A DNA stretch of 64,000 nt from contig JAHFKN010000001.1 of NCBI GenBank assembly GCA_023245355.1, forward strand, positions 203,528 through 267,527, in the 5' to 3' direction. This stretch comes from Candidatus Gottesmanbacteria bacterium. Lineage in GTDB: Bacteria > Patescibacteriota > Microgenomatia > UBA10105 > UBA927. Positions 1 to 64,000 of this stretch are shown piece by piece. The notes under the pieces were generated by a model. The model was given only the letters and a program-made list of their open reading frames with translations. It had not been told where the DNA came from and searched no databases. The translations under genes were made by a program, and so were the position numbers. Each line of letters opens with the position of its first letter. Position 1 is the first letter of the stretch.

Positions 1-171
1 AAAGCGATAAAAGGTGGAAGTCGTGTCGGACAGTTGGCGGTAGATCTCTTCGGTGGATCCGGCAGTACGTTGCTGGCAGCGCACAAATTAGGGCGTGTTT
101 GTTATCTTATGGAGCTTGACCCCAAATTCTGCGATTTGATCAGAAAACGGGCACAAAGGCTCAAAATCTGA
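1..171 (+). CDS. DNA methyltransferase (N4/N6 family), C-terminal fragment; the gene begins upstream of the window
   Basis: Frame 1 translates to KAIKGGSRVGQLAVDLFGGSGSTLLAAHKLGRVCYLMELDPKF... with a stop at 169-171. DLFGGSGST matches the FxGxGxT AdoMet-binding motif of N4/N6 DNA methylases. Confidence 0.6.
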   Translation, partial: KAIKGGSRVGQLAVDLFGGSGSTLLAAHKLGRVCYLMELDPKFCDLIRKRAQRLKI

Positions 172-206
172 GCTTACGCTCGAGTAATGGGCCCGCGTAA
201 TGCCCT

Positions 207-830
207 GTGTGGGCAGATTCAGATCAAGGTGGACCAGTTACACCTAATAAAAAACATATGGCAAAACATAAACCAAAAAAACTGCTAACACTAACTGTTG
301 AGAAGATGCCCGAAGAATCTGAGCAGCAATATGCCGCATGGCTTTTGTACTGCGAAGCTGGGAGTCAAAAGAAGACAATGGACTATTGGGATAAGGTTGG
401 GCAAACCTTGGGTGAAGTTGGTGTGGATTTCGTCCTTCGCCTGGGTAAAAAGCCAAGTCACACAACCATAGAAAATTGGTCAAAAAAATATCGTTGGCCA
501 GAGCGCCGGGACCTACGCCTTGAGGAAGAACTTGTTGAACTAAAGGACAAAGTTGATCGCTTTAGAAAGAAAAGGAAGTATCTGGTGACAGAGCTACTCA
601 TCCAATCTGTGGCTAAGGTGCAAAAACAACTCAAGCAAGCCCCTGTATCAATTCTAGAACTGAAATACTTGTGGGAAATGCATAGGACTGAGTACGACGA
701 ATCAACCGGCAAGACCGAAGTCTCCCACCGTATAGACGAGAGTGAGCAGGTACCACCCACTGACAAGGATCAGGAACTGGGCAGAGAGATAGATACAGCC
801 ATCAAAAAATATTATGACAAACAAAGATAG
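207..830 (+). CDS. Putative terminase small subunit (called by position only; the start may be the internal Met at 255)
   Basis: A 200-aa basic/acidic protein lying directly upstream of the large terminase and overlapping it by 17 nt. No diagnostic motif was seen. Confidence 0.35.
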   Translation: MWADSDQGGPVTPNKKHMAKHKPKKLLTLTVEKMPEESEQQYAAWLLYCEAGSQKKTMDYWDKVGQTLGEVGVDFVLRLGKKPSHTTIENWSKKYRWPERRDLRLEEELVELKDKVDRFRKKRKYLVTELLIQSVAKVQKQLKQAPVSILELKYLWEMHRTEYDESTGKTEVSHRIDESEQVPPTDKDQELGREIDTAIKKYYDKQR

Positions 831-2361
831 AAGCAGTGTCTTACACTGGATACTAAACAACAAAATTAAGAATGAGAACGGCGAGCTTATCGAGTTCGAG
901 GACCACCGCTTCATGCTGGACATCTACGCAGACGAGGCGTCAGTACAGGTTATAAGGAAAGCATCCCAGGTTGGCGCCAGTACAATGGAGATCCTCAAGG
1001 TTATCCATGATTCACGCTTCTGGGGAATAAACCAGATCTATACCCTACCCACCGGGGATGACGTGCAGCAGTTCGTACAAAGCAAGGTAAACCGGATTAT
1101 AAACATCAATCCCTGCATGCTGGATGGTATCAACCCCAAGAGTGTCGACTCCATAGAGCAGAAGCAAATCGGTAAGGCTTTCACTTACTTTAAGGGCACG
1201 TTTACCGAGCGTGAGGCCATCATGCTCTCTTCTGACCGTAACATCCATGATGAGTTGGATAAATCCAAGCCTGAGGTGGTACGCGACTACACCTCGCGTA
1301 TGGGCTATTCCAAAATAAGAAGTCAGCACTTTTTCTCAACGCCAACCATTCCTGATTTTGGAGTGGATAAAATCTTTGAGCAGTCAGACCAGAAATACTG
1401 GCGCTTTAATTGCCCAAGGTGTCAGTACAGACAGCACATGGAGTGGGAGAAAAATGTTGATGAAATCCGGGGCATTTATATCTGCCAGAACTGTAAAAAG
1501 GAAATAATCCCCAAGGAAATCAATGATGGTGGCAGTTGGGAAGCCAAGTACCCTGGTAGACCAATCTCAGGCTACTGGATAAGCCAGCTCCACTGCCCTT
1601 GGAAGACAGCAGCCGATCTAATCAAAGAGAAATCAGATGCTGATGATGACACCTATTTTTATAACTTCGTCCTAGGCCTACCATACCTAGCTGCAGACCA
1701 GAAGATACCAGCCAGCTTATTTCTACGTAATGCTGTGGATAAAGAGGTGGATAACTTCGATGAATATAACGTCATGGGCATAGATACCGGCAAAGGGACT
1801 GGTAAGGGCAACCATGCCATCATAGGCAACCAGAAGGGCATCTTTTGGGTGGGAATCCTGCAAGACCACGAAGGCAATGACCGTTGGCAGCAAGCAGCCG
1901 AGCTAATCACCTTCTTCAACGTCAGGGTGGTCGTCATTGATGGCCAGCCTTATACCGAGGAGGCCTTCCTCTTAGCCAAGCAATTCCCTTATAGGGTGTA
2001 TTTATCATGGTTTAAGGATGACCCCAAGATGCTAGAGGTAATCCGCTTCTTTGACGAGAAGGAAAATAAGGATGCTGAATTTGAGGATGAGGTGAAGGTG
2101 TACTCCTCCCGCACCCGGATCATGGATGACACCATCTCTGCCCTGCGCCGGGGAGACATTAAGTTTGCCATGCCCTCTGACAGCCCTACCTTCAAGCTGC
2201 TTATCACCCATGCCCAAACCATGTACGCCAGAACGGTAACAGACAAACTGGGTCAGGCAAAGCGAGAGTGGGCCAACACTGGTCCAAATGATTTCTGGTT
2301 AGCACTTATTTATTGGCACATTGCCCTACGCAAACGACTTAAATATGAACCAAACAAATAA
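814..2361 (+). CDS. Terminase large subunit (GpA-like ATPase/nuclease)
   Basis: Deviant Walker A KASQVGAST resembles lambda gpA KSARVGYS. Cys pairs CPRCQ...CQNCKK form a zinc-ribbon. Size and position before the portal fit. Confidence 0.6.
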   Translation: MTNKDRSSVLHWILNNKIKNENGELIEFEDHRFMLDIYADEASVQVIRKASQVGASTMEILKVIHDSRFWGINQIYTLPTGDDVQQFVQSKVNRIININPCMLDGINPKSVDSIEQKQIGKAFTYFKGTFTEREAIMLSSDRNIHDELDKSKPEVVRDYTSRMGYSKIRSQHFFSTPTIPDFGVDKIFEQSDQKYWRFNCPRCQYRQHMEWEKNVDEIRGIYICQNCKKEIIPKEINDGGSWEAKYPGRPISGYWISQLHCPWKTAADLIKEKSDADDDTYFYNFVLGLPYLAADQKIPASLFLRNAVDKEVDNFDEYNVMGIDTGKGTGKGNHAIIGNQKGIFWVGILQDHEGNDRWQQAAELITFFNVRVVVIDGQPYTEEAFLLAKQFPYRVYLSWFKDDPKMLEVIRFFDEKENKDAEFEDEVKVYSSRTRIMDDTISALRRGDIKFAMPSDSPTFKLLITHAQTMYARTVTDKLGQAKREWANTGPNDFWLALIYWHIALRKRLKYEPNK

Positions 2362-2569
2362 CCCACCCAAAGTAATAACGGTCCCAGTGACAGAAGCAGA
2401 AGCCAAGATCTTGGCAGACATCCGCCGGGTGAAGTACGGACGAGTGGACGTTTATATCCAGGATGGCAAACCCTACCGTAAAGAAATCGTGGAGCAAGAG
2501 CGTATCACCCCAGAAGAAGGTGGCAGTGCGGGACAGTTCCCCCGCAAACAAGCTGGTATAGAGATTTAA
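2345..2569 (+). CDS. Small protein, DUF2292 (YezD)-like
   Basis: YGRVDVYIQDGKPYRKEIVEQERI resembles the YezD motif GSV.I.V.DGKVV.IE. The start was moved to Met 2345, just after the terminase stop. Confidence 0.3.
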   Translation: MNQTNNPPKVITVPVTEAEAKILADIRRVKYGRVDVYIQDGKPYRKEIVEQERITPEEGGSAGQFPRKQAGIEI

Positions 2570-2678
2570 TTACTCTCCTGACATAGGGATAAATTCACAA
2601 AACCCCAGCAATTCTTATATACTTAGAGCAGGAAAATGTTACTTTTCCCTAACTCGACCGTTTACTTTAATAGAAGCG

Positions 2679-3203
2679 GTGGAGAATGGATTTATTAGTA
2701 TGACGAAACCACCGTTTGAAGAGGTAGTTAAAAACTATATAAAACTAGTTTATTTCTTTGCCAAGAAATCCTTGTCTGATCAGGCAGACGTAGATGACAT
2801 GGTACAAGAAACCTTTTTGAAGGCTATGAAAACATACGATAAATTTAACTTTAAGAGTGAGGGTGAGTTGAAAAGCTGGTTATTAACCATTTGTCGCCAC
2901 CTGATCATCGATCAATTCCGCTCCCGCAAGCATACCGTGACCATGGATGACGAAAAAATGGATCTGTTTGGCAATGGTGAAACAGAAGAACTGCTGGAAG
3001 CCCAAATTGATAAAGAAGATAGCGTAAAGAAAATACAGAAGGCACTCGCCTTGTTAAAACCCACGGAAAAACAAATAATGAATCTGCGTGTATGTGAAGA
3101 GATGGAATTTAAAGAGATCGCCATTGCCCTATGTTCCAAAGAGGCTGCCGTTAAAATGCGATTTTATCGTGCATTAATTAAGCTCAAAGAATCACTGATA
3201 TGA
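2679..3203 (+). CDS. ECF-family sigma-70 factor
   Basis: Region 2 (LLTICRHLIIDQFRSRKH) and region 4 helix-turn-helix (EEMEFKEIAIALCSKEAAVKMRFYRALIKL) are both present. Confidence 0.8.
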   Translation: MENGFISMTKPPFEEVVKNYIKLVYFFAKKSLSDQADVDDMVQETFLKAMKTYDKFNFKSEGELKSWLLTICRHLIIDQFRSRKHTVTMDDEKMDLFGNGETEELLEAQIDKEDSVKKIQKALALLKPTEKQIMNLRVCEEMEFKEIAIALCSKEAAVKMRFYRALIKLKESLI

Positions 3204-4108
3204 AATTCAAAAGTATTATCAAACAAGCATTCGAGAAAGAGGAGCTAAAAGAAGCCAGACACATCGATGATCTGGAGAGCCAAATATTGATGAAGGTCCG
3301 GGCGGAGAAGACAGAAGAAGCAGAACTCAAAAGGTATTTTAGGCCAATAGAATCCTTTTGGAACTTTAAAATTCCGTATGCATTTGCCGTAGCTGTGTTG
3401 GCGGTTATATTCATTACCTTCACCACATCATCTGTTTTGGCAAAGGGTTCGGTCATGGAAATGCTGATAAACCTGAGGAACGCCCTACAACAGGAGCTGT
3501 CGCAGCTATTGAACACTGACCCAACTTATAGAGATAAAGGAACCCAGAAATACCAGCAAGCCCAAAAGGAATGGTGCTTGGTCAGCGCACGACCGGCAGA
3601 GGCGCGTGAGCAGGCGGTAGAAGCCGTAAGGGACTTCTTAGACCGGCCTGATGCCAATGTGGAGTATGAGTGTGTGCGAAACCCAAGCAATAACACGAAC
3701 GAGCAACCACAGACCGAAAGTTATATCGTCGACTTTGACCGCTTTACTATTGATACTCAAACCAATCAAATTACAGAGATGGCACCGACCGGCGGGAGAT
3801 GGGGAGAGAATAAAGACGGTACACGCTGGTTTAGTCCACAGAAGGAATACGACTACACCGCACGATATAGCCAGACTGAGGCAGAACAATTAGCCAGAAC
3901 CTTTATAGCTGACCATGAGAAGGCGTTGGGAAAGATTGATCTAAGCAAACTTACCCTAGAGAGTGGAAAGAAAGACGATGGATCCGGCAAAGTAAACTAC
4001 TTTTTCATCTGGAAAACTGATGGACAGGGTGAGGACATACCCCAGTTAAATATCTCTTATACCCAGGGTGGGCAACTCATCTCCTTCTTGAACGAATTGA
4101 TACACTGA
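3200..4108 (+). CDS. Putative anti-sigma factor, single-pass membrane protein
   Basis: Its start overlaps the sigma-factor stop (ATGA). It has a cytoplasmic N-terminus, one TM helix (YAFAVAVLAVIFITFTT) and a ~200-aa ectodomain. Confidence 0.5.
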   Translation: MKFKSIIKQAFEKEELKEARHIDDLESQILMKVRAEKTEEAELKRYFRPIESFWNFKIPYAFAVAVLAVIFITFTTSSVLAKGSVMEMLINLRNALQQELSQLLNTDPTYRDKGTQKYQQAQKEWCLVSARPAEAREQAVEAVRDFLDRPDANVEYECVRNPSNNTNEQPQTESYIVDFDRFTIDTQTNQITEMAPTGGRWGENKDGTRWFSPQKEYDYTARYSQTEAEQLARTFIADHEKALGKIDLSKLTLESGKKDDGSGKVNYFFIWKTDGQGEDIPQLNISYTQGGQLISFLNELIH

Positions 4109-4341
4109 TCCTGATTTTCTTCAGTAATCACCACTAACAAACAGCACTTGACATTCTCAAACTAATTTGTAATAGTTGATGTATGAGAAGTAAGAATAGT
4201 AAGTATTTACTTATACTACACACGCTTCGTTATCTCTTCCATAAGACATCCAGTGATTGTTCCCAAAACTCCCTTCCTTTGACAACCCAGGTTATTAGTA
4301 ATAACTGGGTTTATTTATAAATTAGTGCTTATAGAAAGGAG

Positions 4342-5145
4342 GTGAAAAATAAAAAAGCTATGAAGTATCCAAAAAGAATGTTAGTAATTCTTCCCCTACT
4401 TGCTGTCTCCGCTTTTGTCGGCTTCGGTCTCGCAAAGACTGATACCGTCGGCGCACAGCAAGACCCAAAACAGGCGAGGATAGAAACTCTGCAAAAGAAG
4501 TACCTAGACGCAGTCGAAAATGCTAAGACAAATGGTGAGTTCACCACGAACCAATTCGGCGAGAAAGTCTACGCTGGTAAAACAGCTGACGACCTAAAGA
4601 GTCTAGAGAAAGAGGTTGGTACTGAGATACGAGAACTGACAGCGCGTCCCGCTGCGGATAGAGCCAAGGCCGTTGAAGCCGTCAATGGATGGAATGATAA
4701 ATTCCTCTATACGATAGATAATCAGCCAAAGCAAACTCTCCAATATGCTGGTCGGTCAGGACAAGTTCAAGGCAGCAAACTCATTGGCGCAGAGCGGTAC
4801 TTTTCGGAAGACTATCAATTCACAATCGACCCGCAAACCAACAAAATCGTTGAGATGTATCTACGTCCCAAAGAAGTTGGCGAACCGGCAGCGTTCGAAG
4901 ACATGACCCCACGCTTTACCGAAGCTCAGTTAGAGCAAAAAGCCCGACAATTGATCGAGGCACAAAACTTAGGCGTGAATCTAAGCTCTTTGAAGTTCGA
5001 GAAAAACCATAAGGTAGGAACCTTTTTCTACACATGGGAAGGTGAAAAGATAGCAGACGGAGTACAACCCTCGCTTTACGTGGCATTCACGCAAGGTGGG
5101 CAACTGATCGGCTACATCAACGCAGGCTTTTTTGACAAACTATGA
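4342..5145 (+). CDS. Secreted protein, paralog of the anti-sigma ectodomain
   Basis: Signal peptide MKYPKRMLVILPLLAVSAFVGFGLA. Shares blocks with the 3200..4108 ectodomain: ARPAADRAKAVEAV vs ARPAEAREQAVEAV, FTIDPQTNKIVEM vs FTIDTQTNQITEM, FTQGGQLIGYIN vs YTQGGQLISFLN. Confidence 0.6.
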   Translation: MKNKKAMKYPKRMLVILPLLAVSAFVGFGLAKTDTVGAQQDPKQARIETLQKKYLDAVENAKTNGEFTTNQFGEKVYAGKTADDLKSLEKEVGTEIRELTARPAADRAKAVEAVNGWNDKFLYTIDNQPKQTLQYAGRSGQVQGSKLIGAERYFSEDYQFTIDPQTNKIVEMYLRPKEVGEPAAFEDMTPRFTEAQLEQKARQLIEAQNLGVNLSSLKFEKNHKVGTFFYTWEGEKIADGVQPSLYVAFTQGGQLIGYINAGFFDKL

Positions 5146-5765
5146 AAAACATATTTTCAAAAATCTTAATAGCATTGGCGGTGATAGCGGTCATGGGCTT
5201 TACCAGCGTGAGTAGTGCATTGGCCTTTGGCGATGCATCTATTTACTGCACGGGTGGTGGCTACTTTGACAAATTCGGCCCCAGCCAATACTGGTCCGAA
5301 TTTACGAGTATGGGATGGTGTAACGCCCCAGCTGGCAACAACTGGTGCGAGAATGGACAATGTGCCCAAAACTCACCCTACAATACTGTGACTCGCAGTA
5401 TGTGGAGAACCTACTCAGGGAGTCAACAGAGTAACTACGCCCGTTGGAATATGGGTAACGATGGTGGTTATTGGTACTGGTTTGCCTTTATACCAAGTAA
5501 CTATGCGACCACCTCGAGGGCGCCGTATACGATTACCTACGCGGGTGGGAGCCAATACAACTTCACTGTTAACCAGAATGCTTATTCAAACATCTGGGTA
5601 ACTCCTGGTTCACGAACTGAGAATTTCACTCAGATCATGAATACATGGTTATCTGATGCGACGAGCGAAAGCCCGTCTCAGCAAATTGGTTTTGATGAGG
5701 TTCAGAAATGTTCTGAAGCAAGTCAATACAGTGCTTATTGTCCAGGCAACCATACCAGAAGGTAA
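5142..5765 (+). CDS. Secreted Cys/Trp/Tyr-rich protein, unknown function
   Basis: Signal peptide ILIALAVIAVMGFTSVSSALA. Start is translationally coupled to the previous gene (ATGA). The mature part is rich in C, W, Y and N. Confidence 0.5.
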   Translation: MKNIFSKILIALAVIAVMGFTSVSSALAFGDASIYCTGGGYFDKFGPSQYWSEFTSMGWCNAPAGNNWCENGQCAQNSPYNTVTRSMWRTYSGSQQSNYARWNMGNDGGYWYWFAFIPSNYATTSRAPYTITYAGGSQYNFTVNQNAYSNIWVTPGSRTENFTQIMNTWLSDATSESPSQQIGFDEVQKCSEASQYSAYCPGNHTRR

Positions 5766-5848
5766 TGGAGGAAGGTCAGGGCCAGCCCGTCAAAAGGCTG
5801 GCCTGACCCAGCAGAGAAAGAATATTTAAACTAAAATAAAAATGCAAT

Positions 5849-6391
5849 ATGAGAAATAAAAAGATAAACATCAAGGAAATAATCCTGATCGCTATTGCCT
5901 GCCTGGTAGTGACAACTGGCTCATATGCGATCTTTACCCATAAAGACAGTAGATTTGAGGCGGTAGACTTGGCCAACAGAACCGAGGATAAAGGAGTAGA
6001 AGATTACTTTGTCGAGAAACTTGGTATGAACGGCGAAGAAGCCAAGAAGTTTGCCGATCAAGGGGTGTCGTTTTATATCACTGGCACTACCAACCTGGAT
6101 GCTATTATCAGCAATCTCCATTACTATGGCCTGATTAAGGACGAGAAGGCCTTCAGAGAGGCATTGGCAAAAACTAAAGACACGCTGCCCGGTAATGAGA
6201 ATGCAATTAAAATAGGTAACAACACTATTGATATTCACGCTTACTATGGCCTGAAGAAGGGGCTCACCGCCTGGCAAGTAGCAGATGTACTACTTAATCA
6301 CCCGGTTTATTTGAAGGGTGAGGAATATAATTACATGTTTATGCCCGGAGAGTACTATGGTGATGCTGCCCAGAACACACCAGCACGATGA
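5849..6391 (+). CDS. Secreted or membrane-anchored protein, unknown function
   Basis: N-terminal hydrophobic segment IILIAIACLVVTTGSYAIF. Same strand as the rest of the cassette. Confidence 0.4.
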   Translation: MRNKKINIKEIILIAIACLVVTTGSYAIFTHKDSRFEAVDLANRTEDKGVEDYFVEKLGMNGEEAKKFADQGVSFYITGTTNLDAIISNLHYYGLIKDEKAFREALAKTKDTLPGNENAIKIGNNTIDIHAYYGLKKGLTAWQVADVLLNHPVYLKGEEYNYMFMPGEYYGDAAQNTPAR

Positions 6392-6416
6392 TAGTAAAAT
6401 TTAGTAGAATACGCTT

Positions 6417-6986
6417 ATGAAGTTAAAAACATTTTTAGTCTGTATCGCAACAATTATTGCCTTAGGTTTTATCATTAAAAACTTCACTGGCAATAACTCA
6501 AAGCAGTCACCCTCCCCTGCGCCTGCTGAGGTAACCAAAACCACACCTGATGCTGTACTGAAACCAGGTAGATCTCTCAAACCAAACGAGGAGTTTATAT
6601 CACCCTTCGGTTTATATGTAACTGTCCCCAAAGATATGACCTTCAGAAAAGAAGTAGCTGACGATGAAGGTATTATTCGTACAGTTGGGTTTTATATCGA
6701 AAACAGCAGTAAAGATAATCCCTATATGCTGTACGGATTATACGAAGCCAAAAATGTCGCCATTGATCAAACCATGGCAAGTGCCAAAAAAGATATGGTC
6801 GCCTCGACAATTAAAGACATAACAATCGGCGGGTATAAAGGTGTCGAAGGATTAATAACCGGCGACAAAACCAGATATATGGCAGTCATCGTCAAAGACG
6901 GCAAAAAGATCACCTTCTCGACTATTCCACCAACCGAAAGCAATAAAGTCATCACTGATCAGCTCCTCTCCACCTTCAGTTTTTAA
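6417..6986 (+). CDS. Secreted or membrane-anchored protein, unknown function
   Basis: N-terminal hydrophobic segment FLVCIATIIALGFII followed by a Ser/Pro-rich linker. Confidence 0.4.
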   Translation: MKLKTFLVCIATIIALGFIIKNFTGNNSKQSPSPAPAEVTKTTPDAVLKPGRSLKPNEEFISPFGLYVTVPKDMTFRKEVADDEGIIRTVGFYIENSSKDNPYMLYGLYEAKNVAIDQTMASAKKDMVASTIKDITIGGYKGVEGLITGDKTRYMAVIVKDGKKITFSTIPPTESNKVITDQLLSTFSF

Positions 6987-7050
6987 ATAACTTCTGACAG
7001 AAACGTTCTTGAAACAGACAATCTTCCCTTTGTAATATTGAAGCATAACT

Positions 7051-7124
7051 AGTTAGCCTAACGAATCAGTCGGGGCTTAGATTTATTTATTCGTAAAGAA
7101 TAGATGAACCTAAGCCCCTTTTTT
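7051..7124 (+). promoter_or_regulatory. Conserved box (GTTAG-C-CTAAC GAA N4 TCGGGGCT), long hairpin and U-run; copy 1
   Basis: Box at 7051-7076. Hairpin ggggcttag (7072-7080) pairs with ctaagcccc (7110-7118), then tttttt at 7119-7124. The same layout recurs at 14381-14461. Confidence 0.45.
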
Positions 7125-8978
7125 GTTATCTCTATGCCAGAAGTCATTGAAGAAAAAATATCAACCGAAAAAAACTACCAGCCTACCCCTGAAGAAGAAA
7201 AACTACTCATAAAATGGAAGGCCAGATTTAAACGTGCTAAAGAATTCCGTGAACCTTACCAAGCCAAGTGGTTGCGGATGTACCAACTCTACCGTGCCTA
7301 TCAACACAAGCAGAACTACGCTTATAACACCCGGCTGATGCCGCCGATCGCTTTTGAGATTGTTAAAACAGTGGTCTCTCGGTTGGCCACCGCTAAGCGC
7401 AAGACCACTATTATTCCCAGACACCAAGAGGATGTGAATTCAAAGGCATTAGGATCTTGGGGAAATCTGGTCAACTACGACTTTGACATTATTGATCTGA
7501 TCAAACGATTGCCTAACTGGATCGAATCTTCCGTTCTTTATGGAAACGGTATCGTTAAGCTTGCCTGGAAAGTCCTGAGTCGAAACGGCAAGGTAGTCTA
7601 TGACGATCCAACCATGGGACTTATTGACCTATGGGAACTGCTCCCAGCTCCAGAGACTGCAGATGACCTCCAGGATGGTTGCCCGTGGCTGATTCATCGT
7701 ATCGTTAAGCGGAAGGAAAAGATTGAAAAAGAAGAAACTGCCCGAGGTGAAAATAATATTTATAAGAACCTGGAGTTTTGTGAGCCGAAAATTGTTGAGG
7801 ATTGGAAAAAGGAACGGTATGAAATAAACGGTAAGAAAATGTCTCAGGTGGATGCCGGTACCAAGAAAGATGGTGGCGATGAGAAAATTGTCCCGGCCAA
7901 GTCAGACACCGAAAAACAACTAGAACTGTGGGAGTGTTGGGACTATGAAGAAGATAAACTGGTCGTTATTTGTAATGGCGAAATTCTTATTAGGGATGAC
8001 GAGAACCCATATCTGGGAGTAAACAACGGTCACATCTATGTTGACCTACCCGACATGCCACTCCTCTGGGAATTCTGGGCCACTGGCCATATCGAACCCG
8101 TCGAGACGACCATTCATGAAGTTGCTGACCTTAGAAACCAACGAATGGATGATGTGGTCTTAATGCTCGATCCTGTCGTTAAAATTCGTAAGGATTCCGG
8201 TATAACTAAAAACGATATCATCTTCTCTCCCGGCGCGACCTGGGAACTGAGAAAAATGGATGATGTGGTTATCGAAAGGCCACCAGAAATAAGCTTGATG
8301 GGAGTAAATGAAGATAAAATTATGCGAGATGAGATCTCCCGAACTCTGGCGCTTGGTGAATATATGCAAGGACAACCTCAGTCCCCCAATGAGCCGCTCG
8401 GGAAAGTGGCGGTGCTACTTGGTCAGAGTAACCTCCGATTAAGTATGAACGCCCAAAACATCGCGGTAGCACTAACCACAGTGGCCAATATCTTAATTCA
8501 ACTGAACCAGGAGTTTATAACGGAAGACAAATTATACCGGTTGGTAGGGAAAGAAGTCGACTTCAATGAGTTTAAAAAGGATGACAAAAAAGTGGTTGTG
8601 GACGCCATTGTTGAGGTGGAGCCGATTATACCTCCGGATAAAACCACGAGACTAAATCAAGTCCTTCTGATGTACGACAAGTTTATCGCCCAGGATAAGC
8701 CGGATCCGAACAATCCAGGGGAAGTAACACGCTGGTTGAAGCGTAAGCGCGAGCTTCAGAAGATGATTCTGGAAGAGCTGGATAAAGAGGAATATATAGA
8801 TGTGTTGCTGGGTCCGGAAGCAGAAGCTATGGCTCCACCTCAAACTAATAACGCACAAGCCCCCGTAACGCCAGCTGAGGGCCAAACTACACCAACAGAG
8901 CCAACTACAGCAGGTCCAAACAAAATTCAGCAGCTTATGGGAAAAATTCCAATTTTAGGGAAAATGCTGGGTGGTTAA
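7104..8978 (+). CDS. Portal (head-to-tail connector) protein; true start may be Met 7134
   Basis: About 620 aa, N-terminal EPYQAKWLRMYQLYR-type helix, Ala/Pro/Thr/Gln-rich C-terminus, placed between terminase and capsid. The track start contains the hairpin 3' arm and U-run. Confidence 0.5.
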   Translation: MNLSPFFVISMPEVIEEKISTEKNYQPTPEEEKLLIKWKARFKRAKEFREPYQAKWLRMYQLYRAYQHKQNYAYNTRLMPPIAFEIVKTVVSRLATAKRKTTIIPRHQEDVNSKALGSWGNLVNYDFDIIDLIKRLPNWIESSVLYGNGIVKLAWKVLSRNGKVVYDDPTMGLIDLWELLPAPETADDLQDGCPWLIHRIVKRKEKIEKEETARGENNIYKNLEFCEPKIVEDWKKERYEINGKKMSQVDAGTKKDGGDEKIVPAKSDTEKQLELWECWDYEEDKLVVICNGEILIRDDENPYLGVNNGHIYVDLPDMPLLWEFWATGHIEPVETTIHEVADLRNQRMDDVVLMLDPVVKIRKDSGITKNDIIFSPGATWELRKMDDVVIERPPEISLMGVNEDKIMRDEISRTLALGEYMQGQPQSPNEPLGKVAVLLGQSNLRLSMNAQNIAVALTTVANILIQLNQEFITEDKLYRLVGKEVDFNEFKKDDKKVVVDAIVEVEPIIPPDKTTRLNQVLLMYDKFIAQDKPDPNNPGEVTRWLKRKRELQKMILEELDKEEYIDVLLGPEAEAMAPPQTNNAQAPVTPAEGQTTPTEPTTAGPNKIQQLMGKIPILGKMLGG

Positions 8979-8983
8979 AATGA

Positions 8984-9373
8984 TCAGATGCTTTCTTGAT
9001 TGTGTGAAGCCAATTTAGAATCCTTAACGTTCCCAGTATTTAACGTACCTTTGGGCTCAATAAGAACTATGTGGACTTCTTCTTTTGCCTCGGGCTTGTG
9101 CTCGATTGGGTGGGGAATAATCACAAATTCACCCTCGTTTACTTGAACATCTTTATCTCGGAAATGAATTGTTAGTTGTCCCTTGATTACAAGAAATAAC
9201 TCATCTTCATTGTCGTGATGGTGCCAAACAAACTCTCCCTTGAGCTTTACAACTTGAACCTTATGGTTATTTAATTCACCGACGATCTTTGGATTCCAAT
9301 ACTCACTAAACAACGAGAGTTTATCTGCAATATTTACAACTTTCACGGAATAAGAGGTATTTTTCATAATCAT
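8984..9373 (-). CDS. Cupin-domain protein
   Basis: Cupin motifs: HHHDNEDELFLVIKG, then ...GEFVIIPHPIEH. Confidence 0.65.
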   Translation of the reverse strand: MIMKNTSYSVKVVNIADKLSLFSEYWNPKIVGELNNHKVQVVKLKGEFVWHHHDNEDELFLVIKGQLTIHFRDKDVQVNEGEFVIIPHPIEHKPEAKEEVHIVLIEPKGTLNTGNVKDSKLASHNQESI

Positions 9374-9439
9374 GAATATTGTAACAATTTTCTACATGAT
9401 TTGCTAGACTATATCAGTTGTAAGCAGTAACATAAGAAC

Positions 9440-10285
9440 ATGAACTACATAATTCGTCCAGCTACACGTAAGGAATTGTGTATCCCGATTGAGTGGGCGG
9501 CTAAAGAAGGTTGGAACCCAGGTCTTTTTGATGCTCGCGCTTTTTATTCTACGGATCCTCAAGGCTTTTTATTAGGATTGCTTGATGGAGAACCAATTGC
9601 TTCGATCTCGTCCGTTGCATATGATTCTAGTTTCGGTTTTCTTGGGTTTTATATTGTTAAACCCGAATATCGCGATAAAGGGTATGGCATTCAAATTTGG
9701 AATGCAGCAATAAAACATTTACCCACGCAAAACATTGGTCTAGATGGTGTACTAGCTCAACAGGAAAACTACAAAAAATCCGGTTTCAAATTAGCATATA
9801 GAAACATAAGATACGAAGGAATGGGTACTAGTGCTCATCAAGTGGATAATCCAAGTGTAATCCCCTTATCAAGCATTCAATTTGAACAGCTTTTTAAATA
9901 CGATAATCAAGTTTTTCCAACAAGCAGATCGGTATTTCTAAAAGAGTGGATCAAGCAATCGGAAAGCTTGGCAGTTGCTTACCAAAAAGATGGAAACCTA
10001 CTTGGATATGGGATGGTGAGAAAATGCCGAATCGGATATAAAGTGGGCCCTTTATTTGCTGACAATAAAGACATTGCAGATGTACTCTTTCAGAAAATGA
10101 GGTCTTTTGTTGGTCAAGATAAGCAAATATTTCTAGATACCCCAGGAGTAAATAAATCAGCAATTTTATTAGCTGAGAAGTATGGAATGAAACCAGTGTT
10201 TGAAACTGCCCGCATGTATACTAAAGACGTACCAAAAGTACAACTCAAAAAGGTTTTTGGAGTAACAACTTTTGAACTTGGATAA
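9440..10285 (+). CDS. GNAT-family N-acetyltransferase (two-lobed)
   Basis: GFYIVKPEYRDKGYGIQIWNAAIKH matches the acetyl-CoA binding motif A (R/Q-x-x-G-x-G/A). Confidence 0.6.
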   Translation: MNYIIRPATRKELCIPIEWAAKEGWNPGLFDARAFYSTDPQGFLLGLLDGEPIASISSVAYDSSFGFLGFYIVKPEYRDKGYGIQIWNAAIKHLPTQNIGLDGVLAQQENYKKSGFKLAYRNIRYEGMGTSAHQVDNPSVIPLSSIQFEQLFKYDNQVFPTSRSVFLKEWIKQSESLAVAYQKDGNLLGYGMVRKCRIGYKVGPLFADNKDIADVLFQKMRSFVGQDKQIFLDTPGVNKSAILLAEKYGMKPVFETARMYTKDVPKVQLKKVFGVTTFELG

Positions 10286-10305
10286 GCATCTTGAACACGT
10301 TAAAT

Positions 10306-10333
10306 TTGACAAAAGACGAATTTTTTGTATAAT
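10306..10333 (+). promoter_or_regulatory. Sigma-70-type promoter with extended -10
   Basis: TTGACA at 10306-10311, a 16-nt spacer, then TGTATAAT with TATAAT at 10328-10333. Confidence 0.55.
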
Positions 10334-10339
10334 ATACTC

Positions 10340-10500
10340 AATACTTAGCTGTGAAGGTCTTTGGCAAGCTGGAGCTGAGCATTCTAAAAGCGGTCTGAAC
10401 TTAAGCGATTATCGATAGTACAGACAATTAGGGTGGAACCACGGGTTAAAAGAAAACTCGTCCCTTTGTATAAGAAATTATATGAAGTGACGAGTTTTTT
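10340..10500 (+). promoter_or_regulatory. T-box riboswitch leader 1 (transcription-terminating type)
   Basis: Core AATTAGGGTGGAACCACGG at ~10426-10444. A terminator follows: cucguc...gacgag stem then UUUUUUU at 10494-10500. Stem-I-like ggcaagctggagc carries a GGC (Gly) triplet. Confidence 0.6.
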
Positions 10501-10671
10501 TGTTACTTCATATAACGACAAGTTAATAGTAGCGATGAAAGGCCTGGCAACCTGGAGCTACACCAACAGTTAAAGAGGGTAAGTTTACTGGAAATCATGA
10601 CTTACCAATTAGGGTGGAACCGCGACCATATATGGCCGTCCCTAAGCGAAAGCTTATGGAGGCATATATGG
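10501..10671 (+). promoter_or_regulatory. T-box riboswitch leader 2 (candidate translational, SD-sequestering type)
   Basis: Second core AATTAGGGTGGAACCGCGACC at 10607-10627. ccatatatggcc (10626-10637) can pair with ggcatatatgg (10661-10671), burying SD GGAGG (10658-10662) and ATG 10668. No U-run follows. Confidence 0.5.
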
Positions 10672-11921
10672 ATACACAACCATACTACAAAACAATAATT
10701 GAACAGATTGACAAGCATACTGCTTATAGGCAGGAATGCCTTAATCTGATCGCTTCAGAAAATGTCTGCAGTCCTGCTGTGGCCAAGATTCTATCTTCTG
10801 ATTTAACCAATCGTTACTCTGTTGGACGTCCTCGCGCGAGATGGTTCCCAGGATTACAGTACTACGACAAAGTTGAGGAAATTGCGGAAAAGCTTTCACA
10901 AAAACTATTCCATGTCCAGTATGCCAATGTTCAAGCCCCTACGGGAATGGTGGCTAATATGGCCGCTTATTTAGCGGTGCTTAAACCCAACGACCTGGTG
11001 TTAGCTCTGCGCGTTAAACACGGAGGACACTATAGTCATGTTGCCGAGAATATATTCAAAAGCTTCAACATCCGCGTTGAGGATCTTCCCTTTGATGAAC
11101 AGTCATATTCTGTAGACATTGAGAGAGCCATTGATCTCATTAGGGTTAAGAAACCACAAATGATTATTCTTGGAACTTCGGAGTTTTTATTCCCAGCACC
11201 CATTAGAGAATTAAGGCAGGTGTGCAACAAAACAAACACTAAAATTCTTTATGATGCCTCACATGTCTCAGGACTCGTGGCTGGACAAACTTTCCAAAAT
11301 CCAATGGCAGAAGGAGCAGATATTCTCACAATGAGCACCAATAAGACATTGGCTGCCCCAAGTCATGGACTTGTGGCCTGCAACGACACAGTCAAGTATC
11401 AGGCTGACTTTGAACATGCAATTACCCCTCTCCTAACGTCAAATCACCATGCGCACCATGTCGCTGCTTTGGCCATGACCTTGGCAGAGTTTGATGTTTT
11501 CGGACACGAATACGCTGCTCAAATTATTATGAATGCAAAAACTTTGGCACGAGCCCTTTATAACCAAGGGGTAAAGGTTTTATGCCCTGAAAAGGATTTT
11601 ACCGAGAGTCACACTGTTTTGATTGATACTGTGACCTCATCAAAAGAAGCAGTGCAGAAGTTGGCTGAGGCAAACATTATGACAAATTCGTTTCAACTTC
11701 CCTGGAATGAAGATGGGTTTGAAAGTGGAATCCGAATAGGAACAAACGAAATAACCAGACTTGGAATGAAAGAGTCAGAGATGAATGTTGTTGCCGATTT
11801 AATAGCAGCTGTTTTATTGAAAAAACAATCGATCGCTGAGATTAAACGGAAAGCACAAAATCTTAGATTGTCTTATCAGACAGTTAATTATTGTTTTAAT
11901 CCAGCTCAATTAAGTAGCTGA
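10668..11921 (+). CDS. glyA: Serine hydroxymethyltransferase-like PLP enzyme
   Basis: LIASENVCSPAV matches SHMT LIASENF; HGGHYSHV matches GGHLTHG; STNKTL sits at the PLP-lysine position. Start set at Met 10668 behind GGAGG. Confidence 0.7.
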   Translation: MDTQPYYKTIIEQIDKHTAYRQECLNLIASENVCSPAVAKILSSDLTNRYSVGRPRARWFPGLQYYDKVEEIAEKLSQKLFHVQYANVQAPTGMVANMAAYLAVLKPNDLVLALRVKHGGHYSHVAENIFKSFNIRVEDLPFDEQSYSVDIERAIDLIRVKKPQMIILGTSEFLFPAPIRELRQVCNKTNTKILYDASHVSGLVAGQTFQNPMAEGADILTMSTNKTLAAPSHGLVACNDTVKYQADFEHAITPLLTSNHHAHHVAALAMTLAEFDVFGHEYAAQIIMNAKTLARALYNQGVKVLCPEKDFTESHTVLIDTVTSSKEAVQKLAEANIMTNSFQLPWNEDGFESGIRIGTNEITRLGMKESEMNVVADLIAAVLLKKQSIAEIKRKAQNLRLSYQTVNYCFNPAQLSS

Positions 11922-11935
11922 AGGAGGTAAATTAT

Positions 11936-12478
11936 ATGGCAAAACCAGAACAGTCAGAATCAATGCAAGAATTCGAACAACGCTGTATTGAGACAGTGAA
12001 GCGAATGCGTGCTCAGGCTCACAAGGTGTTAGATAGGGCTGGAACAGTTCATAAAGCTCAACCGCTCAAGAAGTGGGAAAAGATTGTTTATCCCCTTCTG
12101 GGAATGAAGCCCGAAGGTTATATGGAGTTTGATTCGGCCAACGATCCACGATTAGCGATCGTCACAAGGGCGGCTGCTGGAGGACTGGTAACCCCAAGAG
12201 TTAGAGTTCTGGCACCATCTGAAAGAAACGAAATGTCAGCTATGGAAGTTCGACTGTCCGGCAAACAGCCAGAGACTGGAAGAAATGTCGACATCATGAG
12301 TGTTGACCTCCCAGAGGGATCAAATAGTGCAGTACAAACAAAAGTAATTTTGTGGACCGCACCCTTACCAGGGAGGATTCCATTTTATGAAGTCATGGAT
12401 TCAAACTTTGCCGAAGTAGTAGACTTAACAATAAGAACTCTGGAACACATTAATAAATGTTTATCTGAAAGGAAATAA
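11936..12478 (+). CDS. Hypothetical protein between glyA and glyQS
   Basis: ORF with a GAAGGAGG ribosome-binding site, sitting in the same operon. No motif recognised. Confidence 0.45.
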   Translation: MAKPEQSESMQEFEQRCIETVKRMRAQAHKVLDRAGTVHKAQPLKKWEKIVYPLLGMKPEGYMEFDSANDPRLAIVTRAAAGGLVTPRVRVLAPSERNEMSAMEVRLSGKQPETGRNVDIMSVDLPEGSNSAVQTKVILWTAPLPGRIPFYEVMDSNFAEVVDLTIRTLEHINKCLSERK

Positions 12479-12480
12479 AT

Positions 12481-13860
12481 ATGGACACAACAATGCAAAA
12501 AATCGTCAGTTTATGTAAAAGAAAAGGGTTTGTTTATCCAAACTCTGAAATTTACGGAGGAATTCAGGGGTTCTATGATTACGGACCACTAGGAGCCGAA
12601 CTACAAAATAACATCAAGCGGGTTTGGTGGAAATGGATGACCCAACTCCATGATGATGTCTATCCAATTAACGGAGCAATCATCACCCATCCGAAGGTTT
12701 GGGAAGCATCAGGACACGTTCAGAACTTCACCGATCCGTTAGTCGACTGCAAAAAATGTCATAAACGTTTCCGAGCCGATCACTTGGTTGAGGAATTCCT
12801 CACAGAGGATGCTGGAACTGCTAGTCAAAATCGCTTGGATCAGATAGCAGCAGAACTTAAATCAAGACACATTGTTTGCCCTGAGTGTGGAGGAGAGTTT
12901 ACCGAGGTCCGCAAATTCAATCTTATGGTTGAAACTTCCCTTGGGGTTGTTGAAGGCGAAAAGATGACGGCTTATCTCAAGGGGGAGGCATGCCAAACGA
13001 TCTACCTGGATTACCAGAATGTGCTTAATTCGACTAATGCCAAAATTCCTTTTGGGATATGTCAAATCGGGAAGGCTTTCAGAAATGAAATCACCCCAGG
13101 ACATTTTTTATTTCGTCAGCGTGAGTTTGAACAGTGGGATCTCCAATGGTTTACCAATCCCAAAGAAATGGATAAATGGTATGAGTACTGGAAAGCAGAA
13201 AGAATGATGTGGTATCAAAGCCTAGTGAATCATAAAGATCGTCTGCGCTTTAGACAACACGATCAAAACGAACTTGCTCATTACGCGAAAAAGGCATTCG
13301 ATATCGAGTATGAGACTCCATTTGGATGGAAAGAATGGGAAGGAATCCACTGGCGTGGAGACTGGGATTTGTCCCGTCATGGGCAATACAGTGGGAATGA
13401 TTTTACCTATACTGATCAAAAAACAGGTGATAAATTTATTCCTTGGATTGTCGAAACATCAGGAGGAGTTGATCGCACTTTCCTTTTCCTGCTCATTGAT
13501 GCTTACGATGAAGAGGTCGTAGATGGGAAAACGAGAGTGGTTCTACATTTACGACCAGACCTAGCTCCGTACAAAGTAGCGGTCTTCCCGTTGGTATCCA
13601 ACAAAGAAGATATTGTCGAAAAGGCAAAGTCAATCTACAGAGCATTAAAACCTAGCATTGCAACCATTTGGGACGATATCGGGAATGTTGGAAAGAGATA
13701 TCGAAGACAAGATGAAGTTGGTACTCCGTGGTGTGTCACGGTTGATTACCAAACACTTCAGGACGATACGATAACAGTTCGAGATCGAGACACTATGAAA
13801 CAAGAAAGAGTGAAGGTATTAGATCTGGAATACTTTTTTGCCGAGAAGTTGAAAATTTAA
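12481..13860 (+). CDS. glyQS: Glycine--tRNA ligase (dimeric class II GlyRS)
   Basis: Class II motif 2 QIGKAFRNEITPGHFLFRQREFEQWDLQWF. N-terminal GFVYPNSEIYGG...YDYGPLG is typical of alpha2 GlyRS. Confidence 0.85.
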   Translation: MDTTMQKIVSLCKRKGFVYPNSEIYGGIQGFYDYGPLGAELQNNIKRVWWKWMTQLHDDVYPINGAIITHPKVWEASGHVQNFTDPLVDCKKCHKRFRADHLVEEFLTEDAGTASQNRLDQIAAELKSRHIVCPECGGEFTEVRKFNLMVETSLGVVEGEKMTAYLKGEACQTIYLDYQNVLNSTNAKIPFGICQIGKAFRNEITPGHFLFRQREFEQWDLQWFTNPKEMDKWYEYWKAERMMWYQSLVNHKDRLRFRQHDQNELAHYAKKAFDIEYETPFGWKEWEGIHWRGDWDLSRHGQYSGNDFTYTDQKTGDKFIPWIVETSGGVDRTFLFLLIDAYDEEVVDGKTRVVLHLRPDLAPYKVAVFPLVSNKEDIVEKAKSIYRALKPSIATIWDDIGNVGKRYRRQDEVGTPWCVTVDYQTLQDDTITVRDRDTMKQERVKVLDLEYFFAEKLKI

Positions 13861-13867
13861 AACAGGA

Positions 13868-14254
13868 TTACTCATCGTACTGGCTTAGAAGTGCTTCCAA
13901 GATGGGGTGGATTTGTCTGTCGACCATCAACCTCCCCTTTTCGGTATCCTTAATGACACCCGTTTCTTTTGCTATCTGCAGAAGTCGTGAGATTTCCTCA
14001 TCTCTCAGTGGTTTACCTTCGTCATCAACTCCAACAACCGCTTTATACGCAGCTTCATCAAATGTTGCTGGTTCAGGTGCAAATGGGGCTAGATAGAGAA
14101 TGCCTGTTAGAACTCTCTCTCTGCCTGCATTTCCAAATAGTTGTCTATCTTTTTCTGTGAGCAATGAATCTGCAATCAATTCAAATTGAGCCCTAGTAGT
14201 ATCAGGTTTTAAAAGTTGTCCAAGTTTTGGTAATGGTTGTTCGGCTTTTTCCAT
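13868..14254 (-). CDS. Hypothetical protein
   Basis: 128-aa ORF on the minus strand, reading toward the gly genes. No motif recognised. Confidence 0.35.
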   Translation of the reverse strand: MEKAEQPLPKLGQLLKPDTTRAQFELIADSLLTEKDRQLFGNAGRERVLTGILYLAPFAPEPATFDEAAYKAVVGVDDEGKPLRDEEISRLLQIAKETGVIKDTEKGRLMVDRQIHPILEALLSQYDE

Positions 14255-14380
14255 ATAAATAATCCTTAAAAGATATAAAGATTATAACATTATATGGCCT
14301 GAAGTTCAAAAAATAACACAAAAAGACATAAACATTATTGAAGTCTCCATTACCCCTTGATTACTATTAAACCATTAAGA

Positions 14381-14461
14381 AGTTAGCCTAACGAAACTAT
14401 CGGGGCTGTGGCTTCTGAATATACGCAAGATGCGTGTGTTTAGAAGTTACAGCCTTTTTTT
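14381..14461 (+). promoter_or_regulatory. Conserved box, long hairpin and U-run; copy 2
   Basis: agttagcctaacgaaactatcggggct at 14381-14407. Hairpin ggctgtggcttct (14404-14416) pairs with agaagttacagcc (14442-14454), then ttttttt at 14455-14461. Confidence 0.45.
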
Positions 14462-14472
14462 AAAGGAAAAAT

Positions 14473-14775
14473 ATGAATAACGATACAACTAATCCTCAAA
14501 ACGACAATATGGTTAACCAAGATACCCAGTCTGTTGGCTTTAAAAAAGGTACCGAACCAAATAAAGACGAAGCCTGGAAAAAAGTAGAGGCGGTATTTAA
14601 CGCTGCAAAGAACGCCTTCATTGATAAAAATTCACCGTTTGCTGACGTCCTCGATAGTTTAATTGCTACCTTGATGGATATTCGGGCAGCTGAAAAACAA
14701 GGGTTAAGCGGTATGGGAACTGATAACCCACAAATGGATATCCCTGCCCCAACTGATAATGGGCAAAATTTATAA
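14473..14775 (+). CDS. Hypothetical small protein
   Basis: ORF directly downstream of the conserved box with an AGGAAA-like ribosome-binding site. Confidence 0.4.
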   Translation: MNNDTTNPQNDNMVNQDTQSVGFKKGTEPNKDEAWKKVEAVFNAAKNAFIDKNSPFADVLDSLIATLMDIRAAEKQGLSGMGTDNPQMDIPAPTDNGQNL

Positions 14776-14781
14776 ACAAAT

Positions 14782-15036
14782 ATGGCACAAACTGACGAAC
14801 AAAAATTAGAACGCGGCCGAGATATCTGGGAAATGACCCAGACAAAAGGCTGGCAGATTTTAAGTGACTCAATTGCTGAAGAAATCCAGTTGGAAACAGC
14901 TGAGCTTTTAGATTGCCCTGTTAAGGACGACCTAGAACACAAACAATTAATAAAAGCTTACAAAAAAGTTTTACGCATGGTTGAAGGAGCGATCGCCGAT
15001 CGAGACGAAGCTGCTCAAAACCTGCGGGGAGTATAA
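14782..15036 (+). CDS. Hypothetical small protein
   Basis: ORF tightly packed with its neighbours on the same strand. Confidence 0.4.
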   Translation: MAQTDEQKLERGRDIWEMTQTKGWQILSDSIAEEIQLETAELLDCPVKDDLEHKQLIKAYKKVLRMVEGAIADRDEAAQNLRGV

Positions 15037-15041
15037 AAAAT

Positions 15042-15860
15042 ATGGAAGACGACAAACAAAAAGAACAAGACGAATTAAAATCTTTACTCAATAACCCCGA
15101 CGAGGGTGATGAGGGAGATAAAGGTAAAGACAACTCCGACAAGCAAGATGATCCACCGGCTGATGATAACCAAGACGATACTGGAAACGATAACGGCCAA
15201 GACAATGGTGCTGGTGATGATGATAAAAATAAGGACGAAAAAGATAAAGGAAAAGACGATCGTTGGAATGGTAAGAGCCGGGAAGATGTCATCAAGGAAG
15301 TTCAATCATTGGAAACGAGAATTGCTAGTCTCGAGGGCAAGAAAAAAGAAGATAAAGATAATAAGCCAAATCCGGATGAGAAAAAGGAAACGGTAAATCT
15401 CCCCTCTGCAGAAGAACTCCAAAAAATGACTCCGAGTGATTTTGCTAAGTGGGTCCTAGCCCGAATTGATGAAGGCGTCAAAACCACTCTATCCAGTCAA
15501 GAAAAAGTAAGAAGTGCAGTCCGTCAAGAAATTGCCGAAGCCAAAAAGGATCACCCACTGGACGATCCTGACTACCGAAAAATGGTCTTAACCATTATCG
15601 ATGCTGCCAGTGCCAAAGGAACAACTGTGTCCTTAAAAGAAGCCTGTGAGCAGGTCGATGCCTTTATCGGCAAACACAAAGGGAAATCTGAAGATATATC
15701 AGATGATGAGCGCAATCGCCTTAAAAAAGCGAAGGCTCAGGTTGAGAGTGGAGCGGGCGCTCCGACTCAACCCGATAGCTCGGATGCCGAAACACAACGC
15801 ATCCAGAAAGCTCTCGGTGGAAGCGGGTCAAAAAGCCCCTTGGGAGGGTTAGGAATCTAA
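15042..15860 (+). CDS. Putative scaffolding protein (very acidic, low complexity)
   Basis: D/E/K-rich N-terminus (DEGDEGDKGKDNSDKQDDPPADDNQDD...), a helical middle, and position immediately before the capsid gene. Confidence 0.45.
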   Translation: MEDDKQKEQDELKSLLNNPDEGDEGDKGKDNSDKQDDPPADDNQDDTGNDNGQDNGAGDDDKNKDEKDKGKDDRWNGKSREDVIKEVQSLETRIASLEGKKKEDKDNKPNPDEKKETVNLPSAEELQKMTPSDFAKWVLARIDEGVKTTLSSQEKVRSAVRQEIAEAKKDHPLDDPDYRKMVLTIIDAASAKGTTVSLKEACEQVDAFIGKHKGKSEDISDDERNRLKKAKAQVESGAGAPTQPDSSDAETQRIQKALGGSGSKSPLGGLGI

Positions 15861-15902
15861 CCTCCTGTTATTAGTTAAAAAGAAGGGAGGTGAAAAAATA
15901 TT

Positions 15903-17069
15903 ATGCCATCAGCAACAGGAATAAAAGGAACAGGAAATTTAGGAGTCTTACGTAAGTACGACGTCGCCGACGTGGTCTCGCTACTCGACGTTAATCGTTA
16001 TCCTCTTTTGGCCATCTTGACCAATGCAGGAAAAGATCCAGCAAGTGGTGAAGGTAAAGCCTTGAAAAAGAGTGAAGCGGTAGACCCGGAGTTTAAGTGG
16101 TATGAAGATGACTTTGGTCGTCGCCAATTAACCGGTTCAGCAACTGTCGATCCCGATGGAGGGAACTTGACTGTCACCGGTCAATCACAGTACTTACAAG
16201 TTGGAGATGTAATTTTGGCTGCTGCCCAGAAATGGGTCTTCCAAGTTACTGCTATTGTCGATGCCAACACCGTCACGGTTGGTCCCGAATTAGGAGGGGC
16301 AACCGGCGCAGCTGCTTCGGCAGTTGGAGATGTCTGGCTTATCGGAAACGCTAATGAAGAGGGTGCAGGATTAAGAGATATAAAGTCAACGATCATCCAA
16401 GAAATATCGAACTACTGCCAAATCTTCAGAACGCCAGTCGGTATTACTGAAACATCCAAAAACACTAAGGGATTAACCAAGGAAAACGACTTTGATTTTC
16501 AAAGGCGAAAGAAAGGTATCGAGCACTATGTCGATATCGAAAGATCGTTCTTATTTGGCAAGAAAGGCATCATCACTACAGGGACTCATCCAAAACGATT
16601 CACTGCTGGTATCTTGTCTAGGATTGCAACCTACGCTACAGCGAGTGTTGATACAGAATCAGAATTTGATGCTTGGTTGGAGAGCTTATTTGCACACGGA
16701 AATACAGAAAAATATTTGCTTGCATCTGCGGCCGTGGTTTCCATGGTCAACGGTTGGGCAAAGGGAAAGCTACAGATCGTAAGTCCAACAAAGGCTTATG
16801 GACTGCGAATCGTAACCTACGATTCTCCACACGGAACGCTACACATGATCAAACATCCATTATTAACTGGAACGACATACGGAAATTATGCTGTCGGTTT
16901 GGACATGGAATGTTTGACCTACCGCTACTTGAGCAATCGAGATACCAAGCTTTTGACTAACCGTCAGGCCAATGGTGAAGATAGTCAAGTCGATGAATAT
17001 CTGACCGAATGCGGTCTGCAAATGGAGCAAGAGTCACGCCATGCCATTATGAGCATCGGTGCGCTCTAA
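15903..17069 (+). CDS. Major capsid protein (putative)
   Basis: 388 aa, follows the scaffold, strong GGGAGGTGA ribosome-binding site, a terminator-like hairpin pair downstream, and Gly/Thr/Ala-rich beta-type composition. Confidence 0.5.
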   Translation: MPSATGIKGTGNLGVLRKYDVADVVSLLDVNRYPLLAILTNAGKDPASGEGKALKKSEAVDPEFKWYEDDFGRRQLTGSATVDPDGGNLTVTGQSQYLQVGDVILAAAQKWVFQVTAIVDANTVTVGPELGGATGAAASAVGDVWLIGNANEEGAGLRDIKSTIIQEISNYCQIFRTPVGITETSKNTKGLTKENDFDFQRRKKGIEHYVDIERSFLFGKKGIITTGTHPKRFTAGILSRIATYATASVDTESEFDAWLESLFAHGNTEKYLLASAAVVSMVNGWAKGKLQIVSPTKAYGLRIVTYDSPHGTLHMIKHPLLTGTTYGNYAVGLDMECLTYRYLSNRDTKLLTNRQANGEDSQVDEYLTECGLQMEQESRHAIMSIGAL

Positions 17070-17116
17070 ACCATACGAATAGAAAACCTATGATGTTAAA
17101 CGCAAAAAATTGGAAG

Positions 17117-17190
17117 TCGCTACACGCTTTCTTACTCAGTGTAGCCGTTTAAGCCAAGGGTGAGCGTTATCACCCTTGCAAACTTTATTA
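17117..17190 (+). terminator. Candidate intrinsic terminator or attenuator after the capsid gene
   Basis: Two perfect hairpins: gctacac...gtgtagc (17119-17145) and caagggtga...tcacccttg (17155-17178), followed by U-rich caaacuuuauua. Confidence 0.4.
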
Positions 17191-17211
17191 AAGATAGGAG
17201 GTGAAAAAACA

Positions 17212-17784
17212 ATGACAGAAACAGTTGAAAAAACATTAGAAGAAATGTCCATGACCGAACTTTGGGGTGAAGCCAAACGTCTCGGTGTTTCTAAAGACGG
17301 TAAAAAAGATGAGTTAATTGCTCGGCTCCGCGAAGCCCAAGAAAATGGCGAGACGACGAAACCTGCAGAAACTCTCAAAGAGGTGGTGTATATCGCCAAA
17401 TACCATGAACTGAAGTTAGTGATGAACCCCTCTTATATCAAAGAGGTGGCTGGTCGCGTTATCACTGTAGCCGGTCGTTCAATTCAATTCCATGAGGGAA
17501 TCTATCGAACCAGTGATCCGGAAGAAATCGAATTTTTAGATAACCACAAGAACTTTGGCAACGTCTATCGCAAGGTAGATCGTAACGATCTGAAGTCAGG
17601 TAAACCAATGGAGCAAGTTTATAAAGAGAAATTCCAGACTTTGGAAGATCGCGAAAAGGCAATCACTGCTCGTGAGGAAGCTCTCAAGAAAAAGGAGATG
17701 TCGCTTAAAGGTTTTGAGGAAGGCGCTCCTAAACAACCGGCAGTAACTGGGGTTCGAAGTTCGGCAGACCAACCGAAGTTTTAA
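17212..17784 (+). CDS. SAP-domain protein (virion-associated?)
   Basis: N-terminal MTELWGEAKRLGVSKDGKKDELIARLRE fits the SAP helix-linker-helix pattern. Start set at Met 17212 behind AGGAGGTGA. Confidence 0.45.
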   Translation: MTETVEKTLEEMSMTELWGEAKRLGVSKDGKKDELIARLREAQENGETTKPAETLKEVVYIAKYHELKLVMNPSYIKEVAGRVITVAGRSIQFHEGIYRTSDPEEIEFLDNHKNFGNVYRKVDRNDLKSGKPMEQVYKEKFQTLEDREKAITAREEALKKKEMSLKGFEEGAPKQPAVTGVRSSADQPKF

Positions 17785-17796
17785 AAGGTAATAAAT

Positions 17797-18087
17797 ATGG
17801 AAAGCAGACCTAAATTTACAACGGCTAATGTTACATTGACCAACGCCGATACTTGGTATCCCCTGCCGGACATTGCAGTCGGTGAAGGATGTGAAGTGGT
17901 CATTAAATCCAAAGCTGGGAATACCGGAGCGATTAAGGTTGCCCATGACGATACTGCCAGTAAAACATCACCGTTTTTACTGGATAACTCTGGTGATAGC
18001 GTGAGCTTGAGAGTTAAAGGTACAACTCAAATCGTCCTGGCTTCTAGTGTTGCTGGACAAATTGTGGAGGTTATTGCTGAACAATAA
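17797..18087 (+). CDS. Hypothetical small beta-rich virion protein
   Basis: ORF in the structural block. No motif recognised. Confidence 0.35.
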   Translation: MESRPKFTTANVTLTNADTWYPLPDIAVGEGCEVVIKSKAGNTGAIKVAHDDTASKTSPFLLDNSGDSVSLRVKGTTQIVLASSVAGQIVEVIAEQ

Positions 18088-18089
18088 AT

Positions 18090-18677
18090 ATGGCCAAATT
18101 TAAACCATCATTAGTAAACATACGAAGAATGTTCTCGAAGATGAAAATCATCGTCAATACCGATGACGGTGAGGAAGACTATGACACAACCTTGTACCCG
18201 AATGGTTTCACCGCTAACCAAATCTCAATTGGTAATGACAATACCGGCAGTAATGATGCAGGGCTTAGGTTCTTAAGACCACTTCTACCCAACAACGTCA
18301 AAATCACCAAAGCGATTCTGCGAGTGAAGTCGGCTGTCAATTCCACTAAACGGCCAATTTTTGTGATCAAAGGTATCAAACAAACCAGCACGTTGAGCTT
18401 TGATTCCACCCATCGACCATCTCAGCAACCCAAAACGACTGCTACCGTGGCTTGGGTCCCCGGAGCCGATTGGGTTATTAATACCTGGTATGAAAGCCCG
18501 GATATTAAATCGGTTATCCAAGAAATTATTGATCAAACGGAATTCACCAATAAAGCAATTGGCTTGACGATTGAAGACAATGCTAGTCCAGCCAATAACT
18601 ACGAAAACATCTGGGACTTTAACAGTGGAGCTGCCAACGCGGCTCAGCTGGTATTAACACTAGAACCAGATTTGTAA
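18090..18677 (+). CDS. Stand-alone copy of the repeat domain that recurs twice in the amidase
   Basis: DGEEDYDTTLYPNGFTANQISIGNDNTGSNDAGLRF and ESPDIKSVIQEIIDQTEF align to both repeats inside 18956..20611. Confidence 0.5.
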   Translation: MAKFKPSLVNIRRMFSKMKIIVNTDDGEEDYDTTLYPNGFTANQISIGNDNTGSNDAGLRFLRPLLPNNVKITKAILRVKSAVNSTKRPIFVIKGIKQTSTLSFDSTHRPSQQPKTTATVAWVPGADWVINTWYESPDIKSVIQEIIDQTEFTNKAIGLTIEDNASPANNYENIWDFNSGAANAAQLVLTLEPDL

Positions 18678-18681
18678 GGAG

Positions 18682-19005
18682 GTGAAAACGATGCAAACAA
18701 ACGATGCAACACTATTACAAACAATTTTAGAAGCCATAGCTGCCAGTCCTGACAAAGTGATAGTTGAAAGAACAGTCGATGAAATGGGGGTATTACTGAA
18801 AGTCAAAGTCGATGAAAAAGATGCCGGAGCGGTGATTGGTAAAGAAGGTGCCACTATAGCGGCGATCCGAAAATTGATGGGCGTTTTCGGAAGGAAAAAT
18901 AATGCTCGGATAAACATCAAGTTAGATGTTCCGCCCAGAAAGAAATTAAAAACGTATGAAAAACCAAGTATTGAAGATCAAAACCACGATACAGGAAAAC
19001 TCTGA
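18682..19005 (+). CDS. KH-domain RNA-binding protein (KhpA/YlqC-like)
   Basis: GAVIGKEGATIAAIRKLM is the KH GxxG loop. Size and layout match KhpA. Its 3' end overlaps the track start of the next ORF by 50 nt. Confidence 0.5.
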   Translation: MKTMQTNDATLLQTILEAIAASPDKVIVERTVDEMGVLLKVKVDEKDAGAVIGKEGATIAAIRKLMGVFGRKNNARINIKLDVPPRKKLKTYEKPSIEDQNHDTGKL

Positions 19006-20611
19006 TGATGGCAGAGAGGTGGGCGCTTCGATTTGGTACGCAGATGGTAATGCTGGAAAGGTAATCACCTTCGGCAATTTTGGTGATTCGATCCAGGTAG
19101 CAGCCTTCCGTTTTCGTGGGGTTAATATTCCCAAGTTTGCCAAAGTTTTATTTGCCAGACTCAGACTAAAAACGGCTTCAACTGACGATACTGACTTTCC
19201 GGTGTTATTGAAAATCAGGGGAATCAAAGAAGCTGACCCTCAACCATTCAAACAAACAACCAGACCGTCCACCCGAACAGCGACGAGCAATGGCATCGAC
19301 TGGGATATTATAAAAAAGTGGAACGCCAATGAATGGGTTCAAACTCCTAATTTGAAACTAATCATTGACGAATTGGTCCAACAAAGTGACTGGAAACCTG
19401 GCAACGCCATGGCATTTACTATTGGAGATGATGGAAGCATCGCCGGGAATGCCAAAACTTGTTGGGATTCGAGTAAGGGTAAAAGCTATGAAGCCGAACT
19501 TGAAGTGTATTACATTACCCCAGGTCTTCATGAAGAAATATCAATTATCAGTTTATCCGGTAACGACCGTGATGGCGAAGAAGATTACGATACTACCTGG
19601 TTTCCCAGTGGCTATGCCAGTAATCGGATCAGCATTGGTAATGACAGCACCGGAAATTGTGATGCTGGACTAATATTTAGTCCCGTCAACATTCCTAAAG
19701 GCGCTGAAATTCTTTCGGCAAGACTCCTTCTCACTAGCGAAGCGCAATGGAATGCCATGCTGAATCTTTTGATAAAAGGATTTGCTGAAGATAATGCGCC
19801 AGTATTTGCATCTAATGGTTCTAACCGCCCCTCAACTCGGACTAAGACAGCTACCCAAGTTCAATGGACCCTGGGATTTGGCCAAGCTGGTGTTTTAGTG
19901 GGTGAACATTGGGCCGCTCAAAGTGTCTACGAATCACCCGAGTTAAAAGAAATCATTCAGGAAATTCTTGATCGACCAGGTTGGGTAAAAAATAGATTGG
20001 GGATGGTCATTGAAGATTATGACTCCCAAGCCGGTGCAGTTAAGAACATTTTTGACTCCAATCAAGATAGTGGTAAATACGGCGCGAAATTGGTCATTGC
20101 CTGGACTTGTGAGCGACGAGTCACAACCAGAGGCAAAGACACTAAAGCTTACGATAAAGCGAACTATCCGGAATATATTATCGTTCACCACTCCGCAACT
20201 CCCAGGGATAATACCCATTTTGCCACCATCAAAAAGTCTCACATTAGCTATGGTTGGGACGACATTGGCTACCACAAATGGATTGCGGGCGGCCTTGATG
20301 GTCTGGGGACTCTAATAGCCGGTAGACAAGAAAACAAAATCGGCTCACATAACGACAGTAACAAAATGAACTATCGCTCGATTGGTATTTGTGTTTGCGG
20401 AAGCTTCCACTCTACCGGCGGTAACGAACAACCCTCAACCGAACAGTTAGCCACTTTACAAGCACTTCTTGACGATATCCGGATGAAGCGAGGTATTCCC
20501 AAAGAGCGGGTCATAGGACATGGTGAGACGCCAGAATCGACCACTGATTGCCCTGGTGATCATTTACTCTCGTATATCAAAAATTATCGAAAAACAGGGT
20601 CATTGACCTAA
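18956..20611 (+). CDS. N-acetylmuramoyl-L-alanine amidase (Amidase_2/PGRP) with two N-terminal repeat domains
   Basis: C-terminus YIIVHHSATP...GYH...SIGICVCG...GHGE...TDCPG matches the T7-lysozyme/PGRP zinc amidase. The N-terminus holds two ~190-aa repeats; the start may be Met ~19041. Confidence 0.7.
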   Translation: MKNQVLKIKTTIQENSDDGREVGASIWYADGNAGKVITFGNFGDSIQVAAFRFRGVNIPKFAKVLFARLRLKTASTDDTDFPVLLKIRGIKEADPQPFKQTTRPSTRTATSNGIDWDIIKKWNANEWVQTPNLKLIIDELVQQSDWKPGNAMAFTIGDDGSIAGNAKTCWDSSKGKSYEAELEVYYITPGLHEEISIISLSGNDRDGEEDYDTTWFPSGYASNRISIGNDSTGNCDAGLIFSPVNIPKGAEILSARLLLTSEAQWNAMLNLLIKGFAEDNAPVFASNGSNRPSTRTKTATQVQWTLGFGQAGVLVGEHWAAQSVYESPELKEIIQEILDRPGWVKNRLGMVIEDYDSQAGAVKNIFDSNQDSGKYGAKLVIAWTCERRVTTRGKDTKAYDKANYPEYIIVHHSATPRDNTHFATIKKSHISYGWDDIGYHKWIAGGLDGLGTLIAGRQENKIGSHNDSNKMNYRSIGICVCGSFHSTGGNEQPSTEQLATLQALLDDIRMKRGIPKERVIGHGETPESTTDCPGDHLLSYIKNYRKTGSLT

Positions 20612-20617
20612 AAATAT

Positions 20618-21262
20618 ATGCAATTACAAGAATTTAGACAAGATCTCGATGCCAGAATGTCCGCAGCCAAAATAAGCGGATTTTGGAAGCAACCGGATAA
20701 AGATCGATGGCTTAATAAAGGAATTGTGCGAGCTTGTAATTACGCCCGGTGGAAATTCCTCAGTAAACACGCTTCTCAACTCATTGAGAAAAATCCTGAT
20801 GGAACTTTAAAAGAAAATTACTTCCTACCGTTTGATTTCAAACCGGGTGGATTAATAACAATCAAAGTTGGGGGAACTCCCCACCACAAAGTCAGTGAAG
20901 ACGAATACACCCAACAGTCCTACTCCTACGAGCGAGTAGTGGCCATTATTGGCGATGAGTATCACCTCAATCTAAGCGAACTTACTGGTATTACCGAAGG
21001 CACAATTATCGATATTTATTACAAACGGCGTCCGGTAAGAATGGTTGAAGATGACGACGAGCCAATTACTCCTGAAGAAATGGACGAACCGGTCGTCAAG
21101 TTAGCACTTTCCGTTTGTTTAACCAAAACACCTGGAAAACAAGCTGATGCTCAAAAAGAAGTGGTGGAAGCCCATACCATCCTGCAACAAATTAAAGATA
21201 GGGAGGATGAGGAACCGACCAGTGTCTACAAAGGACAAGCTGGCAGTTCCCGATGGGAATAA
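20618..21262 (+). CDS. Hypothetical virion or tail protein
   Basis: ORF in the structural block. Acidic C-terminus. Confidence 0.35.
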   Translation: MQLQEFRQDLDARMSAAKISGFWKQPDKDRWLNKGIVRACNYARWKFLSKHASQLIEKNPDGTLKENYFLPFDFKPGGLITIKVGGTPHHKVSEDEYTQQSYSYERVVAIIGDEYHLNLSELTGITEGTIIDIYYKRRPVRMVEDDDEPITPEEMDEPVVKLALSVCLTKTPGKQADAQKEVVEAHTILQQIKDREDEEPTSVYKGQAGSSRWE

Positions 21263-22728
21263 AAACTATGGCATTAAACGCATATAAAATACAAGGCTTT
21301 CGAGGAGGGATCGCTGATGACCCCTATCAAGGAGTGCGCGAAGCATTTCGATTCGGCTATGGTCTAAACATTCGGGATGACGGCAATACCCTCAAATGTA
21401 ATCAAGCTCTCAAAGAAGATTTGGGTAGTCTAGAAGTAATAACGGATTTGATTTTATTCTACGTTCCTGCTTCCAACGGTAAACTCTACGGTTTTGGCGA
21501 CACCGGGAATATTTATTGTAAGGACACGGTTGATGCTGCTTGGGTCCTGGTTTACCACGATGCTAATGGCAAAATAACCGGAGCTGCCGAATACACCAAT
21601 AATGATGGCTCAGATAACTACATTCCTTATCTTTACTGGGCAACGGAAACCAAAGTCAGCCGGATAAAACTCTCCGGATCTTGGGCTACTGATGTTGAAC
21701 ATGATTGGGGTTCTCTTAACGGCGACCCTGCTTGGCACACAATGGCCGAAGCCTTGGGAGTGCTGCTTATTTGCGATGCTAAAGATCTGGCCATGGTTGA
21801 CTATGAAGGAGCCTTTGCTGGGGGCGCTTCTCCAGCACTAGATCTTCCTAAAGGACATCGGAATAAATGCTTACTTGGGCAAGACCAACTGGTTATTTTT
21901 GGCTCAACTAAAGGCGACAAAGTCGAAGAAGGCTGGCTCTGGACTTGGGATAAGATTCAGCCTTCATGGATCCAACGTCGAATGGTGGCTGAGCGCGGTA
22001 TCAATGCCATGATTCAAGGTGAGTATCTTCTGATCCAAGCCGGAGTTTATGGTGGCCTCTATTTTTGGGATACAGCCACTCTAATGAGAATCAAAAAGTT
22101 CCCCGGAGAAAATGGTTGGGTTAATCCGGGAGCGGTTTGCAATATGCATGGCCTCCCCATGTTTGGACTAAACGGCTCAGATAAATGCGGAGTCTATTCA
22201 TACGGACGATTAAGTAAAAACGACCCCTACGCCCTCAATCTAGAATATGTGCCTTCCCATGGCAAGTTGGCATACATCTCAATTGGCGCACTAGCCATGT
22301 ACACTGATCAGCTTTTTGTTTCCTGGAAAGACGGTGCCACTTTTGGTGTGGATACCATCGATACCACCAAAAAAGCGGAGGGTCGCTATGAAGGTTTGGT
22401 CTTTGATGCTAATGAAATCTTCACTCAAAAAGGCTTTCGTCACATAAAGCTGGTCACTAAACCACTTCCCAAAGATTCAAGTATTGAAGTGTTTTATAAG
22501 GTCAATGAAGAAGCGGAATGGCAGAAAGCTACGATGGAAGATGGATCCGAAGCATTTGATCAAGAAGGTAAAACCAAAGCGGTATTCACAATTGAAACCG
22601 GTGGCGATGAAGACGAACCGGATCGAGGCGAAGAATATGAAGTGGCGCTAAGCATTCATCCGGCCAGTAACGAAACACCCGACATCAAATCAATTATTAC
22701 CTATTTTGAACCGATGGGAATTTTATAA
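21253..22728 (+). CDS. Hypothetical tail protein
   Basis: 491-aa ORF overlapping the upstream gene and lying just before the fibre gene. Confidence 0.35.
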   Translation: MGIKTMALNAYKIQGFRGGIADDPYQGVREAFRFGYGLNIRDDGNTLKCNQALKEDLGSLEVITDLILFYVPASNGKLYGFGDTGNIYCKDTVDAAWVLVYHDANGKITGAAEYTNNDGSDNYIPYLYWATETKVSRIKLSGSWATDVEHDWGSLNGDPAWHTMAEALGVLLICDAKDLAMVDYEGAFAGGASPALDLPKGHRNKCLLGQDQLVIFGSTKGDKVEEGWLWTWDKIQPSWIQRRMVAERGINAMIQGEYLLIQAGVYGGLYFWDTATLMRIKKFPGENGWVNPGAVCNMHGLPMFGLNGSDKCGVYSYGRLSKNDPYALNLEYVPSHGKLAYISIGALAMYTDQLFVSWKDGATFGVDTIDTTKKAEGRYEGLVFDANEIFTQKGFRHIKLVTKPLPKDSSIEVFYKVNEEAEWQKATMEDGSEAFDQEGKTKAVFTIETGGDEDEPDRGEEYEVALSIHPASNETPDIKSIITYFEPMGIL

Positions 22729-22730
22729 CT

Positions 22731-24032
22731 ATGCTGACTGACTTAATACAAAAAGTGTTTGGCAATAAGGAGATCACAGATACTCCTTTTCCTGTCGTGC
22801 CGGTCCACACCCATAACAGCATTGATTCACCAGCGTTGGCCCCTGGTTCCGTCAGTACGGTCAATATTAAATCTGATGCGGTCGATGAAAGTAAACTGAT
22901 GGATTTATCGGTGACTGAGGAAAAATTGGCTGAGGCAGCTGTCGCTACTCAAAAGATCAAAGACGATGCGATTACTGCTGCTAAAGTTTGGAAAGGTGGA
23001 TCGGTTATTACCCTCTCGGCTCAAATTGCGGAAGCGATTATTCTAACTGCCCACATTCAAGACTTGGCCGTCAAATGGGCAAAAATCGGTAATTTGGAAG
23101 TTGGTAATAGCAAGATCATGGATGCAGCGATCAGTAATGCCAAAATTCAGGACTTATCAGTTACCAACGGTAAAATCGGGCTTCTTGAGGTAGGTAACTC
23201 CCGGATCATGGATGCGGCTATTAGTACCGCAAAAATCCAAGACCTAGCAGTTGAGTGGGCGCAAATTGCAACGCTTGCTGTCGGCAACTCAAAAATAATG
23301 AATGCTGCTATCAGTACGGCTAAGATCCAGAATTTGGCAGTGACTGACGCTGAAGTAAACGATTTGAATGCGGCCAAAATATCGGCGGGACTCATGATGG
23401 CTGACAGAATTTGGGGTGGGTCTGGGTATTTTGATTACATTCAGGTTCGGGAGTGTGGGACCCAAGCGGTAAATGTTGCCGGGAATATCAATAAATCCGG
23501 AACTTGTAACTTTGCGATTCCTCACCCATTCAAGCCTGGTAAGCAGTTAGTTTATACCGGAATTGAATCAGCCGAGGTAATGCTGGTCGAGCGCGGTAGT
23601 AGCCAACTTCAGAATGGTCAAAAGCAGATTGATTTCTCTGACCACTATAAAGCCGTCAGCGACCCAAGAAAAACAACGGCTTATCTTACACCTCGAGAAG
23701 ATTGTAAAGGCTTGTTGCTTCAAGAAACGACTGGAGATCACATCACGGTAAAAGAAATGGGTAACGGTAAATCAAACGCCAAATTTGACTACATTATTTT
23801 TACAGTCCGCAAGGGCTTCTATGGCGTTGATTTTGAACCGGAAGATCTCTCACTTTTCCAAAACGATGGGGAAGATGAGGAATCATTCAAACAGCGCTAT
23901 CACGACCATCGAATTAAGTTGATTCAGAAAAAAGGTGGTCTGGATGTTGATGCAAAAGTCGCTGAATTTCACCAAACATGGATCTCAACTCAAGGAAATA
24001 AAAGGGTTAATCAAAAGGAGGTGAACACGTAA
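22731..24032 (+). CDS. Tail fibre or spike protein with tandem ~30-aa repeats
   Basis: Four copies of ...VGNSKIMDAAISxAKIQDLxV... between residues ~80-210, as expected for a receptor-binding protein. Confidence 0.45.
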   Translation: MLTDLIQKVFGNKEITDTPFPVVPVHTHNSIDSPALAPGSVSTVNIKSDAVDESKLMDLSVTEEKLAEAAVATQKIKDDAITAAKVWKGGSVITLSAQIAEAIILTAHIQDLAVKWAKIGNLEVGNSKIMDAAISNAKIQDLSVTNGKIGLLEVGNSRIMDAAISTAKIQDLAVEWAQIATLAVGNSKIMNAAISTAKIQNLAVTDAEVNDLNAAKISAGLMMADRIWGGSGYFDYIQVRECGTQAVNVAGNINKSGTCNFAIPHPFKPGKQLVYTGIESAEVMLVERGSSQLQNGQKQIDFSDHYKAVSDPRKTTAYLTPREDCKGLLLQETTGDHITVKEMGNGKSNAKFDYIIFTVRKGFYGVDFEPEDLSLFQNDGEDEESFKQRYHDHRIKLIQKKGGLDVDAKVAEFHQTWISTQGNKRVNQKEVNT

Positions 24033-25096
24033 TGGCAACAAAACAATTAGGCGGGTGGTATTGGCAACCTGAGCAGAATAAAGCTCTGCGTTGGTGGGGT
24101 ACTGATTCTGCTGGCAAAGATATTTATACCGCAGGTGATGAACCAAGTAAGCCACAAACTGTATCTAATTTGAGTACAGGACTAAGTACGGTTGGATCCG
24201 GAAATGTTTTGGGGTTTGACCTCAACACTCTTAATTCTAAATTCCAAGACACCTACGGTCAGGTCCAAGGGCTGTCGACTGATCTGGAAGATTATTCAAC
24301 GCGGCGATATGACGAGGAATACAGCAAGGCAGGCTTGGGTAAAACTAAAGATGAAATTGCGGCATTAGACGCTAGTATTGCCAGTGAGAAAAACGTCCGA
24401 GATGAATCGGTTAGTAAGGTCAGAAAAAACCCTGGGTACTCTGCGGCAACCATTACCGGAGAAACCGGTGAAGTCCAAAAACTAGCCGACTCGAAAATTG
24501 GCAATTTAATTGAAGAACGAAATGCAAAAGCACAAACCTACAATGCTACCTTAGGTGAAATCACCCAAAGAGTAGCTACTGAAACTCAAGGCAAACAAAG
24601 CAAACTGAATAGCTTACGTTCTGATCTACAGCTTATAAGCGGATTAGTAGATTCCTATAACAAAACCAGATCAACCGAACTTTCCAGTCAAACCGATGAA
24701 ACACATTGGGAAAAAGAATTCGAACTAAAACTCTATAGTGCCCAAACCGATCGTATGAAAACCGGCGACGGGAGTGGTACGTATGCCAAACAACAGGTCA
24801 AGGATGCCTTTGGTAATGTGACTGGTTTCTTTGATCCAGTATCCGGACAAACAACGCCTTATCAATCAGATTCTCAAAAGAATCAGACAACAACAGTAAA
24901 TGAAGGTGAGCTTAGAAATGAAATTAGAGCAGCCTGGAAAACTGGCTTGAACGCTGACCAACTAAAGACAAATCTGGCAAACGTGACGACTGATAAAGGT
25001 AAGAACGCCTCACAAGTGATTGACGAGGAGTGGCAGTTAAAAAATCAACCAGGAATCATGGGCTTTTTACGAAGGCTCTTTACCCCTGGAGTTTAG
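24032..25096 (+). CDS. Hypothetical tail protein
   Basis: Start overlaps the previous stop (TAATGG). Ser/Thr/Gln-rich. Confidence 0.35.
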   Translation: MATKQLGGWYWQPEQNKALRWWGTDSAGKDIYTAGDEPSKPQTVSNLSTGLSTVGSGNVLGFDLNTLNSKFQDTYGQVQGLSTDLEDYSTRRYDEEYSKAGLGKTKDEIAALDASIASEKNVRDESVSKVRKNPGYSAATITGETGEVQKLADSKIGNLIEERNAKAQTYNATLGEITQRVATETQGKQSKLNSLRSDLQLISGLVDSYNKTRSTELSSQTDETHWEKEFELKLYSAQTDRMKTGDGSGTYAKQQVKDAFGNVTGFFDPVSGQTTPYQSDSQKNQTTTVNEGELRNEIRAAWKTGLNADQLKTNLANVTTDKGKNASQVIDEEWQLKNQPGIMGFLRRLFTPGV

Positions 25097-25098
25097 AA

Positions 25099-28000
25099 AT
25101 GATTATGGACAACTTTTTAGAACAACTAAAGAAAAACATCACCTCGTCGTTTGCCAATACCAAACAGTCAGTGGGTGATATTTTTGGTAAGGCTCAAACA
25201 AGTCTGACTAATCTGGTGCGTGGTGGTCAACAAAAAGTTGATGAGGTCATTAAACCATTGCAGTACGATATCGCAATTCCTGGCCCAACAAGTGGAAGCT
25301 ACAAACCGTTTAAGAATTTATATTTGGAGACGGCAGCCCAAGCGCTAGGAGTTGGGGCTCGGGACACTGATGTCTTGGAGAGGTTGCCTAGTGCAACTTT
25401 TGGCGCACTTAAGGGTGCCGGTAACGGACTGGGTGAAGCGTTGTCATTTGGTTGGTGGAAACCGGAAATAAAATATGCCGATGATATAGAAAAACAAGCC
25501 GGTGACATGACTGAGGTTGAGTTTAATGTTCTGGGAACTATTGGAACATTTTTGGTCGGTGGCGAGTTGGTCCAAGGAGCCTTACGAGGTGTGCCTCTTC
25601 TGGCGCGAGTAGCGACTGTCGCCCCTAGAACTTTCAATGTGTTATCGACTGGACTGACATTTGCCGGACTTACTCAAATTCAAAAGGACGAAGCACAAAA
25701 GAACGCTGCACAGCGAGCAAAAGATTTTGTGGGTGATTTTGCTCTCGGTGGAGCCTTCTCGATTGCCGGAATGAAAACATCGTTCCTGAAGTCTTCGGCG
25801 ATTATTGGTCCAGCCACTTATGTCACTTCACTCTTAAAAGGAGAGTCAAACGGTGATGCGCTTAAAGATACAACAGCCATGATGGGACTCCACTCCCTTA
25901 ATTTCGCAGTGGCTAAGTTTTTACCTAATGGATCAGAAATAGAAAACCGAATAGAAAAAGCGGCCAGTGAACAACTCAAAATAACTAAAGCAGAGGCAAT
26001 GGAATACTTGGGCATTAGCGATAAAGCGACGGCAGAGGAAATGAAACAAGCTTGGAAAAATAAGGTGGTTGACATCACCAAGCGATTCCCGGCTCAGGCC
26101 AATCAAACACCACAAGAAATGGGAGTATTTAATCAAGCTTGGAATACAGCCAATAGAGCCTATGAATTCTTAGCAAAGGTGAGTAATCCGGAAGGATATA
26201 CCGGCAAGTCTTTTGCTCAAGAGTTTCAAGATTTATATTACCAACTCTGGAAAGATGTCCCAGATAAACGCTCGGCCATTGTCAAAGCCGTTCGCAGCTT
26301 ACCGGCCGGTCTATCTGTTCGGGCGACACTAAATGATGGCCAAAGAAACGAAATTGTTACTACCCTAGGTGGTGAAGAAGCAAAGACGAGACTGGGAAAA
26401 GTGGCTGAATTAACTGATGCAGATTTAGTGTCAGTGGCCATGGAGAATAAAATCACGGTTACCCCTTCTAAAACAACAGTACCGGAAACAATACAACTTC
26501 CTGCGACAGAACAAACTGCTGAGGCTTCAGCTCAACTAAAAACTAATTTAAGTCTTCAAGAACAAAAAGCTGTTAAAGCAGCCGAGATCCGAGATAAATA
26601 TATAACACCTGAAGAAAAAGAACTGGCTGATGCCGAAAAGATTCCTAGCATCGGTGACATTTTACAATCACAAACCTTTCAAGATCGATTGCAAGGCAAA
26701 GTTACAGCACCCACTACTCCACGAGCAGATCAGTTGAGAGAACTACCTCCAGGTAAACCGCCTCGCCCGCCACAAGAAGTGTCCCTCGATGGTGCACCAC
26801 CATCGCCAGAAGGCAGTGCTTTGGATGAGATCGATAAAATGGTTGGCAAAATCTCAACGGCTAAATCAATTCTGGGGAATATTAAAAACGCTATCGAAAC
26901 ATTTCCTCGAATGTTTACTGACAGGTTTGCACCTATAAAGAATTTTGAGGATCAAATAACCAAACTCCAAGGGCAACCAATCAATATCGATTCCAGTCCA
27001 TATGTGGCAGCCAGAATGTATGCTGGCCGATTTGGAATTGTTGAGGGAAACTTCAAAGATTTATATAACATCCTACAACCGGTGCGAAAGCTTCGTGCTG
27101 ACTTTACCCGATTTGTTTTATCTGAACGTGCCATAGAGCGTGCAGAGCGAGGATTTGATAACCCTAATGGGGTTACAAAAGAAACGGCAGAACAAGCTCT
27201 GGTGGAATTGAAAGATAAAGTCGGTGATAAAGCATTCAAAGCATTCGAGCAGGTTGGCCAGGGAATTCAAAACTGGTCCATTAAATCAATACTCCAACCC
27301 ATGAAGGATGCCGGAATCTTAGGGAAAGAAGCCTTCACCTCAATTGTCGAGAACAACAAACGATGGATGCCGTTCCATGTTCTCGAGTATATGCCTTCAG
27401 TGGAGCAAGCCGACCAGATGGCAGTTGGTAGTGAAACTTTCTCGGTAAGTAAACAGGGGGTGATCAAATCTCTAGAAGGAACGGAAAAAATCATTCGTGA
27501 TCCGTTTATGTCGATTATTGATAATCTAACGAAATCGGTCAGCTTAGTGGAGCGCAATAAGGTGGCCCAAAAACTGATTGACCTGCGAAATAGCCATCCT
27601 GATGCTGCCAAAGAGTTTATAAAGTTTTTACCGGATGGTTTACGACCGCCAGCAGAGTGGGATGCAATTAGCGTCTTTATTGACGGCAAAGTGACGAAAT
27701 GGGCAGTACCCAAAGATCTCTCGGAAGCGATGCATGCTTTATCCTCAGCCGAAACAGGACTGATGGGTAAAATGATTTTAGCTTCGTCAAAAGCCTTCAA
27801 AGCCGGAACTACGTCACTCTATTTCCCGTTTACTCTTTCAAATGCCATCCGGGATTACCAAACTGCCTCAATTGTTTCTAAGTGGGGATTTAATCCAGCC
27901 AACTGGCTATCAGGATTCAAAGACGGACTAAAGGCCGCCTTTAAGTTTGACTCCAAAGCATATGACGAATTCATGACCAACAAAGGTGGTTATGGAGGAT

Positions 28001-29385
28001 ATATCGAATCATCAAAAGGGCTCGCTGTCGCTTCTGAACAACTTTTCACCCCTGAGTGGATGAATCGAGCAAAAATTGTCGTCAATCCCTTTCAGCTCAT
28101 CAGTACCTTTTCAGAAGCAATAGAACTGGCTCCCCGATTGGGGGTTTATAAAAAAGGAATTGCTCAAGGAGCTACTCGACTTGAAGCAGCTTACGAAGCA
28201 CGCAATGTGACGGTTGATTTTGCAAAGGCTGGAATTGAAGGTCGACTGATTAATATGTGGATTCCCTTTGTGAATGCTCGTTGGCAAGGACTTCTGACCA
28301 TTGGCAAAGTGATGAAGGAAAATCCATTTAGAACGACGGTGCGAGCTTTGGCCTTGACGGTCCTGCCTGGTGTAGCTACTTATTTTTATAACGTCATGAA
28401 CCATGAAGATCTTTGGGACGATATCCCCCAATGGGCCAAAGATACATATTTTATTGTGATTGTAGGTGAAGGCCAAGATAGCCAAGGAAATCGGGTGCCG
28501 AAAGTAGTTCAAATCCCTAAAGGTGATATGGGGACTATATTTTTCAACCCGTTAATGTATGCCTTGGAATACGTGCGAAAACAGGAGCCAACTAACCTCT
28601 TTAAGTTAGGACTCGAGTGGATGAGCCAATTGTCACCGGTCTCGTTTACCAGAGATGGAGAATTATCAGCTCAGTCTTTCCTTGGGAGCGCACTACCTCC
28701 AGCGTTAAAAGTGCCATTGGAGCTGGCGACAAACACTAATCTTTTCACCGGATTCCCAATTGTGCCTCAGCGCTTAGAGAAAGTGACACCAACTGAGCAA
28801 TATGATGAGAAAACACCACAAATAGCAGTTACGGCCGGTCGAGCTTTGGGCATCAGTCCGATGAAGCTGACCCATGCAATTTCAGGATTAGCCGGAAGTT
28901 TTTCTCGTCAAGTAATGAACCCCGCCGACATTATCAATTTAACGACACAGCGCTTTTATCGGCTTCAGGGTGGGCAAAAACAACAGGCAGCCTGGGATAT
29001 TAAGTATGACGCTGAAGTGGGCTACAACACCACGAGGCTGCAGATGAAACGGCTGATCGAGCAGGGTCAGCTTCAGCAAGCCCAACAGATGGCGCTCAAA
29101 TGGAATCAGGAGGCCGAGAAACTCATTTCCCAGATAGTTCCACTCCTAATGAAAGATGACCCCAAGGAAGCGGCTTCATTTCAAAGTAGCATCACTTTTG
29201 ATGCTGCAGATTTGCAGCGACTCCTGAAGACAACGCTTCCTGGTGGTGTACCACAAAATGCTGGAACTGATCAAACACTAATTCCCCTTCAGCCTGGACT
29301 TAATACTAATTCGACCATGGGACAACTATTCCAGGGTGGTCAACAAAATAGTGGCGACGCTATAAGGAGGTTAATTTACAAATGA
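25099..29385 (+). CDS. Large virion protein (~1,430 aa): internal core, ejection or tape-measure-like
   Basis: Giant ORF in the tail block with long helical segments and a Pro-rich linker PPGKPPRPPQEV. Start set at Met 25099 after the previous stop. Confidence 0.4.
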   Translation: MIMDNFLEQLKKNITSSFANTKQSVGDIFGKAQTSLTNLVRGGQQKVDEVIKPLQYDIAIPGPTSGSYKPFKNLYLETAAQALGVGARDTDVLERLPSATFGALKGAGNGLGEALSFGWWKPEIKYADDIEKQAGDMTEVEFNVLGTIGTFLVGGELVQGALRGVPLLARVATVAPRTFNVLSTGLTFAGLTQIQKDEAQKNAAQRAKDFVGDFALGGAFSIAGMKTSFLKSSAIIGPATYVTSLLKGESNGDALKDTTAMMGLHSLNFAVAKFLPNGSEIENRIEKAASEQLKITKAEAMEYLGISDKATAEEMKQAWKNKVVDITKRFPAQANQTPQEMGVFNQAWNTANRAYEFLAKVSNPEGYTGKSFAQEFQDLYYQLWKDVPDKRSAIVKAVRSLPAGLSVRATLNDGQRNEIVTTLGGEEAKTRLGKVAELTDADLVSVAMENKITVTPSKTTVPETIQLPATEQTAEASAQLKTNLSLQEQKAVKAAEIRDKYITPEEKELADAEKIPSIGDILQSQTFQDRLQGKVTAPTTPRADQLRELPPGKPPRPPQEVSLDGAPPSPEGSALDEIDKMVGKISTAKSILGNIKNAIETFPRMFTDRFAPIKNFEDQITKLQGQPINIDSSPYVAARMYAGRFGIVEGNFKDLYNILQPVRKLRADFTRFVLSERAIERAERGFDNPNGVTKETAEQALVELKDKVGDKAFKAFEQVGQGIQNWSIKSILQPMKDAGILGKEAFTSIVENNKRWMPFHVLEYMPSVEQADQMAVGSETFSVSKQGVIKSLEGTEKIIRDPFMSIIDNLTKSVSLVERNKVAQKLIDLRNSHPDAAKEFIKFLPDGLRPPAEWDAISVFIDGKVTKWAVPKDLSEAMHALSSAETGLMGKMILASSKAFKAGTTSLYFPFTLSNAIRDYQTASIVSKWGFNPANWLSGFKDGLKAAFKFDSKAYDEFMTNKGGYGGYIESSKGLAVASEQLFTPEWMNRAKIVVNPFQLISTFSEAIELAPRLGVYKKGIAQGATRLEAAYEARNVTVDFAKAGIEGRLINMWIPFVNARWQGLLTIGKVMKENPFRTTVRALALTVLPGVATYFYNVMNHEDLWDDIPQWAKDTYFIVIVGEGQDSQGNRVPKVVQIPKGDMGTIFFNPLMYALEYVRKQEPTNLFKLGLEWMSQLSPVSFTRDGELSAQSFLGSALPPALKVPLELATNTNLFTGFPIVPQRLEKVTPTEQYDEKTPQIAVTAGRALGISPMKLTHAISGLAGSFSRQVMNPADIINLTTQRFYRLQGGQKQQAAWDIKYDAEVGYNTTRLQMKRLIEQGQLQQAQQMALKWNQEAEKLISQIVPLLMKDDPKEAASFQSSITFDAADLQRLLKTTLPGGVPQNAGTDQTLIPLQPGLNTNSTMGQLFQGGQQNSGDAIRRLIYK

Positions 29386-30485
29386 AACAACTAACACTAC
29401 CGATTATTTTTAGTCAAAATGATAGCCGATGGAAAAATAGTCCTCTGGGAACCAGAGGCACAATTGGCTTATATGGCTGCCTGGAGAATGATGCCACGAT
29501 GGTGACCAATTATTACGGCTTCCAGGAAACGCCGCTCACCTTAAATGAGAAGCTAACCAACAATGCTGGATATCAGGATGGGAATAAATTTGTCTGGAGC
29601 GTCTTTGCTCGATTATTCGGTCTTAAGTATTCTGGCCAATGGTCCAATACCGGAGCGTTGACCCAAGCCCAAATGGACCAGATCCGAAAAGCTATTGATG
29701 GTGGTTACCCGGTGTTTCTCCAAATCGACACGATTCCAGCCACTTCAGCTCTGGATGAACATTGGATCCTGGCTATTGGGTATGAAGGTGATGACTTTCT
29801 TATTCAAGATCCATGGGACGGAGCGACTAAACGAATCACCAGCTGGGGTGTGACTGCTCAGAAGCTAATTTACGCCTGGTGTTGGTTTGAAGGAAAGCCA
29901 GTCAAAGTAGAGGTAGCCGATGGCTGTCTTGTTCCTAACACTCCGGAATGGCGTACGAAGTACGAACAAATCGTCGCATCAGCCACTAAGTGGGCAGATA
30001 CCCTCAAGATTTTAGAGATAACCGATGACCCCAACGCTACCCCTACAGACAAAATTAAAAGCACTATGGCAGGGTATAAAAGTCGCGAAACCGACCTATC
30101 TAACAAGCTAAATGATAAACAGGGATTGCTTGATAATGCCAACAAGGAGATTGAGAACCGAACCGAGCAAGTAAGCAGACTCGATGGCGATCTGCTAGAG
30201 AAGGATAAATACTATAAATCACTGGTTGACGCACTAAATAAGCAAGTCAAAAACGGCTCAGATGCCCTACCCTTGGCACAGGCTAGGGTTGGGGTGCTTG
30301 AGGGGGAACTGGATGAAGCCAATAAAGCTAAGGGTCGTGCCTTGCTAGAGGCTCAACAGAACAAAAGCCAATTGGAAGCCTGCCAAAAAGGAACCATTGC
30401 TCCTACACCCCAATTAATTCTCAAGTTGACTATCCAATACATTACAAATTTAGTAACCAAAAAAGGAGGTGAGAACAATGGATAA
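29382..30485 (+). CDS. Papain-like cysteine peptidase (C39-like or CHAP-like), endolysin candidate
   Basis: Gln...Cys...His in order: SQNDSRWKN (oxyanion Gln), LYGCLENDATMV (Cys), EHWILAIGYEGDDFLIQDPWDG (His/Asp), then a coiled-coil tail. Confidence 0.45.
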   Translation: MKQLTLPIIFSQNDSRWKNSPLGTRGTIGLYGCLENDATMVTNYYGFQETPLTLNEKLTNNAGYQDGNKFVWSVFARLFGLKYSGQWSNTGALTQAQMDQIRKAIDGGYPVFLQIDTIPATSALDEHWILAIGYEGDDFLIQDPWDGATKRITSWGVTAQKLIYAWCWFEGKPVKVEVADGCLVPNTPEWRTKYEQIVASATKWADTLKILEITDDPNATPTDKIKSTMAGYKSRETDLSNKLNDKQGLLDNANKEIENRTEQVSRLDGDLLEKDKYYKSLVDALNKQVKNGSDALPLAQARVGVLEGELDEANKAKGRALLEAQQNKSQLEACQKGTIAPTPQLILKLTIQYITNLVTKKGGENNG

Positions 30486-30741
30486 TATATATCCCGAATG
30501 GAAGAAGGTCGCATGGAGATTTCTGCGAGTCTTTATTTCAGCCTTTTTATTTACCGGATCGATGGTGTTAATCAATGCCCAACCAGAAATGTTGAGTAGT
30601 TGGAATAAATTTCTCAACACACTTGTCCTGCCATTTTTAATGGCTGGTGGAGTGGCGGGAATTAACTCAGTCGGCAAACTATTGCGTGACCTATTTGGTA
30701 CACAAGACAAAACCGGATTAATTGACAAATTGCCATTCTAA
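30469..30741 (+). CDS. Holin-like two-TM protein
   Basis: Two hydrophobic helices (FLRVFISAFLFTGSMVLI and LVLPFLMAGGVAGI). It lies directly after the peptidase with an AAAGGAGGTGAGAACAATG ribosome-binding site. Confidence 0.4.
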   Translation: MRTMDNIYPEWKKVAWRFLRVFISAFLFTGSMVLINAQPEMLSSWNKFLNTLVLPFLMAGGVAGINSVGKLLRDLFGTQDKTGLIDKLPF

Positions 30742-30746
30742 ATACT

Positions 30747-30995
30747 ATGAACAATAACCAATCCACCGACACAAATATGGGTGAACGAATCGCTAAACTC
30801 GAAGAACGAGTGGACGGTGGATTGGGTTATATTAATAAGGAATTGGTGGAAATAAAAGAGAACCATCTCTATCACCTGCAAATTGATGTAACCGATTTGA
30901 AAATGAAGGTTAATACCCTAACAGTGAAAGTGAGTGTTGGAGTAGCAATCGCGACAATTTTAGTCGATTTGGTTTTTCGCTATCTGCTCAAATAA
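30747..30995 (+). CDS. Small membrane protein (holin, antiholin or spanin-like)
   Basis: C-terminal TM VSVGVAIATILVDLVF with a coiled-coil N-terminus. Confidence 0.3.
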   Translation: MNNNQSTDTNMGERIAKLEERVDGGLGYINKELVEIKENHLYHLQIDVTDLKMKVNTLTVKVSVGVAIATILVDLVFRYLLK

Positions 30996-30996
30996 G

Positions 30997-31272
30997 CTAC
31001 TTATCCTTTTTCTTATTAAGATCGGTTCCGAGAAGATTATGTAGGTCTTTGGTAAAACCCTCAAAAGCGTTAGCGTTTAAGACGGTAAAATATGTGGATC
31101 CGGGAACGCCAGTAAAGACCAAGGTATCACCAGGCTGAATGTTCTGGGCTTTTCTCAGTTTGGCAGGAATAACTAACTGACCGCGTGAACTCACCGGCGA
31201 GGTGCCGAAAACAACGGTCTTAGCTGACTTTTTATCTTTAGGCTTACTTTTATCGTTCATAGTTGAAATCAA
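30997..31272 (-). CDS. AbrB/MazE/SpoVT-family DNA-binding protein
   Basis: SSRGQLVIPAKLRKAQNIQPGDTLVF fits the swapped-hairpin (looped-hinge helix) motif. Opposite strand to the phage genes, at the block's edge. Confidence 0.5.
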   Translation of the reverse strand: MISTMNDKSKPKDKKSAKTVVFGTSPVSSRGQLVIPAKLRKAQNIQPGDTLVFTGVPGSTYFTVLNANAFEGFTKDLHNLLGTDLNKKKDK

Positions 31273-31570
31273 CTTGCTTTGAGACAGTAAAGCAATTCCC
31301 TATAATTAAGAATAATCTTTAATTACAGTAGTCGTATTATACAATAAATAGGTCTTGAGAAGAACGAAAGTTGGAAAATGACAGAAAGATACAATACCAA
31401 CCTTGTGTTGACAGGGGGTTACGAAGTAAAATACTAGTTGTGGTTATTGAGGGAGAGCAAAAGAATCAATACCCATATGTTCTTTAAGAGCTGAAAACTG
31501 TAACTGAAGATCTGGTGTGATATAGTTGACCAGGCTAAATAGGTCCGAGCCAATTACGGTTACCAGCTCC

Positions 31571-31596
31571 AAAAACAGACCCCATTCGGGGTCTTT
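31571..31596 (+). terminator. Intrinsic terminator at the composition boundary
   Basis: cagaccccattcggggtc hairpin followed by ttttttt. Confidence 0.5.
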
Positions 31597-31646
31597 TTTT
31601 GACTTATATTCCCTTCGCCCGCTCACTTTTGCTACACTGATTCTAT

Positions 31647-32591
31647 ATGCTCCAGCATATCCTGCTTTATATCGTATCGTTTGTCGGCATATGGATCGGT
31701 GCGGGGCTTGCGATATCCTCTGTCGAAAAACTTTCCCACCGGCTGCGCCTTTCTTCTTTTATCGTTTCGTTTCTCGTGCTGGGCTTTTTTACGTCTATCA
31801 GCGAATTTTCCGTAGGCATCAATGCGGTCCTCGATAACGACCCGGAAATATTTGTCGGAAATTTAATCGGCGCTTCTATCGTGCTGTTTATGCTGGTCAT
31901 TCCCTTACTGGCCATAACCGGCAAACAAATCCACATAAGCAAGGAGCTACGGGGCATCAATCTGGTATTGCCGCTTATCGTCGTAGCCGTTCCTGTCCTG
32001 CTATCGCTGGACGGTGTTGTCAGCCGGATTGATGCGGCAATATCGCTCATTCTGTATGGCATCTCTGCGTTTATCATCGAACAAAAACGCGGGTTTACCA
32101 GCAATCCTGCGCTGCTCAAACAGTTCGCGAAAGCGTCGGTCGGCCTAGAGTTCGGAAAAATTATTGCCGGTATCGGTGTAATTTTCGCTTCCAGTCATTT
32201 GGTCGTTACGGAAACGCTGTATTTTTCCGGCGCATTCGGACTTTCACCGTTTCTCATCAGCCTGCTGCTGGTTGCTATCGGCACGAACCTGCCGGAGTTG
32301 TCTTTTATCTTCCGGTCGTTATTTATGAAAAGCAATCAGGTGGCATTCGGGGATTATCTGGGGTCTGCCGCATTCAATACGTTCCTGTACGGGTTTCTGA
32401 CGCTATTTTACGGGCGGACAATTCTACTGACCAACAGTTATGTCGTGAGTCTTACGTTTCTTATCGTCGGACTTATACTGTTTTATATTTTTGCCCGAAG
32501 CAAACACACGATTTCCAAAAGCGAAGCGGCCGGATTATTTGCTATCTACGTCCTTTTCCTCTTTACCGAGTATTATCTGCACAAAGGCTAA
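31647..32591 (+). CDS. Ca2+/Na+ antiporter (CaCA/YrbG family)
   Basis: Two alpha-repeats: GNLIGASIV and AIGTNLPELSF...GDYLGSAAFNTFL. About ten TM helices. Confidence 0.7.
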   Translation: MLQHILLYIVSFVGIWIGAGLAISSVEKLSHRLRLSSFIVSFLVLGFFTSISEFSVGINAVLDNDPEIFVGNLIGASIVLFMLVIPLLAITGKQIHISKELRGINLVLPLIVVAVPVLLSLDGVVSRIDAAISLILYGISAFIIEQKRGFTSNPALLKQFAKASVGLEFGKIIAGIGVIFASSHLVVTETLYFSGAFGLSPFLISLLLVAIGTNLPELSFIFRSLFMKSNQVAFGDYLGSAAFNTFLYGFLTLFYGRTILLTNSYVVSLTFLIVGLILFYIFARSKHTISKSEAAGLFAIYVLFLFTEYYLHKG

Positions 32592-32599
32592 TGGACGGA

Positions 32600-33598
32600 T
32601 TAATTGAGGAACGTGCGGATATTCTCAAGATGCTCTTCGTACGTTTTTGCACAGTGAATCTCCCGGTCAGAAGAATGCAGGTAAAAAATACAATCGGTTT
32701 CCTCGGGGTGTAACACCGCTTTTATGGCAGCCAGCCCCGGATTACTGATAGGCCCCGGAGGCAAACCTTTGTTCCGGTACGTGTTGTACGGCGACTCCAG
32801 ATACTTATCGGCAGGAACGACTCTGCCCCACCACCCGTCATCGCTGTTTCCTTTGATGTACTGAAGCGTCGCGTCGATCTCGAGCCGCATGTCTTTATCC
32901 AGCCGGTTCCAGATGATGCCGGCAATCAGCGCTTTATCACTGTCGCCCCCGGATTCGCGCTCGATAAGCGACGCGATTTTTATGGCGGTCGTCCATTTGA
33001 TATTTTTGGCGGTGAAAGCATCGATGTACGGAGCGAGTACTTCATTAAAATGATCGGTAAACCGTTTTGCTACCGCACGAACCGGTTCATCGGACGGCAA
33101 CAGATACGTATCGGGGAAATACACTCCCTCGTGGTACTCTTGGGAATCGTTGTTATACGCATTCCATTCCTGTTCCTGAACAGGCGTCCATCCGAGCATT
33201 GTTCCCAAGTGTTCGCCGATCTGCTCTTTCCGAAGTCCTTCACGCACACTCACCCAGACAAATTGGGGCGGACTGGTCAGTTTTTTTACCAGTGCCCATG
33301 CACTCATCGAACGGTTGAGACGATACCCGCCCGGTGCTACTGTTTTTCCTGAACCGAAAACCGACATAAACCACGAAAATGCATGTTGATTCCGGATAAG
33401 ATGTTTTGAAAACAGATCCTGCGGCGCGTCATAGCCGGAAGTTCCCTGCGGAACGACAACGATCACTTCAGACGCATCGTTTGAGACCGGCCCCAACACC
33501 TGCCACATCAGGGTACTTATACCCGTAAGCGACACTACAAATACCAGAAAAAATACTATGAAATGTTTCATTCTGTGAGCGCTGCTCTGCTCACCCAT
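32600..33598 (-). CDS. mltG: Endolytic murein transglycosylase MltG (YceG-like)
   Basis: N-terminal TM, then YNTYRNKGLPPGPISNPG, the MltG signature. Confidence 0.8.
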   Translation of the reverse strand: MGEQSSAHRMKHFIVFFLVFVVSLTGISTLMWQVLGPVSNDASEVIVVVPQGTSGYDAPQDLFSKHLIRNQHAFSWFMSVFGSGKTVAPGGYRLNRSMSAWALVKKLTSPPQFVWVSVREGLRKEQIGEHLGTMLGWTPVQEQEWNAYNNDSQEYHEGVYFPDTYLLPSDEPVRAVAKRFTDHFNEVLAPYIDAFTAKNIKWTTAIKIASLIERESGGDSDKALIAGIIWNRLDKDMRLEIDATLQYIKGNSDDGWWGRVVPADKYLESPYNTYRNKGLPPGPISNPGLAAIKAVLHPEETDCIFYLHSSDREIHCAKTYEEHLENIRTFLN

Positions 33599-33612
33599 GA
33601 TACAATCTATGC

Positions 33613-34488
33613 ATGGAAAACTCTATAACACTGCTTGCTCCCTCCGACTGGAAAGACTATGAACTGATCGACTGCGGCGACGGCGCGAAACTGGAACGGT
33701 TCGGCTCCTACATCATTTCCCGTCCTGACCCGCGTGCCGTCTGGCAGCGCCTCGCCCCTCCGGATGTCTGGAATCATGTGCATGCGGCATTTGTACGCAC
33801 TACGAAAGACGAGGGTCATTGGCAGGTCCAGACGCCGCCCCCTGCTGACTGGTCCGTGCGCTATAAAGATATGGTATTTACGCTCAAACCGACGTCGTTT
33901 AAACACGTAGGCGTATTTCCTGAACAGGCGGTAAACTGGAAATGGATGCGCGATGCGATCGCCGGCTCAAAAAGTAACGTACTAAATTTATTCGCATACA
34001 CCGGCGGGGCCTCTATGGCCGCTGCTCTCGAAGGCGCGTTAGTCACGCATGTGGACTCCTCCAGAGGTACCGTGGACTGGGCCAAAAAAAATGCAGCAGC
34101 TTCCGGACTCTCTGACAAATCCATACGATGGATTATTGATGACGCCTATAAATTCGCGCTTCGGGAAGCCCGGCGCGGCAATACATATGACGGCATCATC
34201 CTGGATCCCCCGCGGTTCGGCCGGGGAACCAAAGGCGAAATCTGGAAAATAGAGGAGGACCTGCCTAAACTACTGGCCGTCGTCCGTTCTCTTCTTTCCC
34301 CCAGGCCCCGCTTTATCCTCATTAACGCGTACACCGCGGATCTTTCCGGCTTGGTCATAGCCAACCTGTTAAGTGACCTCACGCGCGAACTGGGCGGCCG
34401 TATCACAAGCGGAGAATTGGCGCTTCAGGCGACTGCCGGAGACCGCCTCCTGCCGAACGGAATTTTTGCGCGGTGGTCGGCTTCCTGA
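33613..34488 (+). CDS. SAM-dependent rRNA methyltransferase (RlmI/RlmK-like)
   Basis: YTGGASMAAA (SAM motif I-like) and ILDPPRFGRG (motif IV). Confidence 0.55.
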   Translation: MENSITLLAPSDWKDYELIDCGDGAKLERFGSYIISRPDPRAVWQRLAPPDVWNHVHAAFVRTTKDEGHWQVQTPPPADWSVRYKDMVFTLKPTSFKHVGVFPEQAVNWKWMRDAIAGSKSNVLNLFAYTGGASMAAALEGALVTHVDSSRGTVDWAKKNAAASGLSDKSIRWIIDDAYKFALREARRGNTYDGIILDPPRFGRGTKGEIWKIEEDLPKLLAVVRSLLSPRPRFILINAYTADLSGLVIANLLSDLTRELGGRITSGELALQATAGDRLLPNGIFARWSAS

Positions 34489-34530
34489 GGCCCGGATAAT
34501 TTGATACAATACGTCCGTATAAAGAGTCGC

Positions 34531-34604
34531 GCCTCCTTAGCTCAACGGCAGAGCAGCGGTATCGTAAACCGTAGATGTCAGTCCAATTCTGACAGGGGGC
34601 TCCA
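34531..34604 (+). tRNA. tRNA-Thr (anticodon CGU) with a non-canonical T-loop
   Basis: Manual fold: acceptor GCCTCCT/AGGGGGC, D-arm TAGCTCAACGGCAGAGC, anticodon stem GCGGT/ACCGT with loop ATCGTAA, T-stem GTCAG/CTGAC with loop TCCAATT, then TCCA. Confidence 0.55.
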
Positions 34605-35314
34605 TGGTAGTATCCCGTCTCCGCAGATTTGAAGAAAAAAACGCGTCGCGCAGAATTGCGGTAGCTTTCATCGGCACCGTCGCACTACTGGTATTCTTTG
34701 CGCTCTTCGGACTCCGAATCCTTATCGGCTTCAGCCTGCTTATCGACCGTATACGCGGCGGATCAGCCGCGTTGCCGCAGCAGCAGGCAGTTATTCTCCC
34801 CCCGATCCTTGACCCGCTGCCGGAAGCGACCAACAGCGCAACATTGGACGTCCGCGGGAAAGCGGCTGCGAAAATGCAGCTTATTCTCTACGTGAATGAC
34901 AGCGAATACAAAAAACTGACCGTTGCCGACGACGGAACATTTGAAAACAAGGGTATTCCCGTCCAGGAAGGCACGACCACCATCAGCGCAAAAGCCGCCG
35001 ATGATAAAAACAACATAAGCGACCTTTCCAACGTGTTAACCACCGTTGTCGACCGCACCGCTCCCAAACTGGTTATAGATGCCCCTGCTGATAACGCGAC
35101 GATCAATGACGGAACGCACAAAGCAACCGTAAGCGGTATGACGGATGAAGATATGAAAGTTACCATTAACGGCCGTATCGTTGTGGTAAAGTCAGACGGA
35201 TCATTTACGTACAGCATGCCGTTAAACGACGGGGAAAACAAACTGACGATTATCGCCCACGATGCAGCGGGCAACGAAACCAAAGCCGAACGCAAAGTTA
35301 CTTACCAGCCTTAA
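34604..35314 (+). CDS. Membrane-anchored protein with Ig-like beta domains
   Basis: N-terminal TM IAVAFIGTVALLVFFALFGL. Repeated T/D/N-rich beta segments. Confidence 0.4.
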   Translation: MVVSRLRRFEEKNASRRIAVAFIGTVALLVFFALFGLRILIGFSLLIDRIRGGSAALPQQQAVILPPILDPLPEATNSATLDVRGKAAAKMQLILYVNDSEYKKLTVADDGTFENKGIPVQEGTTTISAKAADDKNNISDLSNVLTTVVDRTAPKLVIDAPADNATINDGTHKATVSGMTDEDMKVTINGRIVVVKSDGSFTYSMPLNDGENKLTIIAHDAAGNETKAERKVTYQP

Positions 35315-36482
35315 TATACCGTTCCATCGCTCCGAATCCCACCCACATCCACACCATAACCCACGGATAAAATAAACTGTTGATAAACAAACTGTGGACC
35401 AATAGTGCAGCAAATGACGCCAGATACCCGGCTGCCACAGTGCGCACGCCGGGTTTACCGTTGATACCGGCAATTCCCGGACGGAGAAAAGAAATAAGCA
35501 GCCAGCCGTATATGACAATTCCTATAATTCCCGTGGTCGCCCCGACAAATAACAGGCTGGTATCGAGTCCGTTTCCTGCACGCGAAGGCGCTGTCCGCTC
35601 GTCTATCCAACTGCGTTCCGTCGCGATAAACCGCAGAATATTAAACCCGTGTCCCATGATCGGTTTCTCACGGATAAGCCCCAGTGCCCGCTCCGCATTC
35701 CCCAAACGCGCATAGGAAGAAACCGTGCGGAGGAGATTTTGTCCCTCTCCGGTATGCGGAGCCAGCATCAGCCCGGCCGCCAATAGCACCGTCACACCGA
35801 TAACCAGTGTTACCCGTTTGGTAAGAATACCGAATACGATCAATCCGGCGGCAAACGCCGCGATACTGCTTCTGGAATATGTGAGGATAAGAGAAACGAC
35901 CGCAATTGCCAATCCTGCCAGTTTCCACGCCGCTCCTTTTCCCTTCCCTATGACCGATAGCAGCATAATGGCAGTAATGCCAAGCAGTATACCGGTAAAA
36001 TTCGGGTCCAAAAGTGTGCTGAACAGCCGCTGGTAATGCGGATCCCACCCGAGATAATAGAGGTTACGCAAATCCGGATACCACGCGTACTGCATAAATC
36101 CCACAAGTCCCACTGCAATACCGCTGCCGATAAGCAGGGCCAGCCAGGATGCGGCCGGGATAACCGCGCTTGCCGACACCCAATACAGCGCGGCATATAC
36201 AATCCAACGGAATACATACAGCAATCCTCCGCCGACAACATACGTGGGTACATATCCCCACGTTAAGGAAAGTGAAATAAGCGCGACAGCGGCAAATGAC
36301 AATATCGGCGCCCAGTGCGGCGGGATGAATCTTTTTTTCCGGCTTTCATACGCTCCGTAAAGCAAAACTATGAGCACGGAGATATCCAGAAGCGTTATGC
36401 GGGTGTTTGCAAACAGCGGCAACGAAGTGATTTGCCCGCCGATAAGCCCGAGACCCAATATTGTCAATACAAATAGCTGCAT
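35298..36482 (-). CDS. O-antigen ligase/polymerase-family membrane protein (Wzy_C-like)
   Basis: Polytopic, with the TYSRSSIAAF loop motif of WaaL/Wzy. Start set at Met 36482, giving TAAtATG with the upstream gene. Confidence 0.5.
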   Translation of the reverse strand: MQLFVLTILGLGLIGGQITSLPLFANTRITLLDISVLIVLLYGAYESRKKRFIPPHWAPILSFAAVALISLSLTWGYVPTYVVGGGLLYVFRWIVYAALYWVSASAVIPAASWLALLIGSGIAVGLVGFMQYAWYPDLRNLYYLGWDPHYQRLFSTLLDPNFTGILLGITAIMLLSVIGKGKGAAWKLAGLAIAVVSLILTYSRSSIAAFAAGLIVFGILTKRVTLVIGVTVLLAAGLMLAPHTGEGQNLLRTVSSYARLGNAERALGLIREKPIMGHGFNILRFIATERSWIDERTAPSRAGNGLDTSLLFVGATTGIIGIVIYGWLLISFLRPGIAGINGKPGVRTVAAGYLASFAALLVHSLFINSLFYPWVMVWMWVGFGAMERYIKAGK

Positions 36483-36483
36483 A

Positions 36484-37566
36484 TTACAACGCGATAATCC
36501 AGACAATCAGCGCGCCGATTGTACCGTGAGACGCAATCAACCACCCCAATGGCATAGTATCAAGAAATCGGCTCGAGGCAAAATTCCAGCTGATGAGAAA
36601 ATAACTCAGTATGAGAAACCCCCTGGTGCGGCGCGGCATATGACTCATCCACAGCATGATATATGTCGGAATCAGCAGAACGAAATGGTGCTGCCAGGCG
36701 ATAGGTTCCATAAGCAGCAATGCCGGCATATACCTCCACATGCTTTCCCCAAATGGCCGTTGTTTTTTCCAACATGCATACCAGGTGATCAGGGCGACCG
36801 CGAGCGTTGCGGCGCCAAACACCCATACCGATGCAACACCGGCGCGTGAGAGTAATCCCGTAAGACTCTGGTTATAATAAATGCCTGCGTCGGTAAACCC
36901 CCGGGTTAACTGCGTGAGCCGTTGCACATAGACAGCATATGCCTCCGTACCCCAAAAAAAGAACGACAGCATACCCGATACAAAAAGTGCCCCGGCAGCT
37001 CCCAAAAGCACCCGCCACTGTTTGCAAAGCCCCATAACGGGCAATACCAATACCAATTCCGGCTTGAGCAACCAGGAAACGGCCATCATGACGCCCGACA
37101 TGATGCGGTATCTTTTGTGAGATGAAAGCAGCACCGATACGACGACAAACAGCAGCGCGATCAGGTTTACCTGCCCCATGCCCAACGTAAACTGCGTCGG
37201 AAACGAAAGATATGAAAGTACCGCAATAAGCATGAGCGCGCGCGGATGCGTTATGGCTTCTGACCGGGCGATCAATGCCACAATCAGAATCAAACTTACA
37301 AAGGACACCATCACCCATACCGCTTGGGCCACGCTAAACGGCAGGTAGTGTAACGGCGCGTACAGAAGCACTGATGGAGGCGGCAATAAATGGATAGGGC
37401 GCGCGACTCTGTCGGTTGCCTCCCCGGCCGCCTGGTAGTAGTACGCGAAATCGGGGGCAGAGGTTGTGATGATACGCCAGAGGGAATATGCGGCTTTTGC
37501 CAAAGCCAGCAGGATAACGACGGAAATTGCGGGGCTGTCTAGCCGCGATTTTGCTGGAGCTGCCAT
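36484..37566 (-). CDS. Polytopic membrane protein, GT87/DUF2029-like glycosyltransferase candidate
   Basis: About ten TM helices in a glycosylation locus. No catalytic motif recognised. Confidence 0.35.
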   Translation of the reverse strand: MAAPAKSRLDSPAISVVILLALAKAAYSLWRIITTSAPDFAYYYQAAGEATDRVARPIHLLPPPSVLLYAPLHYLPFSVAQAVWVMVSFVSLILIVALIARSEAITHPRALMLIAVLSYLSFPTQFTLGMGQVNLIALLFVVVSVLLSSHKRYRIMSGVMMAVSWLLKPELVLVLPVMGLCKQWRVLLGAAGALFVSGMLSFFFWGTEAYAVYVQRLTQLTRGFTDAGIYYNQSLTGLLSRAGVASVWVFGAATLAVALITWYACWKKQRPFGESMWRYMPALLLMEPIAWQHHFVLLIPTYIMLWMSHMPRRTRGFLILSYFLISWNFASSRFLDTMPLGWLIASHGTIGALIVWIIAL

Positions 37567-38294
37567 AATTTTGCGCGTGTCAGAAACGAGTGGAAACTCA
37601 TCATGATCGCAATCGTGATACCCGGCATACCGTCCAGGAATCCGAGGCGCAGGATATAGTTCTGGAAAAATTTTCCGACAGGATACAACACGATCTGCAG
37701 CCAGGAGACACGCACTTTTTCTTCAAAAAGATATGCTGCATTGATCGAGGAATACGTATTTATGTCATCCAGAAAATGTGCGACGTTCGGATGGGGAGTA
37801 TGCCTGAGCGGATTGATAAGCGTTCCCACGACACCAGTCACATTCCATACTTCATGCACCGGGCGCTGCCACTGCCCTTTCCCCTTTTTGGCCAGCCGGA
37901 TAAGCCTGACGTTCTGCGTTTCTCCGTGAAGCAACGGTTTCCCCCACATCACATCCTGCCGTTTGAGATAAAATCCGTTCACGTCAACCTGCAGCACGGC
38001 TTCTTTCACTTCACGGGCAAGTGATTCCGGCACTTCTTCGTCGGAATCGACAAACAGCACCCACTCCCCGCGTGCTTTTGACAACCCGAAATTCCTCTGC
38101 GCGGCAAAATTCCCTCCGAGCTCCCGCTCATGCACCAACGCCCCGGACTTTTCGGCGATACTGTGCGTTTTGTCTTCGGAATGATCATCTATAACCAGCA
38201 CTTCGTCACAGAATTTGACGCTATCAAGCGTGGATGCGAGGGTATCTTCGTTATTATGCGTCAGAACAACCGCGGATATACCCATAGTGTGCAT
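37539..38294 (-). CDS. Family 2 glycosyltransferase
   Basis: ISAVVLTHNNEDTLASTLDS...VLVIDDHSED...FVDSDEE contains the GT-A DxD. Confidence 0.7.
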   Translation of the reverse strand: MHTMGISAVVLTHNNEDTLASTLDSVKFCDEVLVIDDHSEDKTHSIAEKSGALVHERELGGNFAAQRNFGLSKARGEWVLFVDSDEEVPESLAREVKEAVLQVDVNGFYLKRQDVMWGKPLLHGETQNVRLIRLAKKGKGQWQRPVHEVWNVTGVVGTLINPLRHTPHPNVAHFLDDINTYSSINAAYLFEEKVRVSWLQIVLYPVGKFFQNYILRLGFLDGMPGITIAIMMSFHSFLTRAKLWQLQQNRG

Positions 38295-38313
38295 TCATTG
38301 TATCATACGCATA

Positions 38314-39444
38314 ATGGAACTCCGGCGTGCCGTACTCCTTATCGTTGTCATCTATATCCTCGGGTTTATGACTCACGCGTGGCATCTTCGGAAAACCGTG
38401 TACGGCGACGGCATATTTTACTATGCATGGCTGCGGTCCGTTGTGGTCGACCACGATATAAACTTTGCCGATGAGTATGCACGCGAGCAGGTAAACCAAC
38501 CCAAAACGGTTTACGGCCAGTACGGCAATAAATACAGCGTCGGACCCGCACTGTTATGGGCGCCTCTGTATGTCACAACCCATGCTATTGTCCGCGGGGA
38601 CGGCTGGGGTCTGCCGTATCAGCTTTCCGTGGGAATCATATCCGTGCTGTACGCACTTTCAGGACTCATATTACTTATCCGCCTGATTAAACTCCCTCCC
38701 CGCATTATGTCGCTTATCCTGCTTTTAACAGCCGGAGCGACGAACCTGCTTTTTTACGGAAGTCTGGATACCGTCAATTCCCACGCACTTTCGTTTTTTA
38801 CCGCCGTCGTGTATCTGCTGTTTATCTCCGCATCGAAAAAAAACTGGATTGCAATCGGCTTCGCCTTGGCACTCATCGCATCAGTGCGTCTTCAGGATCT
38901 CGTGTACATCATCGCCCTGATTCCTCTATGGAAACAGATACAGTGGCCCCGTCTGCTGCTCGGATTCTGGATAGGATTTACGCCCCAGATGTTGGCGTGG
39001 TCTCTGCTCTACGGCTCGCTTGTAAATCCGTATCTAGCCGGGGGAGAATCCTTTAACCTGCTGCGGCCGCATATCTTCGGCGTACTCATGAGCCTTCAGA
39101 GCGGACTCTTCCTGTGGACGCCGATTGTCGCCGTAGGAGTCGCCGGTCTATATCTGGCGCGTTCAGAGAATACAAAAAAACGCGTGAACATGCAGGTGCT
39201 CACCTACCTTTGTATCTTTTGCATACAGCTCTATCTGGTCGCAAGCTGGAGTACCTGGTGGCAGGGGGCCAGTGTCAGCGGACGGATGTTTGTGAGCATA
39301 CTGCCGCTTATTGCCGTAGGGTTGGGTGAAATCGTCCGCCGCATCTACATACACAAACTGCTCCGGAGCGTGCTGCCGCTTTTCGTACTTGGCATATGCG
39401 TGGTAAATGCGATGGGAATCTTTTACTACCTCTTCACCTACTGA
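38314..39444 (+). CDS. Polytopic membrane protein, putative GT-C glycosyltransferase (PMT/ArnT-like)
   Basis: About eleven TM helices in the glycosylation locus. Start set at Met 38314 to avoid overlapping the divergent GT2. Confidence 0.35.
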   Translation: MELRRAVLLIVVIYILGFMTHAWHLRKTVYGDGIFYYAWLRSVVVDHDINFADEYAREQVNQPKTVYGQYGNKYSVGPALLWAPLYVTTHAIVRGDGWGLPYQLSVGIISVLYALSGLILLIRLIKLPPRIMSLILLLTAGATNLLFYGSLDTVNSHALSFFTAVVYLLFISASKKNWIAIGFALALIASVRLQDLVYIIALIPLWKQIQWPRLLLGFWIGFTPQMLAWSLLYGSLVNPYLAGGESFNLLRPHIFGVLMSLQSGLFLWTPIVAVGVAGLYLARSENTKKRVNMQVLTYLCIFCIQLYLVASWSTWWQGASVSGRMFVSILPLIAVGLGEIVRRIYIHKLLRSVLPLFVLGICVVNAMGIFYYLFTY

Positions 39445-40588
39445 AAAGTACACGCTCATATACGCGTGCGACCGCCCGAGCTCCCACCCTGATATCGTGC
39501 CTGGAAACGGCCCGTTTGCGCGCGCGGGCAGCATACATACCGCGCTTTTTCGGAGTGATAAGAAAAGATATAATTTCCCGGGCGATTGCGTCAGGATCTG
39601 ACGGGGGGACTACGATTGCGGCGTCTCCCACGTTTTCCGGAATCCCTCCGCATCTGGTTGTAACTATCGGGAGTCCGCTGGCCTGCGCTTCCAGAAGCGC
39701 CATACCGTATTGCTCTTCCCACGTCTTTGTCGACGTGCTGGGAGCCAGGAATATGTCGGCCTCGCGATAGAGGCGGGGCATTTGATCATACGTAGCACTC
39801 TCCACGGTCGAGTGCCAATTTTTCCCGATTACCCTGTTTTGGTTTGCTAGTACCTGCTGCCACGGCCCGCTCCCGACAAACACCCACTGTATCCTGAAGC
39901 CCCTGCGCACTGCTTCGGAGATGATGTTTGGCGCCGCCGCCAAAATGTCCGGCACTCCTTTTTCGCTTACCAGCCGACCGCAAAAAAGGATAGTAAACAG
40001 CCGCCTCTTGGGGTCGGCTAGATGCGTAAGCCAGCCTTTCTCCGGCGCAAAGCGGGCAGTATCGATATGAGCCCCGATAACAGAAATCTTACGCGGGTCA
40101 GTACCCTCAGAAACCAGTGCGGCTTTCGCTTTTTCCGTCACGGCGATGATGTGGTCGAGTTCCCGGCGCGCACGCGCTTTGTACGCCAATCTGCCCCTGA
40201 TCCCCTCGTTGTTATGAGGAATCGTTTCCCACACGGTCGCAACTACACTTCTCACCCGCCCTCTCTTTTTGGCGTTGAGACACTGCTGGGTGTACCGGAA
40301 ATACGTTTCGGCTGTATGTACAAGATCAAATCCCCGGAGCGCATCCTCAAGCCCGTACAAATACTGCGCATCGGTCCACACCCTGTTTATAATCGGCATT
40401 TTGTACGGAACATCCGGCAGATCCATGGGACTCGGGAGCTTAATAACCGGGAATGCAAAGGCTTCATGCATCGGGGTAAGAGAACCGAACGCGGTAATCC
40501 GGTACCGGGATGTAAGCGGCTCAAACGTCTGCATCTCGTAGCGGTTTAAGAATTTTCCGCGGACAATCGCGACAGCGGGGAGTTTCAT
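39434..40588 (-). CDS. Family 4 glycosyltransferase
   Basis: C-terminal EQYGMALLEAQASGLPIVTTRCGGIPE is the GT-B E-x7-E region. Confidence 0.7.
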   Translation of the reverse strand: MKLPAVAIVRGKFLNRYEMQTFEPLTSRYRITAFGSLTPMHEAFAFPVIKLPSPMDLPDVPYKMPIINRVWTDAQYLYGLEDALRGFDLVHTAETYFRYTQQCLNAKKRGRVRSVVATVWETIPHNNEGIRGRLAYKARARRELDHIIAVTEKAKAALVSEGTDPRKISVIGAHIDTARFAPEKGWLTHLADPKRRLFTILFCGRLVSEKGVPDILAAAPNIISEAVRRGFRIQWVFVGSGPWQQVLANQNRVIGKNWHSTVESATYDQMPRLYREADIFLAPSTSTKTWEEQYGMALLEAQASGLPIVTTRCGGIPENVGDAAIVVPPSDPDAIAREIISFLITPKKRGMYAARARKRAVSRHDIRVGARAVARVYERVLFSR

Positions 40589-41679
40589 GAGCGCCGGTAC
40601 CTGGTCATGACGTCATAGACAGTCTGAGCAAACGAACGCCACGCAAACTGTTTAGCGCGTGTAACTCCGTTTTGTATAAGCCGCGCTCTGAGTGACGCGT
40701 CCTGCGTGACGCGGCAAATCGCATCTGTCAGCGCCCGTTCGTTCCCCGGGTCTACCAGTATGCCGGCTGAGCCCACTACCTCCGGGTATGCGCCCGCCGT
40801 CGAACCGATCACCGGACATCCGCAGGCCATCGCCTCTACGACCGGCAATCCGAACCCTTCGATAAGCGAGACGGTAAGAAACGCTGATGCTCCGCGGTAA
40901 TATTCGGCGAGCGTATCGTCATCTACGAAACCGACGATTTTTACCCGTTTTGCCAACCCTAACGAATTGATCGTCGCGGATATCCCGGGATCCAGCCAAT
41001 AGTCGCTTCCGACCAGCAGAAAATCATACGCTTCTTTTTGCGTTGCCAAAAACGCCGCAAAGGCCCGGATCATCATCGGCACGTTCTTGCCCGGCTTGAG
41101 TGAACCGACGAAGAGAAAATACGGATTCGCATGCCGGTACTTTTTCCCCGTCCGGTGAAATTGCTTTTCCACGCCCAGGTAGGCGACGGTCAGCTTCTCT
41201 TTAGGTACATGGTATATACGCCGGATACTGTCTGCGGAAGATTGCGAAATGGTAATGATGTGATGCGATTTGCGGACAACGGCTCTGGTTTGACCAGAAA
41301 GGGTGAAATACGACTCGCGGTAAAACTCCGGGTGATCCAGGAATCCCACGTCATAAATGAACCCGATTTTCTTAACGTCGTACAATGTAAATGGTAATGA
41401 TTGGGATATACCCAGATACATATCGACCGGATTCGTTATGAGTTCCAGAGGTTGCCATATTTTTTGGAATCCGGGACGCGGCAACTGGATAAAGTCTACA
41501 TTTCGCTTCCGAAGCTCATGACTTCCCCTCTCTCCCCTGCTGAAGCTATAAATCCTATAGTCATTTTTCGCATCAATCGCCGGCAATTCTTTCACCAAAT
41601 TGTGCGCCACACGGTATACGCCGACTTTCAGCCGGTCATCGGTAATGGATAACGCTCCACCGTCTATCCCTACCTTCAT
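40585..41679 (-). CDS. Family 4 glycosyltransferase
   Basis: EGFGLPVVEAMACGCPVIGSTAGAYPEVVG. Confidence 0.7.
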   Translation of the reverse strand: MKVGIDGGALSITDDRLKVGVYRVAHNLVKELPAIDAKNDYRIYSFSRGERGSHELRKRNVDFIQLPRPGFQKIWQPLELITNPVDMYLGISQSLPFTLYDVKKIGFIYDVGFLDHPEFYRESYFTLSGQTRAVVRKSHHIITISQSSADSIRRIYHVPKEKLTVAYLGVEKQFHRTGKKYRHANPYFLFVGSLKPGKNVPMMIRAFAAFLATQKEAYDFLLVGSDYWLDPGISATINSLGLAKRVKIVGFVDDDTLAEYYRGASAFLTVSLIEGFGLPVVEAMACGCPVIGSTAGAYPEVVGSAGILVDPGNERALTDAICRVTQDASLRARLIQNGVTRAKQFAWRSFAQTVYDVMTRYRRS

Positions 41680-42446
41680 ACTCCCCTCCCCGTATATGCT
41701 CCGAAGCGCCGCAACGCGTAATCTCTGATTCCGGCCAGCGCTCCCTTTTCATGCCGCATGATATGTTCTGATATGGTTTTGGGCATACGGAAAAATTCAT
41801 AAAGTTTGACCGGCGTAGGGGCAAGCCGCTTCACGAACAGCAAATGATTGCGTGCCAGATAATACTGATGCAGCCGGGATCCTTTCCCGAGCGAGGCGGA
41901 CTCTTCGTGCTCTGCTTCTTCCATCGCAATTTTCGTGAGCGGGAATCCGGCGAGTTTGGCGCGGATACAGAAATCCGCATCCTCGTAATAAAGAAAATAC
42001 GGTTCGAAAAAGTATCCGATTTTACTGACCACTTTCTCATGAATAGCCAGACACGAACCGGTGAGGTAGTCCACGCGCTCAGACGGCAGCAGGGTCGTCC
42101 GCCTGCTGGCATCTAACCCCGCGCCGAACGGCCCGGCTATACAGGGAGAAAGGGTTTTACATGCCTTGAGCAGATTGTGTATCGACAACTTGGTAAACGA
42201 AATGTCCTGATTTAAAATCACAAACCACTTCACTCCCAAACCGCTGGCGTGATGAATCCCGATATTTGCCGCGGCCGCGTATCCCAGATTCCGGGTCTGG
42301 GAAAGCAGCGTCGCCCGCCCTACATCGTCGAGTGTGAGCGTGCTGCCGTTATCCACGATGATAACCGTGTGGTCTTTGAGCCGCAAAAGAAGCCGTCTGA
42401 ATGCTTCCATTTTGGGTTTATAGGCGATGATGATAAACGCAACCAT
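41676..42446 (-). CDS. Family 2 glycosyltransferase
   Basis: VAFIIIAYKP...TVIIVDNGST...QDISF GT-A fold motifs. Confidence 0.6.
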   Translation of the reverse strand: MVAFIIIAYKPKMEAFRRLLLRLKDHTVIIVDNGSTLTLDDVGRATLLSQTRNLGYAAAANIGIHHASGLGVKWFVILNQDISFTKLSIHNLLKACKTLSPCIAGPFGAGLDASRRTTLLPSERVDYLTGSCLAIHEKVVSKIGYFFEPYFLYYEDADFCIRAKLAGFPLTKIAMEEAEHEESASLGKGSRLHQYYLARNHLLFVKRLAPTPVKLYEFFRMPKTISEHIMRHEKGALAGIRDYALRRFGAYTGRGV

Positions 42447-42482
42447 ACCGTGTGTGCTGTGGCCTATTGTACCAAAATGCTC

Positions 42483-43517
42483 CTAATATAGTTTCCGGAG
42501 CGATCTGTAGAGCCACAAAGCACCAATGGGAACGAGAAAATACAGAGCAAGAAGCGGAAGTTCGATAAGGGTAAAGATGACGGCGTCCGGGTGGTAATAC
42601 GAAAACGACGTATAGGTAGGCGTGCCGCTGAGCGCACCCAAGACACCCAACACGGTTAAAAGAAACGTAAGCCACTGCATGATGGGCCAATGGGTACAAA
42701 GAAGAATCATAGAATATTTCCCAACATACACGAGTGCGTCGTGGATAAATCCGCTCAGGCCGGCCATACCCTTTGCCGCGCGGATAACGAGAATGCTTCC
42801 CGTCAGCGCCGTAATCCAGTACACCGCGGGCTGATGAAATACCCGGCCGAATATATCTACCGTTCCGTTATACCAGACGAGAGCCATGAATCCGCCGGCG
42901 AGCATATACCATGCAAGTTTCGGCACCTGTTCCCAACGAGTGGCAGAAAGCCACGAACCCATGACCATACAGGCGGCAAACAGAAACGCAAGATCGTATG
43001 AGAACACGAGTTTGGTGCCGGACGGATTGATCATAAACGACACGACCACAAGCACGTGAGCGGTGAAAAGTAGACCGAGCTTGTTTATCGGAAGAATAAG
43101 CCGGCGCACGATGGCAAACATAATGGCAGCCAGGAAAAACGACGGCAAAAACCACAGCGGACCGTTGTAGATGAGCCCGGTTCCGGTTGCAAACTGATGT
43201 AAACCTTCCTGCCAGGAAGCAAACAGCACACTTCCCGGCGCATACATGCGCAGCACCAGCCACAGAGCGTACGTAGATAGCCCGTACAGCAGGTACGGCA
43301 CAAGCAGTGAACGAATCCGACGCAGCAGTACCTGCCCCGGCGAGTAGTTGCCGCCAGCAATCATCCCGTGAAGCACGGCAAATACGGGCAGCATCCACGG
43401 CGTGATAAGCGGGAGCAATTGGTGCTGAAAAGGCAGGAATCCCGTGTGGTAGGCGATGACGGAGAGGATAGCGATACCCCGGGCGATATCTACGTAGTCT
43501 ATGCGCTTAGGGTTCAT
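42483..43517 (-). CDS. Acyltransferase family 3 (OatA/OafA-like) membrane O-acyltransferase
   Basis: RIDYVDIARGIAILSVIAYH N-terminal signature. About ten TM helices. Confidence 0.7.
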   Translation of the reverse strand: MNPKRIDYVDIARGIAILSVIAYHTGFLPFQHQLLPLITPWMLPVFAVLHGMIAGGNYSPGQVLLRRIRSLLVPYLLYGLSTYALWLVLRMYAPGSVLFASWQEGLHQFATGTGLIYNGPLWFLPSFFLAAIMFAIVRRLILPINKLGLLFTAHVLVVVSFMINPSGTKLVFSYDLAFLFAACMVMGSWLSATRWEQVPKLAWYMLAGGFMALVWYNGTVDIFGRVFHQPAVYWITALTGSILVIRAAKGMAGLSGFIHDALVYVGKYSMILLCTHWPIMQWLTFLLTVLGVLGALSGTPTYTSFSYYHPDAVIFTLIELPLLALYFLVPIGALWLYRSLRKLY

Positions 43518-44220
43518 TGATGGTACTAACCCCTATTATATACCGATACAGGAGCAACCAGTACATAAGCGACTCCATGTAGCCGAAACAGAAAGCTATG
43601 AGGATTCCCCGCCACCCGTCGCGCCAGCCTTCGTCTTTGATCACCCGCGCCCACACCATGTGGGGGCCATACAGAAAGAGCTTTTTGAGGGTTACTTTTT
43701 CGCGGGCTTTATACTTCTCCCCCGCCATCTGCCACGCATATTTGGTAAATTTTGTGAGAACAATTAGTAGGTTACTATAAGAATAGTGATGAATAACACC
43801 CTTTAATTTTCCAATTTCCCCTTCAATTTCAGGATGCTCATGGATAGACACGGGAGTAAAAGCTCCATACTCCTTTCTAAAAAGCTGTTTTCGCGAATAG
43901 CGCTCACCACCAAAATGCACTGGTTTTCCAAATATATAATTTTGATATGAAATTTCATAACCATGTATATTATCGAGCGGATGACTAATTATATTTTTAA
44001 TTTCAGTTACTAACTCAGGCGAGACAACTTCATCGGTATCCAATATGAATACCCACTCATAAGCGGCACAGTTTATAAGCCGATTTTTTCGAGCCCCCAA
44101 CGGCGCTATTCCATCACTTGATATACCAACTAATATCTGTGGCGACAGATCTTGAACACTATTAACAGTTTTAGCTAAGTATTTATCTACTTGTCGACAA
44201 ACAATAAGCACAGAAAGCAT
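43507..44220 (-). CDS. Family 2 glycosyltransferase (AT-rich)
   Basis: LSVLIVCRQVDKYL...ILDTDEV shows the GT-A DxD. Its codon composition differs from neighbouring genes. Confidence 0.55.
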   Translation of the reverse strand: MLSVLIVCRQVDKYLAKTVNSVQDLSPQILVGISSDGIAPLGARKNRLINCAAYEWVFILDTDEVVSPELVTEIKNIISHPLDNIHGYEISYQNYIFGKPVHFGGERYSRKQLFRKEYGAFTPVSIHEHPEIEGEIGKLKGVIHHYSYSNLLIVLTKFTKYAWQMAGEKYKAREKVTLKKLFLYGPHMVWARVIKDEGWRDGWRGILIAFCFGYMESLMYWLLLYRYIIGVSTINEP

Positions 44221-44227
44221 ATTTAGT

Positions 44228-45073
44228 TTATTTTCTTGCTACTACCACTATTAAACCGCCTCGATTTGTTAACCACCCTATCCATTCAGATATAAGAAAC
44301 AAAGGAATCAAAAAAATATAGATAAGCTTTAATAAATAATTACTGGAGAATTTTCCTTTTATATTTGACATGTAATCTAAACGATCCTCATAAGTATAAC
44401 TTTCTTGAATAGTAAAACCATTTGTCTTCAAATACTTGATTAAATATAAATATGAAAAATGCAAAACATGATCAGGAATACACCACCAATCCCAATAGTT
44501 ACCGGTAATCATAGCCATAATACTTTTATAATTTGGGGCTTGAACAAAAAGAAGTCCACCTGGCTTTAAAACTCTCTTAAGCTCATCAATATTCTTTGCC
44601 AATCTTGCATCATGTTCTAGCACATCATAACAAGTGACAACATCAAAACAATTATCTTTAAAGGGAATGTTGCATAATTCCCCGTCTCTAATCTCCAACC
44701 CCGTATTTTTAATCGCCTCTTTCCTAAGAATATTACTGGGTTCAACTCCAAATACACTCCATGACGAATACTGTTTTGTTAAATACTTAAGAAAGTATCC
44801 TGTACCACAACCTATATCCAATAATTTCTTCCCCGAACTGTATCGCTCTATAAGTGCCATGTGTCGAGCAAAACGTTGATTTAGCTTCGACCATGCATTT
44901 TTATATTCTTGTGCGTAGCGCACAGAATACTTTTTTTGAACATACTTAAACCGCTCTGATTCACTCGTTTTTGTCTGCAGTAAACCACATTTTACACATT
45001 GGATTAGCGCAAACCCACTTATATATCGATAGCTAATAAATTTATTAGTTAAGCAAGAGGCGCAGCGAAACAT
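44228..45073 (-). CDS. Class I SAM-dependent methyltransferase with N-terminal zinc ribbon
   Basis: LDIGCGTGYFLKYL (motif I). N-terminal CxxC...CxxC. Confidence 0.6.
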   Translation of the reverse strand: MFRCASCLTNKFISYRYISGFALIQCVKCGLLQTKTSESERFKYVQKKYSVRYAQEYKNAWSKLNQRFARHMALIERYSSGKKLLDIGCGTGYFLKYLTKQYSSWSVFGVEPSNILRKEAIKNTGLEIRDGELCNIPFKDNCFDVVTCYDVLEHDARLAKNIDELKRVLKPGGLLFVQAPNYKSIMAMITGNYWDWWCIPDHVLHFSYLYLIKYLKTNGFTIQESYTYEDRLDYMSNIKGKFSSNYLLKLIYIFLIPLFLISEWIGWLTNRGGLIVVVARK

Positions 45074-45100
45074 GTTGGTAGTGTAGCATATTTAATTTTT

Positions 45101-47134
45101 GTGAGACGTTATACATACAAAAACTTAATGAGGGTATATTGTCTAAATAATTTAGACCCGCAGGAGAATTGTGTGAAAAGGAACCTGTCTATTCTGTTGG
45201 TTTTGTTGACCTTTTGTGCTATTTTATTTTTTCCTCCCTCAATTAGGGCTATTTTACTTTTTATTGATTCATTTTCAGGTGGGTTTAACTCTTCCTGGTA
45301 TGTGCCAGCAGGAGCAGTCGCCCCTATATCTTCTTCATTTGGAATCACAGGTGCCGATTCCACAACTTGGAGTGTGATCCAGCTTCCAATAACAGAAAAT
45401 TATACTTATCAACTTCAATTTGATCTTAAAGTTAATCAAGAAAATACTTCTAACGCTTGGGGTGTTGGCATTTCAAATAACTTAGGTGCGTGGAAATTTG
45501 CTGGAAATTGGGGTCAACTATTACAAATACACGACTCAAGCGGAAGTGATAAATTAGTTAATTGGACGCAATCCCCTGGTATTCATCACTTTGAAGTGAT
45601 CGTGTCTCCAATTGGAAATACTCCATTCATTGTTAAAGAGGACGGTAACCTATTATATGAACTTAATTCTATTGCAAATTTCAACATCTCCTCTATAGTT
45701 GTGTCCATATTGGGTAAAGGAGATTATGAAATGGCAAATTTCGCTTTATCAACATATGAGTCGCCCACGCCAACCCCGACTATGGAACCAACAATTACAC
45801 CGACGCCTACCCCTCCAAATACTCCTACCCCTACTCCCACACCAAATCTAGCTAAAAAAGTTATTGTTCTTCACGGAGTCGGTGGCAGTTGGAATAAAGA
45901 CGCCATGATGAATTGCAAATCAGCAAACTACTCTGGATCTTGGTCTCCATGGAAAATTTCTAACTGGGATGTGTATGAACCACTAATTAACGGCCTTACT
46001 GACGCGGGTTATGAGCCGATACCATATTATTATGACTGGCGGCAGCAGGTGACAACTTCAGCATCAGAACTGGAAATATATATCCAAAATACTATTCCAA
46101 ATGATCAGACCTTTAACCTAGTGGGTCATAGTCTAGGCGGGCTAGTAGGAAGAGCATATTTAGAAAAAACAAAAATGAGCAGCAGACTAAATAAATTTAT
46201 GACAGTCGGATCATCTCATCAGGGATCGGTTTTCGCATATCCCGCATGGTCTGGTGGTGATATATGGATATCTGATCCAAAATTCCAAATCGGATTCACA
46301 CTTATGAAAGCCCTATGCAGTTCACGACGTAACTGGACCCCATTACAAGCAATACATAATGCATTTCCTTCTATTCAAAATCTATTACCAACATTTGATT
46401 ACCTAAAAGATTCTTTAGGAATACTAAAGCCTGAGTCCTCGATGGTTACACAAAATAACTGGCTACCTACCAACACTTTTAACCCTCCATTTTATGGAGT
46501 AACTGTCGGCTCTCTTTCCGGAAGTGGATATCAAACTCTACAGACACTTGAAGTTAAACCTCCAAGCCGAATCGACAAACGTATCGGTAACTGGTTAGAT
46601 GGAAAACCAACAGAGAACAAAACATATTCAGACGGCGATGGAACTGTATTAACTGAAAGCAGTCTTCTTCCTGGTGCCCAAAACACATTCCTCTCACTCA
46701 AACACGACGCCCTTATCTATGATCAGCAAGGGGTTGCAACTATACTCAATTTTCTTAATGGCAATGACTCTCTACGCGCGGCAGCCATAAACACTAACAA
46801 CAATGGTTTTTCTATAAAGCCATCTACAGGAATAAGCGCATTAGTCATAATAATAGACGGCGGGCGAGCTATTTTGACTGATAATGTTACCTCATTTGAG
46901 GATACGGAAGGTCAGATAACCTTGCTCAATCCACAAAATAATTCATACAAACTTACCGTAACTCCAGACAGTATTTTGCGCGGAAAAGCAAAATATAAAA
47001 TTATTGTCTTACAGTTATTTGAAGACGGCACATCTAAATTAAAGGAATATGAACGTCATGGGCTTTTTAAAAAGCATCTCAGACTTCGCTTCGATCGAGC
47101 AGGAAAAAATGAGGATATCCTTTATGACGACTAA
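45101..47134 (+). CDS. Secreted alpha/beta-hydrolase (lipase/esterase-like) with a Pro/Thr linker
   Basis: Hydrophobic N-terminus, linker PTPTPTMEPTITPTPTPPNTPTPTPTP, lipase nucleophile elbow NLVGHSLGGLVGRAYL. The true start may be ~45172. Confidence 0.5.
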   Translation: MRRYTYKNLMRVYCLNNLDPQENCVKRNLSILLVLLTFCAILFFPPSIRAILLFIDSFSGGFNSSWYVPAGAVAPISSSFGITGADSTTWSVIQLPITENYTYQLQFDLKVNQENTSNAWGVGISNNLGAWKFAGNWGQLLQIHDSSGSDKLVNWTQSPGIHHFEVIVSPIGNTPFIVKEDGNLLYELNSIANFNISSIVVSILGKGDYEMANFALSTYESPTPTPTMEPTITPTPTPPNTPTPTPTPNLAKKVIVLHGVGGSWNKDAMMNCKSANYSGSWSPWKISNWDVYEPLINGLTDAGYEPIPYYYDWRQQVTTSASELEIYIQNTIPNDQTFNLVGHSLGGLVGRAYLEKTKMSSRLNKFMTVGSSHQGSVFAYPAWSGGDIWISDPKFQIGFTLMKALCSSRRNWTPLQAIHNAFPSIQNLLPTFDYLKDSLGILKPESSMVTQNNWLPTNTFNPPFYGVTVGSLSGSGYQTLQTLEVKPPSRIDKRIGNWLDGKPTENKTYSDGDGTVLTESSLLPGAQNTFLSLKHDALIYDQQGVATILNFLNGNDSLRAAAINTNNNGFSIKPSTGISALVIIIDGGRAILTDNVTSFEDTEGQITLLNPQNNSYKLTVTPDSILRGKAKYKIIVLQLFEDGTSKLKEYERHGLFKKHLRLRFDRAGKNEDILYDD

Positions 47135-47251
47135 CTTCAATTCCGTCGCGTACTGTTTTAAACGCTTACTATTCTCACCCTCCTCTTGATCTTCCAAATC
47201 ACTCCTGTATAATCCGTATAAATTATCTGCCCGCATGAAGGAGGAACGTCT

Positions 47252-47473
47252 ATGAAAGGTATACGCATCAAACAGCAGCCGGGCATGGTCCGGGCAGCCG
47301 GCCGCAAACGCCACAACCGCGCGCTCCGTGAAGAACAGCTGGCAGGAGAAGCCATGCGGCTTGGTATCACGGTCCGTGAACACAAACAGAACCAATACGA
47401 AGAAGTACAGGAGATCAGGAAGCACCCGCCGCTTACTCCTGATTGGGTAAACCCCTGGGCAACGCGGAGATAA
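47252..47473 (+). CDS. Small basic protein
   Basis: Promoter-like TTGATC, 16 nt, TGTATAAT at ~47189-47218. GAAGGAGG ribosome-binding site. Confidence 0.4.
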   Translation: MKGIRIKQQPGMVRAAGRKRHNRALREEQLAGEAMRLGITVREHKQNQYEEVQEIRKHPPLTPDWVNPWATRR

Positions 47474-47475
47474 TA

Positions 47476-47772
47476 TTACAATCTCTGCTGCGGCCGCACA
47501 TACACCACTTCGTGTCCCATGAACACGTGGTCCATACCAGTGTTTTCCGCTATACGGAATTTTATCCTGTCGCGTATGGAGCGGACTTCGCCTTCAAAAA
47601 ATACCCGCTCACACTTGGAACAGTACAGCCTGGTAAGTGCCGGACCTTCTTTTTTCGGCGCGTATAGCACGGTTTGAAACACTTCATGGTAAAGTTTTTC
47701 TTCCGGCTGCCAGCGTAATGGTCTGTGTGCGCGCATTTCCACGCATTGTACGCCGCAGCCGCATGTTGTCAA
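47476..47772 (-). CDS. Hypothetical Cys-containing small protein
   Basis: ORF only, with CGCG...CSKC pairs. Low confidence. Confidence 0.25.
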   Translation of the reverse strand: MTTCGCGVQCVEMRAHRPLRWQPEEKLYHEVFQTVLYAPKKEGPALTRLYCSKCERVFFEGEVRSIRDRIKFRIAENTGMDHVFMGHEVVYVRPQQRL

Positions 47773-47783
47773 TCATGCAAGTG

Positions 47784-48449
47784 TTATAACGTGGGAGTTG
47801 CAGAGGGGGTGGAAGTCGGTCCTTTGGGCGTATGGGTGGGAGGCAGCGGGCATTCCCCGCTCCATAGCCCTCTCTTTTCCGCCACGGCCAGGCGCTGTGC
47901 TTCTACAAAAAGGGCCTGATACTTCACATCCGGCGGATACGTACTCACCTGGGCATATCCTTCACGCACCAGTGCTTCGTTTATCATCGTGTCACCGATC
48001 CAGACAAACCGCAGCAGCCGGCCGTATTTATCGCGCGCTGATACGTCTTTTTCCAGTTCTACCCGTTTGCCTTGTACAAGTTCTTTGTTTTTTGCCGAGG
48101 CTTCCTTGCCGTAACATTCGACGGGTCGGTTCGGTGCCACCGTTTCGGGGGTATTGACGCCGATATAGCGCACGATCTCTCCTCCCTCTATTTTGATCGT
48201 GTCGCCGTCTACGACACTTACGACCGTCGCAAATACCCCTCCGTGAGTGGCTGCCGGTGTCGCAGACGGACTAGCCACAGCAACCCCGGGCGTCGGCGTA
48301 TTCTGCTGAGTTGTACCGGGTTGCAGCGGATAGTACTGCGAAAACAGGGTGTATGCGGCTCCCGCCAACAGAAGAATAATCGCGCTAATCTGTACGGCCC
48401 GTTTTTTCCCGGTAAACGGGCTAAATAGTGTAACGAGGGTATTTTTCAT
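47784..48449 (-). CDS. Secreted thermonuclease (SNase-like)
   Basis: N-terminal TM/signal segment, then VVSVVDGDTIKI...RYIGVNTPE...YGRLLRFVWI, matching micrococcal nuclease motifs. Confidence 0.7.
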   Translation of the reverse strand: MKNTLVTLFSPFTGKKRAVQISAIILLLAGAAYTLFSQYYPLQPGTTQQNTPTPGVAVASPSATPAATHGGVFATVVSVVDGDTIKIEGGEIVRYIGVNTPETVAPNRPVECYGKEASAKNKELVQGKRVELEKDVSARDKYGRLLRFVWIGDTMINEALVREGYAQVSTYPPDVKYQALFVEAQRLAVAEKRGLWSGECPLPPTHTPKGPTSTPSATPTL

Positions 48450-48510
48450 AACGCTACTTTACGCATTATATGACGATTAGGGAAGCAACTTCAAAAAAGG
48501 GGCGTGCAGC

Positions 48511-48587
48511 TGGTGGACCCGAGAGGACTTGAACCTCTGACCTTTTCAATGTCAATGAAACGCTCTAGCCAGCTGAGCTACGGGTCC
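48511..48587 (-). tRNA. tRNA-Val (anticodon GAC)
   Basis: Reverse complement GGACCCGTAGCTCAGCTGGCTAGAGCGTTTCATTGACATTGAAAAGGTCAGAGGTTCAAGTCCTCTCGGGTCCACCA gives a canonical cloverleaf with anticodon loop TTGACAT. Confidence 0.8.
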
Positions 48588-48663
48588 CTGGAAAACTTAG
48601 TTATTATACCTTCTTTTCCCCCGCTTGACCACCTACATACAGTACACTACACTAAAAATACGT

Positions 48664-49227
48664 ATGTTTAAATTGTTGGGAAAAGCCCTGGCGGCTCTCT
48701 TTGATTTTCTGCAGGGAATCGTCGCTATTGCAGCGGTTATGGTCATGGTATATCTGTTCATTATGTCTCCGCAGGAAGTCAGCGGACATTCCATGGAACC
48801 CAATTTCCAGAACGGCGACTATATCCTGACCAACAAAATTGTCTACAAGATGAAAGACCCGCAGCGCGGAGATATCGTCATCTTCAAATCCCCCTCTAAC
48901 AAAGATGTCGACTATATCAAACGCGTCATCGGGCTGCCGGGAGAAACGGTGATGCTGAGCAAACAGAAATTTTACATCAACGGCAAGCTGCTCGAAGAAC
49001 GGTATGACTACAACAAGCCGGTCTACGGAGAATCGTTCATGCAGGAAGATGAAGTTATAGAAGTCCCCCCGGATCATTATTTCGTCGTCGGTGACAACCG
49101 TCCGGGAAGTTCCGACTCGCGGGAGTTCGGAACCGTGTCCAAATACGACTTTATCGGACAGGCATTTCTGCGATATTGGCCGACCAAATCGTTCGGCGTT
49201 CTCCCTCACCCCACGTACGATTTCTAA
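48664..49227 (+). CDS. lepB: Signal peptidase I
   Basis: Catalytic Ser box GHSMEPNF, Lys box DYIKRVIGLPGE, and VVGDNRPGSSDSREFG. Confidence 0.8.
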   Translation: MFKLLGKALAALFDFLQGIVAIAAVMVMVYLFIMSPQEVSGHSMEPNFQNGDYILTNKIVYKMKDPQRGDIVIFKSPSNKDVDYIKRVIGLPGETVMLSKQKFYINGKLLEERYDYNKPVYGESFMQEDEVIEVPPDHYFVVGDNRPGSSDSREFGTVSKYDFIGQAFLRYWPTKSFGVLPHPTYDF

Positions 49228-49307
49228 ACCGCATCACTGCATTTTTGCTGTTTATCCCGTGATACACCGTATAACGTAAATGTAACCGGGAGGTTCTACG
49301 GAGAAAG

Positions 49308-50123
49308 TTATTTCTTTCCTGCGAGCTGTTCGTGCACGTGTTTGAGGGCCTGGCTGGTCGTTTCCAGATTTCCCCGGATGACAAATACCAGACGTGCTTC
49401 TACTTTGGACTGCGTGATTTTTACCAGACCGTTGACGGACTGTGCCAGGTCTTTGGCAATCGCATCCAACTCATCGGAGTGGATCCGTTCTATCTTGTGA
49501 GCCGGCTGCTGGTCGGAATTTGCTTTCAAACGGCGTGCCAGATCTTCTGCCCTGCGCACCGATGCGCTTTCTGACAATATCGTTTTGTACGCATCGACCA
49601 TCAGTTTCACGTCGTTAAGGCCCGCAATGGCCCGTGCATGCCCTTCACTGATCGCGCCGGATACCAATCCGTCTTTGATAGCGTCAGGGAGAGCAAGCAA
49701 GCGCATGGTGTTGGACACATAGGATTCGCTTTTTCCTATCCGTTTGGCAATCATGGTGACTGCCAGACCGAATTCTTCAATCAGACGCTGGAATGCGAGT
49801 GCGCGGTCGATAGGGTTTAGGTCTACGCGTTGTACGTTTTCGACAAGCGCCATTTCCAACATTCCTTTGGCGGACGTTTCTTTGATGATGACGGGAACCG
49901 TCGTAAGTCCTGCAACTTTGGATGCTCTCCAGCGCCGTTCTCCGGCGATAATCTGATATCCTGCGGGCGTTTTGGCGATGACGAGTGGCTCGATAATGCC
50001 GTGTTCTTTGATGGAATCGACCAGGTCAGCCAGTTGCTCGGGATTGATCATACCCCGCGGTTGCAGCGGGTTGGGTTGCAGAAGATCCAAATCTAAATGC
50101 AGAATCTGTTGGGTATCAGCCAT
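49308..50123 (-). CDS. parB: ParB/Spo0J chromosome-partitioning protein
   Basis: LQPNPLQPR...IIEPLVIAK...YQIIAGERRWRA are ParB boxes I and II. Confidence 0.8.
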   Translation of the reverse strand: MADTQQILHLDLDLLQPNPLQPRGMINPEQLADLVDSIKEHGIIEPLVIAKTPAGYQIIAGERRWRASKVAGLTTVPVIIKETSAKGMLEMALVENVQRVDLNPIDRALAFQRLIEEFGLAVTMIAKRIGKSESYVSNTMRLLALPDAIKDGLVSGAISEGHARAIAGLNDVKLMVDAYKTILSESASVRRAEDLARRLKANSDQQPAHKIERIHSDELDAIAKDLAQSVNGLVKITQSKVEARLVFVIRGNLETTSQALKHVHEQLAGKK

Positions 50124-50384
50124 TTATTTTTCGTTCGAGGGCAAGACCGAGACGTACCGTTTACCGCGTTTCGTGATAAAAGCTACTACTCCGGCTGCTG
50201 TTGCGAATATAGTGAAATCCTTGCCCATATCCACACCGGTTCCCGGATAAAACTTCGATCCTTTTTGCCGTACGATGACATTGCCGGCAATGGCGCGTTG
50301 TCCGCCGTAGATTTTCACTCCCAACCGTTTCGATACGGAATCTTTATTTCCTTTTGCTGTACCGCCTGCTTTTACGTGTGCCAT
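50124..50384 (-). CDS. rpmA: 50S ribosomal protein L27
   Basis: [28 protein letters not shown] is the L27 N-terminal signature. Confidence 0.85.
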
Positions 50385-50386
50385 AA

Positions 50387-51541
50387 TTAGTTCTTTTGAA
50401 AAATATAAAATTCTCTTCGTACGACCGCTTGCGGGCGACCATACTCTATAGGTCCAGTGAGGAGAGTATATCCGAGGCTTTCACATCTGTCAACAACTTT
50501 TTTCACGCGGAGTACTCTGCCGTTTGCCATATACGATGGCATTGCCATGACAATCCGCGCGCCGGGTTTGAGCAAATGTGCCCATTCACGGAGCGATCCG
50601 ATATACAACTTTTCCAGTCCTTTGAGAATATTTTTTACCCGTTCGGGCGTTAAACCGGCGGCATCTTTGCTGTCTACCGGCTCCCCCATGAACGGCTCGG
50701 TCGCAATAGCGTCGATACTTCCGGGAGTCAGATGGGTACCAAGATGCGTCGCGTCAGAAACGAAGACGTTAGCATACAGCGGAGTTGCAGACGGATATGT
50801 ATGACGCAGCCATTCCAGATTTTTTTTGGCATGCGCGACCGCAGTTTCGGAAATATCGCTCCCGACGGTATTTGCCCCGCGCAGAAGCGCTTCCGCAAGA
50901 ATTGTTCCGACACCGCAATACGGATCCAGCAGCATGGGATGGTGATCCGGGGCCAGAGAGCCGCCGGAAAGAGCCACGTTTACAATCATGCGGGCTACTT
51001 TCGGGGGCAGCATACCCGCTTTGGGGTCCGGCTCCGGGCGTCCGAAATCCCGCGTGTTCCAATCTTCGAAATCCTGCACCGCACGGGTAACACCTACCAG
51101 ATATCCCGTTTCCGTACCGATTACGATCAACTCCGTAATCTGCTGTTTGGACACGACGACGCTGGAAAGCGTCTCATGCTGCTTCGTTTCTACATAGCGG
51201 GCCGAAATTCCGCGTGCGGCAAGCTGTTTTTTGAACACTGCCAATACGGATGTGCCCATATGCGCTTTTCCGTACGTGCTGATACCAAACGTCAGATGCC
51301 CGTTTTCTGCATGATGTTCCAGTTCGGTAAGAAGCGCGTCCGTATCCAGTTCCGGCATGGTACCGGTAATTTCCACGATTTTTACCGTGCCGCCCAGCAG
51401 ATGAATCATTTCGCTAGCGTCCACGGCCTTTGTGACCATAGCAACGCTATCCAGGATTCTCGTGGCCTCAGGATAAAAAGATTGGAGTTCTAGGAAAGAG
51501 AGGTGTGGAGTTCGTCCGAATATAAAAACGGTTTGTTTCAT
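50387..51541 (-). CDS. Putative THUMP-associated RNA methyltransferase (UPF0020-like)
   Basis: [14 protein letters not shown] (motif I) and ATEPFMG (degenerate NPPY-like motif IV). Confidence 0.45.
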
Positions 51542-51544
51542 GCC

Positions 51545-51853
51545 TCAGGCAACCGTCAGGATCTCCAGGCGGGTAAGTTGTGCTCTGAATCCTTTTGCCC
51601 GTCGGTAGTTTACCTTGGATTTAAAGCGGTGAATATCGATCTTATCGCCTTTTTCCTGCGCGAGGATCTTGGCGGTCACTTTGTGGCCCTTCACGACCGG
51701 CTTACCTACTTCCGGCTTTTTTTCACCGGAAACGAGCAGGATATCTGCTAATTCGACCGTATCCCCAACGGCGCCGTCCATCTTATCGACGACGATGACG
51801 TCTTTGGCGGATACTTTGAACTGTTTGTTACCGACTCGTACTACAGCGAACAT
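51545..51853 (-). CDS. rplU: 50S ribosomal protein L21
   Basis: MFAVVRVGNKQFKVSAKDVIVVDKM matches the L21 N-terminus MYAVIxTGGKQYRV. Confidence 0.85.
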   Translation of the reverse strand: MFAVVRVGNKQFKVSAKDVIVVDKMDGAVGDTVELADILLVSGEKKPEVGKPVVKGHKVTAKILAQEKGDKIDIHRFKSKVNYRRAKGFRAQLTRLEILTVA

Positions 51854-51877
51854 AGGCTCATATTATATCGCTACTGA

Positions 51878-52984
51878 CTACCCAATTGCAATGCTTCCTT
51901 CGTCCCGGGCGTTTCTCCGTAATGCCAGAAGCAGCCCGAACGCCACACACAACGACAATATGGAGCTCCCGCCGTAGGAGACAAACGGCAGCGTAATCCC
52001 GGTCACCGGGATAATCCCCATATTCATACCGGCGTTTATGACCACCTGTGTGATAAGCACGCCGAACAGCCCGATCGTATAAAAAAACACAAACGGACTC
52101 CCGATCGACCCGCGTAAATACGGGCGCAACAGTTGCCATAGGAGCACACCGTACAACAGAAGCAGCAGCAGTCCGCCGAAAAATCCAAGCTCCTCAACCA
52201 GGGTCGCAAATATGAAGTCCGTGTGATATTCCGGCAGAAACCGCAGATGACTTTGCGTCCCCATACCCAATCCCCGTCCGAACAGTTGCCCGCTTCCGAC
52301 GGCTATCATAGCCTGCAGCGCATTATAGCCGGCTCCCTGCGGATCTATGGCAGGATTCAGAAAGGTAAATATACGCGACTTCTGATAATCCGCCAGCGCA
52401 TGCCAAAATACCGGGAATCCCAATGTGCCGATGACTCCTCCGAGCGCAAAAAGGATAAGTGGGAACCCTCCTGCAACCATCATAGCAAGCCATGACGCCG
52501 CATAGACGATAGAGGTACCCAAATCCGGCTGACGAAATACCAGAAGGAACGGCACGGCAAACAATCCGACATGAACCGCCAGCCAACGGAAAGAACGCGG
52601 CGTGTAGGTCGCTGCTGCACGGGCAAACGCTAAGATCAGTAATGGTTTAACAATCTCCGACGGTTGCAGCTGCGCTCCTAAAATGAATATCCACCGGGAC
52701 GAGCCTCTGATAGGTTCACCGAAATAGGAAGCGATCAAAAGCAGGATAGACAACACATATCCGTACGGCGCAAACCACCACAATATGATTGCATCCAGTC
52801 CGGAAAAAAACCAAATGATTGCGCTTCCGATAAGCAGGAAGAGAAGCTGCTGCCAAAACAGAGAAGCATTCGTCGTAAGCAGCACAAACAGTCCTACCAA
52901 TCCCAACAGCAGAAGGGGCAAAAAAATCACCCAGTCTGTTTGGTGCTCTTTCCCGCGGTAACTATGTCCGTAAGGGTACCCCAT
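51878..52984 (-). CDS. SEDS-family peptidoglycan polymerase (RodA or FtsW)
   Basis: Polytopic, with ...GQLFGRGLGMGTQSHLRFLPEYHTDFIFA... conserved SEDS loops. Confidence 0.75.
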   Translation of the reverse strand: MGYPYGHSYRGKEHQTDWVIFLPLLLLGLVGLFVLLTTNASLFWQQLLFLLIGSAIIWFFSGLDAIILWWFAPYGYVLSILLLIASYFGEPIRGSSRWIFILGAQLQPSEIVKPLLILAFARAAATYTPRSFRWLAVHVGLFAVPFLLVFRQPDLGTSIVYAASWLAMMVAGGFPLILFALGGVIGTLGFPVFWHALADYQKSRIFTFLNPAIDPQGAGYNALQAMIAVGSGQLFGRGLGMGTQSHLRFLPEYHTDFIFATLVEELGFFGGLLLLLLYGVLLWQLLRPYLRGSIGSPFVFFYTIGLFGVLITQVVINAGMNMGIIPVTGITLPFVSYGGSSILSLCVAFGLLLALRRNARDEGSIAIG

Positions 52985-55794
52985 GTGATCGAATCCGCAA
53001 GCGTTTCCCGCTGTATGTCGGGAAGCAGTGCTTCCAGACTTGTTTTATACGTTTCGGGCAACACGAGAGTCACCCGCTCATCTATTCTACAGCCTTTTTC
53101 TTTCCGAAGCATTTGGATTTCGCGGATAAGCTTGCGCGCATCGCCTTTCGCTTTCAGTTCCGGCGTAATATCCGTATCAAATTCGATATACATTTCTTTA
53201 TCGGTTTTGGTAATCGTTTCCTCTACGACGTTCAACTCGTTGCCTAATACACGCAGCCAATCAGAAGACATTTCAGGATGCTCGGATACGTATACCGTCA
53301 CTTTTTGCAGCGGCTGGCGGACCGGAATACCCAGTTCCTTGCGTTTGGCGTGTCCGGCCTCGACTACTTTCCGGACAAATGCCATGCGCGCTTCCAGCTC
53401 GTCATCGACGAGGCTTTCATCTGCCTTCGGCCAATCAGCCAAATGTACGGATTCCTCGCCTGTCAGGTTTCTGTATATCTCCTCAGTGATAAACGGGATA
53501 AGCGGGGCAAGTGCTTTGGTATATTCGGTTAATACCGTCCACAATGTCTGATATGCTTCGTTTTTGTCGTCGCCCGCCGATGCACTGGGACCTACGCGGT
53601 CGCGGATACGGCGCACATACCACTGCGACAGATCGCGCATGAAATTCCACGCCTCACCCACGATCTCCGGCGTATCGTATGCTTCATACCCGTTGACTGT
53701 CATATTTCCTATACTGCGGTGCATTTTCGACAGGATCCATTTATCCATGAGGTGATTCGGTTTTGTGACAACTGTTGCCGGCTGCCACTCATCGATACTC
53801 GCATACGTCACGAAAAAGTTATAGACGTTCCAAAGCAGGAGCAGCGTGCCCCGTACCTGATTACGGTAATCAATCTCCGATATGCGGATATCTTCTCCGT
53901 GCATGACGGGAGTTCCCAGCAAATACAGACGCAATGCGTCTCCGCCGTATTTTTTCAGCATTTCTTTGGGATCCGGATAGTTTCCGTAATTTTTACTCAT
54001 CTTGCGTCCGTCCGTTCCCAAAATTACTCCCGTGACCACGACGTTTTTAAACGCCGGACGGTCATAGAGAGCGGTAGAGATGACATGCAGCACATAAAAC
54101 CACGCGCGGATCTGCCCCGTGTACTCCACAATGAAATCCGGCGGGAAAAACTCGTCGAGTTTCATGGTTGTATCAAACGGAAAATGACGCTCGGCAAACG
54201 ACGCGCTTCCCGCTTCTATCCAGCTGTCCAGCACTTCCGGTACGCGGACTGATGTCTTGCCGCATTCACGGCATGGCACTGTCACATCATCGATTTCCGG
54301 TTTATGCAGGTCGGTAATTTTTTTACCCGATGCTTGTTCCAGTTCCGCTATCGAACCCGCGACAAACCTGTGTCCGTCGGGACATTCCCATACCGGAACC
54401 GGACTTCCCCAATACCGGCTGCGCGAAATACACCAATCCGGTGCGTTTTCCAGACTCTTTAGGTATCTGCCGAGTTTGAAATGGTCCGGATACCAATGCA
54501 CTGACTCGTTGGTCGCTTTCATGCGTTCTTTGAGTCCCTGCACGTTCACATACCATGCATTTTGCGGCGCGTAGTACAGACGGGTATGGCAACGCCAGCA
54601 GGTAGGTACGGCATGCGTATACTGGTCCACGCGGTACACGAGTCCCCGCTTTTCCAGATCTTCCAGTACCATAGGATTTGCATCCAGATAAAACGTACCG
54701 GCATAGCCCGTCACTTCCGGCTTCATCACGCCCTCTTCGTCCACATGTAACACTAGCTGCACGTTTTCTTTCTGCATCACCGCCAAATCTTCTTCTCCGT
54801 AGGCTGCTATCGTGACGATTCCCGTTCCCTCATCGGCTGTGACAAACTCGCCGGGGATCACGACATGCGCATTTTTCCCCTGTTCTACGTTGTAATACGT
54901 GAAGTGCGGCACAAACGTCTTGCCGACCAGTGCACTCCCCGGAAATTCCTCCAGAATCGTGTATGGATCTGCCGTAAGCATGGCCAGCGTCGTTTTGGCG
55001 AGAATATATTTCTTGCCGTTTTGTTCTACTTTGACGTAGGTGAGCGTAGGGTGCACGGCGAGCGCCGGAGTCGCAAGCTTGTTCCACGGCGTCGTCGACC
55101 ATGCCAAAAGATAGGTATCATTTTCATCGGTAAGCTGATATTTGTATACGGCTGTCGCTTCCGTCACTTCCTTGTAATTGTCCGGATCCATCGCGACTTC
55201 GAAATTGGATATCGGCGTGACGCAGTGCGGGCAATACAGTGACACGCGCATACCTTTGTAAATCAGCTGTTTTTCGTACATTTGCTTAAACACCCACATC
55301 ACCGATTCCATATACGGCGTGTCCATCGTTTTGTATGCATGCTGGAAATCCACCCAGCGGGCAATATGGTCCACATACCATTCCCATTCCCCGGAAACGT
55401 TCTGCACATAGGCTTTGCACTCATCGATAAAGCGCTTGATGCCGACTTTTTCCTCGATGTCTTTTTTGCGCTTAATACCGAGCTTCGTTTCTACTTTGTT
55501 TTCTGCCGGCAATCCGTGACAATCCCAACCCCATACCCGGCGCACGCGGTACCCTTTCATCGTCCAGTACCGGGGGAATAAATCTTTGGGAATGCTGGAC
55601 AACAAGCTACCGTAATGCGGCAGACCTGTGATAAACGGCGGGCCGTCCAAAAACGTCCAGGTCTTGTTTTCCGGACGCATGGAGACGGATTTTTCAAAAA
55701 TCTTTTGTGTTTTCCAGTACGCGAGAATCTCCTCCTCCAGTTCGGGGAAGTTGATATTCGGTTTCACCGCGCTGAATGTATGTGTTTTTGCCAT
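52927..55794 (-). CDS. ileS: Isoleucine--tRNA ligase
   Basis: PPFITGLPHYG (HIGH region), DWCISRSRYWGSPVPVWEC, and KMSKN. Start set at Met 55794 because the track start contains the leader terminator. Confidence 0.7.
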   Translation of the reverse strand: MAKTHTFSAVKPNINFPELEEEILAYWKTQKIFEKSVSMRPENKTWTFLDGPPFITGLPHYGSLLSSIPKDLFPRYWTMKGYRVRRVWGWDCHGLPAENKVETKLGIKRKKDIEEKVGIKRFIDECKAYVQNVSGEWEWYVDHIARWVDFQHAYKTMDTPYMESVMWVFKQMYEKQLIYKGMRVSLYCPHCVTPISNFEVAMDPDNYKEVTEATAVYKYQLTDENDTYLLAWSTTPWNKLATPALAVHPTLTYVKVEQNGKKYILAKTTLAMLTADPYTILEEFPGSALVGKTFVPHFTYYNVEQGKNAHVVIPGEFVTADEGTGIVTIAAYGEEDLAVMQKENVQLVLHVDEEGVMKPEVTGYAGTFYLDANPMVLEDLEKRGLVYRVDQYTHAVPTCWRCHTRLYYAPQNAWYVNVQGLKERMKATNESVHWYPDHFKLGRYLKSLENAPDWCISRSRYWGSPVPVWECPDGHRFVAGSIAELEQASGKKITDLHKPEIDDVTVPCRECGKTSVRVPEVLDSWIEAGSASFAERHFPFDTTMKLDEFFPPDFIVEYTGQIRAWFYVLHVISTALYDRPAFKNVVVTGVILGTDGRKMSKNYGNYPDPKEMLKKYGGDALRLYLLGTPVMHGEDIRISEIDYRNQVRGTLLLLWNVYNFFVTYASIDEWQPATVVTKPNHLMDKWILSKMHRSIGNMTVNGYEAYDTPEIVGEAWNFMRDLSQWYVRRIRDRVGPSASAGDDKNEAYQTLWTVLTEYTKALAPLIPFITEEIYRNLTGEESVHLADWPKADESLVDDELEARMAFVRKVVEAGHAKRKELGIPVRQPLQKVTVYVSEHPEMSSDWLRVLGNELNVVEETITKTDKEMYIEFDTDITPELKAKGDARKLIREIQMLRKEKGCRIDERVTLVLPETYKTSLEALLPDIQRETLADSITWGTLTDIVTAGKSTKQTG

Positions 55795-55995
55795 AAAAAA
55801 ACCGTTCTCCATTTCAGTATATACCGAAAGGACGAACGGATGTTCGTGGTACCACCTTCGTTGCTTCTTGATTACTGCTGTTACGGGCTTACCCGGGGAA
55901 TTCTACTCTCCTTGCTTAGGATTTCTTTTCCCAGCCTGTTCCGATTCTATCGGAACCTCCCCGCTGATAACGGGGTTTTACGACGCTTCTACAAA
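55795..55995 (-). promoter_or_regulatory. T-box riboswitch leader of ileS, short Stem I with an AUC specifier
   Basis: Minus-strand RNA has hairpin CCCCGUUAUCAGCGGGG (AUC then A in the loop), T-box-like AACGAAGGUGGUACCACGAAC, a terminator (+55801-55840) and UUUUUUU (+55794-55800). Confidence 0.5.
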
Positions 55996-55998
55996 CAG

Positions 55999-56012
55999 TA
56001 GTATACCACAAT
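55999..56012 (-). promoter_or_regulatory. Extended -10 promoter for the ileS leader
   Basis: Minus-strand TGTGGTATACT (TGnTATACT). Confidence 0.4.
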
Positions 56013-56088
56013 GCTCTGACACGGGGATATCTGAAGCACAAAGAATTTATTGACATAAATCATCTATTATCCCTATACTACGCGCCGT

Positions 56089-56415
56089 ATGGGATACCGA
56101 AGTGTTGCAAAATGGGAAATAGACATAACCGGCGTACAGAACGCCGGAGGCTGGAGAGAATTTTTCGGGGTGAACCATTTGTCAGAAGAATTCGGGATAA
56201 AATTCCGCGGCCGCGAAATCCGGTTTACCGTCCGTACGTCGGATCTTATGACATTAACCGAAATTGAGCATATTCTTCCGTCGCTTGCCCGGGCCAGATA
56301 CCGGTACCATCACCGGTACGGAACCGGAAACGAATACAACAGGGATACGGAAGATATCGATCTTTCGGAACGGTTGGAAAACTTCGGTGTCCGTTTGCCC
56401 GGCTGGCTGCGGTGA
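56089..56415 (+). CDS. Hypothetical protein
   Basis: ORF divergent from ileS. No motif recognised. Confidence 0.3.
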   Translation: MGYRSVAKWEIDITGVQNAGGWREFFGVNHLSEEFGIKFRGREIRFTVRTSDLMTLTEIEHILPSLARARYRYHHRYGTGNEYNRDTEDIDLSERLENFGVRLPGWLR

Positions 56416-56626
56416 CACGTACCTAATGGGTATGTATCCGTTTTCCTGTCCGCTTGATGTGTTTTTTCTCCACTTCCGGCTTTCTGATGATACGTTGAGG
56501 GCGCTCCCGTTCCGGTGCGCGTATTTCGATACGCGTATCAGTTTTCTGATGGTTTTTTTGAAATTCGACGCTCATCGATAAAATAATTTCATTTCCCCCA
56601 CCGGAGCAGTAGTAGCGGAGAAACAA

Positions 56627-56956
56627 TTATTGATTTAATGAATTCAGAAACCCGCTGACAATAGCTAGTACAATAGCTGCAAAGAGTGCCGTGCCGAAAC
56701 CGTCTACTTTAAATCCCGGCACGAGGCTGCTGGTCATAAGTATCAATAGAGCGTTTATAACAAGGGTAAATAATCCTAAGGTCAGAATATTTATCGGGAG
56801 CGTCAGAATGAGAAGTATAGGCTTGATCACGACGGACAGTATTCCCCATACAATGGCAATCACCAGAAGCGCCGGCCACCCGCTGATCGTAATACCGGGG
56901 ATCAGGTACGCGGTGACATAAAAAGCAGCCGCATTGATCAGTAACTGCATGAACAT
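56627..56956 (-). CDS. DUF360 / phage-holin-family-4-like membrane protein (YvlD/YqxA-like)
   Basis: Four-TM, 109 aa, with N-terminal LLINAAAFYVTAYLIPGITISGW. Confidence 0.5.
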   Translation of the reverse strand: MFMQLLINAAAFYVTAYLIPGITISGWPALLVIAIVWGILSVVIKPILLILTLPINILTLGLFTLVINALLILMTSSLVPGFKVDGFGTALFAAIVLAIVSGFLNSLNQ

Positions 56957-57002
56957 ACTAGTAGTATATACACGTCTCTACCAATAAATACAATCTACCC
57001 AA

Positions 57003-57185
57003 TTATTTCTTTTGCCAAACGTACCCCGCTACTGCAAACAGCAGTATGCCAAACACTGTGTGCACCGTATGATAAGGGGGCAAACCGATCGACTCATGAT
57101 TTAACGGGAACGGCGCGGTGTGAAAAAGTGCAAAATACACCCCGAGCAGGACAAGAATAGATACTGTGATTGTTTTTTTATTCAT
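57003..57185 (-). CDS. Small two-TM membrane protein
   Basis: MNKKTITVSILVLLGVYFALF...FGILLFAVAGYVWQKK. Confidence 0.35.
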   Translation of the reverse strand: MNKKTITVSILVLLGVYFALFHTAPFPLNHESIGLPPYHTVHTVFGILLFAVAGYVWQKK

Positions 57186-57313
57186 ATAACTCCCATCTTG
57201 TTTCAGTATAAGGAATGCGTCGTACAACTGCAATCGACCCTGAACCCCCCCCAGTAGCCGCGAAGAAGGGAAAGGAACCATTTTCCCCTCCCTTACTTCA
57301 CCATAATCGACGT

Positions 57314-57916
<603 letters not shown>

Positions 57917-57965
57917 TCATGTCAAATATTTGGTATTTTTCGGCGGGGTAGACACCTTAACCGAA

Positions 57966-58673
57966 TTATTTGTGTACCAACTGCCCAAGAATTAAATTCG
58001 TGCCCTTTCCGCTTGGACCACGCAGATGCCAGACGTTCCATCCTAATGCGGCCATGCGGTCTTCTATATCCGGCATTCCTATTACTCCTCTCGATCTTGT
58101 TCCGCGGAATATTGCGCCCGGTTTGGCTATCCGCGTAAGCTCAGCGACCGCGGAATCGACATTTCCGTATTTTCCGATGCCCATATCCGAAAGAAACGCG
58201 TTCACCGTATTATCGCCTAATTTAAAATGTCGCCAATCTTCCTGCCGGAACTGCAGATTCTTTTCATTATGTTTGGGAAACGGTATCTCTTTTCCTAATT
58301 CGTAATCGACAGCCAATATCTGAGTTCTCCTGTTTGCCCGTGCCATTCCCAATGCAGCACTGCCGCCTCCACACCCCAAATCCATCAGTGTCGTATTTGG
58401 TTTAAAAAATTCCCGGATTCCTAGCAACGGTGTGTTCCTTGTAACAAGTTCTGAATGACTTGCATCTGGATCAAAAGCTGTGTCTGCAGGAGTATGCCAA
58501 TATTGAAACTCTTTCCAATTCTTCTGGTGTGAAAGTCGTTTTAATAACGCGAACGGGGATAATGCCTGCACATCATCAAAGAACAATCGATGTTTATACG
58601 TGTCCCACGACCTGCTCCAAATCTCTATCCCTTCATGACTTTGACCTATCGCGCCTTGTGCTTCTGATACCAT
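57966..58673 (-). CDS. Class I SAM-dependent methyltransferase
   Basis: LMDLGCGGGSAALGMA (motif I). Confidence 0.55.
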   Translation of the reverse strand: MVSEAQGAIGQSHEGIEIWSRSWDTYKHRLFFDDVQALSPFALLKRLSHQKNWKEFQYWHTPADTAFDPDASHSELVTRNTPLLGIREFFKPNTTLMDLGCGGGSAALGMARANRRTQILAVDYELGKEIPFPKHNEKNLQFRQEDWRHFKLGDNTVNAFLSDMGIGKYGNVDSAVAELTRIAKPGAIFRGTRSRGVIGMPDIEDRMAALGWNVWHLRGPSGKGTNLILGQLVHK

Positions 58674-58772
58674 AGGACAAAGATATCAATAACGAACCGT
58701 TCCGTCTATTGCCCCTTTAACACTAGAGAAGCTAGCTAAATGAATCATGTGTAAATCGAAGCTAACTTGCCC

Positions 58773-59948
58773 TTAACTCCGCTGTCTTAGGAATGCGGGG
58801 ATATCGAATTCATCCTCTTCCGGCGGCGCTTCATCCGCAGGAGGTGTGAATGTAGCCGGAGGCTGCTGCTTTATAGGCTGCTCAATCGGTACCGGGGGGG
58901 CTGACGGCCGGGTAAACGATGCTGCTCCCCGCGGATATGCGTAGCGCGGATCGGTGGATGCCGGTTTACCCGTCAACTCGCGGAGACGTTTTTTCGTCTC
59001 GTCAAATCCTGTCGCAATCACAGTAATTTTGATCTGATCAACGAGTTTCTCATCGATGATAGCGCCGAAAATTATGTTGGCATCGGGATCGACGGCAGAC
59101 GAAATCAGTTTAGCCGCTTCATCGACTTCGGCCATCGTCAGGTCATTGCCTCCGATTATATTAAACAAGACACCTTTGGCTCCCTCGATCGTGGTTTCCA
59201 ACAGCGGAGACGCTACCGCGGTACGGGCTGCAGTAGCCGCCCTGTTTTCTCCCACACCGGTACCGATTCCCATGAGCGCGCTTCCGGCATTTGTCATGAT
59301 CGCCCGCACGTCAGCAAAGTCCACGTTGATAAGCCCAGGCATCGTGATAAGGTCGGAAATACCCTGCACGCCCTGCCCCAGTACGGAATCGGTTACCCGG
59401 AATGCTTCTACCAGCGTCATTTTTTTGTCGATAACTTCCAGTAACCGCTGATTCGGGATGACGATAAGCGTATCCACTTTGTCTTTGAGATTGGCAATTC
59501 CCTCTTCGGCAGATACCATGCGGCGCGTGCCCTCGAAATGGAACGGCTTTGTGACGACTGCCACGGTAAGGGCTCCCAACTCTTTGGCAATCTCGGCAAA
59601 TACGGGAGTTGCCCCGGTGCCGGTTCCGCCGCCTTCTCCGCAGGTGAGAAATACCATATCGCTATCGCGCATGTATTCGGCGATTTTTTCCCGGGATTCT
59701 TCTGCCGCCTGGCGCCCGACATCCGGACTTCCGCCCGCGCCCAATCCACGGGTCAGATTTTCACCGATCTGAATTTTATTCTGCGCCTGCGACAAAAGGA
59801 GTGCCTGTGCATCGGTGTTGACGGAGATGAAATCCACGCCGTTGATCTGGTTGTTGATGATCATGGAGTTTACGGCATTACTGCCGCCGCCGCCGATACC
59901 GACAACTTTTATTTTGGCAAACCGTGCTAAGTCAGGTTTAATGAGCAT
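58773..59948 (-). CDS. ftsZ: Cell division GTPase FtsZ
   Basis: [17 protein letters not shown] and the tubulin signature GGTGTGA. Confidence 0.9.
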
Positions 59949-60007
59949 AGATAAAAAGAATATGTAATGATTCCATCAGGGGCAAGTCTGAGGGGGGCGG
60001 GTATTTG

Positions 60008-61306
60008 TCAGGGCAAGAATGACTTTACCAGATCGACCAGCTTTCCGGCAAGTCCTTTCACTTGTGCAGAACTTCCTATCTTTCCGAAACCGGATAACAA
60101 CGAGCCTGATGATTCACTTTTACCCGTCGTATTCCCCCAAAGCAATAGTCCGACTCCGGTCGCATACGACGGCGTCATGATTTCGTCGATCAGTCCCGTA
60201 ATCCGCTGCGGCATGCCGATATGCACCGGCATGGCCAGATTTCGGCGCGCTGCCTCAACTGCACCGACCGTGAGCGAACCTCCTCCGGTCATCACGACAC
60301 CCGACGGCGTCATGCCGCCGAAGCCGCTGCGTTTAATTTCCAGTCCCACCATGGTGAAAATTTCGTTTAACCGCGGTTTTATGATGCCCTCAATCAGAGT
60401 TTTCCGGGAAATAGTGCGCATTCCCTCCGGCAATCCCAAATCCGATACGTCGATTTCGTCGTCTTTGTCGCCTTTACCTTTCGGCTTGTCTTCGTCTCCC
60501 GTGATCGGCGCTTTCGGAAGTAACCCCAACCGCAGTTTAATTTTTTCCGCGCTTTCCAGGGAAACACGCAGGCCGGCTGCCAAATCTTTGGTGATGTTGA
60601 TCGCTCCTACCGGAATAACGGACGAATACGACAGTGCGCCCTCGACAAAAATCGCGACATCGGTCGTTCCTCCGCCGATATCGACCAATACGACACCGAG
60701 CTCCCGTTCCGTATCGGAAAGAGTGGCTGTCGCCGATGCCAGACCGCTGAATGCAATCCCTGCTACTTCCACACCCAACTCACTCACACATTTGTGAAGA
60801 TTCCGTATCGCTGTCGCTCCTCCGGTCACAAGATGTGTCTCTACCTCCAGCCGGACGCCGCCCATACCTACAGGGTCTACAATCCCTTCCTGGCCGTCTA
60901 CGCTGTAGCCGCGCGGCAGCACATGAAGAATTTCGCGCGAAGTGGGAAGCTGCACTGCTTTGGCAGCATCAATCACCCGTTTGACGTCGGATGCGACGAT
61001 TTCTTTTTCCGGCTCCGAAACGGCAACTACCCCGTGGGAATTGAGCGATGCGATATGGGAACCTCCGATGCTGACAAACGCCTGTGCGACAGACGCGCCT
61101 GCCATGCGTTCCGCAGCTTCCAATGACGCGGATATCGCTTCTGTGGCTTCTTCGATATTTACGACCTGGCTCTTCCGGAGTCCGCGGCTGGGAGATGAGG
61201 ATACGCCGATGATACGGGCGTCACCTTCTTCAGAAATTGTAGCTATCAGCGTTACAATTTTGGAGGAACCGATGTCAATTGCGGAGAGGATTCTATCGCG
61301 TGCCAT
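60008..61306 (-). CDS. ftsA: Cell division protein FtsA
   Basis: Actin-fold phosphate-1 AIDIGSSKIVTLIA and VLVDIGGGTTDVAIF. Confidence 0.85.
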   Translation of the reverse strand: MARDRILSAIDIGSSKIVTLIATISEEGDARIIGVSSSPSRGLRKSQVVNIEEATEAISASLEAAERMAGASVAQAFVSIGGSHIASLNSHGVVAVSEPEKEIVASDVKRVIDAAKAVQLPTSREILHVLPRGYSVDGQEGIVDPVGMGGVRLEVETHLVTGGATAIRNLHKCVSELGVEVAGIAFSGLASATATLSDTERELGVVLVDIGGGTTDVAIFVEGALSYSSVIPVGAINITKDLAAGLRVSLESAEKIKLRLGLLPKAPITGDEDKPKGKGDKDDEIDVSDLGLPEGMRTISRKTLIEGIIKPRLNEIFTMVGLEIKRSGFGGMTPSGVVMTGGGSLTVGAVEAARRNLAMPVHIGMPQRITGLIDEIMTPSYATGVGLLLWGNTTGKSESSGSLLSGFGKIGSSAQVKGLAGKLVDLVKSFLP

Positions 61307-61325
61307 AAAGAGCTTTCTGGTGTTA

Positions 61326-62027
61326 TTAGTTTGTGATGATCGGCTTCTCATGCCGCAGATCAATCACAGTGGGCAGTGTACCTTTTATTCTAAACCCCTC
61401 TACAATTGTTTGTAAAGTATCTGCTTTCACGCTCATGTCGCCGATTTGAGGAAGAAATATGTTTGTATGTCCGCTTATGGCCTGTATGGATAGGCTATCC
61501 CGCTCAAAAATACGGGAAACCGGAGGCGATCCGTTCAGCTGTTTTATAAAAGCGAGAGCGGATAATACGCCCGGATGCCGTACCGTGCCGCCGATAGAAA
61601 GGATCCCGGCCCGGAATTCCAGCGTGGGATACCCCTGGGCGTCGGATACCCCTCCCAATACCAATCCGCGTTCGTCGAGTGCATATACATTCCCCTCGCT
61701 TCTCAGCACCGCAAACACATTTCTTCTGACCAGATGAACGATAAGTGTATCGGGATAGCGCTTCTCAAACCGCACATCGGCAAGTAACGGATAATTATTG
61801 AGGAGGTCAGCCCGCAGTTTATCCGTGGGCAAAAACAACAAATTTTTTCCGATTTTGGTCTTGTCCAGCTCTATACTCATGAGCGGCGCATCCACGATGA
61901 CGTCTTTTATGGTAAACACGCGGACGACGAGCAGAGCAAAAACAGCAGCCAGCAGAACAATCCCGATAACTCCGGCGGCAATCCTGAGCATTCGTCTTAT
62001 CGTATATGCGTGGAGTCGTGATGCCAT
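61326..62027 (-). CDS. ftsQ: Cell division protein FtsQ/DivIB (POTRA)
   Basis: Single N-terminal TM, then VRVFTIKDVIVD... POTRA-like domain. Position between murG and ftsA. Confidence 0.6.
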   Translation of the reverse strand: MASRLHAYTIRRMLRIAAGVIGIVLLAAVFALLVVRVFTIKDVIVDAPLMSIELDKTKIGKNLLFLPTDKLRADLLNNYPLLADVRFEKRYPDTLIVHLVRRNVFAVLRSEGNVYALDERGLVLGGVSDAQGYPTLEFRAGILSIGGTVRHPGVLSALAFIKQLNGSPPVSRIFERDSLSIQAISGHTNIFLPQIGDMSVKADTLQTIVEGFRIKGTLPTVIDLRHEKPIITN

Positions 62028-62036
62028 TGAATTGTA

Positions 62037-63167
62037 TTACCCGTTCAGCACGTCAGAAATCACACGGACAAAACGCGCTGCCCCGTCGTGCGGAATGGTT
62101 TTAGCAAACAGCGTAGCTTTTTTAGTCCGTTCCGGTAATTCGTCTGTCAGCGTACGGATATTCCGTACCAATGAAGACTCGTTGAAGTGCTGCTGTTCCA
62201 ATATCAGCGCAGAGCCTGCGGCTTCCAATATTTTTGCGTTGTAATACTGCTCATTTCCGGCGGCCCACGGCAGCGGAATAAACAATGCGACTTTCCCGGA
62301 AACGGCAACTTCGGTTACGGTATTGGCTCCTGACCGACCGGCAATCACAGATGCATGATGCAACAGATAACTGTATGCGTCCGTCGATACGAACGGCACC
62401 GGGATATACCGCGCACGCACCGACACGTCCAGCTCTTTTTTCATATCGTCCGCCCGGGCGACGGAAATCCTTCCTACCTGATGCACTACCGTAAATGTTG
62501 TCACAAGCTGCGGCAACGCCCGGAATACGACGTCATTTATACTGGTCGATCCGGTATTGCCTCCCACGATAAACAAAAGCGGCAATGAAGTATCCAGCGC
62601 AAACGGAGATTTTTTCGGAGGATGAAGTACTTCTTTCCGGATGGGAAGCCCGGTTACCGTCACATCGGCTTTTCGGGGAAATCCCGAAACCGTATCGGGA
62701 AACGTCACGCATAGTTTCGTCGTCACACGCGCGATCATACGGTTGGCCAGTCCCGGCCGGGTCGTCTGCTCATGTGTGACTGTCGGGATCCCCGTCACCC
62801 ACGCTGCCAATACGACCGGCAATCCGACATACCCCCCGAACGAAACGACGACGGACGGTTTTTCCCGATATATGTGCCACAGCGCCTGAATACATCCCAC
62901 GGGAATTTTGAAAAATGCGGTTACGGCAGCAAGGCCGCCTTCACGCTTCAGTCGTCCTGCCGTAATGGAAATAAATTTGATGCCCATTCCTGTAATCAGC
63001 CGGTATTCTTCCGAATGCGTATCCTGCCCTTCAAGAGCAATTTTCCGGCCGGCAAATACGATGGTCCACGCAGGAAACAGATTTTGTATTTCCTCTATCG
63101 TGGCCAGTGCCGGCGTGATATGTCCGCCGGTCATCAGAATCTTTATATGAGGATCTGTTGTTTTCAT
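62037..63167 (-). CDS. murG: Undecaprenyl-PP-MurNAc-pentapeptide-UDPGlcNAc GlcNAc transferase
   Basis: ILMTGGHITPALA N-terminal G-loop, GT-B C-terminus (FIVGGNTGSTSIND), and position in the division/cell-wall cluster. Confidence 0.7.
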   Translation of the reverse strand: MKTTDPHIKILMTGGHITPALATIEEIQNLFPAWTIVFAGRKIALEGQDTHSEEYRLITGMGIKFISITAGRLKREGGLAAVTAFFKIPVGCIQALWHIYREKPSVVVSFGGYVGLPVVLAAWVTGIPTVTHEQTTRPGLANRMIARVTTKLCVTFPDTVSGFPRKADVTVTGLPIRKEVLHPPKKSPFALDTSLPLLFIVGGNTGSTSINDVVFRALPQLVTTFTVVHQVGRISVARADDMKKELDVSVRARYIPVPFVSTDAYSYLLHHASVIAGRSGANTVTEVAVSGKVALFIPLPWAAGNEQYYNAKILEAAGSALILEQQHFNESSLVRNIRTLTDELPERTKKATLFAKTIPHDGAARFVRVISDVLNG

Positions 63168-64000
63168 GTATTTTTTTTGCTGATGTTATATACAATTCCT
63201 AACGCGCCCAACGTAATGACCAGGTTTGATCCGCCGTACGAGATAAGCGGCAGCGGTACTCCGGTAAGCGGCAGCAATGCCACCATGGACCCGATATTGA
63301 TAAGCGTCTGTGCGCCGATCCATGACCCGATGCCAAGCGCCAGCATTTTTCCGAACGGCTCATTGACTCTGCGCGCAATTTTAAAACAGCGCCATACCAG
63401 AAACAAAAACAGCAAAATCACAATCGCCGCCCCGACAAATCCCGTTTCTTCTCCTAATATAGCAAATATGGAATCCGTATTTGCTTCCGGCAGATATTCG
63501 TACTTCTGACGCGACTTCCCCAGTCCCACACCGAACAGGCCGCCGCTCCCCAGCGCGAGAATCACCTGCCGGATCTGATACGAAGATCCGAGAGGATCCG
63601 CATCGGGATTTAAAAACGTGAGTACTCTACGCATCCTATACGGGTGCGAGATGGCAAGCCCGCCAACCCCCAAAAGCAACACGGGCAATAGCATCACAAA
63701 ATGCATAATCGGAGCTCCTGAGAGAAAATACAGCGCGACGGCCGTCACCAGAATCGTCACGGCAGTTCCCAAATCCGGCTCTATAACGACGAGGCCTACC
63801 ACCATACCGATAAGCAATACAAATGCGAGCAGTCTGCCCCGTTCTTTTGTGGAAAACCACGCAGACAGATAAATTACCATCGTGAGTTTAGCCAGTTCCG
63901 CAGGCTGCACGATAAAAATTCCGAAGTTCAGCCACCGGTGCGCCCCGAGCGCCCGCACGCCGAATCCCGGGATAAATACAGCAAGGAGCAATACGAGGGT
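63164..64000 (-). CDS. ftsW: FtsW (SEDS), C-terminal part; the N-terminus lies beyond the window end
   Basis: ...GLGKSRQKYEYLPEANTDSIFAILGEETGF... SEDS loop. The ORF is open to the window edge. Confidence 0.75.
   Translation of the reverse strand, partial: TLVLLLAVFIPGFGVRALGAHRWLNFGIFIVQPAELAKLTMVIYLSAWFSTKERGRLLAFVLLIGMVVGLVVIEPDLGTAVTILVTAVALYFLSGAPIMHFVMLLPVLLLGVGGLAISHPYRMRRVLTFLNPDADPLGSSYQIRQVILALGSGGLFGVGLGKSRQKYEYLPEANTDSIFAILGEETGFVGAAIVILLFLFLVWRCFKIARRVNEPFGKMLALGIGSWIGAQTLINIGSMVALLPLTGVPLPLISYGGSNLVITLGALGIVYNISKKNT

Follow-up and report, generated by a model that had tools for sequence, protein, structure and literature searches.

Prophages are already known from the Candidate Phyla Radiation (CPR) (PMC6509639, PMC12960796). 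Proviruses are reported in 20.4% of groundwater Patescibacteria genomes (PMC12960796), and a prophage of ~27 kb from Roizmanbacteria (CPR Microgenomates), with a tape measure and a major tail protein, is long-tailed (Chen et al. 2019, PMC6509639). The window studied here, a stretch of 64,000 nucleotides, comes from a CPR bacterium that belongs to the Microgenomates group and is closest to Ca. Gottesmanbacteria. With a probability of about 0.92, its positions 1–31,624 are the right-hand 31.6 kb of a temperate, probably short-tailed phage of ~38.05 kb, integrated in the 3′ end of a tRNA-Gly(CCC) gene. As in the Roizmanbacteria prophages and the groundwater proviruses (PMC6509639, PMC12960796), this is an integrated temperate tailed phage in an ultra-small CPR genome, with integrase, terminase, capsid and lysis genes, and known from metagenomes only. 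It differs from the Roizmanbacteria prophage (PMC6509639) in that its capsid, portal and adaptor are of the SU10 type, tail-tube genes are lacking, the integrase is a large serine recombinase, and the cargo includes aminoacyl-tRNA synthetase and sigma-factor genes.

The capsid, portal and adaptor families, as well as the order of the head genes, are shared with short-tailed phages of the SU10 and 119X-PaP2 types. However, the host phylum is different, and the element is temperate, with cargo slots around its portal gene. Among deposited phages, the nearest are Roseobacter phage CRP-810, Microcystis phage Mel-JY34 and Caulobacter phage Kuura, with a capsid identity of only 23–29%. In IMG/VR, 18 related phages were found. 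Capsid clusters number at least 435 and occur on contigs as long as 1.1 Mb that are named Daviesbacteria and Beckwithbacteria.

The phage block is bounded by a tRNA-derived repeat

The initial annotation described an AT-rich phage block next to a GC-rich chromosome. GC and tetranucleotide profiling does place a switch at ~31.6 kb, and composition and codon usage both shift there, but by only ~7 points of GC, from 0.43 to 0.50 (mean gene GC, 0.432 in the phage block and 0.504 in the chromosome; GC3, 0.416 and 0.545). Between the two blocks, mean tetranucleotide vectors correlate at only r = 0.22; the oligonucleotide signature of the phage is far from that of the host, a point against the prophage reading. 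Phage composition is not ameliorated toward the host. The terminator reported at 31571–31596 is real: it is a bidirectional intrinsic terminator (31577–31594), with a 7-bp stem and a U-run, that scores on both strands. The ribosome-binding site AGGAGGTGA, attributed to nearly every gene, did not hold up; only 7 of 34 genes match at least 5 nt at −20 to −4, and the exact 9-mer occurs 5 times.

To the right of the switch lies bacterial chromosome, as annotated, with housekeeping genes such as FtsZ, FtsA, FtsW, MurG and MltG/YceG. The first host gene encodes a Na/Ca exchanger (31647–32591, +; PF01699; 94% amino-acid identity in the related genome L005). Also in this flank are tRNA-Thr, a glycosyltransferase cluster, ParB and a class I aminoacyl-tRNA synthetase.

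The block is truncated at the left edge of the window, and we extended it by exact-protein look-up to contig L001, which is identical to window positions 1–12361. This extension supplied an integrase, a tRNA and an attachment repeat. On L001, an intact tRNA-Gly(CCC) adjoins the gene of a 550-aa large serine recombinase, located 4.9–6.5 kb left of window position 1, and is followed outward by LysM, tRNA-Asp, PolX and LemA (host GC 0.50). The 17-nt 3′ end of this tRNA, ATTCCCTTCGCCCGCTC, recurs as the attR core at 31608–31624 (+), exactly at the composition change. Its twin, the attL core, lies inside the intact tRNA (window −6441 to −6425; L001 2746–2762). Hence, both composition boundaries carry a 17-bp direct repeat, the two cores being perfect; in the 73 kb examined, just one other 17-mer recurs at a distance of more than 5 kb. 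The attachment repeats give an element of about 38.05 kb. Neither an integrase nor attachment repeats had been seen initially. The window indeed lacks an integrase, because its edge cuts the prophage, whereas one att core is inside it and only the partner lies outside, 6.4 kb left of the start. With integrase and attL upstream, the data support an integrated, ordinary prophage and, among the three readings first offered, that of a recently acquired one.

The uninterrupted site is seen in related genomes. In L005, MltG (74%), the Na/Ca exchanger (94%), tRNA-Gly, LysM (81%), tRNA-Asp and PolX (81%) are contiguous, with no insert; the exchanger gene directly adjoins tRNA-Gly, and the sequence past the tRNA matches the flank of the window attR. 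L007, L010 and L011 are uninterrupted at this site as well.

The second initial reading was an assembly chimera, in which a phage contig would have been misjoined to a chromosomal contig at a short shared repeat near 31.6 kb. This would fit the abrupt composition switch, and an assembler could in principle be led astray by the tRNA-derived 17-nt repeat found there. However, the right junction is base-identical in ERZ27279977, SRR14366791 and SRR14366796 (L002, L003 and L004; three samples, two assemblers), represented by one MEGAHIT-style ENA assembly and two Logan assemblies of different runs. These junction-spanning contigs are all 100% identical and may share one population or study, so that independence here means separate runs and assemblers. 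In addition, the element meets the chromosome at its opposite end in the matching tRNA. Both junctions coincide with the same 17-nt tRNA 3′ end, this repeat forms the 3′ end of the integrase gene, and related genomes have the two flanks side by side. Given the reproduced junction and the position of both ends, a chimera is vanishingly improbable and was rejected.

The third was a phage-plasmid, or another extrachromosomal element merely appearing linked to the chromosome. The window itself shows no integrase, and a ParB_N domain protein is encoded at its left edge (3′ end of a ParB-N/N6_N4 DNA methyltransferase gene, 1–171, +; PF01555, 2.9e-8). Yet the full-length gene in the extended contig (419 aa; L001 8099–9358; phrog_498, 4e-117) shows that this sole ParB-like domain forms part of a DNA methylase fusion, as is common in phages, and the element yielded no genes for plasmid replication or partition. 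Moreover, attL and attR bound it within the chromosome, with chromosomal genes on both sides that are adjacent in relatives. We therefore discarded this highly improbable reading as well, and retain the integrated prophage.

Proposed integration by a tRNA-targeting recombinase

Characterised large serine integrases mostly target protein-coding genes and have short shared cores. With Bxb1, phiC31, A118 and SPbeta SprA, the recombinase shares a resolvase N-terminus with a catalytic-serine motif, a zinc-ribbon recombinase domain and a size of about 520 aa (PF00239, Zn_ribbon_recom; phrog_95, 1e-61; YCRKSSEDKDRQ motif present). As in Bxb1/phiC31-type systems, its gene sits at one end of the prophage, beside a small gene for a possible directionality factor. 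Unlike them, this integrase family targets tRNA genes, with the core within the last int codons. Part of the background on large serine integrases is also found in Smith 2015, as referenced in PMC8092301. The tRNA-integrating prophages of mycobacteria (PMC8092301) likewise have an attB that overlaps a tRNA 3′ end rebuilt by the phage, a bracketing direct repeat and an int gene abutting attP. Their enzymes, however, are tyrosine integrases and their tRNA-site cores measure 25–76 bp (PMC8092301), compared with a large serine recombinase and 17 bp here.

The last six integrase codons are the attachment core, and the protein gains 29 amino acids through integration. In five of the seven related integrases examined (68–82% identity), the gene ends inside an antisense tRNA 3′ end identified by ARAGORN (Gly-TCC twice, Gly-GCC, Gly-CCC and Thr-TGT). 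The sixth gene, in L075, runs into a tRNA-like 3′ sequence at the contig end, and the seventh, in L074, is cut by the contig end ahead of the site. As judged from these sequences, tRNA genes, mostly of tRNA-Gly isoacceptors, are consistently the target of the family. Tyrosine rather than serine integrases typically have an identical core, here of 17 bp, within a tRNA gene. The element contains no tyrosine integrase, but we infer rather than observe that the serine recombinase is the acting integration enzyme.

In the proposed mechanism, this phage-encoded enzyme would have recombined the core of the circular phage with the identical tRNA 3′ end, placing the phage between tRNA-Gly and the Na/Ca-exchanger gene. 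The tRNA would have been rebuilt at attL with a 3′ end supplied by the phage, and the old 3′ end left behind as attR. Integration would also have parted the integrase gene from its terminator: in the reconstructed attP of the excised circle, the terminator at 31577–31594 would directly follow the integrase stop codon. Beside the integrase gene, L001 carries a lysogeny module, with genes for an HTH repressor-like protein and an ImmA-like metalloprotease. It also encodes a putative replication initiator (weak match), beyond which no clear replication module was found in the element.

Phage genes and state of the prophage

The annotated block of terminase, portal, scaffold, capsid, fibre and lysis genes is confirmed as phage DNA from 1 to ~31,600, except that ~9.5 kb of it is cargo (2679–6986 and 8984–14254). 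The small terminase subunit (258–830, +; phrog_6299, 7.8e-9) is encoded directly upstream of the large one, a gpA-type ATPase (814–2361, +; PF05876, 1e-14; phrog_675, 2e-90). The portal protein (7104–8978, +; phrog_332, phrog_1216) is 58–86% identical to those of the 18 IMG/VR contigs; its match to PF23899 SU10_portal (4.5e-6) is below the Pfam cut-off. The head module (14473–17069, +), whose order is kept in relatives, consists of two small conserved genes (14473–14775 and 14782–15036, +), an acidic protein called scaffold by position only (15042–15860, +) and the SU10-type major capsid protein (15903–17069, +; PF17236, 8e-41; phrog_1328).

The neck region (17176–21262, +) encodes a SAP-domain protein, two unknowns, a KH-domain protein (18682–19005, +), a 551-aa protein with a C-terminal Amidase_2 domain (18956–20611, +) and an SU10-type adaptor (20618–21262, +). 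The tail region (21253–29385, +) encodes a 491-aa protein, a tail fibre (22731–24032, +; phrog_892, phrog_7660), a 354-aa protein and a 1451-aa LPD38-domain protein (PF18857, 3.9e-23; phrog_9854, 3.6e-61) that is likely an ejected internal protein. No tape-measure, tube or sheath gene was found in the element, and a short-tailed virion is suggested. A putative lysis cassette (29382–30995, +) would consist of a C39-like peptidase (367 aa; PF13529, 4e-9) and two small proteins, the first of which reads as hydrophobic. The last phage gene encodes an AbrB/MazE-fold DNA-binding protein (30997–31272, −; PF04014, TIGR01439).

A defective or domesticated prophage, producing neither excision nor particles and retained for its cargo (GlyRS/SHMT or the sigma-factor module), would agree with the cargo being full-length and above curated family cut-offs, with the lengthened integrase and with the lack of an obvious replication module. 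It would also agree with the outcome of searches in IMG/VR and JGI metagenomes, where neither the excised (attP) nor a same-strain empty (attB) junction was found. On the other hand, all structural, packaging, lysis and lysogeny genes examined are full-length frames in the order of relatives, the att cores are perfect, and the insert is absent from related genomes. In addition, near-identical phage arms in another genome (L025; 82–97% amino-acid identity, most genes 91–97%) imply recent mobility. We consider a defective element quite unlikely, and the phage may still be inducible; because attP and attB junctions were not found in these databases, its current activity is unproven.

Cargo slots flanking the portal gene

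In P2/P4-type prophages and satellites, fixed sites between conserved genes hold swappable anti-phage defence systems. By sequence comparison, the portal gene here is flanked by two hypervariable cargo slots whose contents differ from phage to phage. In relatives, these fixed positions likewise hold interchangeable defence systems (type I R-M; an OLD-family ATPase with a UvrD-like helicase; PLD-SNF2 with an Eco57I-like methylase; a reverse transcriptase). Unlike the P2/P4 hot spots, these slots lie on either side of a portal gene, in a CPR phage family. Those of the window hold regulatory and metabolic cargo and no recognisable defence genes, PADLOC giving no match.

Slot 1 (2679–6986, +) carries an ECF sigma/anti-sigma envelope module: an ECF sigma factor (2679–3203, +; Sigma70_r2 and r4_2; TIGR02937, 1e-28), an overlapping 302-aa gene in the anti-sigma position (3200–4108, +) and four proteins with N-termini read as signals or membrane anchors (4342–5145, 5142–5765, 5849–6391 and 6417–6986, +). 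The module is common to L025, L029, L031, L053, L055 and L064, other relatives having different genes. Slot 2 (8984–14254, both strands) carries a cupin (8984–9373, −), a two-domain GNAT (9440–10285), a glycine cassette and a 128-aa unknown (13868–14254, −). In relatives, the same position is nearly empty or holds 6–10 kb of different genes.

A mobile glycine cassette with T-box-like leaders

The glycine cassette is a discrete unit of about 3.5 kb (10306–13860, +), arranged as a promoter, two tandem glycine T-box-like leaders, SHMT, u180 and GlyRS. It is mobile, and is also found in a conjugative element. Promoter and leaders occupy 10306–10655 (+; TTGACA-16 nt-TATAAT, with TG before the −10). 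The core TAGGGTGGAACC(A/G)CG occurs twice, against 0.02 expected, and the leader is about 99% conserved across 5 contexts. The T-box-like sequences have alternative folds: leader 1 folds into a terminator at ~10450–10500, and leader 2 into a hairpin that sequesters the ribosome-binding site and start codons.

Downstream, serine hydroxymethyltransferase (SHMT, 421 aa; 10656–11921, +) scores 380 bits against NF000586 (cut-off 335; PF00464, 7e-64). GlyRS is a dimeric class II glycine--tRNA ligase (459 aa; 12481–13860, +; NF003211, 620 bits, cut-off 312), with 65–75% identity to GlyRS on large CPR contigs, chromosomal context being confirmed only for P0009 (75%). The orphan u180 (180 aa; 11936–12478, +), always directly upstream of GlyRS, has only 7 clusters among 5.8 billion proteins, no match in Pfam, NCBIfam, PHROG or PADLOC and no predicted structure (pLDDT 38.7). 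Its remote homologues are found behind a T-box, upstream of chromosomal GlyRS, in other CPR genomes.

With the T-boxes of glyQS/glyS (Firmicutes) and ileS (Actinobacteria) (PMC7583486), the leaders share the T-box sequence with its UGGA-ACC bulge, Stem III, a helix that competes with either a terminator or a ribosome-binding-site sequestrator, a GA motif resembling a K-turn, a GGC+A specifier and a place upstream of GlyRS, and both transcriptional and translational modes are represented. However, they score below the Rfam threshold (RF00230, 46.6 and 40.2 bits, E 3e-9 and 1e-7; gathering score 93). Stem I is reduced to a 3–4 bp hairpin with the specifier in its apical loop, there is no Stem II, and two tandem copies with different read-outs lie on mobile DNA in a CPR host. 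The promoter would drive both leaders, with their GGC specifier, and tRNA sensing would proceed in two steps: uncharged tRNA-Gly should relieve first the terminator and then the sequestering hairpin. Expression of SHMT (serine to glycine), u180 and GlyRS would thereby be turned on. To our knowledge, a T-box lacking both a long Stem I and Stem II is not an architecture known to work.

Plasmid-borne spare aminoacyl-tRNA synthetase genes are a classic route to inhibitor resistance. Instead of a starvation module, the cassette could serve resistance or counter-defence, providing a spare GlyRS if a toxin, an inhibitor or a rival hits the host enzyme or tRNA-Gly. It rides mobile elements, in the slots where relatives carry defence systems. 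Its neighbours in L065 are GmrSD, an EcoRI methylase and an AAA_15/HNH pair, and CPR chromosomes have a GlyRS of their own in a recO context. In contrast, PADLOC gave no match, T-box logic fits amino-acid homeostasis, other CPR genomes carry a T-box-u180-GlyRS operon on the chromosome, and no natural GlyRS inhibitor is implicated here. We regard resistance or counter-defence as unlikely, and a benefit of the cassette to the lysogen as plausible.

The unusual feature of this otherwise ordinary prophage is its cargo, including a mobile, putative tRNA-sensing glycyl-tRNA synthetase cassette. More interesting than the prophage itself are the integrase family that consistently targets tRNA genes, the hypervariable cargo slots flanking the portal gene and the glycine cassette.

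Composition and gene content of the window

In the 1-kb scan of the window, GC content is 0.38-0.47 from position 1 to ~31.6 kb and ~0.49-0.56 beyond. The jump in composition and codon usage read from the sequence in the initial annotation is real: mean gene GC is 0.432 in the phage block versus 0.504 in the host block, GC3 is 0.416 versus 0.545, and the tetranucleotide mean vectors of the two blocks correlate with r = 0.22. The tetranucleotide switch is seen at ~31.6 kb and also at the other end of the element.

Family searches confirm the phage nature of the block, in which the genes for packaging, head, tail and lysis all point along the plus strand. The first gene, encoding a ParB-N/DNA-methylase (1-171), is indeed truncated at the left edge, its remainder being carried by the contig that extends the window leftward (L001). 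On the same plus strand follow the small terminase (258-830), the large terminase (814-2361; phrog_675, 2e-90), the portal (7104-8978), an SU10-type major capsid protein (15903-17069; PF17236, 8e-41), an Amidase_2-domain protein (18956-20611), the adaptor (20618-21262), the tail fibre (22731-24032), a 1451-aa LPD38 protein (25030-29385), and, at 29382-30995, a C39-like peptidase accompanied by small membrane proteins. The head-neck module also encodes a KhpA/B-type KH-domain (RNA-binding) protein (18682-19005) and a SAP-domain protein (17176-17784), both conserved in relatives; these are unusual genes for a virion module. The terminator placed near 31571-31596 has a 7-bp stem (31577-31594) accompanied by a U-run, and is scored on either strand. 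A promoter-like TTGACA-16 nt-AATACT (31408-31435) faces it across ~140 nt, with no ORF and no Rfam match. This region (31408-31600) could correspond to a small RNA or to an attP arm region.

Ribosome-binding sites are much rarer than the "nearly every gene" first reported. At least 5 nt of AGGAGGTGA are found upstream of 7 of the 34 phage-block genes (the exact 9-mer occurs five times), versus a recognisable Shine-Dalgarno match for one of the 25 host genes (31647-63167). Judging from these counts, the CPR host appears to initiate translation largely without Shine-Dalgarno pairing. The right half of the window is indeed chromosomal, with a Na/Ca-exchanger gene followed by MltG, tRNA-Thr, a set of glycosyltransferases, ParB, FtsW, a class I aaRS, FtsZ, FtsA and MurG. 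A second low-GC island, apparent at 44-47 kb in the GC scan, is located in the host glycosyltransferase cluster (43507-47134). Its gene GC is 0.34-0.41, its GC3 0.29-0.39, and its tetranucleotide signature is not that of the host. It carries genes for a GT2-like protein, a SAM methyltransferase and a 677-aa alpha/beta-hydrolase, and is probably a separately acquired surface-polysaccharide cassette.

Integration into a tRNA-Gly gene

An exact-sequence look-up of the large terminase retrieved L001, a 63,904-bp ENA contig identical to the window across 12,361 bases, on which the integrase, tRNA and att repeat to be sought leftward were all found. Leftward from the window edge, the methylase gene is completed and three small genes follow, one of which weakly matches replication initiators. 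Next come, in order, a divergent HTH gene, genes for an ImmA-like M78 protease and a DUF3800 protein, an 88-aa gene and a recombinase. Beyond the recombinase, L001 is at host GC and carries tRNA-Gly(CCC), a LysM gene, tRNA-Asp, PolX and LemA.

The 3'-terminal 17 nt of this tRNA-Gly (ATTCCCTTCGCCCGCTC; L001 2746-2762, window -6441 to -6425, negative positions lying left of the window start) are repeated at 31608-31624, 13 nt past the terminator and 22 nt ahead of the Na/Ca-exchanger start codon. Hence, attachment repeats had been missed rather than lacking, with the attR core inside the window and its attL partner at -6441. The absence of an integrase holds within the window, but a serine recombinase is located just outside, at -6532 to -4880 (L001 2655-4307). 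The direct repeats coincide with the composition boundaries at both ends of an element of about 38.05 kb. The junctions read ...GGTTCG-ATTCCCTTCGCCCGCTC-CATATCGG at attL and ...GACTTAT-core-ACTTTTGC at attR, corresponding to GGTTCG-core-ACTTTTGC for attB and GACTTAT-core-CATATCGG for attP. Within the 73 kb examined, a single further 17-mer recurs at a distance of more than 5 kb: TACGACCGGCAATCCGA, at 40837-40853 in a GT1-family glycosyltransferase gene and at 62811-62827 in murG, probably a shared motif or a chance match.

In a related genome (L005), MltG (74%), the Na/Ca exchanger (94%), tRNA-Gly(CCC), LysM (81%), tRNA-Asp and PolX (81%) are contiguous in this order, and the bases 3' of the tRNA-Gly match those 3' of the window attR. 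Three other related genomes (L007, L010 and L011) have tRNA-Gly and tRNA-Asp separated by ~1 kb, without insert. All four uninterrupted sites are cross-species comparisons. An exact-pattern scan of JGI metagenome contigs found no same-strain empty site, and pattern scans of IMG/VR and JGI contigs found no excised attP junction. The tRNA-Gly 3' end supplied by the phage encodes the terminal CCA (…GCTCCA; L001 2691-2764); the displaced host end (…GCTCAC; window 31608-31626) and the L005 empty-site allele (…GCTCAA) have no terminal CCA. The tRNA-Thr gene at 34531 was considered as an attachment site and rejected, because it lies 2.9 kb within host DNA and its position is conserved in relatives.

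Two other readings of the composition jump had been left standing beside a prophage. Were the contig an assembly chimera, phage and host sequence would have been joined by error. The Na/Ca-exchanger protein was found on five contigs; in all three that were fetched (ERZ27279977, SRR14366791 and SRR14366796), the phage genes reach this junction too, and the sequence matches that of the window without a single mismatch. An identical junction in contigs from three samples rejects this reading. The capsid gene is also found, identical, on a 384,795-bp NCBI contig. For a phage-plasmid, the sole hint among plasmid replication and partition genes is the ParB_N-methylase fusion; no other such gene occurs in the element, which sits integrated between chromosomal genes, and this reading is rejected as well. 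Integrase, att repeats and a cross-species uninterrupted site, all present, support the prophage. Overall, the jump in composition marks a normal prophage boundary in a correctly assembled contig, and the element is a tRNA-integrated prophage of the ordinary kind, with its integrase and attL outside the window. A scan of a genome collection with the MltG protein led to CPR/Patescibacteria genomes, the closest at 70-79% aa identity, some of them labelled Ca. Gottesmanbacteria. CPR prophages are already documented (PMC6509639; PMC12960796), so that the finding of one is in itself ordinary.

A serine integrase family ending in tRNA genes

The 550-aa recombinase (phrog_95 1e-61, PF00239) is a large serine recombinase. 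Its N-terminal resolvase domain contains the serine nucleophile motif YCRKSSEDKDRQ, and a CxxC...C...C cluster accompanies a weak Zn_ribbon_recom match. Partial matches to XisF and CcrB are both under cut-off. The last six codons of int are the att core. In the reconstructed attP, the protein has 521 aa, ends in ...ERAKGI and is followed at once by the terminator 31577-31594 on the minus strand. In the prophage, the frame continues for 29 codons through the antisense tRNA, giving 550 aa; both forms exceed 400 aa. Integration therefore parts int from its terminator (window 31577-31607 region) and alters the integrase C-terminus (L001 2655-2762, window -6532 to -6425). By analogy with integration-dependent immunity systems, this could matter for integrase stability or directionality, or be incidental.

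Seven related integrases (68-82% identity) were collected from IMG/VR contigs that also carry a related portal. ARAGORN shows that five of the seven end in an antisense tRNA 3' end: Gly(TCC) twice, Gly(GCC), Gly(CCC) and Thr(TGT). A sixth (L075) has a tRNA-like 3' sequence at its contig end, and the contig of the seventh (L074) stops before the att site. tRNA genes are the usual target of tyrosine integrases, whereas well-studied serine integrases mostly target protein-coding genes. For this reason, what looks like a serine-recombinase family specialised on tRNA genes is noteworthy, though it may have precedents.

A widespread phage family with two cargo slots

Portals 58-86% identical to that of the prophage are encoded by 18 IMG/VR contigs, and the capsid is matched (E <=1e-20) by 435 protein clusters or more, some of them on contigs as long as 1.1 Mb that bear the names Ca. 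Daviesbacteria and Ca. Beckwithbacteria. Against the SU10 families, the capsid is a clear member at 140.8 bits (cut-off 24.1) and the adaptor just passes with 29.6 bits (cut-off 27), but the portal, with 25.8 bits, stays below the cut-off of 30. As the portal is under cut-off and the capsid is at most 29% identical to that of deposited phages, we consider that the element has fold families in common with SU10-like (Kuravirus-type) phages, rather than being a member of the genus.

Synteny mapping defines a conserved backbone: the small terminase, large terminase and g60 precede slot 1, the portal separates slot 1 from slot 2, and small genes, the scaffold, the capsid and the genes beyond it follow. 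Slot 1 here holds an ECF sigma/anti-sigma/secreted-protein module, to which three related phages (L025, L029 and L031) add an MltG-like gene. Other relatives have defence genes at this position, namely type I R-M, an OLD-family AAA_15-TOPRIM ATPase paired with a UvrD-like helicase, or a PLD-SNF2 helicase paired with an Eco57I-like methylase. The size of slot 2 varies between about 0.3 and 10 kb. It contains here cupin, GNAT, SHMT, u180 (an orphan 180-aa protein), GlyRS and a 128-aa unknown protein, and in relatives a reverse transcriptase or a P-type ATPase with an LMW phosphatase. PADLOC gave no credible defence match for ten cargo proteins.

The left arm of L025, labelled Ca. Shapirobacteria UBA2283, shares 82-97% protein identity with this phage (91-97% for most genes). 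Ahead of its portal (13665-20762; GC 0.33-0.37) are a Gabija-like pair of a 753-aa OLD-family ATPase and a 646-aa UvrD-like helicase, a PD-(D/E)XK-like protein and type I restriction genes. In slot 2 of two other relatives (L048, 18913-20322; L062, 8439-9848), a 345-aa reverse transcriptase adjoins a 128-aa helical protein; it may belong to a retron or a diversity-generating retroelement. An imperfect direct repeat of ~90 bp marks the right edge of both slots, before the portal (6985-7085) and before the first head-module gene (14315-14410). It comprises a 32-nt core, 84% identical, a promoter-like TTGAAA-N18-TAATAT and AGTTAGCCTAACGAA...TCGGGGCT, and may restart late transcription past each slot. 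As a family-wide recombination site it was rejected, the repeat not being detectable in the relatives examined.

A mobile glycine cassette with a T-box-like leader

Within slot 2, SHMT (10656-11921; NF000586, 380 bits versus a cut-off of 335), u180 (11936-12478) and GlyRS (12481-13860; NF003211, 620 bits versus 312) form a cassette preceded by a leader (10306-10655). DNA similarity to other contigs (83-87%) spans exactly 10317-13811. The SHMT-u180-GlyRS unit is found in two other settings. In L065, it sits among T4SS pilin, TraC, TraG-like, relaxase-like and defence genes, with 90%, 72% and 83% protein identity to the window, respectively; in L067, UvrC and SecG precede it. Near the cassette of L065, a conjugative element, are also genes for ProRS and for a tRNA-binding-domain protein (18940-21377), which may be part either of the element or of the chromosome beside it. 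A CPR chromosomal GlyRS, 75% identical, follows recO without SHMT. In the fetched host-related loci, no second GlyRS is found near the prophage.

Among 5.8 billion proteins, u180 forms no more than 7 clusters, to which a profile search over 1.84 billion representatives added five remote homologues (E 5e-12 to 2e-4); the two that were looked up (P0128, on three contigs; P0130, on one) are both directly upstream of a GlyRS gene. The context of one u180 homologue (L078) is chromosomal, recO ... u178-GlyRS ... S20. AlphaFold, run on the 7-sequence alignment, gave no usable model (mean pLDDT 38.7). The neighbouring GNAT (9440-10285) was considered as a TacT/AtaT-type Gly-tRNA-acetylating toxin tied to the GlyRS cassette; this was rejected as unsupported, the gene encoding a 281-aa two-domain protein outside the conserved 3.5-kb unit.

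The leader begins with a consensus promoter and is ~99% conserved across contexts, above coding DNA. It gives two T-box (RF00230) matches of 46.6 bits (E 3e-9) and 40.2 bits (E 1e-7), which do not reach the gathering score of 93 and surfaced only under an E-value threshold; at the gathering threshold, Rfam reports two host tRNAs alone in the whole window. The T-box sequence TAGGGTGGAACC(A/G)CG occurs at 10429 and 10610, once in each copy, versus 0.02 occurrences expected, and in the model alignment a 7-nt UGGNACC bulge separates helices A1 and A2. In both copies, Stem I is a very short hairpin whose loop carries UGGCA(A). This arrangement is found in four of the four copies compared, with compensatory change in three pairs of the four-sequence alignment. 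UGGCA(A) would provide a GGC glycine specifier followed by a purine, and a U discriminator base would be the pairing partner of the UGGA bulge.

After T-box 1, the default (minimum-free-energy) fold is a terminator plus U7, and after T-box 2 it is a hairpin burying GGAGG and both candidate AUG codons (z-scores of -4.5 and -3.1, respectively). The terminator or sequestrator helix overlaps the antiterminator 3' strand, making the folds mutually exclusive. The divergent chromosomal u178-GlyRS operons (L078-L081) also give T-box-like matches upstream, two in tandem in L081. T-box anatomy, with its transcriptional and translational classes, has been described (PMC7583486). The leaders compared here have neither the long Stem I nor Stem II. 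To our knowledge, no design without both has been described as a working T-box, and this is why we infer the function of the leader rather than assert it. A full-text literature search gave no match for T-box riboswitches together with CPR, and a search on CPR phage aaRS returned nothing relevant. We know of no minimal T-box architecture in CPR, nor of an earlier T-box-controlled aaRS cassette as cargo of a phage or conjugative element.

In the mechanism that we propose, two minimal tandem T-boxes, one transcriptional and one translational, would sense uncharged tRNA-Gly, and sensing would switch on SHMT, the GlyRS-linked orphan u180 and a second GlyRS. At a probability of roughly 40%, we tentatively suggest that the prophage carries a mobile self-regulating glycine module of this kind, the same 3.5-kb unit moving between CPR phages and conjugative elements.

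Significance

We know of no cultured phage-host system for Microgenomates CPR bacteria. For a widespread, undescribed family of their temperate phages, the element supplies att sites with precise limits, an assigned host and an empty site. The tRNA-specific serine-integrase family, with defined attP and attB, is of interest for integrase toolkits, and the two cargo hot spots flanking the portal could be mined for CPR defence systems. In addition, the compact mobile cassette may hold the smallest natural T-box design and a GlyRS partner protein, u180. If the proposal is true, the glycine module, together with serine integrases that target tRNA-Gly, would mean that CPR mobile elements trade in translation-supply functions that serve their auxotrophic hosts.

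Follow-up and report, generated by a model that had tools for sequence, protein, structure and literature searches.

In Bacillus subtilis, the SigW-RsiW, SigV-RsiV and SigX-RsiX pairs combine a sigma factor of regions 2 and 4 only with a coupled downstream partner that has a cytoplasmic N-terminus, one transmembrane (TM) segment and an extracytoplasmic domain, and a promoter with an "AC" –35 and a "CGT" –10 motif precedes the operon. In Bacillus spores, the chaperone-inhibitor YpeB, with PepSY repeats behind a membrane anchor, wraps around the lytic transglycosylase SleB and inhibits it. The temperate Clostridioides phage phiSemix9P1 carries an ECF sigma gene, sigM (phi39), that overlaps the gene for a single-pass protein (phi38) with an extracytoplasmic domain, followed by a signal-peptide protein. 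Morons (lambda bor/lom, HK97-type) are extra units with their own promoter, bounded by a terminator, that lie between conserved virion genes, are missing from related phages and have envelope-directed products. Features of each of these systems recur in the locus described here.

The analysed stretch of 64,000 nucleotides (the window) is an integrated prophage within a Microgenomates (CPR) chromosome; its 31–64 kb part codes for FtsZ, FtsA, MurG, FtsW and IleRS. Capsid and portal are of the SU10/phiEco32 type, and the portal is 43–87% identical to those of relatives. Between terminase and portal lie about 4.5 kb of same-strand genes (2570–7124), encoding an ECF sigma factor, a single-pass membrane protein and four proteins with N-terminal hydrophobic segments (Table 1; proteins are named by the first position of their genes). 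A preliminary description had proposed such a cassette inserted into the packaging module, and all elements that it listed were found at or near the places where it had put them. The 82-aa ORF behind TerL is also found there in relatives with or without the sigma factor (L009, L064, L067); it is phage core and lies outside the cassette.

Table 1. Features of the terminase–portal interval and its flanks, in window coordinates.
Feature	Position	Strand	Basis or remark
TerS	207-830		phrog_6299
TerL, large terminase; left flank, phage core	814..2361	+	phrog_675 2.1e-90; Pfam GpA_ATPase 1.1e-14
Small ORF, 82 aa, overlaps TerL end	2321..2569	+	weak DUF2292 match only
Putative sigma-70-like promoter 5' of sigma gene	2594..2623	+	TTCACA-18-TATACT; consensus scan
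Candidate ECF-type promoter	2637..2662	+	TGTTAC-N16-CGTT; motif conservation
ECF sigma factor (167 aa when started at ATG 2700)	2700..3203	+	ORF open from GTG 2679
Putative anti-sigma factor	3200..4108	+	cytoplasmic helix ~55 aa, TM 62-80, helical stalk, YpeB-like tandem PepSY ectodomain ~150-300
Putative sigma-70-like promoter of exported-protein operon	4148..4176	+	TTGACA-17-AATAGT with TG; scan
Small ORF, 45 codons, putative leaderless leader peptide	4183..4320	+	starts 7 nt past –10 box, crosses terminator
Intrinsic terminator/attenuator	4284..4320	+	stem 4284-4311, then U-rich tract; just 5' of 4342 RBS
Tandem-PepSY paralogue of anti-sigma ectodomain, exported/anchored, without cytoplasmic tail	4342..5145	+	alternative start ATG 4360
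Predicted secreted Cys-/Trp-rich protein, Golvesin_C-like domain	5142..5765	+	Pfam Golvesin_C 4e-5, under curated cut-off
GC-rich hairpin, no U-run, between 5142 and 5849 genes	5774..5808	+	dG –26.3, z –3.1
Membrane-anchored protein akin to N-terminal non-catalytic part of MltG/YceG	5849..6391	+	weak Pfam YceG, profile positions 2-64
Membrane-anchored protein, Pro/Ser linker and Mog1p/PsbP-like domain	6417..6986	+	PsbP/Tsi3-like fold
Strong intrinsic terminator directly 5' of portal	7072..7124	+	stem 7072-7118 and U6
Portal protein; right flank, phage core	7134..8978	+	Pfam SU10_portal 4.5e-6; phrog_332/1216

The first cassette gene encodes an ECF (group 4) sigma-70 factor, as had been proposed: it is small (167–174 aa), contains regions 2 and 4 only (Pfam Sigma70_r2, 4.2e-17; r4_2, 2.6e-8), exceeds the curated cut-off of TIGR02937 sigma70-ECF (99.8 bits vs 42.9) and matches phrog_1740, "RNA polymerase sigma factor" (4e-25). 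Orthologues in relatives begin at the ATG equivalent to 2700, which gives the 167-aa form. ECF-like sigma factors are uncommon in sequenced phages, in agreement with the preliminary description; 45 of 50,697 records matched this sigma, all at no more than 31.5% identity. The sigM product of phiSemix9P1 reaches that value and its gene overlaps that of a DUF4367 membrane protein, so the combination with an extracytoplasmic partner, called unusual before, is present here but is not unique. The two systems differ in the ectodomain, which is not PepSY in phi38, and in their setting, since the phiSemix9P1 pair lies in a plasmid-like maintenance region (RepB, ParA) and not between terminase and portal, and has no set of four exported proteins. 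In PADLOC the sigma gave only a marginal match to MzaA (5.7e-4), and neither the other five cassette proteins nor the 82-aa ORF matched any of its anti-phage defence profiles.

Two putative promoters precede the sigma gene. At the place equivalent to the sigma-70-like one a TATAAT box is near-invariant in 13 relatives. In the ECF-type site, AAATGTTACTTTT and CCGTT are invariant across 14 aligned loci, and the spacer differs by one base (N15/16). Both the window and each sigma-bearing locus contain just one copy of the motif TGTTAC-N15/16-CGTT, in every case 5' of the sigma gene; relaxed scans found no second site in the window or any fetched locus, and none before portal, capsid or tail genes. 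An ECF-type promoter, whose absence from the element would have counted against the earlier proposal, is thus predicted at one place. It has the AAC-like –35 and CGT –10 expected of the own-operon promoter of an ECF factor, and presumably autoregulates the sigma operon.

The start of the partner gene overlaps the sigma stop as ATGA, and all 19 distinct pairs of sigma and partner have kept this overlap. The product has one hydrophobic segment (residues 62–80), and the earlier call of a coupled single-pass protein in the anti-sigma position was borne out. Its predicted layout is that of anti-sigma factors in general: an adjacent co-translated gene, a cytoplasmic N-terminus, one TM segment and an external C-terminus. 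The cytoplasmic extension of 55 aa is restricted to sigma-linked homologues and has invariant positions; it was modeled as one long helix with moderate confidence (pLDDT 58–79), and no relatives of it were found outside its family. While the profile search recommended in the preliminary description recovered Sigma70_r2/r4, RskA and zf-HC2 were not matched: the partner gave no Pfam or NCBIfam match to zf-HC2, RskA or ASD signatures and contains no Cys/His motif, the tail being without Cys. DUF4179 was faintly matched by 5 of 40 homologues. As judged from its sequence, the protein therefore does not carry the profile-recognizable N-terminal domain of class I (ASD/ZAS) anti-sigma factors; its anti-sigma role, with the tail binding the sigma, is putative. 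The pair differs from SigW-RsiW-type pairs in this respect, in its tandem PepSY sensor, in being encoded by a CPR prophage, and in a regulon that motif scans did not detect beyond its own operon.

The ectodomain shows a tandem alpha+beta PepSY fold, an assignment based on fold only, and its family has two invariant Cys, which fits an external location. Pfam PepSY (PF03413) was absent among the matches of the 3200 protein at E ≤ 0.1, and it was not one of the 25 families listed when 40 homologues were scanned at E ≤ 1; nine of these homologues weakly matched DUF4901 (YcdB/YcdC repeat). PepSY proteins of this family also exist without any sigma, and we found no description in the literature of a tandem PepSY sensor on an anti-sigma factor. 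With SleB-YpeB the locus shares the membrane anchor followed by PepSY repeats and, in relatives, an adjacent transglycosylase gene (MltG). However, that enzyme is of the MltG/YceG type and not of the SleB type, identity is about 14% with the Pfam PepSY model unmatched, the PepSY protein also bears a tail that may bind the sigma, and sporulation is not involved.

That the cassette is one sigma-controlled unit was not supported: the exported genes have their own putative sigma-70-like promoter and an attenuator-like leader, no ECF-type promoter was found for them, and locus L064 has three of these genes and a second PepSY protein in fourth position without any sigma. In about 14 divergent loci this promoter has kept its –35 box, its spacing and its distance from the next ATG. 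The leader ORF appears to begin at or beside the transcription start and therefore would be leaderless. It is open over 39–52 codons in 14 of 14 variants, without a single stop in its frame, whereas the other two frames have 37 and 73. Lineages differ by indels that leave the frame intact, and the end falls within the U-tract in 13 of 14. The attenuator hairpin recurs in 14 loci, of which L047 and L048 show compensatory changes; its single-sequence fold is weak (dG –10.7, z –1.3). Promoter, an ORF of this length with its frame kept, a terminator hairpin overlapping the final part of that ORF and then the RBS of the first structural gene are the arrangement of pyrBI-type leader-peptide attenuators, in which translation crosses the terminator, but the leader ORF is putatively leaderless and has no obvious regulatory codons or link to nucleotide pools. 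This putative attenuator has no match in Rfam.

Each of the four downstream proteins has one N-terminal hydrophobic segment, as the earlier label of signal-peptide proteins implied, but an A-x-A cleavage-type site was seen, by eye, only in the 5142 protein (signal-like N-terminus with ALA-FG). The 4342, 5849 and 6417 proteins may be signal anchors, and "exported or anchored" is therefore a safer label than "secreted". The 4342 protein (hydrophobic segment 13–31) is 31% identical to residues 128–298 of the 3200 protein (E ~1e-15 to 1e-17), and its profile matches the L064 orthologue. PF25275 is precomputed on one cluster of 5142-type proteins and is fused to Peptidase_M23 in P0172, a remote relative. 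The profile of the 5849 protein matched the MltG ORFs of L014 (8.5e-4) and L040 (2.9e-5), and in L006 a second paralogue adjoins an MltG gene; hhalign of the 5849 protein against the window's YceG was weak (probability 9%).

Related viral loci (n = 22) were retrieved with TerL as query. The cassette gene order was shared by more than 15 distinct loci in related prophages, on independent metagenome and genome contigs, and the same terminase adjoined each full-length cassette homologue for which the gene context was inspected. Relatives whose TerL is about 50% identical lack the cassette and have 200–650 bp between TerL and portal. The kept order together with this adjacency in distant relatives argues for a clade-specific insertion and against the misjoined contig that the preliminary description had considered. 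An MltG gene (TIGR00247, 129 bits vs a cut-off of 103) directly follows the anti-sigma gene in L001, L002, L006, L011, L020, L026, L048, L049, L052 and L054, and lies beside a gene for a PepSY protein in L009 and L065, which have no sigma. The window lacks MltG in the cassette through a clean indel relative to L001, so its cassette does not code for the ligand proposed below. In relatives, defence islands (Gabija, restriction-modification, AbiE) come directly after the cassette, as is typical for cargo expressed in lysogeny. With putative own promoters (2594–2662, 4148–4176), a terminator and presence or absence among relatives, the cassette has the predicted make-up of a moron. It differs from known morons in its much larger size (six genes), in holding a signal-transduction pair, in its clade-wide conservation and in forming the constant end of a larger hotspot of variable defence islands.

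We tentatively consider the cassette a moron-like wall-sensing or protection module of Microgenomates SU10-type temperate phages with an autoregulated sigma/anti-sigma switch, a plausible reading that we do not hold firmly. As the element is integrated as a prophage, a surface module expressed in lysogeny is plausible, and the cassette most likely monitors cell-wall cutting in the lysogen, or keeps it in check, and does not drive phage late genes; its genes, which lie on the late-gene strand, could equally be expressed in lytic growth instead. Gene content, folds, conservation, the promoter motif and the layout of the operons are shown above; for sigma/anti-sigma binding, ligand, regulon and lysogen benefit we infer the following. 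The cassette occupies a cargo hotspot between terminase and portal and consists of two units. In one, the autoregulated ECF sigma would be held by the short cytoplasmic helix of its translationally coupled membrane partner. The other, with its own putative sigma-70-like promoter gated by the small-ORF/terminator leader, would provide four exported or anchored proteins, whose predicted folds (PepSY paralogue, Golvesin_C-like, MltG N-terminal-like, PsbP/Tsi3-like) are seen repeatedly in proteins that partner or inhibit envelope and peptidoglycan enzymes. The PepSY sensor may report the state of a peptidoglycan-cleaving enzyme, possibly the phage MltG that about half of the relatives carry, MltG of the host in the present case, or else an incoming lysin; wall damage is an equally possible input. 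Engagement or degradation of the sensor would free the sigma, which would then amplify its own operon, plus MltG where present, while the exported proteins might bind or restrain wall-cutting activity at the lysogen surface.

Instead, the cassette might control lysis, with MltG as a tethered endolysin that the PepSY and exported proteins keep inactive, and the sigma/anti-sigma pair timing or amplifying expression late in infection. MltG is indeed the most widespread cargo at the terminase-portal junction, also in sigma-less relatives with TerL 61–79% identical (L009, L012-L014, L038-L042), the cassette lies on the strand of the late genes, and the Bacillus precedent for transglycosylase inhibition by PepSY domains would fit. 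On balance we regard this as unlikely, although it deserves consideration: MltG, but nothing else, has been lost from the window and from about half of the relatives that bear the sigma, the relatives with TerL about 50% identical have no cassette, an amidase-type lysin domain is encoded separately at 18956–20611, and own promoters, flanking terminator and nearby defence islands fit lysogenic cargo better. Own sigma factors drive late genes in some phages, and the SU10/phiEco32-type capsid and portal and the phrog_1740 match could suggest that this one is a middle- or late-gene factor as well (in the manner of phiEco32 gp36 or the sigmas of SPO1), the membrane protein being unrelated to its control. 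This appears improbable, as the sole ECF-type site precedes the sigma itself with no cognate sites at the structural operons, the close relatives L009, L064 and L067 have the same structural genes without a sigma, and the universal ATGA coupling argues for a sigma/anti-sigma pair.

The membrane protein could also be a co-transcribed PepSY envelope protein without anti-sigma function, the sigma being controlled otherwise or constitutive. The missing ASD, zf-HC2 and RskA signatures, the pLDDT of the single-helix tail and the family members without a sigma are compatible with this; the tail extension confined to sigma-linked copies, with its invariant positions, and the ATGA overlap in an arrangement canonical for ECF systems speak against it, and we consider it rather doubtful. 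That the locus is a chimera of assembly, or the decaying remnant of some host operon without phage function, is scarcely credible. Homologues of the cassette proteins were found only in CPR genome bins, but this reading is already contradicted by the conservation evidence, since intact proteins at 30–65% identity, gene order, regulatory motifs and the same neighboring terminase are all retained.

The hairpin with U-run that had been taken to close the cassette proved real (stem dG –29.6 kcal/mol, z –7.3; 0 of 200 shuffles folded as well), and L003, L007 and L023 preserve it with compensatory changes. In relatives with 10–12 kb of inserted cargo, however, it still adjoins the portal and not the cassette; the terminator is therefore part of the portal's 5' flank. 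By alignment to relatives the portal starts at ATG 7134, and the listed ATG 7104 falls inside the hairpin loop. A hairpin at the place matching the one between the 5142 and 5849 genes was also seen in L005 and L011.

The cassette between the large terminase gene (TerL) and the portal gene is a real, conserved feature of an integrated prophage in a CPR bacterium. As the preliminary description had it, a block of same-strand genes lies at this position, and its first gene encodes a protein of the ECF sigma factor family with regions 2 and 4 (table below). Gene calls and alignments in relatives place the sigma start at the ATG equivalent to 2700, yielding a product of 167 aa. The TGA stop overlaps the ATG of the next gene, whose product has a single hydrophobic segment (residues 62-80), confirming a translationally coupled single-pass membrane protein after the sigma factor. 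The remaining proteins, named 4342, 5142, 5849 and 6417 by gene start, had all been described as carrying signal peptides; one N-terminal hydrophobic segment was indeed present in each, but an Ala-x-Ala cleavage-type site was read by eye in 5142 only.

Features of the cassette, its flanks and the surrounding prophage (window positions)
Feature	Position	Strand	Match or remark
ParB-methylase, C-terminal end	34-171	+	
TerS	207-830	+	phrog_6299
TerL	814-2361	+	phrog_675, 2e-90
82-aa ORF	2321-2569	+	overlaps TerL end
Six cassette genes	after 82-aa ORF, before portal	+	
ECF sigma gene	from 2700	+	Sigma70_r2 4e-17; r4_2 3e-8; TIGR02937 (sigma70-ECF) 99.8 bits, cut-off 42.9
3200 protein, putative anti-sigma	3200-4108	+	302 aa
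Exported-gene promoter	4148-4176		TTGACA-17-(-10), conserved
Small ORF	4183-4320	+	39-52 codons across variants
Leader terminator stem	4284-4311		
GC-rich hairpin	5774-5808		between 5142 and 5849
Region upstream of portal	7009-7133		promoter-like TTGAAA-18-TAATAT, conserved box GCCTAACGAATC, then strong terminator
Portal terminator hairpin	7072-7118		followed by U6; dG -29.6 kcal/mol, z -7.3
Portal	start ATG 7134	+	SU10_portal 4.5e-6; phrog_332/1216
Second cargo block	downstream of portal, 8984-14254		cupin (- strand), GNAT acetyltransferase, SHMT, 180-aa ORF, GlyRS, minus-strand ORF
Tandem T-box-like leaders	10282-10468, 10526-10646		40 and 47 bits, under Rfam gathering score 93
SHMT	10614-11921		
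GlyRS	12481-13860		NF003211, 620 bits
Capsid gene, SU10-type	downstream of portal		8e-41
Further genes	after portal		protein with amidase domain (18956-20611), tail fibre, 1451-aa protein
YceG/MltG	32600-33598	-	
tRNA-Thr	34531-34604		

The comparison set comprised 41 viral loci retrieved via TerL and portal, 26 genome loci retrieved via the anti-sigma family (loci carry L-numbers), and more contexts found by exact-protein look-up. In relatives with TerL 77-96% identical, the order TerL, 82-aa ORF, sigma, membrane protein, 4342, 5142, 5849, 6417 was kept with the exception of L009, at cassette protein identities from 97% down to about 30%. In six relatives with TerL about 50% identical (L015-L019, L021), TerL lies only 200-650 bp from the portal. 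Adjacency in the distant relatives together with conserved order in the close ones indicates that the module was inserted into a once-contiguous packaging block; direct repeats flanking the insertion were not found. Intermediate relatives (L012-L014, L009, L067) carry different cargo at the TerL-portal junction. A misjoined contig, raised at the outset as a possible explanation, is excluded by the conserved order across relatives; all full-length homologues of the membrane protein with examined context adjoin this same terminase, and an assembly chimera was rejected. In L064, the complete Woesebacteria genome CP055307, homologues of 4342, 5142 and 5849 and a second PepSY protein stand between TerL and portal with no sigma gene, so that the two units of the cassette are separable.

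Many relatives have an extra 10-12 kb between the 6417 homologue and the portal, and one contig has a gap of about 23 kb. In the closest relative, Gabija (GajA, GajB) is found there together with a Cas4-like nuclease and, from reading the sequences, an apparent type I restriction system; another relative has a type III restriction enzyme, and L026 (14967-21020) has AbiEii with an MmeI-like enzyme. Loci with such defence islands are L001 (15650-19941) and L044 (1-10000), both on one contig, L011/L035 and L026, with TerL-portal gaps of up to about 18 to 28 kb. The hairpin with U-run that had been taken to close the cassette is a genuine terminator, but it is an element of the portal flank: it stays directly upstream of the portal when cargo is inserted, with compensatory changes, and hence acts as an insulator or gate of the portal operon. 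The ATG at 7104, listed as the portal start, falls within the loop of this hairpin, and the start given in the table matches that of relatives. Judged by its motifs, the layout of promoter, leader and terminator before the portal resembles that of late operons needing an antiterminator.

Upstream of sigma in every locus we found AAATGTTACTTTT-N-CCGTTTACTT (TGTTAC-N15/16-CGTT), an ECF-type -35/-10 pair, so that the element does contain a predicted promoter of this type. The pair is invariant in 14 aligned loci, with variable flanks and spacer length, and is preceded at variable distance by a TATAAT box. The 64-kb window has a single copy, where chance would give 0.4, each sigma-bearing locus likewise has one, and relaxed scans of the window and all fetched loci gave no second conserved ECF-type promoter. 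The sole visible target of the sigma factor is therefore its own operon, probably including, where present, an MltG (endolytic transglycosylase) gene about 70 nt after the anti-sigma gene. Sigma and promoter form a compact, testable pair. A further motif, TAAGA(A/T)AAGTAAGAA, sometimes with a GTAAG...CTTAC hairpin, recurs right after the -10 elements of several promoters of these prophages (L003 minus strand ~15659, L005 ~15490, L011 ~16587, and upstream of sigma in most loci); these promoters may have it in common as an initially transcribed element or an operator.

The AF2 model of the 3200 protein (40 homologues; mean pLDDT 80, above 90 in the ectodomain) begins at the N-terminus with one long helix (residues 2-46), continues through the TM segment into a helical stalk and ends in two alpha+beta repeats. 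The alignment contains two architectures: sigma-linked copies carry a 55-aa cytoplasmic tail, and copies in other CPR elements have the same ectodomain with a signal anchor only. The tail keeps invariant positions over pairs 60-94% identical; phmmer against 1.8 billion representative proteins found no relatives of it outside its own family. The ATGA overlap is retained in all 19 distinct sigma/partner pairs. Tail, coupling and topology are hallmarks of a putative cognate anti-sigma factor. The expected match to an anti-sigma family was not obtained: none of the proteins 3200, 4342, 5849 and 6417 had a significant family match in Pfam, PHROGs, NCBIfam or PADLOC, the tail has no zinc-binding motif, and a search of a viral structure library returned nothing informative. 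The partner seems to resemble anti-sigma factors in its working, yet fits no known anti-sigma family, and may be a natural example of how an extracytoplasmic inhibitor domain, once it gains a short tail, becomes an anti-sigma factor. In Nomurabacteria, PepSY homologues without the tail (L028/L060 10001-10891 and neighbours) lie in another mobile-looking element that has integrase, resolvase and HTH genes and encodes a homologue of the window 'TerS' (48% identity), adjoining a giant 1696-aa M48-peptidase protein.

Phage ECF-like sigma factors, rare according to the preliminary description, are indeed uncommon: 45 of 50,697 sequenced-phage records match the sigma, all at no more than 31.5% identity, and none of these contains a homologue of the partner. 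Its pairing with an extracytoplasmic sensor is not unique in design, as Clostridioides phage phiSemix9P1 (KX905163.1; L072 3462-5597) has a similar arrangement, in which sigM shares 8 nt with an overlapping gene whose 234-aa product crosses the membrane once and has a DUF4367 ectodomain (6e-17); the gene of a signal-peptide protein comes next. By sequence, sigM and the overlapping gene are a candidate, unannotated sigma/anti-sigma pair in an isolated phage. Our literature searches brought up neither a prophage ECF sigma paired with a PepSY anti-sigma nor CPR prophages that carry a sigma gene.

The exported genes have their own promoter, sigma-70-like by sequence. Exactly 6 nt past its -10 box stands the conserved ATGAGAAGTAAGAA, containing the ATG that opens a small ORF, and just upstream of its -35 element a conserved box, AATCACCACTAA(C/T)AAACAG, was observed. 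The small ORF is free of stops in all 14 divergent variants (37 and 73 stops were counted in the two alternative frames of these sequences), and length differences between lineages preserve the frame. In 13 of the 14 variants its end falls within the U-tract belonging to a conserved terminator hairpin; the stem shows compensatory changes in L047 and L048, and the terminator directly precedes the GGAGG of the 4342 gene. No Rfam family matches 4100-4340. The leader looks like a candidate, possibly new, attenuator in which translation through the terminator would prevent termination, and its transcript may be leaderless.

Among the exported proteins, 4342 is a tail-less paralogue of the anti-sigma ectodomain (31% identity). 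The 5142 protein has a Golvesin_C-like domain (4e-5, under the Pfam cut-off), which in a remote relative is fused to an M23 peptidase domain. The 5849 protein appears to resemble the non-catalytic N-terminal part of MltG/YceG, with a Pfam trace, profile matches to MltG ORFs in both L014 and L040 and, in L006, a second paralogue beside MltG; the hhalign match of its family to the window YceG was weak, and PDB sequence-profile searches with 6417 and 5849 gave noise only. A full MltG gene lies between anti-sigma and leader in about half of the sigma-bearing relatives, the closest included; the product scores 129 bits on TIGR00247 (cut-off 103) and is 54% identical to the window YceG. The window cassette lacks this 334-aa gene (11761-12765 in L001) through a clean indel (window 4108-4126 versus L001 11693-12785); the ~210 nt upstream of 4342 are near-identical in both. 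MltG is also junction cargo in the sigma-less L009, L012-L014 and L038-L042, and adjoins a PepSY protein in L009 and L065. A parsimonious history would start with MltG and add a PepSY partner to it; the remaining exported proteins would come next, and the latest gain would be the sigma, along with the tail on one of the PepSY copies.

In Bacillus, YpeB uses its PepSY domains to embrace the lytic transglycosylase SleB and inhibit it (bioRxiv 10.64898/2026.06.01.729290). By analogy, our proposal is that the PepSY ectodomains have a peptidoglycan-cleaving enzyme, MltG-type or other, as their binding target. The anti-sigma ectodomain would be engaged, displaced or proteolysed, and the freed sigma would amplify its own operon. 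The exported proteins, separately promoted and attenuator-gated, would act at the surface of the lysogen, where they would hold wall cleavage back or redirect it. A host ECF sigma, SigX of B. subtilis, alters the wall to block phage (bioRxiv 10.1101/2021.02.16.428622), and the position beside defence islands fits a lysogen-protective role; on the PADLOC profiles, the cassette as a known defence system was rejected. This composite of a PepSY-sensing sigma switch and exported restrainers of wall cleavage reaches beyond fold and gene order, and we hold it tentatively, at somewhat short of an even chance. Its main rival, a module timing lysis by the phage's own MltG, seems unlikely, as MltG is lost in half of the clade and the module is absent from related phages. 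That the sigma drives the phage late genes is highly improbable and was rejected: scans of the window and the fetched loci gave no conserved cognate promoter other than the one before the sigma gene, and sister phages without the sigma exist.

The sigma switch with wall-cleavage restrainers can be extended, although we consider the extension doubtful, to a receptor-type ECF switch that arose in CPR phages by fusion of an orphan sigma-binding helix to a YpeB-like PepSY protein. Binding of a wall-cleaving enzyme by the ectodomain would release the sigma, giving the host a sense of envelope damage and wall protection, with the adjacent operon under an undescribed attenuator of leaderless leader peptide and terminator. 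The ligand could be MltG, a lysin brought by a superinfecting phage, or an enzyme encountered where the partner cell is touched. RsiV, a lysozyme receptor, is a model for such ligand-triggered sigma release. If the receptor reading is true, the prophage equips a regulator-poor, genome-reduced episymbiont with an envelope-damage sense and a wall-protection response.

The genomes of CPR bacteria (Patescibacteria) are tiny and encode few regulators, and little is known of their virome. Here phages bring in what is probably a complete envelope signal-transduction pair, and cell-wall-directed proteins, beside a defence-island hotspot; should the proposed working hold, it is from prophages that these bacteria obtain sensing and wall protection otherwise missing. 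The temperate-phage family appears widespread in Microgenomates and can be recognised in no fewer than 26 species-level genomes and over 100 protein clusters. Homologues of the cassette proteins, on contigs of up to 1.37 Mb, are confined to Patescibacteria/Microgenomates bins (Shapirobacteria, Daviesbacteria, Woesebacteria and Nomurabacteria among the source names); we take the labels 'Gammaproteobacteria' and 'Pseudomonadales' on several MAGs with homologues as mislabelling. The nearest relatives are DDWP01000020.1, a contig of Shapirobacteria UBA2283 whose cassette proteins are 82-97% identical, and a Woesebacteria-labelled contig of 808 kb. Window 1-12000 had zero nucleotide matches in sequenced phages, and TerL was at most 26% identical to those of isolated phages, leaving no close sequenced phage.

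From about 31 kb the window is ordinary chromosome (YceG, glycosyltransferases, ParB, FtsW, IleRS, FtsZ, FtsA, MurG). YceG lies about 2 kb past the last recognisable phage gene and is either a host gene or phage cargo; the tRNA-Thr is possibly the right end of the prophage. The slot between portal and scaffold/capsid, occupied here by the second cargo block, holds other genes in relatives, e.g., MazE-like, ABC/FtsX and HTH genes in L023. Within this block, two T-box-like leaders with the canonical AGGGUGGAACCGCG box stand upstream of SHMT and GlyRS, inside the prophage, and the SHMT/GlyRS operon is phage-borne and probably glycine-responsive.

Follow-up and report, generated by a model that had tools for sequence, protein, structure and literature searches.

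Why does a secreted copy of an anti-sigma ectodomain lie directly beside the sigma/anti-sigma pair that it resembles? The question is raised by a 64-kb stretch of DNA from a Candidatus Gottesmanbacteria genome (referred to here as the window), in which the gene for a single-pass membrane protein is followed by one for an exported protein containing similar sequence blocks. A first-pass annotation proposed that the two proteins share a sensor domain, possibly PepSY-like, and that the free copy acts as a decoy or co-sensor through ligand competition or partner switching outside of the cell. We find that the proteins are indeed related and that their genes belong to a prophage, and the evidence suggests that the secreted paralog works with a neighboring gene rather than as a sensor decoy. 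The cassette parts described below, together with the two genes that flank them, are on the plus strand.

The membrane protein and the secreted protein are diverged paralogs

The membrane protein (302 residues, 3200..4108) is a single-pass, anti-sigma-like protein. It comprises a cytoplasmic helix (residues 1-46, nt 3200-3337), a transmembrane (TM) helix (residues 58-80, nt 3371-3439), a conserved V-x-A|K motif (residues 79-82, nt 3434-3445), a helical stalk (residues 82-147), and two PepSY-like modules (residues 133-211, nt 3596-3832, and residues 225-298, nt 3872-4093). According to the structure model, the entire ectodomain consists of the stalk and these two modules, which are of the YpeB type. 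The secreted protein (267 residues, 4342..5145), which we refer to as secPar, has a GTG start at 4342, while most of its homologs start at an ATG equivalent to 4360. Its signal peptide (nt 4342-4455) ends at VGA38|Q39 and precedes the mature part (nt 4456-5142).

The proposed homology between the ectodomain and secPar is borne out by a common fold, by the pairing of the two families in hhalign, and by residues conserved in both (R131, E173, Y175, G202, W271, T-x-G-G-Q, and N298). SecPar is thus a true, though diverged, paralog of the anti-sigma outer domain, with which it has a YpeB/PepSY-like fold in common. The family occurs in three forms: sigma-linked, anchor-only, and secreted. In the anti-sigma and the two further membrane-anchored tiers, a C126/C158 pair and a Trp-rich WG..DG.RW loop never vary; secPar has lost both.

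The suggestion that the domain is PepSY-like holds at the level of fold, but not at the level of the Pfam sequence profile. Each module has a helix packed on a four-stranded antiparallel sheet, the modules occur in tandem, and their nearest structural neighbors are solved PepSY structures. PF03413, on the other hand, is missing from the match tables of the window's own proteins, is not among the best 25 of the 109 families matched by 97 family members (E <= 1), and is not among the 18 families matched by 115 remote representatives (E <= 1e-3). Among those best 25 of 109 families the nearest is DUF4901, matched by 19 of the 97 members with a best E of 0.0012. Searches of Pfam, PHROGs, NCBIfam, PADLOC, and PDB sequences, using single sequences and a family profile, returned nothing for either paralog. 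Because no PepSY, anti-sigma, or defense sequence model matches, and no DUF4179 match reaches threshold, the functional analogies drawn below rest on fold and gene order. PepSY modules are also able to form extended inter-domain sheets and dimers.

The structural reference point is YpeB of Bacillus (PDB 5BOI), which pairs with the lytic transglycosylase SleB and inhibits it. The window proteins differ from it in several respects. They are only 11-15% identical to YpeB, have no PF03413 match, and contain two modules where YpeB has three; one of the two has a sigma-linked extension in the cytoplasm, while the other is cleaved and secreted. Moreover, the cassette encodes no SleB-like enzyme, and its setting is a CPR phage rather than sporulation.

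The genes are accessory cargo of a prophage

The genes for the sigma factor, the anti-sigma-like protein, and secPar are located within a prophage of an ultra-small CPR bacterium, and do not constitute a chromosomal sigma regulon. They occupy a variable accessory gap between the large terminase (TerL) and portal genes, in the order terS-TerL-sigma-anti-sigma-secPar-g207-g180-g189, which recurs in about 20 related, non-redundant loci. TerL (814..2361; Pfam GpA_ATPase, 1e-14; PHROG 675 terminase large subunit, 2e-90) is 74-97% identical across these loci, with the cassette always downstream of it. The portal protein (7104..8978; PHROG 332/1216; SU10_portal at 4.5e-6, below the Pfam cut-off) has counterparts of 58-86% identity on the same viral contigs, 0-23 kb past the cassette. 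TerL and the portal form the upstream and downstream edges, respectively, of an accessory hot-spot. Phage genes in the surroundings include TerL, terS, portal, MCP, tail fiber, and amidase, and in one locus (L001) lysogeny genes lie upstream. The cassette was found on nine IMG/VR contigs, of which at least seven have the portal as well.

We considered a chromosomal, non-phage source of the cassette and rejected it, since a downstream portal is missing only in L006/L023 and in L011; the L006/L023 contig begins 1.5 kb upstream of sigma, so that its terminase side falls outside of the contig. Among 50,697 deposited phage genomes, no homolog of the anti-sigma was found. The carriers form a temperate phage lineage of the Microgenomates (CPR/Patescibacteria), with the cassette as accessory cargo. 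As in phage morons, genes with a promoter of their own stand between conserved morphogenesis genes inside a phage genome, and their content varies among related phages: inserts in the same TerL-portal gap include YceG, an extra PepSY protein, SNase, and defense genes. Unlike usual morons, this cassette contains a complete trans-membrane signaling pair plus an exported set, in a block that is conserved at ~75-80% TerL identity.

An ECF sigma factor probably controls its own promoter

The first gene of the cassette (2679..3203) encodes a 174-residue ECF (group IV) sigma factor of the sigma-70 family. The protein contains regions 2 and 4 only (Sigma70_r2, 4.2e-17; Sigma70_r4_2, 2.6e-8), and it matches the curated model TIGR02937 (1.4e-28, 99.6 bits, cut-off 42.9) and the PHROG 1740 sigma factor family (4e-25). 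Ending ~15 nt before its start codon is a candidate ECF-type promoter, TGTTAC-N16-CGTTTA (2637..2664), which is nearly invariant in all 26 of the sigma-bearing loci and occurs once in the window. A sigma70-like TTCACA-18-TATACT (2594..2623) lies just upstream of it. Scans of IMG/VR and of JGI metagenomes gave 49 exact matches to the ECF-type element, of which 34 were directly upstream of a sigma homolog, 3 were cut by contig ends, and the remaining 12 were unrelated, at chance level. A promoter with AAC-type -35 and CGT-type -10 elements, placed ahead of the sigma gene and controlled by its product, is characteristic of the ECF (group IV) family. Because the element is kept in every sigma-bearing locus and elsewhere has only chance-level matches, we infer that it is a promoter through which sigma regulates its own expression.

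No further sigma target beyond this promoter was found in the window, in 592 kb of related loci, or in the collection-wide scans. A role for sigma as a phage late-gene activator gained no support: no ECF-type copy precedes portal, MCP, or other genes in the window and the 592 kb of related loci, and the collection-wide scans gave only the copy upstream of sigma and the chance-level matches.

The membrane protein is a putative anti-sigma with a candidate cleavage site

In every locus, the gene for the membrane protein overlaps sigma by 4 nt. In addition, a ~57-residue N-terminal extension is exclusive to homologs paired with sigma, while loci lacking sigma contain anchor-only homologs. Owing to this overlap and this restricted extension, we assigned 3200..4108 as a putative anti-sigma. 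The features generic to transmembrane anti-sigma factors are present, namely coupling to sigma, a single TM helix, and a cytoplasmic N-terminus that depends on the presence of sigma. The extension includes the near-invariant residues K17, H21, I22, L25, L30, and E36, and AF2 models the cytoplasmic part as one helix (residues 2-46). Sigma binding by this short N-terminal helix is putative.

Alternatively, the protein could be a membrane-anchored PepSY-like wall protein that is simply co-transcribed with sigma, which would then be controlled in another way or be constitutive, for example as a phage transcription factor. No Pfam or NCBIfam anti-sigma model matches 3200..4108, so that it does not classify as a class I ASD or ZAS protein; the HxxxCxxC zinc motif is absent and residues 1-57 contain no Cys, leaving a single helix of ~46 residues; and the anchor-only relatives function without any sigma. 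Short anti-sigma domains that lack zinc are nevertheless known among the ECF anti-sigma classes, and the conserved extension occurs only in homologs paired with sigma, always with a 4-nt overlap. We regard both parts of this alternative, the wall protein and the otherwise controlled sigma, as very unlikely, and treat the protein as anti-sigma-like in what follows.

How might such a protein be inactivated? Immediately after the TM helix, position -1 of the V-x-A|K motif (A81) is Ala in 30 of 30 anti-sigma sequences, and position -3 is Val or Ala in 30 of 30. At top confidence, hhalign aligns V79-L80-A81|K82 of the anti-sigma with V36-G37-A38|Q39 of secPar, i.e. with the secPar cleavage motif. 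AF2 assigns pLDDT < 50 to residues 76-82, and the helix that follows the motif has a muH of ~0.34. In RsiV-like anti-sigma factors, amphipathic helices shield the signal-peptidase (-3, -1) site located after the TM helix. DUF4179, the region of RsiV containing the signal-peptidase site (PMC6066255), matches anti-sigma residues ~59-101 in 4 of 10 members at E 0.02-0.04 and ~15 bits (cut-off 30.1); none of these matches reaches threshold. From sequence, then, the motif suggests RsiV-like cleavage of the anti-sigma.

The secreted paralog has its own promoter and leader

Between the anti-sigma and secPar genes is a non-coding unit (4123..4341) that is conserved across loci. It contains the box AATCACCACTAA, a sigma70-type promoter TTGACA-N17-TGTAATAGT (4148..4176; consensus TTGACA-N17-TGnAAT), a 5' GUAAG/CUUAC hairpin, a pyrimidine-rich, anti-SD-like CCCTTCCTTT, a terminator-like hairpin followed by a T-run (4284..4311), and the ribosome binding site AGAAAGGAGG. 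The terminator-like hairpin thus stands between secPar and its promoter. Three pairs of the leader stem show compensatory changes. In L013 the leader unit is duplicated ahead of an inserted gene. The leader did not qualify as a riboswitch or other known RNA: it has no Rfam match and no global fold signal (z = -0.25), only two local hairpins.

Two Woesebacteria prophages (L004 and L005) bear on whether this unit depends on sigma. Both encode secPar-g207-g180 in the absence of sigma and anti-sigma, of which tblastn found no remnants, and L004 retains the promoter and leader, with the stem fully compensated. Since secPar has a consensus promoter and leader of its own, kept even in the sigma-less L004, we regard secPar and the genes that follow it as an autonomous unit.

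These observations disfavor the decoy, co-sensor, or partner-switching role, according to which secPar would compete for the ligand of the ectodomain or bind the ectodomain itself, setting the threshold of sigma activation outside of the cell. Several facts speak for such a role. SecPar is present in about 20 of 20 sigma/anti-sigma loci with enough downstream flank, and this strict co-occurrence means that the two could still be functionally linked; secPar and the anti-sigma have their fold and universally conserved residues in common; the stretch from the anti-sigma stop codon to the secPar promoter contains no terminator, which would allow transcription driven by sigma to read through into the second unit; and cleavage at A81|K82, if real, would release the ectodomain in soluble form, collinear with the mature part of secPar. 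A decoy is nonetheless hard to reconcile with the persistence of secPar-g207-g180 where there is no pair to modulate, with a sigma70-type promoter where no ECF-type element was found in front of secPar, and with the loss from secPar of the Cys pair and Trp-rich loop, which every anchored form keeps unchanged. It also fits poorly with the pattern of divergence described below, and on balance we consider it unlikely.

SecPar diverges together with g207

The gene g207 (5142..5765) encodes a Cys-rich protein that is exported and contains a domain resembling Golvesin_C (4e-5, 24 bits; cut-off 31.6, not reached). Its first 4 nt lie within the end of secPar, an overlap that is absent in L006 and in group-C loci. 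The distribution of its 24 homologs is as narrow as that of secPar. A distant relative, P0309, combines Peptidase_M23 with Golvesin_C; no recognizable enzyme domain was found in g207 itself.

Across loci, the identity of secPar to the window protein ranges from 31 to 78%, compared to 52 to 63% for the anti-sigma. The identity of secPar correlates with that of g207 at r = 0.99, a value based on about three independent allele groups rather than 14 independent points, and with that of the anti-sigma at r = 0.28. SecPar therefore diverges with g207 and independently of the anti-sigma, contrary to what the decoy role would lead one to expect. The three secPar/g207 allele groups are very divergent, although the TerL proteins of the same phages are ~80% identical.

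The next gene, g180 (5849..6391), encodes an N-terminally anchored protein in which a domain of ~80 residues weakly resembles the N-terminal part of YceG/MltG (YceG positions 2-64, E 0.077). A g180 paralog in L013 (10944..11642; 46% identical over 79 residues, E 5e-27) gives the same weak match, and g180 aligns pairwise to the host YceG (32600..33598) at E 0.052. We rejected the identification of g180 as a YceG/MltG fragment, since these repeated matches are all sub-threshold and the pairwise comparison to the YceG of L011 is not significant. The last cassette gene, g189 (6417..6986), encodes an N-terminally anchored or exported protein without a match in Pfam, PHROGs, NCBIfam, or PADLOC; its position is conserved in most loci, and L004 and L005 have a third PepSY-like protein instead.

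Divergent alleles beside conserved TerL are what one would expect of interface proteins, and could point to envelope surveillance or superinfection exclusion, in which PepSY-like proteins neutralize incoming wall-degrading enzymes such as the virion lysins of competing phages. This would fit with the AbiEii, restriction-modification, PD-(D/E)XK, trypsin-like, and large ATPase genes in the TerL-portal gap of relatives, with the inhibition of secreted hydrolases by PepSY domains, with the fusion of a g207 relative to an M23 peptidoglycan peptidase, and with the bona fide YceG/MltG genes inserted into the cassette in L011 and L013. The defense genes, however, are co-located in only a subset of loci, and PADLOC returns only a marginal match of sigma to MzaA (E 2.6e-4, 17 bits), with no identifiable effector; no PADLOC-DB 2.0 model matches the anti-sigma, secPar, g207, g180, g189, or orf82. 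We judge exclusion to be quite unlikely. So, too, would be the assignment of roles that goes with it, in which the membrane form would signal an attack by way of sigma, and secPar, together with the wall-binding proteins, would form a shield.

A two-unit model

The observations show that the two proteins are homologous, alike in fold, and equipped with topology signals, that the genes belong to a phage and keep their order along with two conserved promoter-like elements, and that secPar and g207 diverge together. Starting from these, we tentatively favor, at somewhat less than an even chance, a self-contained, two-unit envelope module: a sigma/anti-sigma unit, and a unit in which secPar works with an exported partner. 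In the first unit, the ECF sigma factor would regulate itself and be coupled at translation to the single-pass anti-sigma-like protein. The second would use its sigma70-type promoter and structured leader to produce four exported proteins, of which secPar is the first. Analogies are offered by YpeB-SleB and by the pro-domains of M4/M36 proteases, in which PepSY domains clasp the secreted enzyme as a chaperone-inhibitor; secPar may likewise bind an exported partner. The most probable candidate is g207, which is co-translated with secPar and diverges along with it. This Golvesin_C-like protein may be targeted to the wall, and a role as client enzyme would be a guess.

The same analogies suggest that the anti-sigma ectodomain, having the same fold, could monitor a related extracytoplasmic protein or the state of the cell wall. 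Signaling would most likely proceed by proteolysis of the anti-sigma at V-x-A|K, just outside of the TM helix. Because this motif is homologous to the signal-peptidase site of secPar, the cleavage may be of the RsiV/RsiP type, with signal peptidase as the site-1 protease. The released sigma would then act on its own promoter and possibly, by read-through, on the second unit.

Relation to known systems and significance

A close parallel for the proposed signaling is RsiV/RsiP, in which site-1 cleavage by signal peptidase is gated by ligand binding (PMC6066255, PMC8844934). Like these systems, the window has an ECF sigma factor with a putative single-pass anti-sigma, in which a conserved (V/A)-x-A directly after the TM helix is followed by an amphipathic helix. 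The sub-threshold DUF4179 matches fall on that region, and a ligand-binding ectodomain would gate cleavage. It differs from RsiV in having a PepSY-like ectodomain, in DUF4179 matches of only ~15 bits (cut-off 30), and in that cleavage is putative. The ectodomain of RsiV is a lysozyme-binding domain.

The series of anti-sigma, anchor-only, and secreted forms resembles that of the SEAL-PepSY anti-sigma factors of the RsgI family, along with their truncated relatives, in Firmicutes (Brogan et al. 2023, PMC10556640). SEAL is defined by a juxtamembrane, autoproteolytic beta-sheet domain on two helices and by a conserved Asn-Pro within a beta-hairpin of three residues, and is described as largely restricted to Firmicutes (PMC10556640), whereas the window family is found in CPR phages. 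In the window anti-sigma, a helical stalk joins the TM helix to the first PepSY-like module and there is no SEAL domain, and the sigma factor is of the ECF rather than the SigI type. Membership in the SEAL/RsgI family, which the N161-P162 dipeptide had brought to mind, was rejected: the juxtamembrane segment (82-147) is purely helical, and N161-P162, conserved solely in the anti-sigma tier, lies within a low-confidence loop of ~14 residues (pLDDT ~58).

Phage-encoded sigma/anti-sigma pairs that signal across a membrane are hardly documented, and we found no description in the literature of such a pair in CPR phages. With this family, the PepSY-like fold gains a branch that had no annotation. 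Its sigma-linked, anchor-only, and secreted series amounts to a natural experiment on the recruitment of a binding module into a signaling protein, and the conserved combination of promoter, leader, and hairpin upstream of secPar forms a regulatory element of its own. There is a small chance that the phages encode a system of envelope surveillance or exclusion, as yet undescribed in kind, in which a signal-peptidase-gated anti-sigma restrains the ECF sigma factor and uses its PepSY-like ectodomain to detect a muralytic or other extracellular enzyme, and is accompanied by a rapidly diversifying secreted PepSY-like inhibitor and wall-binding proteins. The enzyme detected might, for example, be the lysin of a superinfecting phage, or one exchanged at the episymbiotic interface. 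The genomes of CPR bacteria are minimal, and these bacteria rely on cell-to-cell contact. By supplying a regulator that senses the wall and a set of exported proteins associated with it, a prophage could therefore alter how these cells interact with their hosts and with other phages.

Paralogy and fold of the anti-sigma ectodomain and its secreted paralog

The first-pass annotation held that the ectodomain of a membrane protein (3200..4108, 302 aa; here the anti-sigma) shares collinear blocks with the mature part of a secreted protein (4342..5145, 267 aa; here secPar). Both open reading frames are present, and a BLASTP alignment of anti-sigma residues 128-298 with secPar residues 99-260 was significant (31% identity, 180 columns, E = 8e-18). 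We gathered 114 homologs for the anti-sigma and 24 for secPar, and a profile-profile comparison of the two families gave 99.6% probability (E = 4e-24, 204 columns), with an alignment that spans the whole extracytoplasmic part of the anti-sigma and the whole mature part of secPar. The paralogy is real, and it is broader than had been seen by eye.

We made AlphaFold2 models of the two proteins from the family alignments. Mean pLDDT was 86.4 for secPar and 81.5 for the anti-sigma, with the folded parts confident, and the models are alike: helices lead into a pair of modules, and each module consists of a single helix and four strands. Among structural neighbours, 5COZ ranks second for both models; FoxB PepSY domains, M4/M36 protease pro-domains, YycH, YpmB, and UipA come after it. 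Sequence searches of Pfam, NCBIfam, PHROG, and the PDB returned no match for either protein, and PF03413 is absent from the Pfam families listed for 212 scanned family members. The earlier, tentative suggestion of a PepSY-like domain is thus confirmed for the modelled fold, but not as Pfam membership.

A small family with four architectures

We searched 1.84 billion cluster representatives exhaustively with a profile and retrieved only 248 proteins at E <= 1e-3. For family members whose source record gives an organism, it is one of the Daviesbacteria, Woesebacteria, Shapirobacteria, Pacebacteria, Nomurabacteria, or other Patescibacteria. We distinguish four architectures. The sigma-linked form (a) joins about 57 cytoplasmic residues through one TM helix to the ectodomain; tiers (b) and (c) have an N-terminal anchor only; and in the secPar tier (d) the signal peptide ends VGA↓QQD, with A38, Q39, and D41 invariant and V36, G37, and Q40 present in at least 90%. 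C126, C158, and the loop W201-G-x5-G-x2-W210 are invariant across the three anchored tiers and are replaced or deleted in secPar, which this residue comparison shows to be the most diverged branch. In roughly half of the anti-sigma tier, the forms of 335-345 aa, the second PepSY-like module holds an insertion of ~35 residues (columns ~290-326 of the anti-sigma-only alignment A3, e.g. P0020, P0024, P0028; L011 10001..11020), which brings two extra conserved cysteines (..TC(R/S)..PC..) and is missing from the window protein.

The genes occupy an accessory hot-spot of a temperate phage lineage

The window opens inside a prophage, whose small terminase (207..830), large terminase (TerL, 814..2361), portal (7104..8978), and major capsid protein (15903..17069) are followed by an amidase-domain protein, a tail fibre, and a 1451-aa protein. 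Prophage-type genes continue to ~30.5 kb, and a tRNA-Thr (34531) lies past them among cellular genes. A near-identical locus on an 808-kb contig (L001) has HTH/M78 lysogeny genes and a ParB-methyltransferase 5' of the terminase. When window proteins were compared by tblastn with 32 loci (L001-L032) drawn from assemblies, IMG/VR, and GTDB genomes, the order terS-TerL-orf82-sigma-anti-sigma-secPar-g207-g180-g189 was constant wherever the flanks suffice. TerL is 74-97% identical across the related loci. The cassette is carried by nine IMG/VR viral contigs, where the portal lies 0-23 kb past g189, and in some related phages the g189-portal gap holds AbiEii, restriction-modification, PD-(D/E)XK, trypsin-like, and large ATPase genes. 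We therefore conclude that the TerL-portal interval is an accessory hot-spot whose content varies within a lineage of temperate phages. We did not find this anti-sigma in deposited phage genomes, whose TerL relatives are only ~25% identical.

Several further features of these loci were observed. In L011 (14967..21020) and L013 (15498..20752) the gap genes lie on the strand opposite to the cassette and are of defence type, encoding AbiEii, a membrane-bound trypsin-like protease, PD-(D/E)XK, a restriction-modification enzyme of the Eco57I/MmeI type, and an ATPase of 948 aa, with the portal 11-23 kb further on the same viral contigs. The hot-spot also carries additional anchor-only PepSY-like paralogs: a third copy in place of g189 in the Woesebacteria prophages L004/L005 (12106..12852), one between anti-sigma and secPar (L024 12018..12737), a lone copy behind a MerR-type HTH and small ORFs (L010 6001..6792), and one adjoining a 1696-aa M48-peptidase protein in a Nomurabacteria element (L008 6001..6891). 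The 82-aa orf82 (2321..2569) overlaps the 3' end of the terminase gene and is conserved at 40-93% identity directly behind TerL in all related loci; its sole match is a weak one to DUF2292 (E 9e-4). Between portal and capsid, 8984..13860 holds cellular-type genes, namely a cupin (minus strand), a GNAT acetyltransferase, a serine hydroxymethyltransferase (Pfam SHMT 7e-64), a 180-aa ORF, and a class II aminoacyl-tRNA-synthetase-like protein (tRNA-synt_2b + HGTP_anticodon). These are possible phage auxiliary metabolic genes; the same stretch of L004 has small ORFs only. GTDB titles name L023, L024, L026-L028, L030, and L031 'uncultured Gammaproteobacteria/Pseudomonadales bacterium' and L032 'Chlamydiae bacterium', titles that probably reflect placeholder naming or faulty binning and not the real hosts, all other cassette-bearing records being named as Patescibacteria.

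The sigma/anti-sigma unit

Upstream of the ECF-type sigma factor gene (2679..3203), the element AAAATGTTAC-N16-CCGTTTAC (2637..2664; TGTTAC-N16-CGTTTA) is nearly invariant in 26/26 sigma-bearing loci. Its AAC/CGT signature is that of ECF promoters, and it is preceded by a sigma70-like -10. The element occurs once in the 64-kb window, and 592 kb of related loci hold no copy besides the sigma-upstream site. Among 49 exact matches in IMG/VR and JGI metagenomes, 34 lie directly 5' of a sigma homolog, 3 are copies of it truncated at contig ends, and the remaining 12 have unrelated spacer sequences, a number close to chance expectation. The window, the related loci, and these metagenomes yielded no candidate target besides sigma's own gene; only autoregulation is visible, from what is, by its sequence, a candidate ECF-type promoter.

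No recognisable anti-sigma domain was found in 3200..4108, and its assignment as a putative anti-sigma rests on gene coupling with sigma and on a cytoplasmic extension exclusive to sigma-linked homologs. Directly after the TM helix, in a segment modelled by AlphaFold2 with low confidence, the anti-sigma tier has A at -1 (30/30), V or A at -3 (30/30), and K at +1 (28/30). The hhalign alignment pairs this V-L-A↓K with the secPar signal-peptide cleavage motif V-G-A↓Q at its highest confidence, and a moderately amphipathic helix follows. Four of 10 anti-sigma members gave DUF4179 matches on exactly this region, all sub-threshold; DUF4179 is the part of RsiV holding the signal-peptidase site-1 and its protective helices (PMC6066255). 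Because of the invariant alanine, the motif pairing, the amphipathic helix, and the DUF4179 matches, we propose that signal peptidase may cleave the anti-sigma at site-1 in an RsiV/RsiP-like manner, in which case the ectodomain would gate cleavage.

A second unit with its own promoter and leader

Between anti-sigma and secPar lies a second conserved non-coding unit (4123..4341). It comprises a box, AATCACCACTAA; a predicted consensus TTGACA-N17-TGnAAT promoter; a leader starting GTATGAGAAGTAAGAA with a small 5' GUAAG/CUUAC hairpin; a pyrimidine-rich, anti-SD-like CCCTTCCTTT complementary to the RBS; a hairpin that resembles a terminator and shows compensatory changes; and a near-invariant RBS block. 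An Rfam search of the unit gave no match, and we looked for a global fold signal and found none. The unit is kept, its hairpin fully compensated, in Woesebacteria prophages that lack sigma/anti-sigma (L004 9808..10003), and in L013 it is duplicated, with one copy before an inserted gene (~10900..10950; 12646..12886). Conceivable roles are those of an attenuator, a lambda PR'-tR'-like target of antitermination, or a small RNA. The secPar start is ambiguous: GTG 4342 abuts the GGAGG box with zero spacing, and in most homologs the called start is the ATG that corresponds to 4360 (MKYP...), 18 nt past the box. The choice of start does not affect the signal peptide.

secPar as a possible partner of g207

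The first-pass annotation read secPar as a decoy or co-sensor for the anti-sigma. secPar is indeed present at every sigma/anti-sigma locus with enough flank, and read-through from the sigma unit into it is possible. However, secPar, g207 (5142..5765), and g180 (5849..6391) occur without sigma/anti-sigma in L004/L005, secPar has lost the motifs kept by all anchored forms, and it has a promoter of its own and no ECF-type element. Its gene also shares a 4-nt overlap with that of g207 (window, L001, L004, L011), and secPar diverges with g207 rather than with the anti-sigma: in three locus groups secPar/g207 are about 77/79%, 55/56%, and 31/35% identical to the window proteins, while the anti-sigma holds at 52-63% and sigma at 62-65%, so that identity to the window correlates at r = 0.99 for secPar-g207 and r = 0.28 for secPar-anti-sigma, over only about three independent groups. 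We therefore disfavour a decoy or co-sensor role and consider it unlikely.

g207 has a sub-threshold Golvesin_C-like domain, which in a distant relative is joined to an M23 peptidoglycan peptidase. g180 repeatedly gave sub-threshold matches to the N-terminal part of YceG/MltG, and in L011 (11103..12077) and L013 (11649..12626) the interval from anti-sigma to secPar has gained bona fide YceG/MltG genes (Pfam 1e-63) by insertion. These observations make a cell-wall theme plausible for the cassette. A host YceG lies just past the prophage end (32600..33598, minus strand, 7e-67). PepSY domains are documented as modules that bind exported enzymes; by analogy, secPar probably has an exported binding partner, with g207 the best candidate. 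The PepSY domains of YpeB clasp SleB as a chaperone-inhibitor, a mode likened to the PepSY/FTP pro-domains of M4 and M36 proteases (bioRxiv 10.64898/2026.06.01.729290). TseB is reported to bind PBP2A via its PepSY domains, and CopD works with pneumococcal PBPs, but via its TM and cytoplasmic parts (PMC10653890). The prophage also encodes, at 18956..20611, a 551-aa structural-module protein whose C-terminus forms an amidase/endolysin domain (PHROG 822, 9e-25). This protein may be a muralytic enzyme, either virion-associated or for lysis, and hence represent a candidate ligand class for PepSY-like proteins.

Relationship to known anti-sigma systems

RsgI-type anti-sigma factors of Firmicutes often bear SEAL-PepSY ectodomains, and relatives without the anti-sigma domain, or even the TM segment, have been noted (Brogan et al., PMC10556640). 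This is the closest published precedent; anti-sigmas with PepSY ectodomains and free paralogs were therefore already known. The phage family follows the same architectural series, but it lacks the SEAL domain, has a helical stalk, places N161-P162 in a long loop, is paired with an ECF-type sigma, and is carried by CPR phages. Our literature searches turned up no account of a sigma/anti-sigma pair from CPR phages. The region, which also includes g189 (6417..6986), is a phage-borne two-unit envelope cassette, and what is new here is a distinct, unannotated family as conserved cargo of temperate CPR phages.
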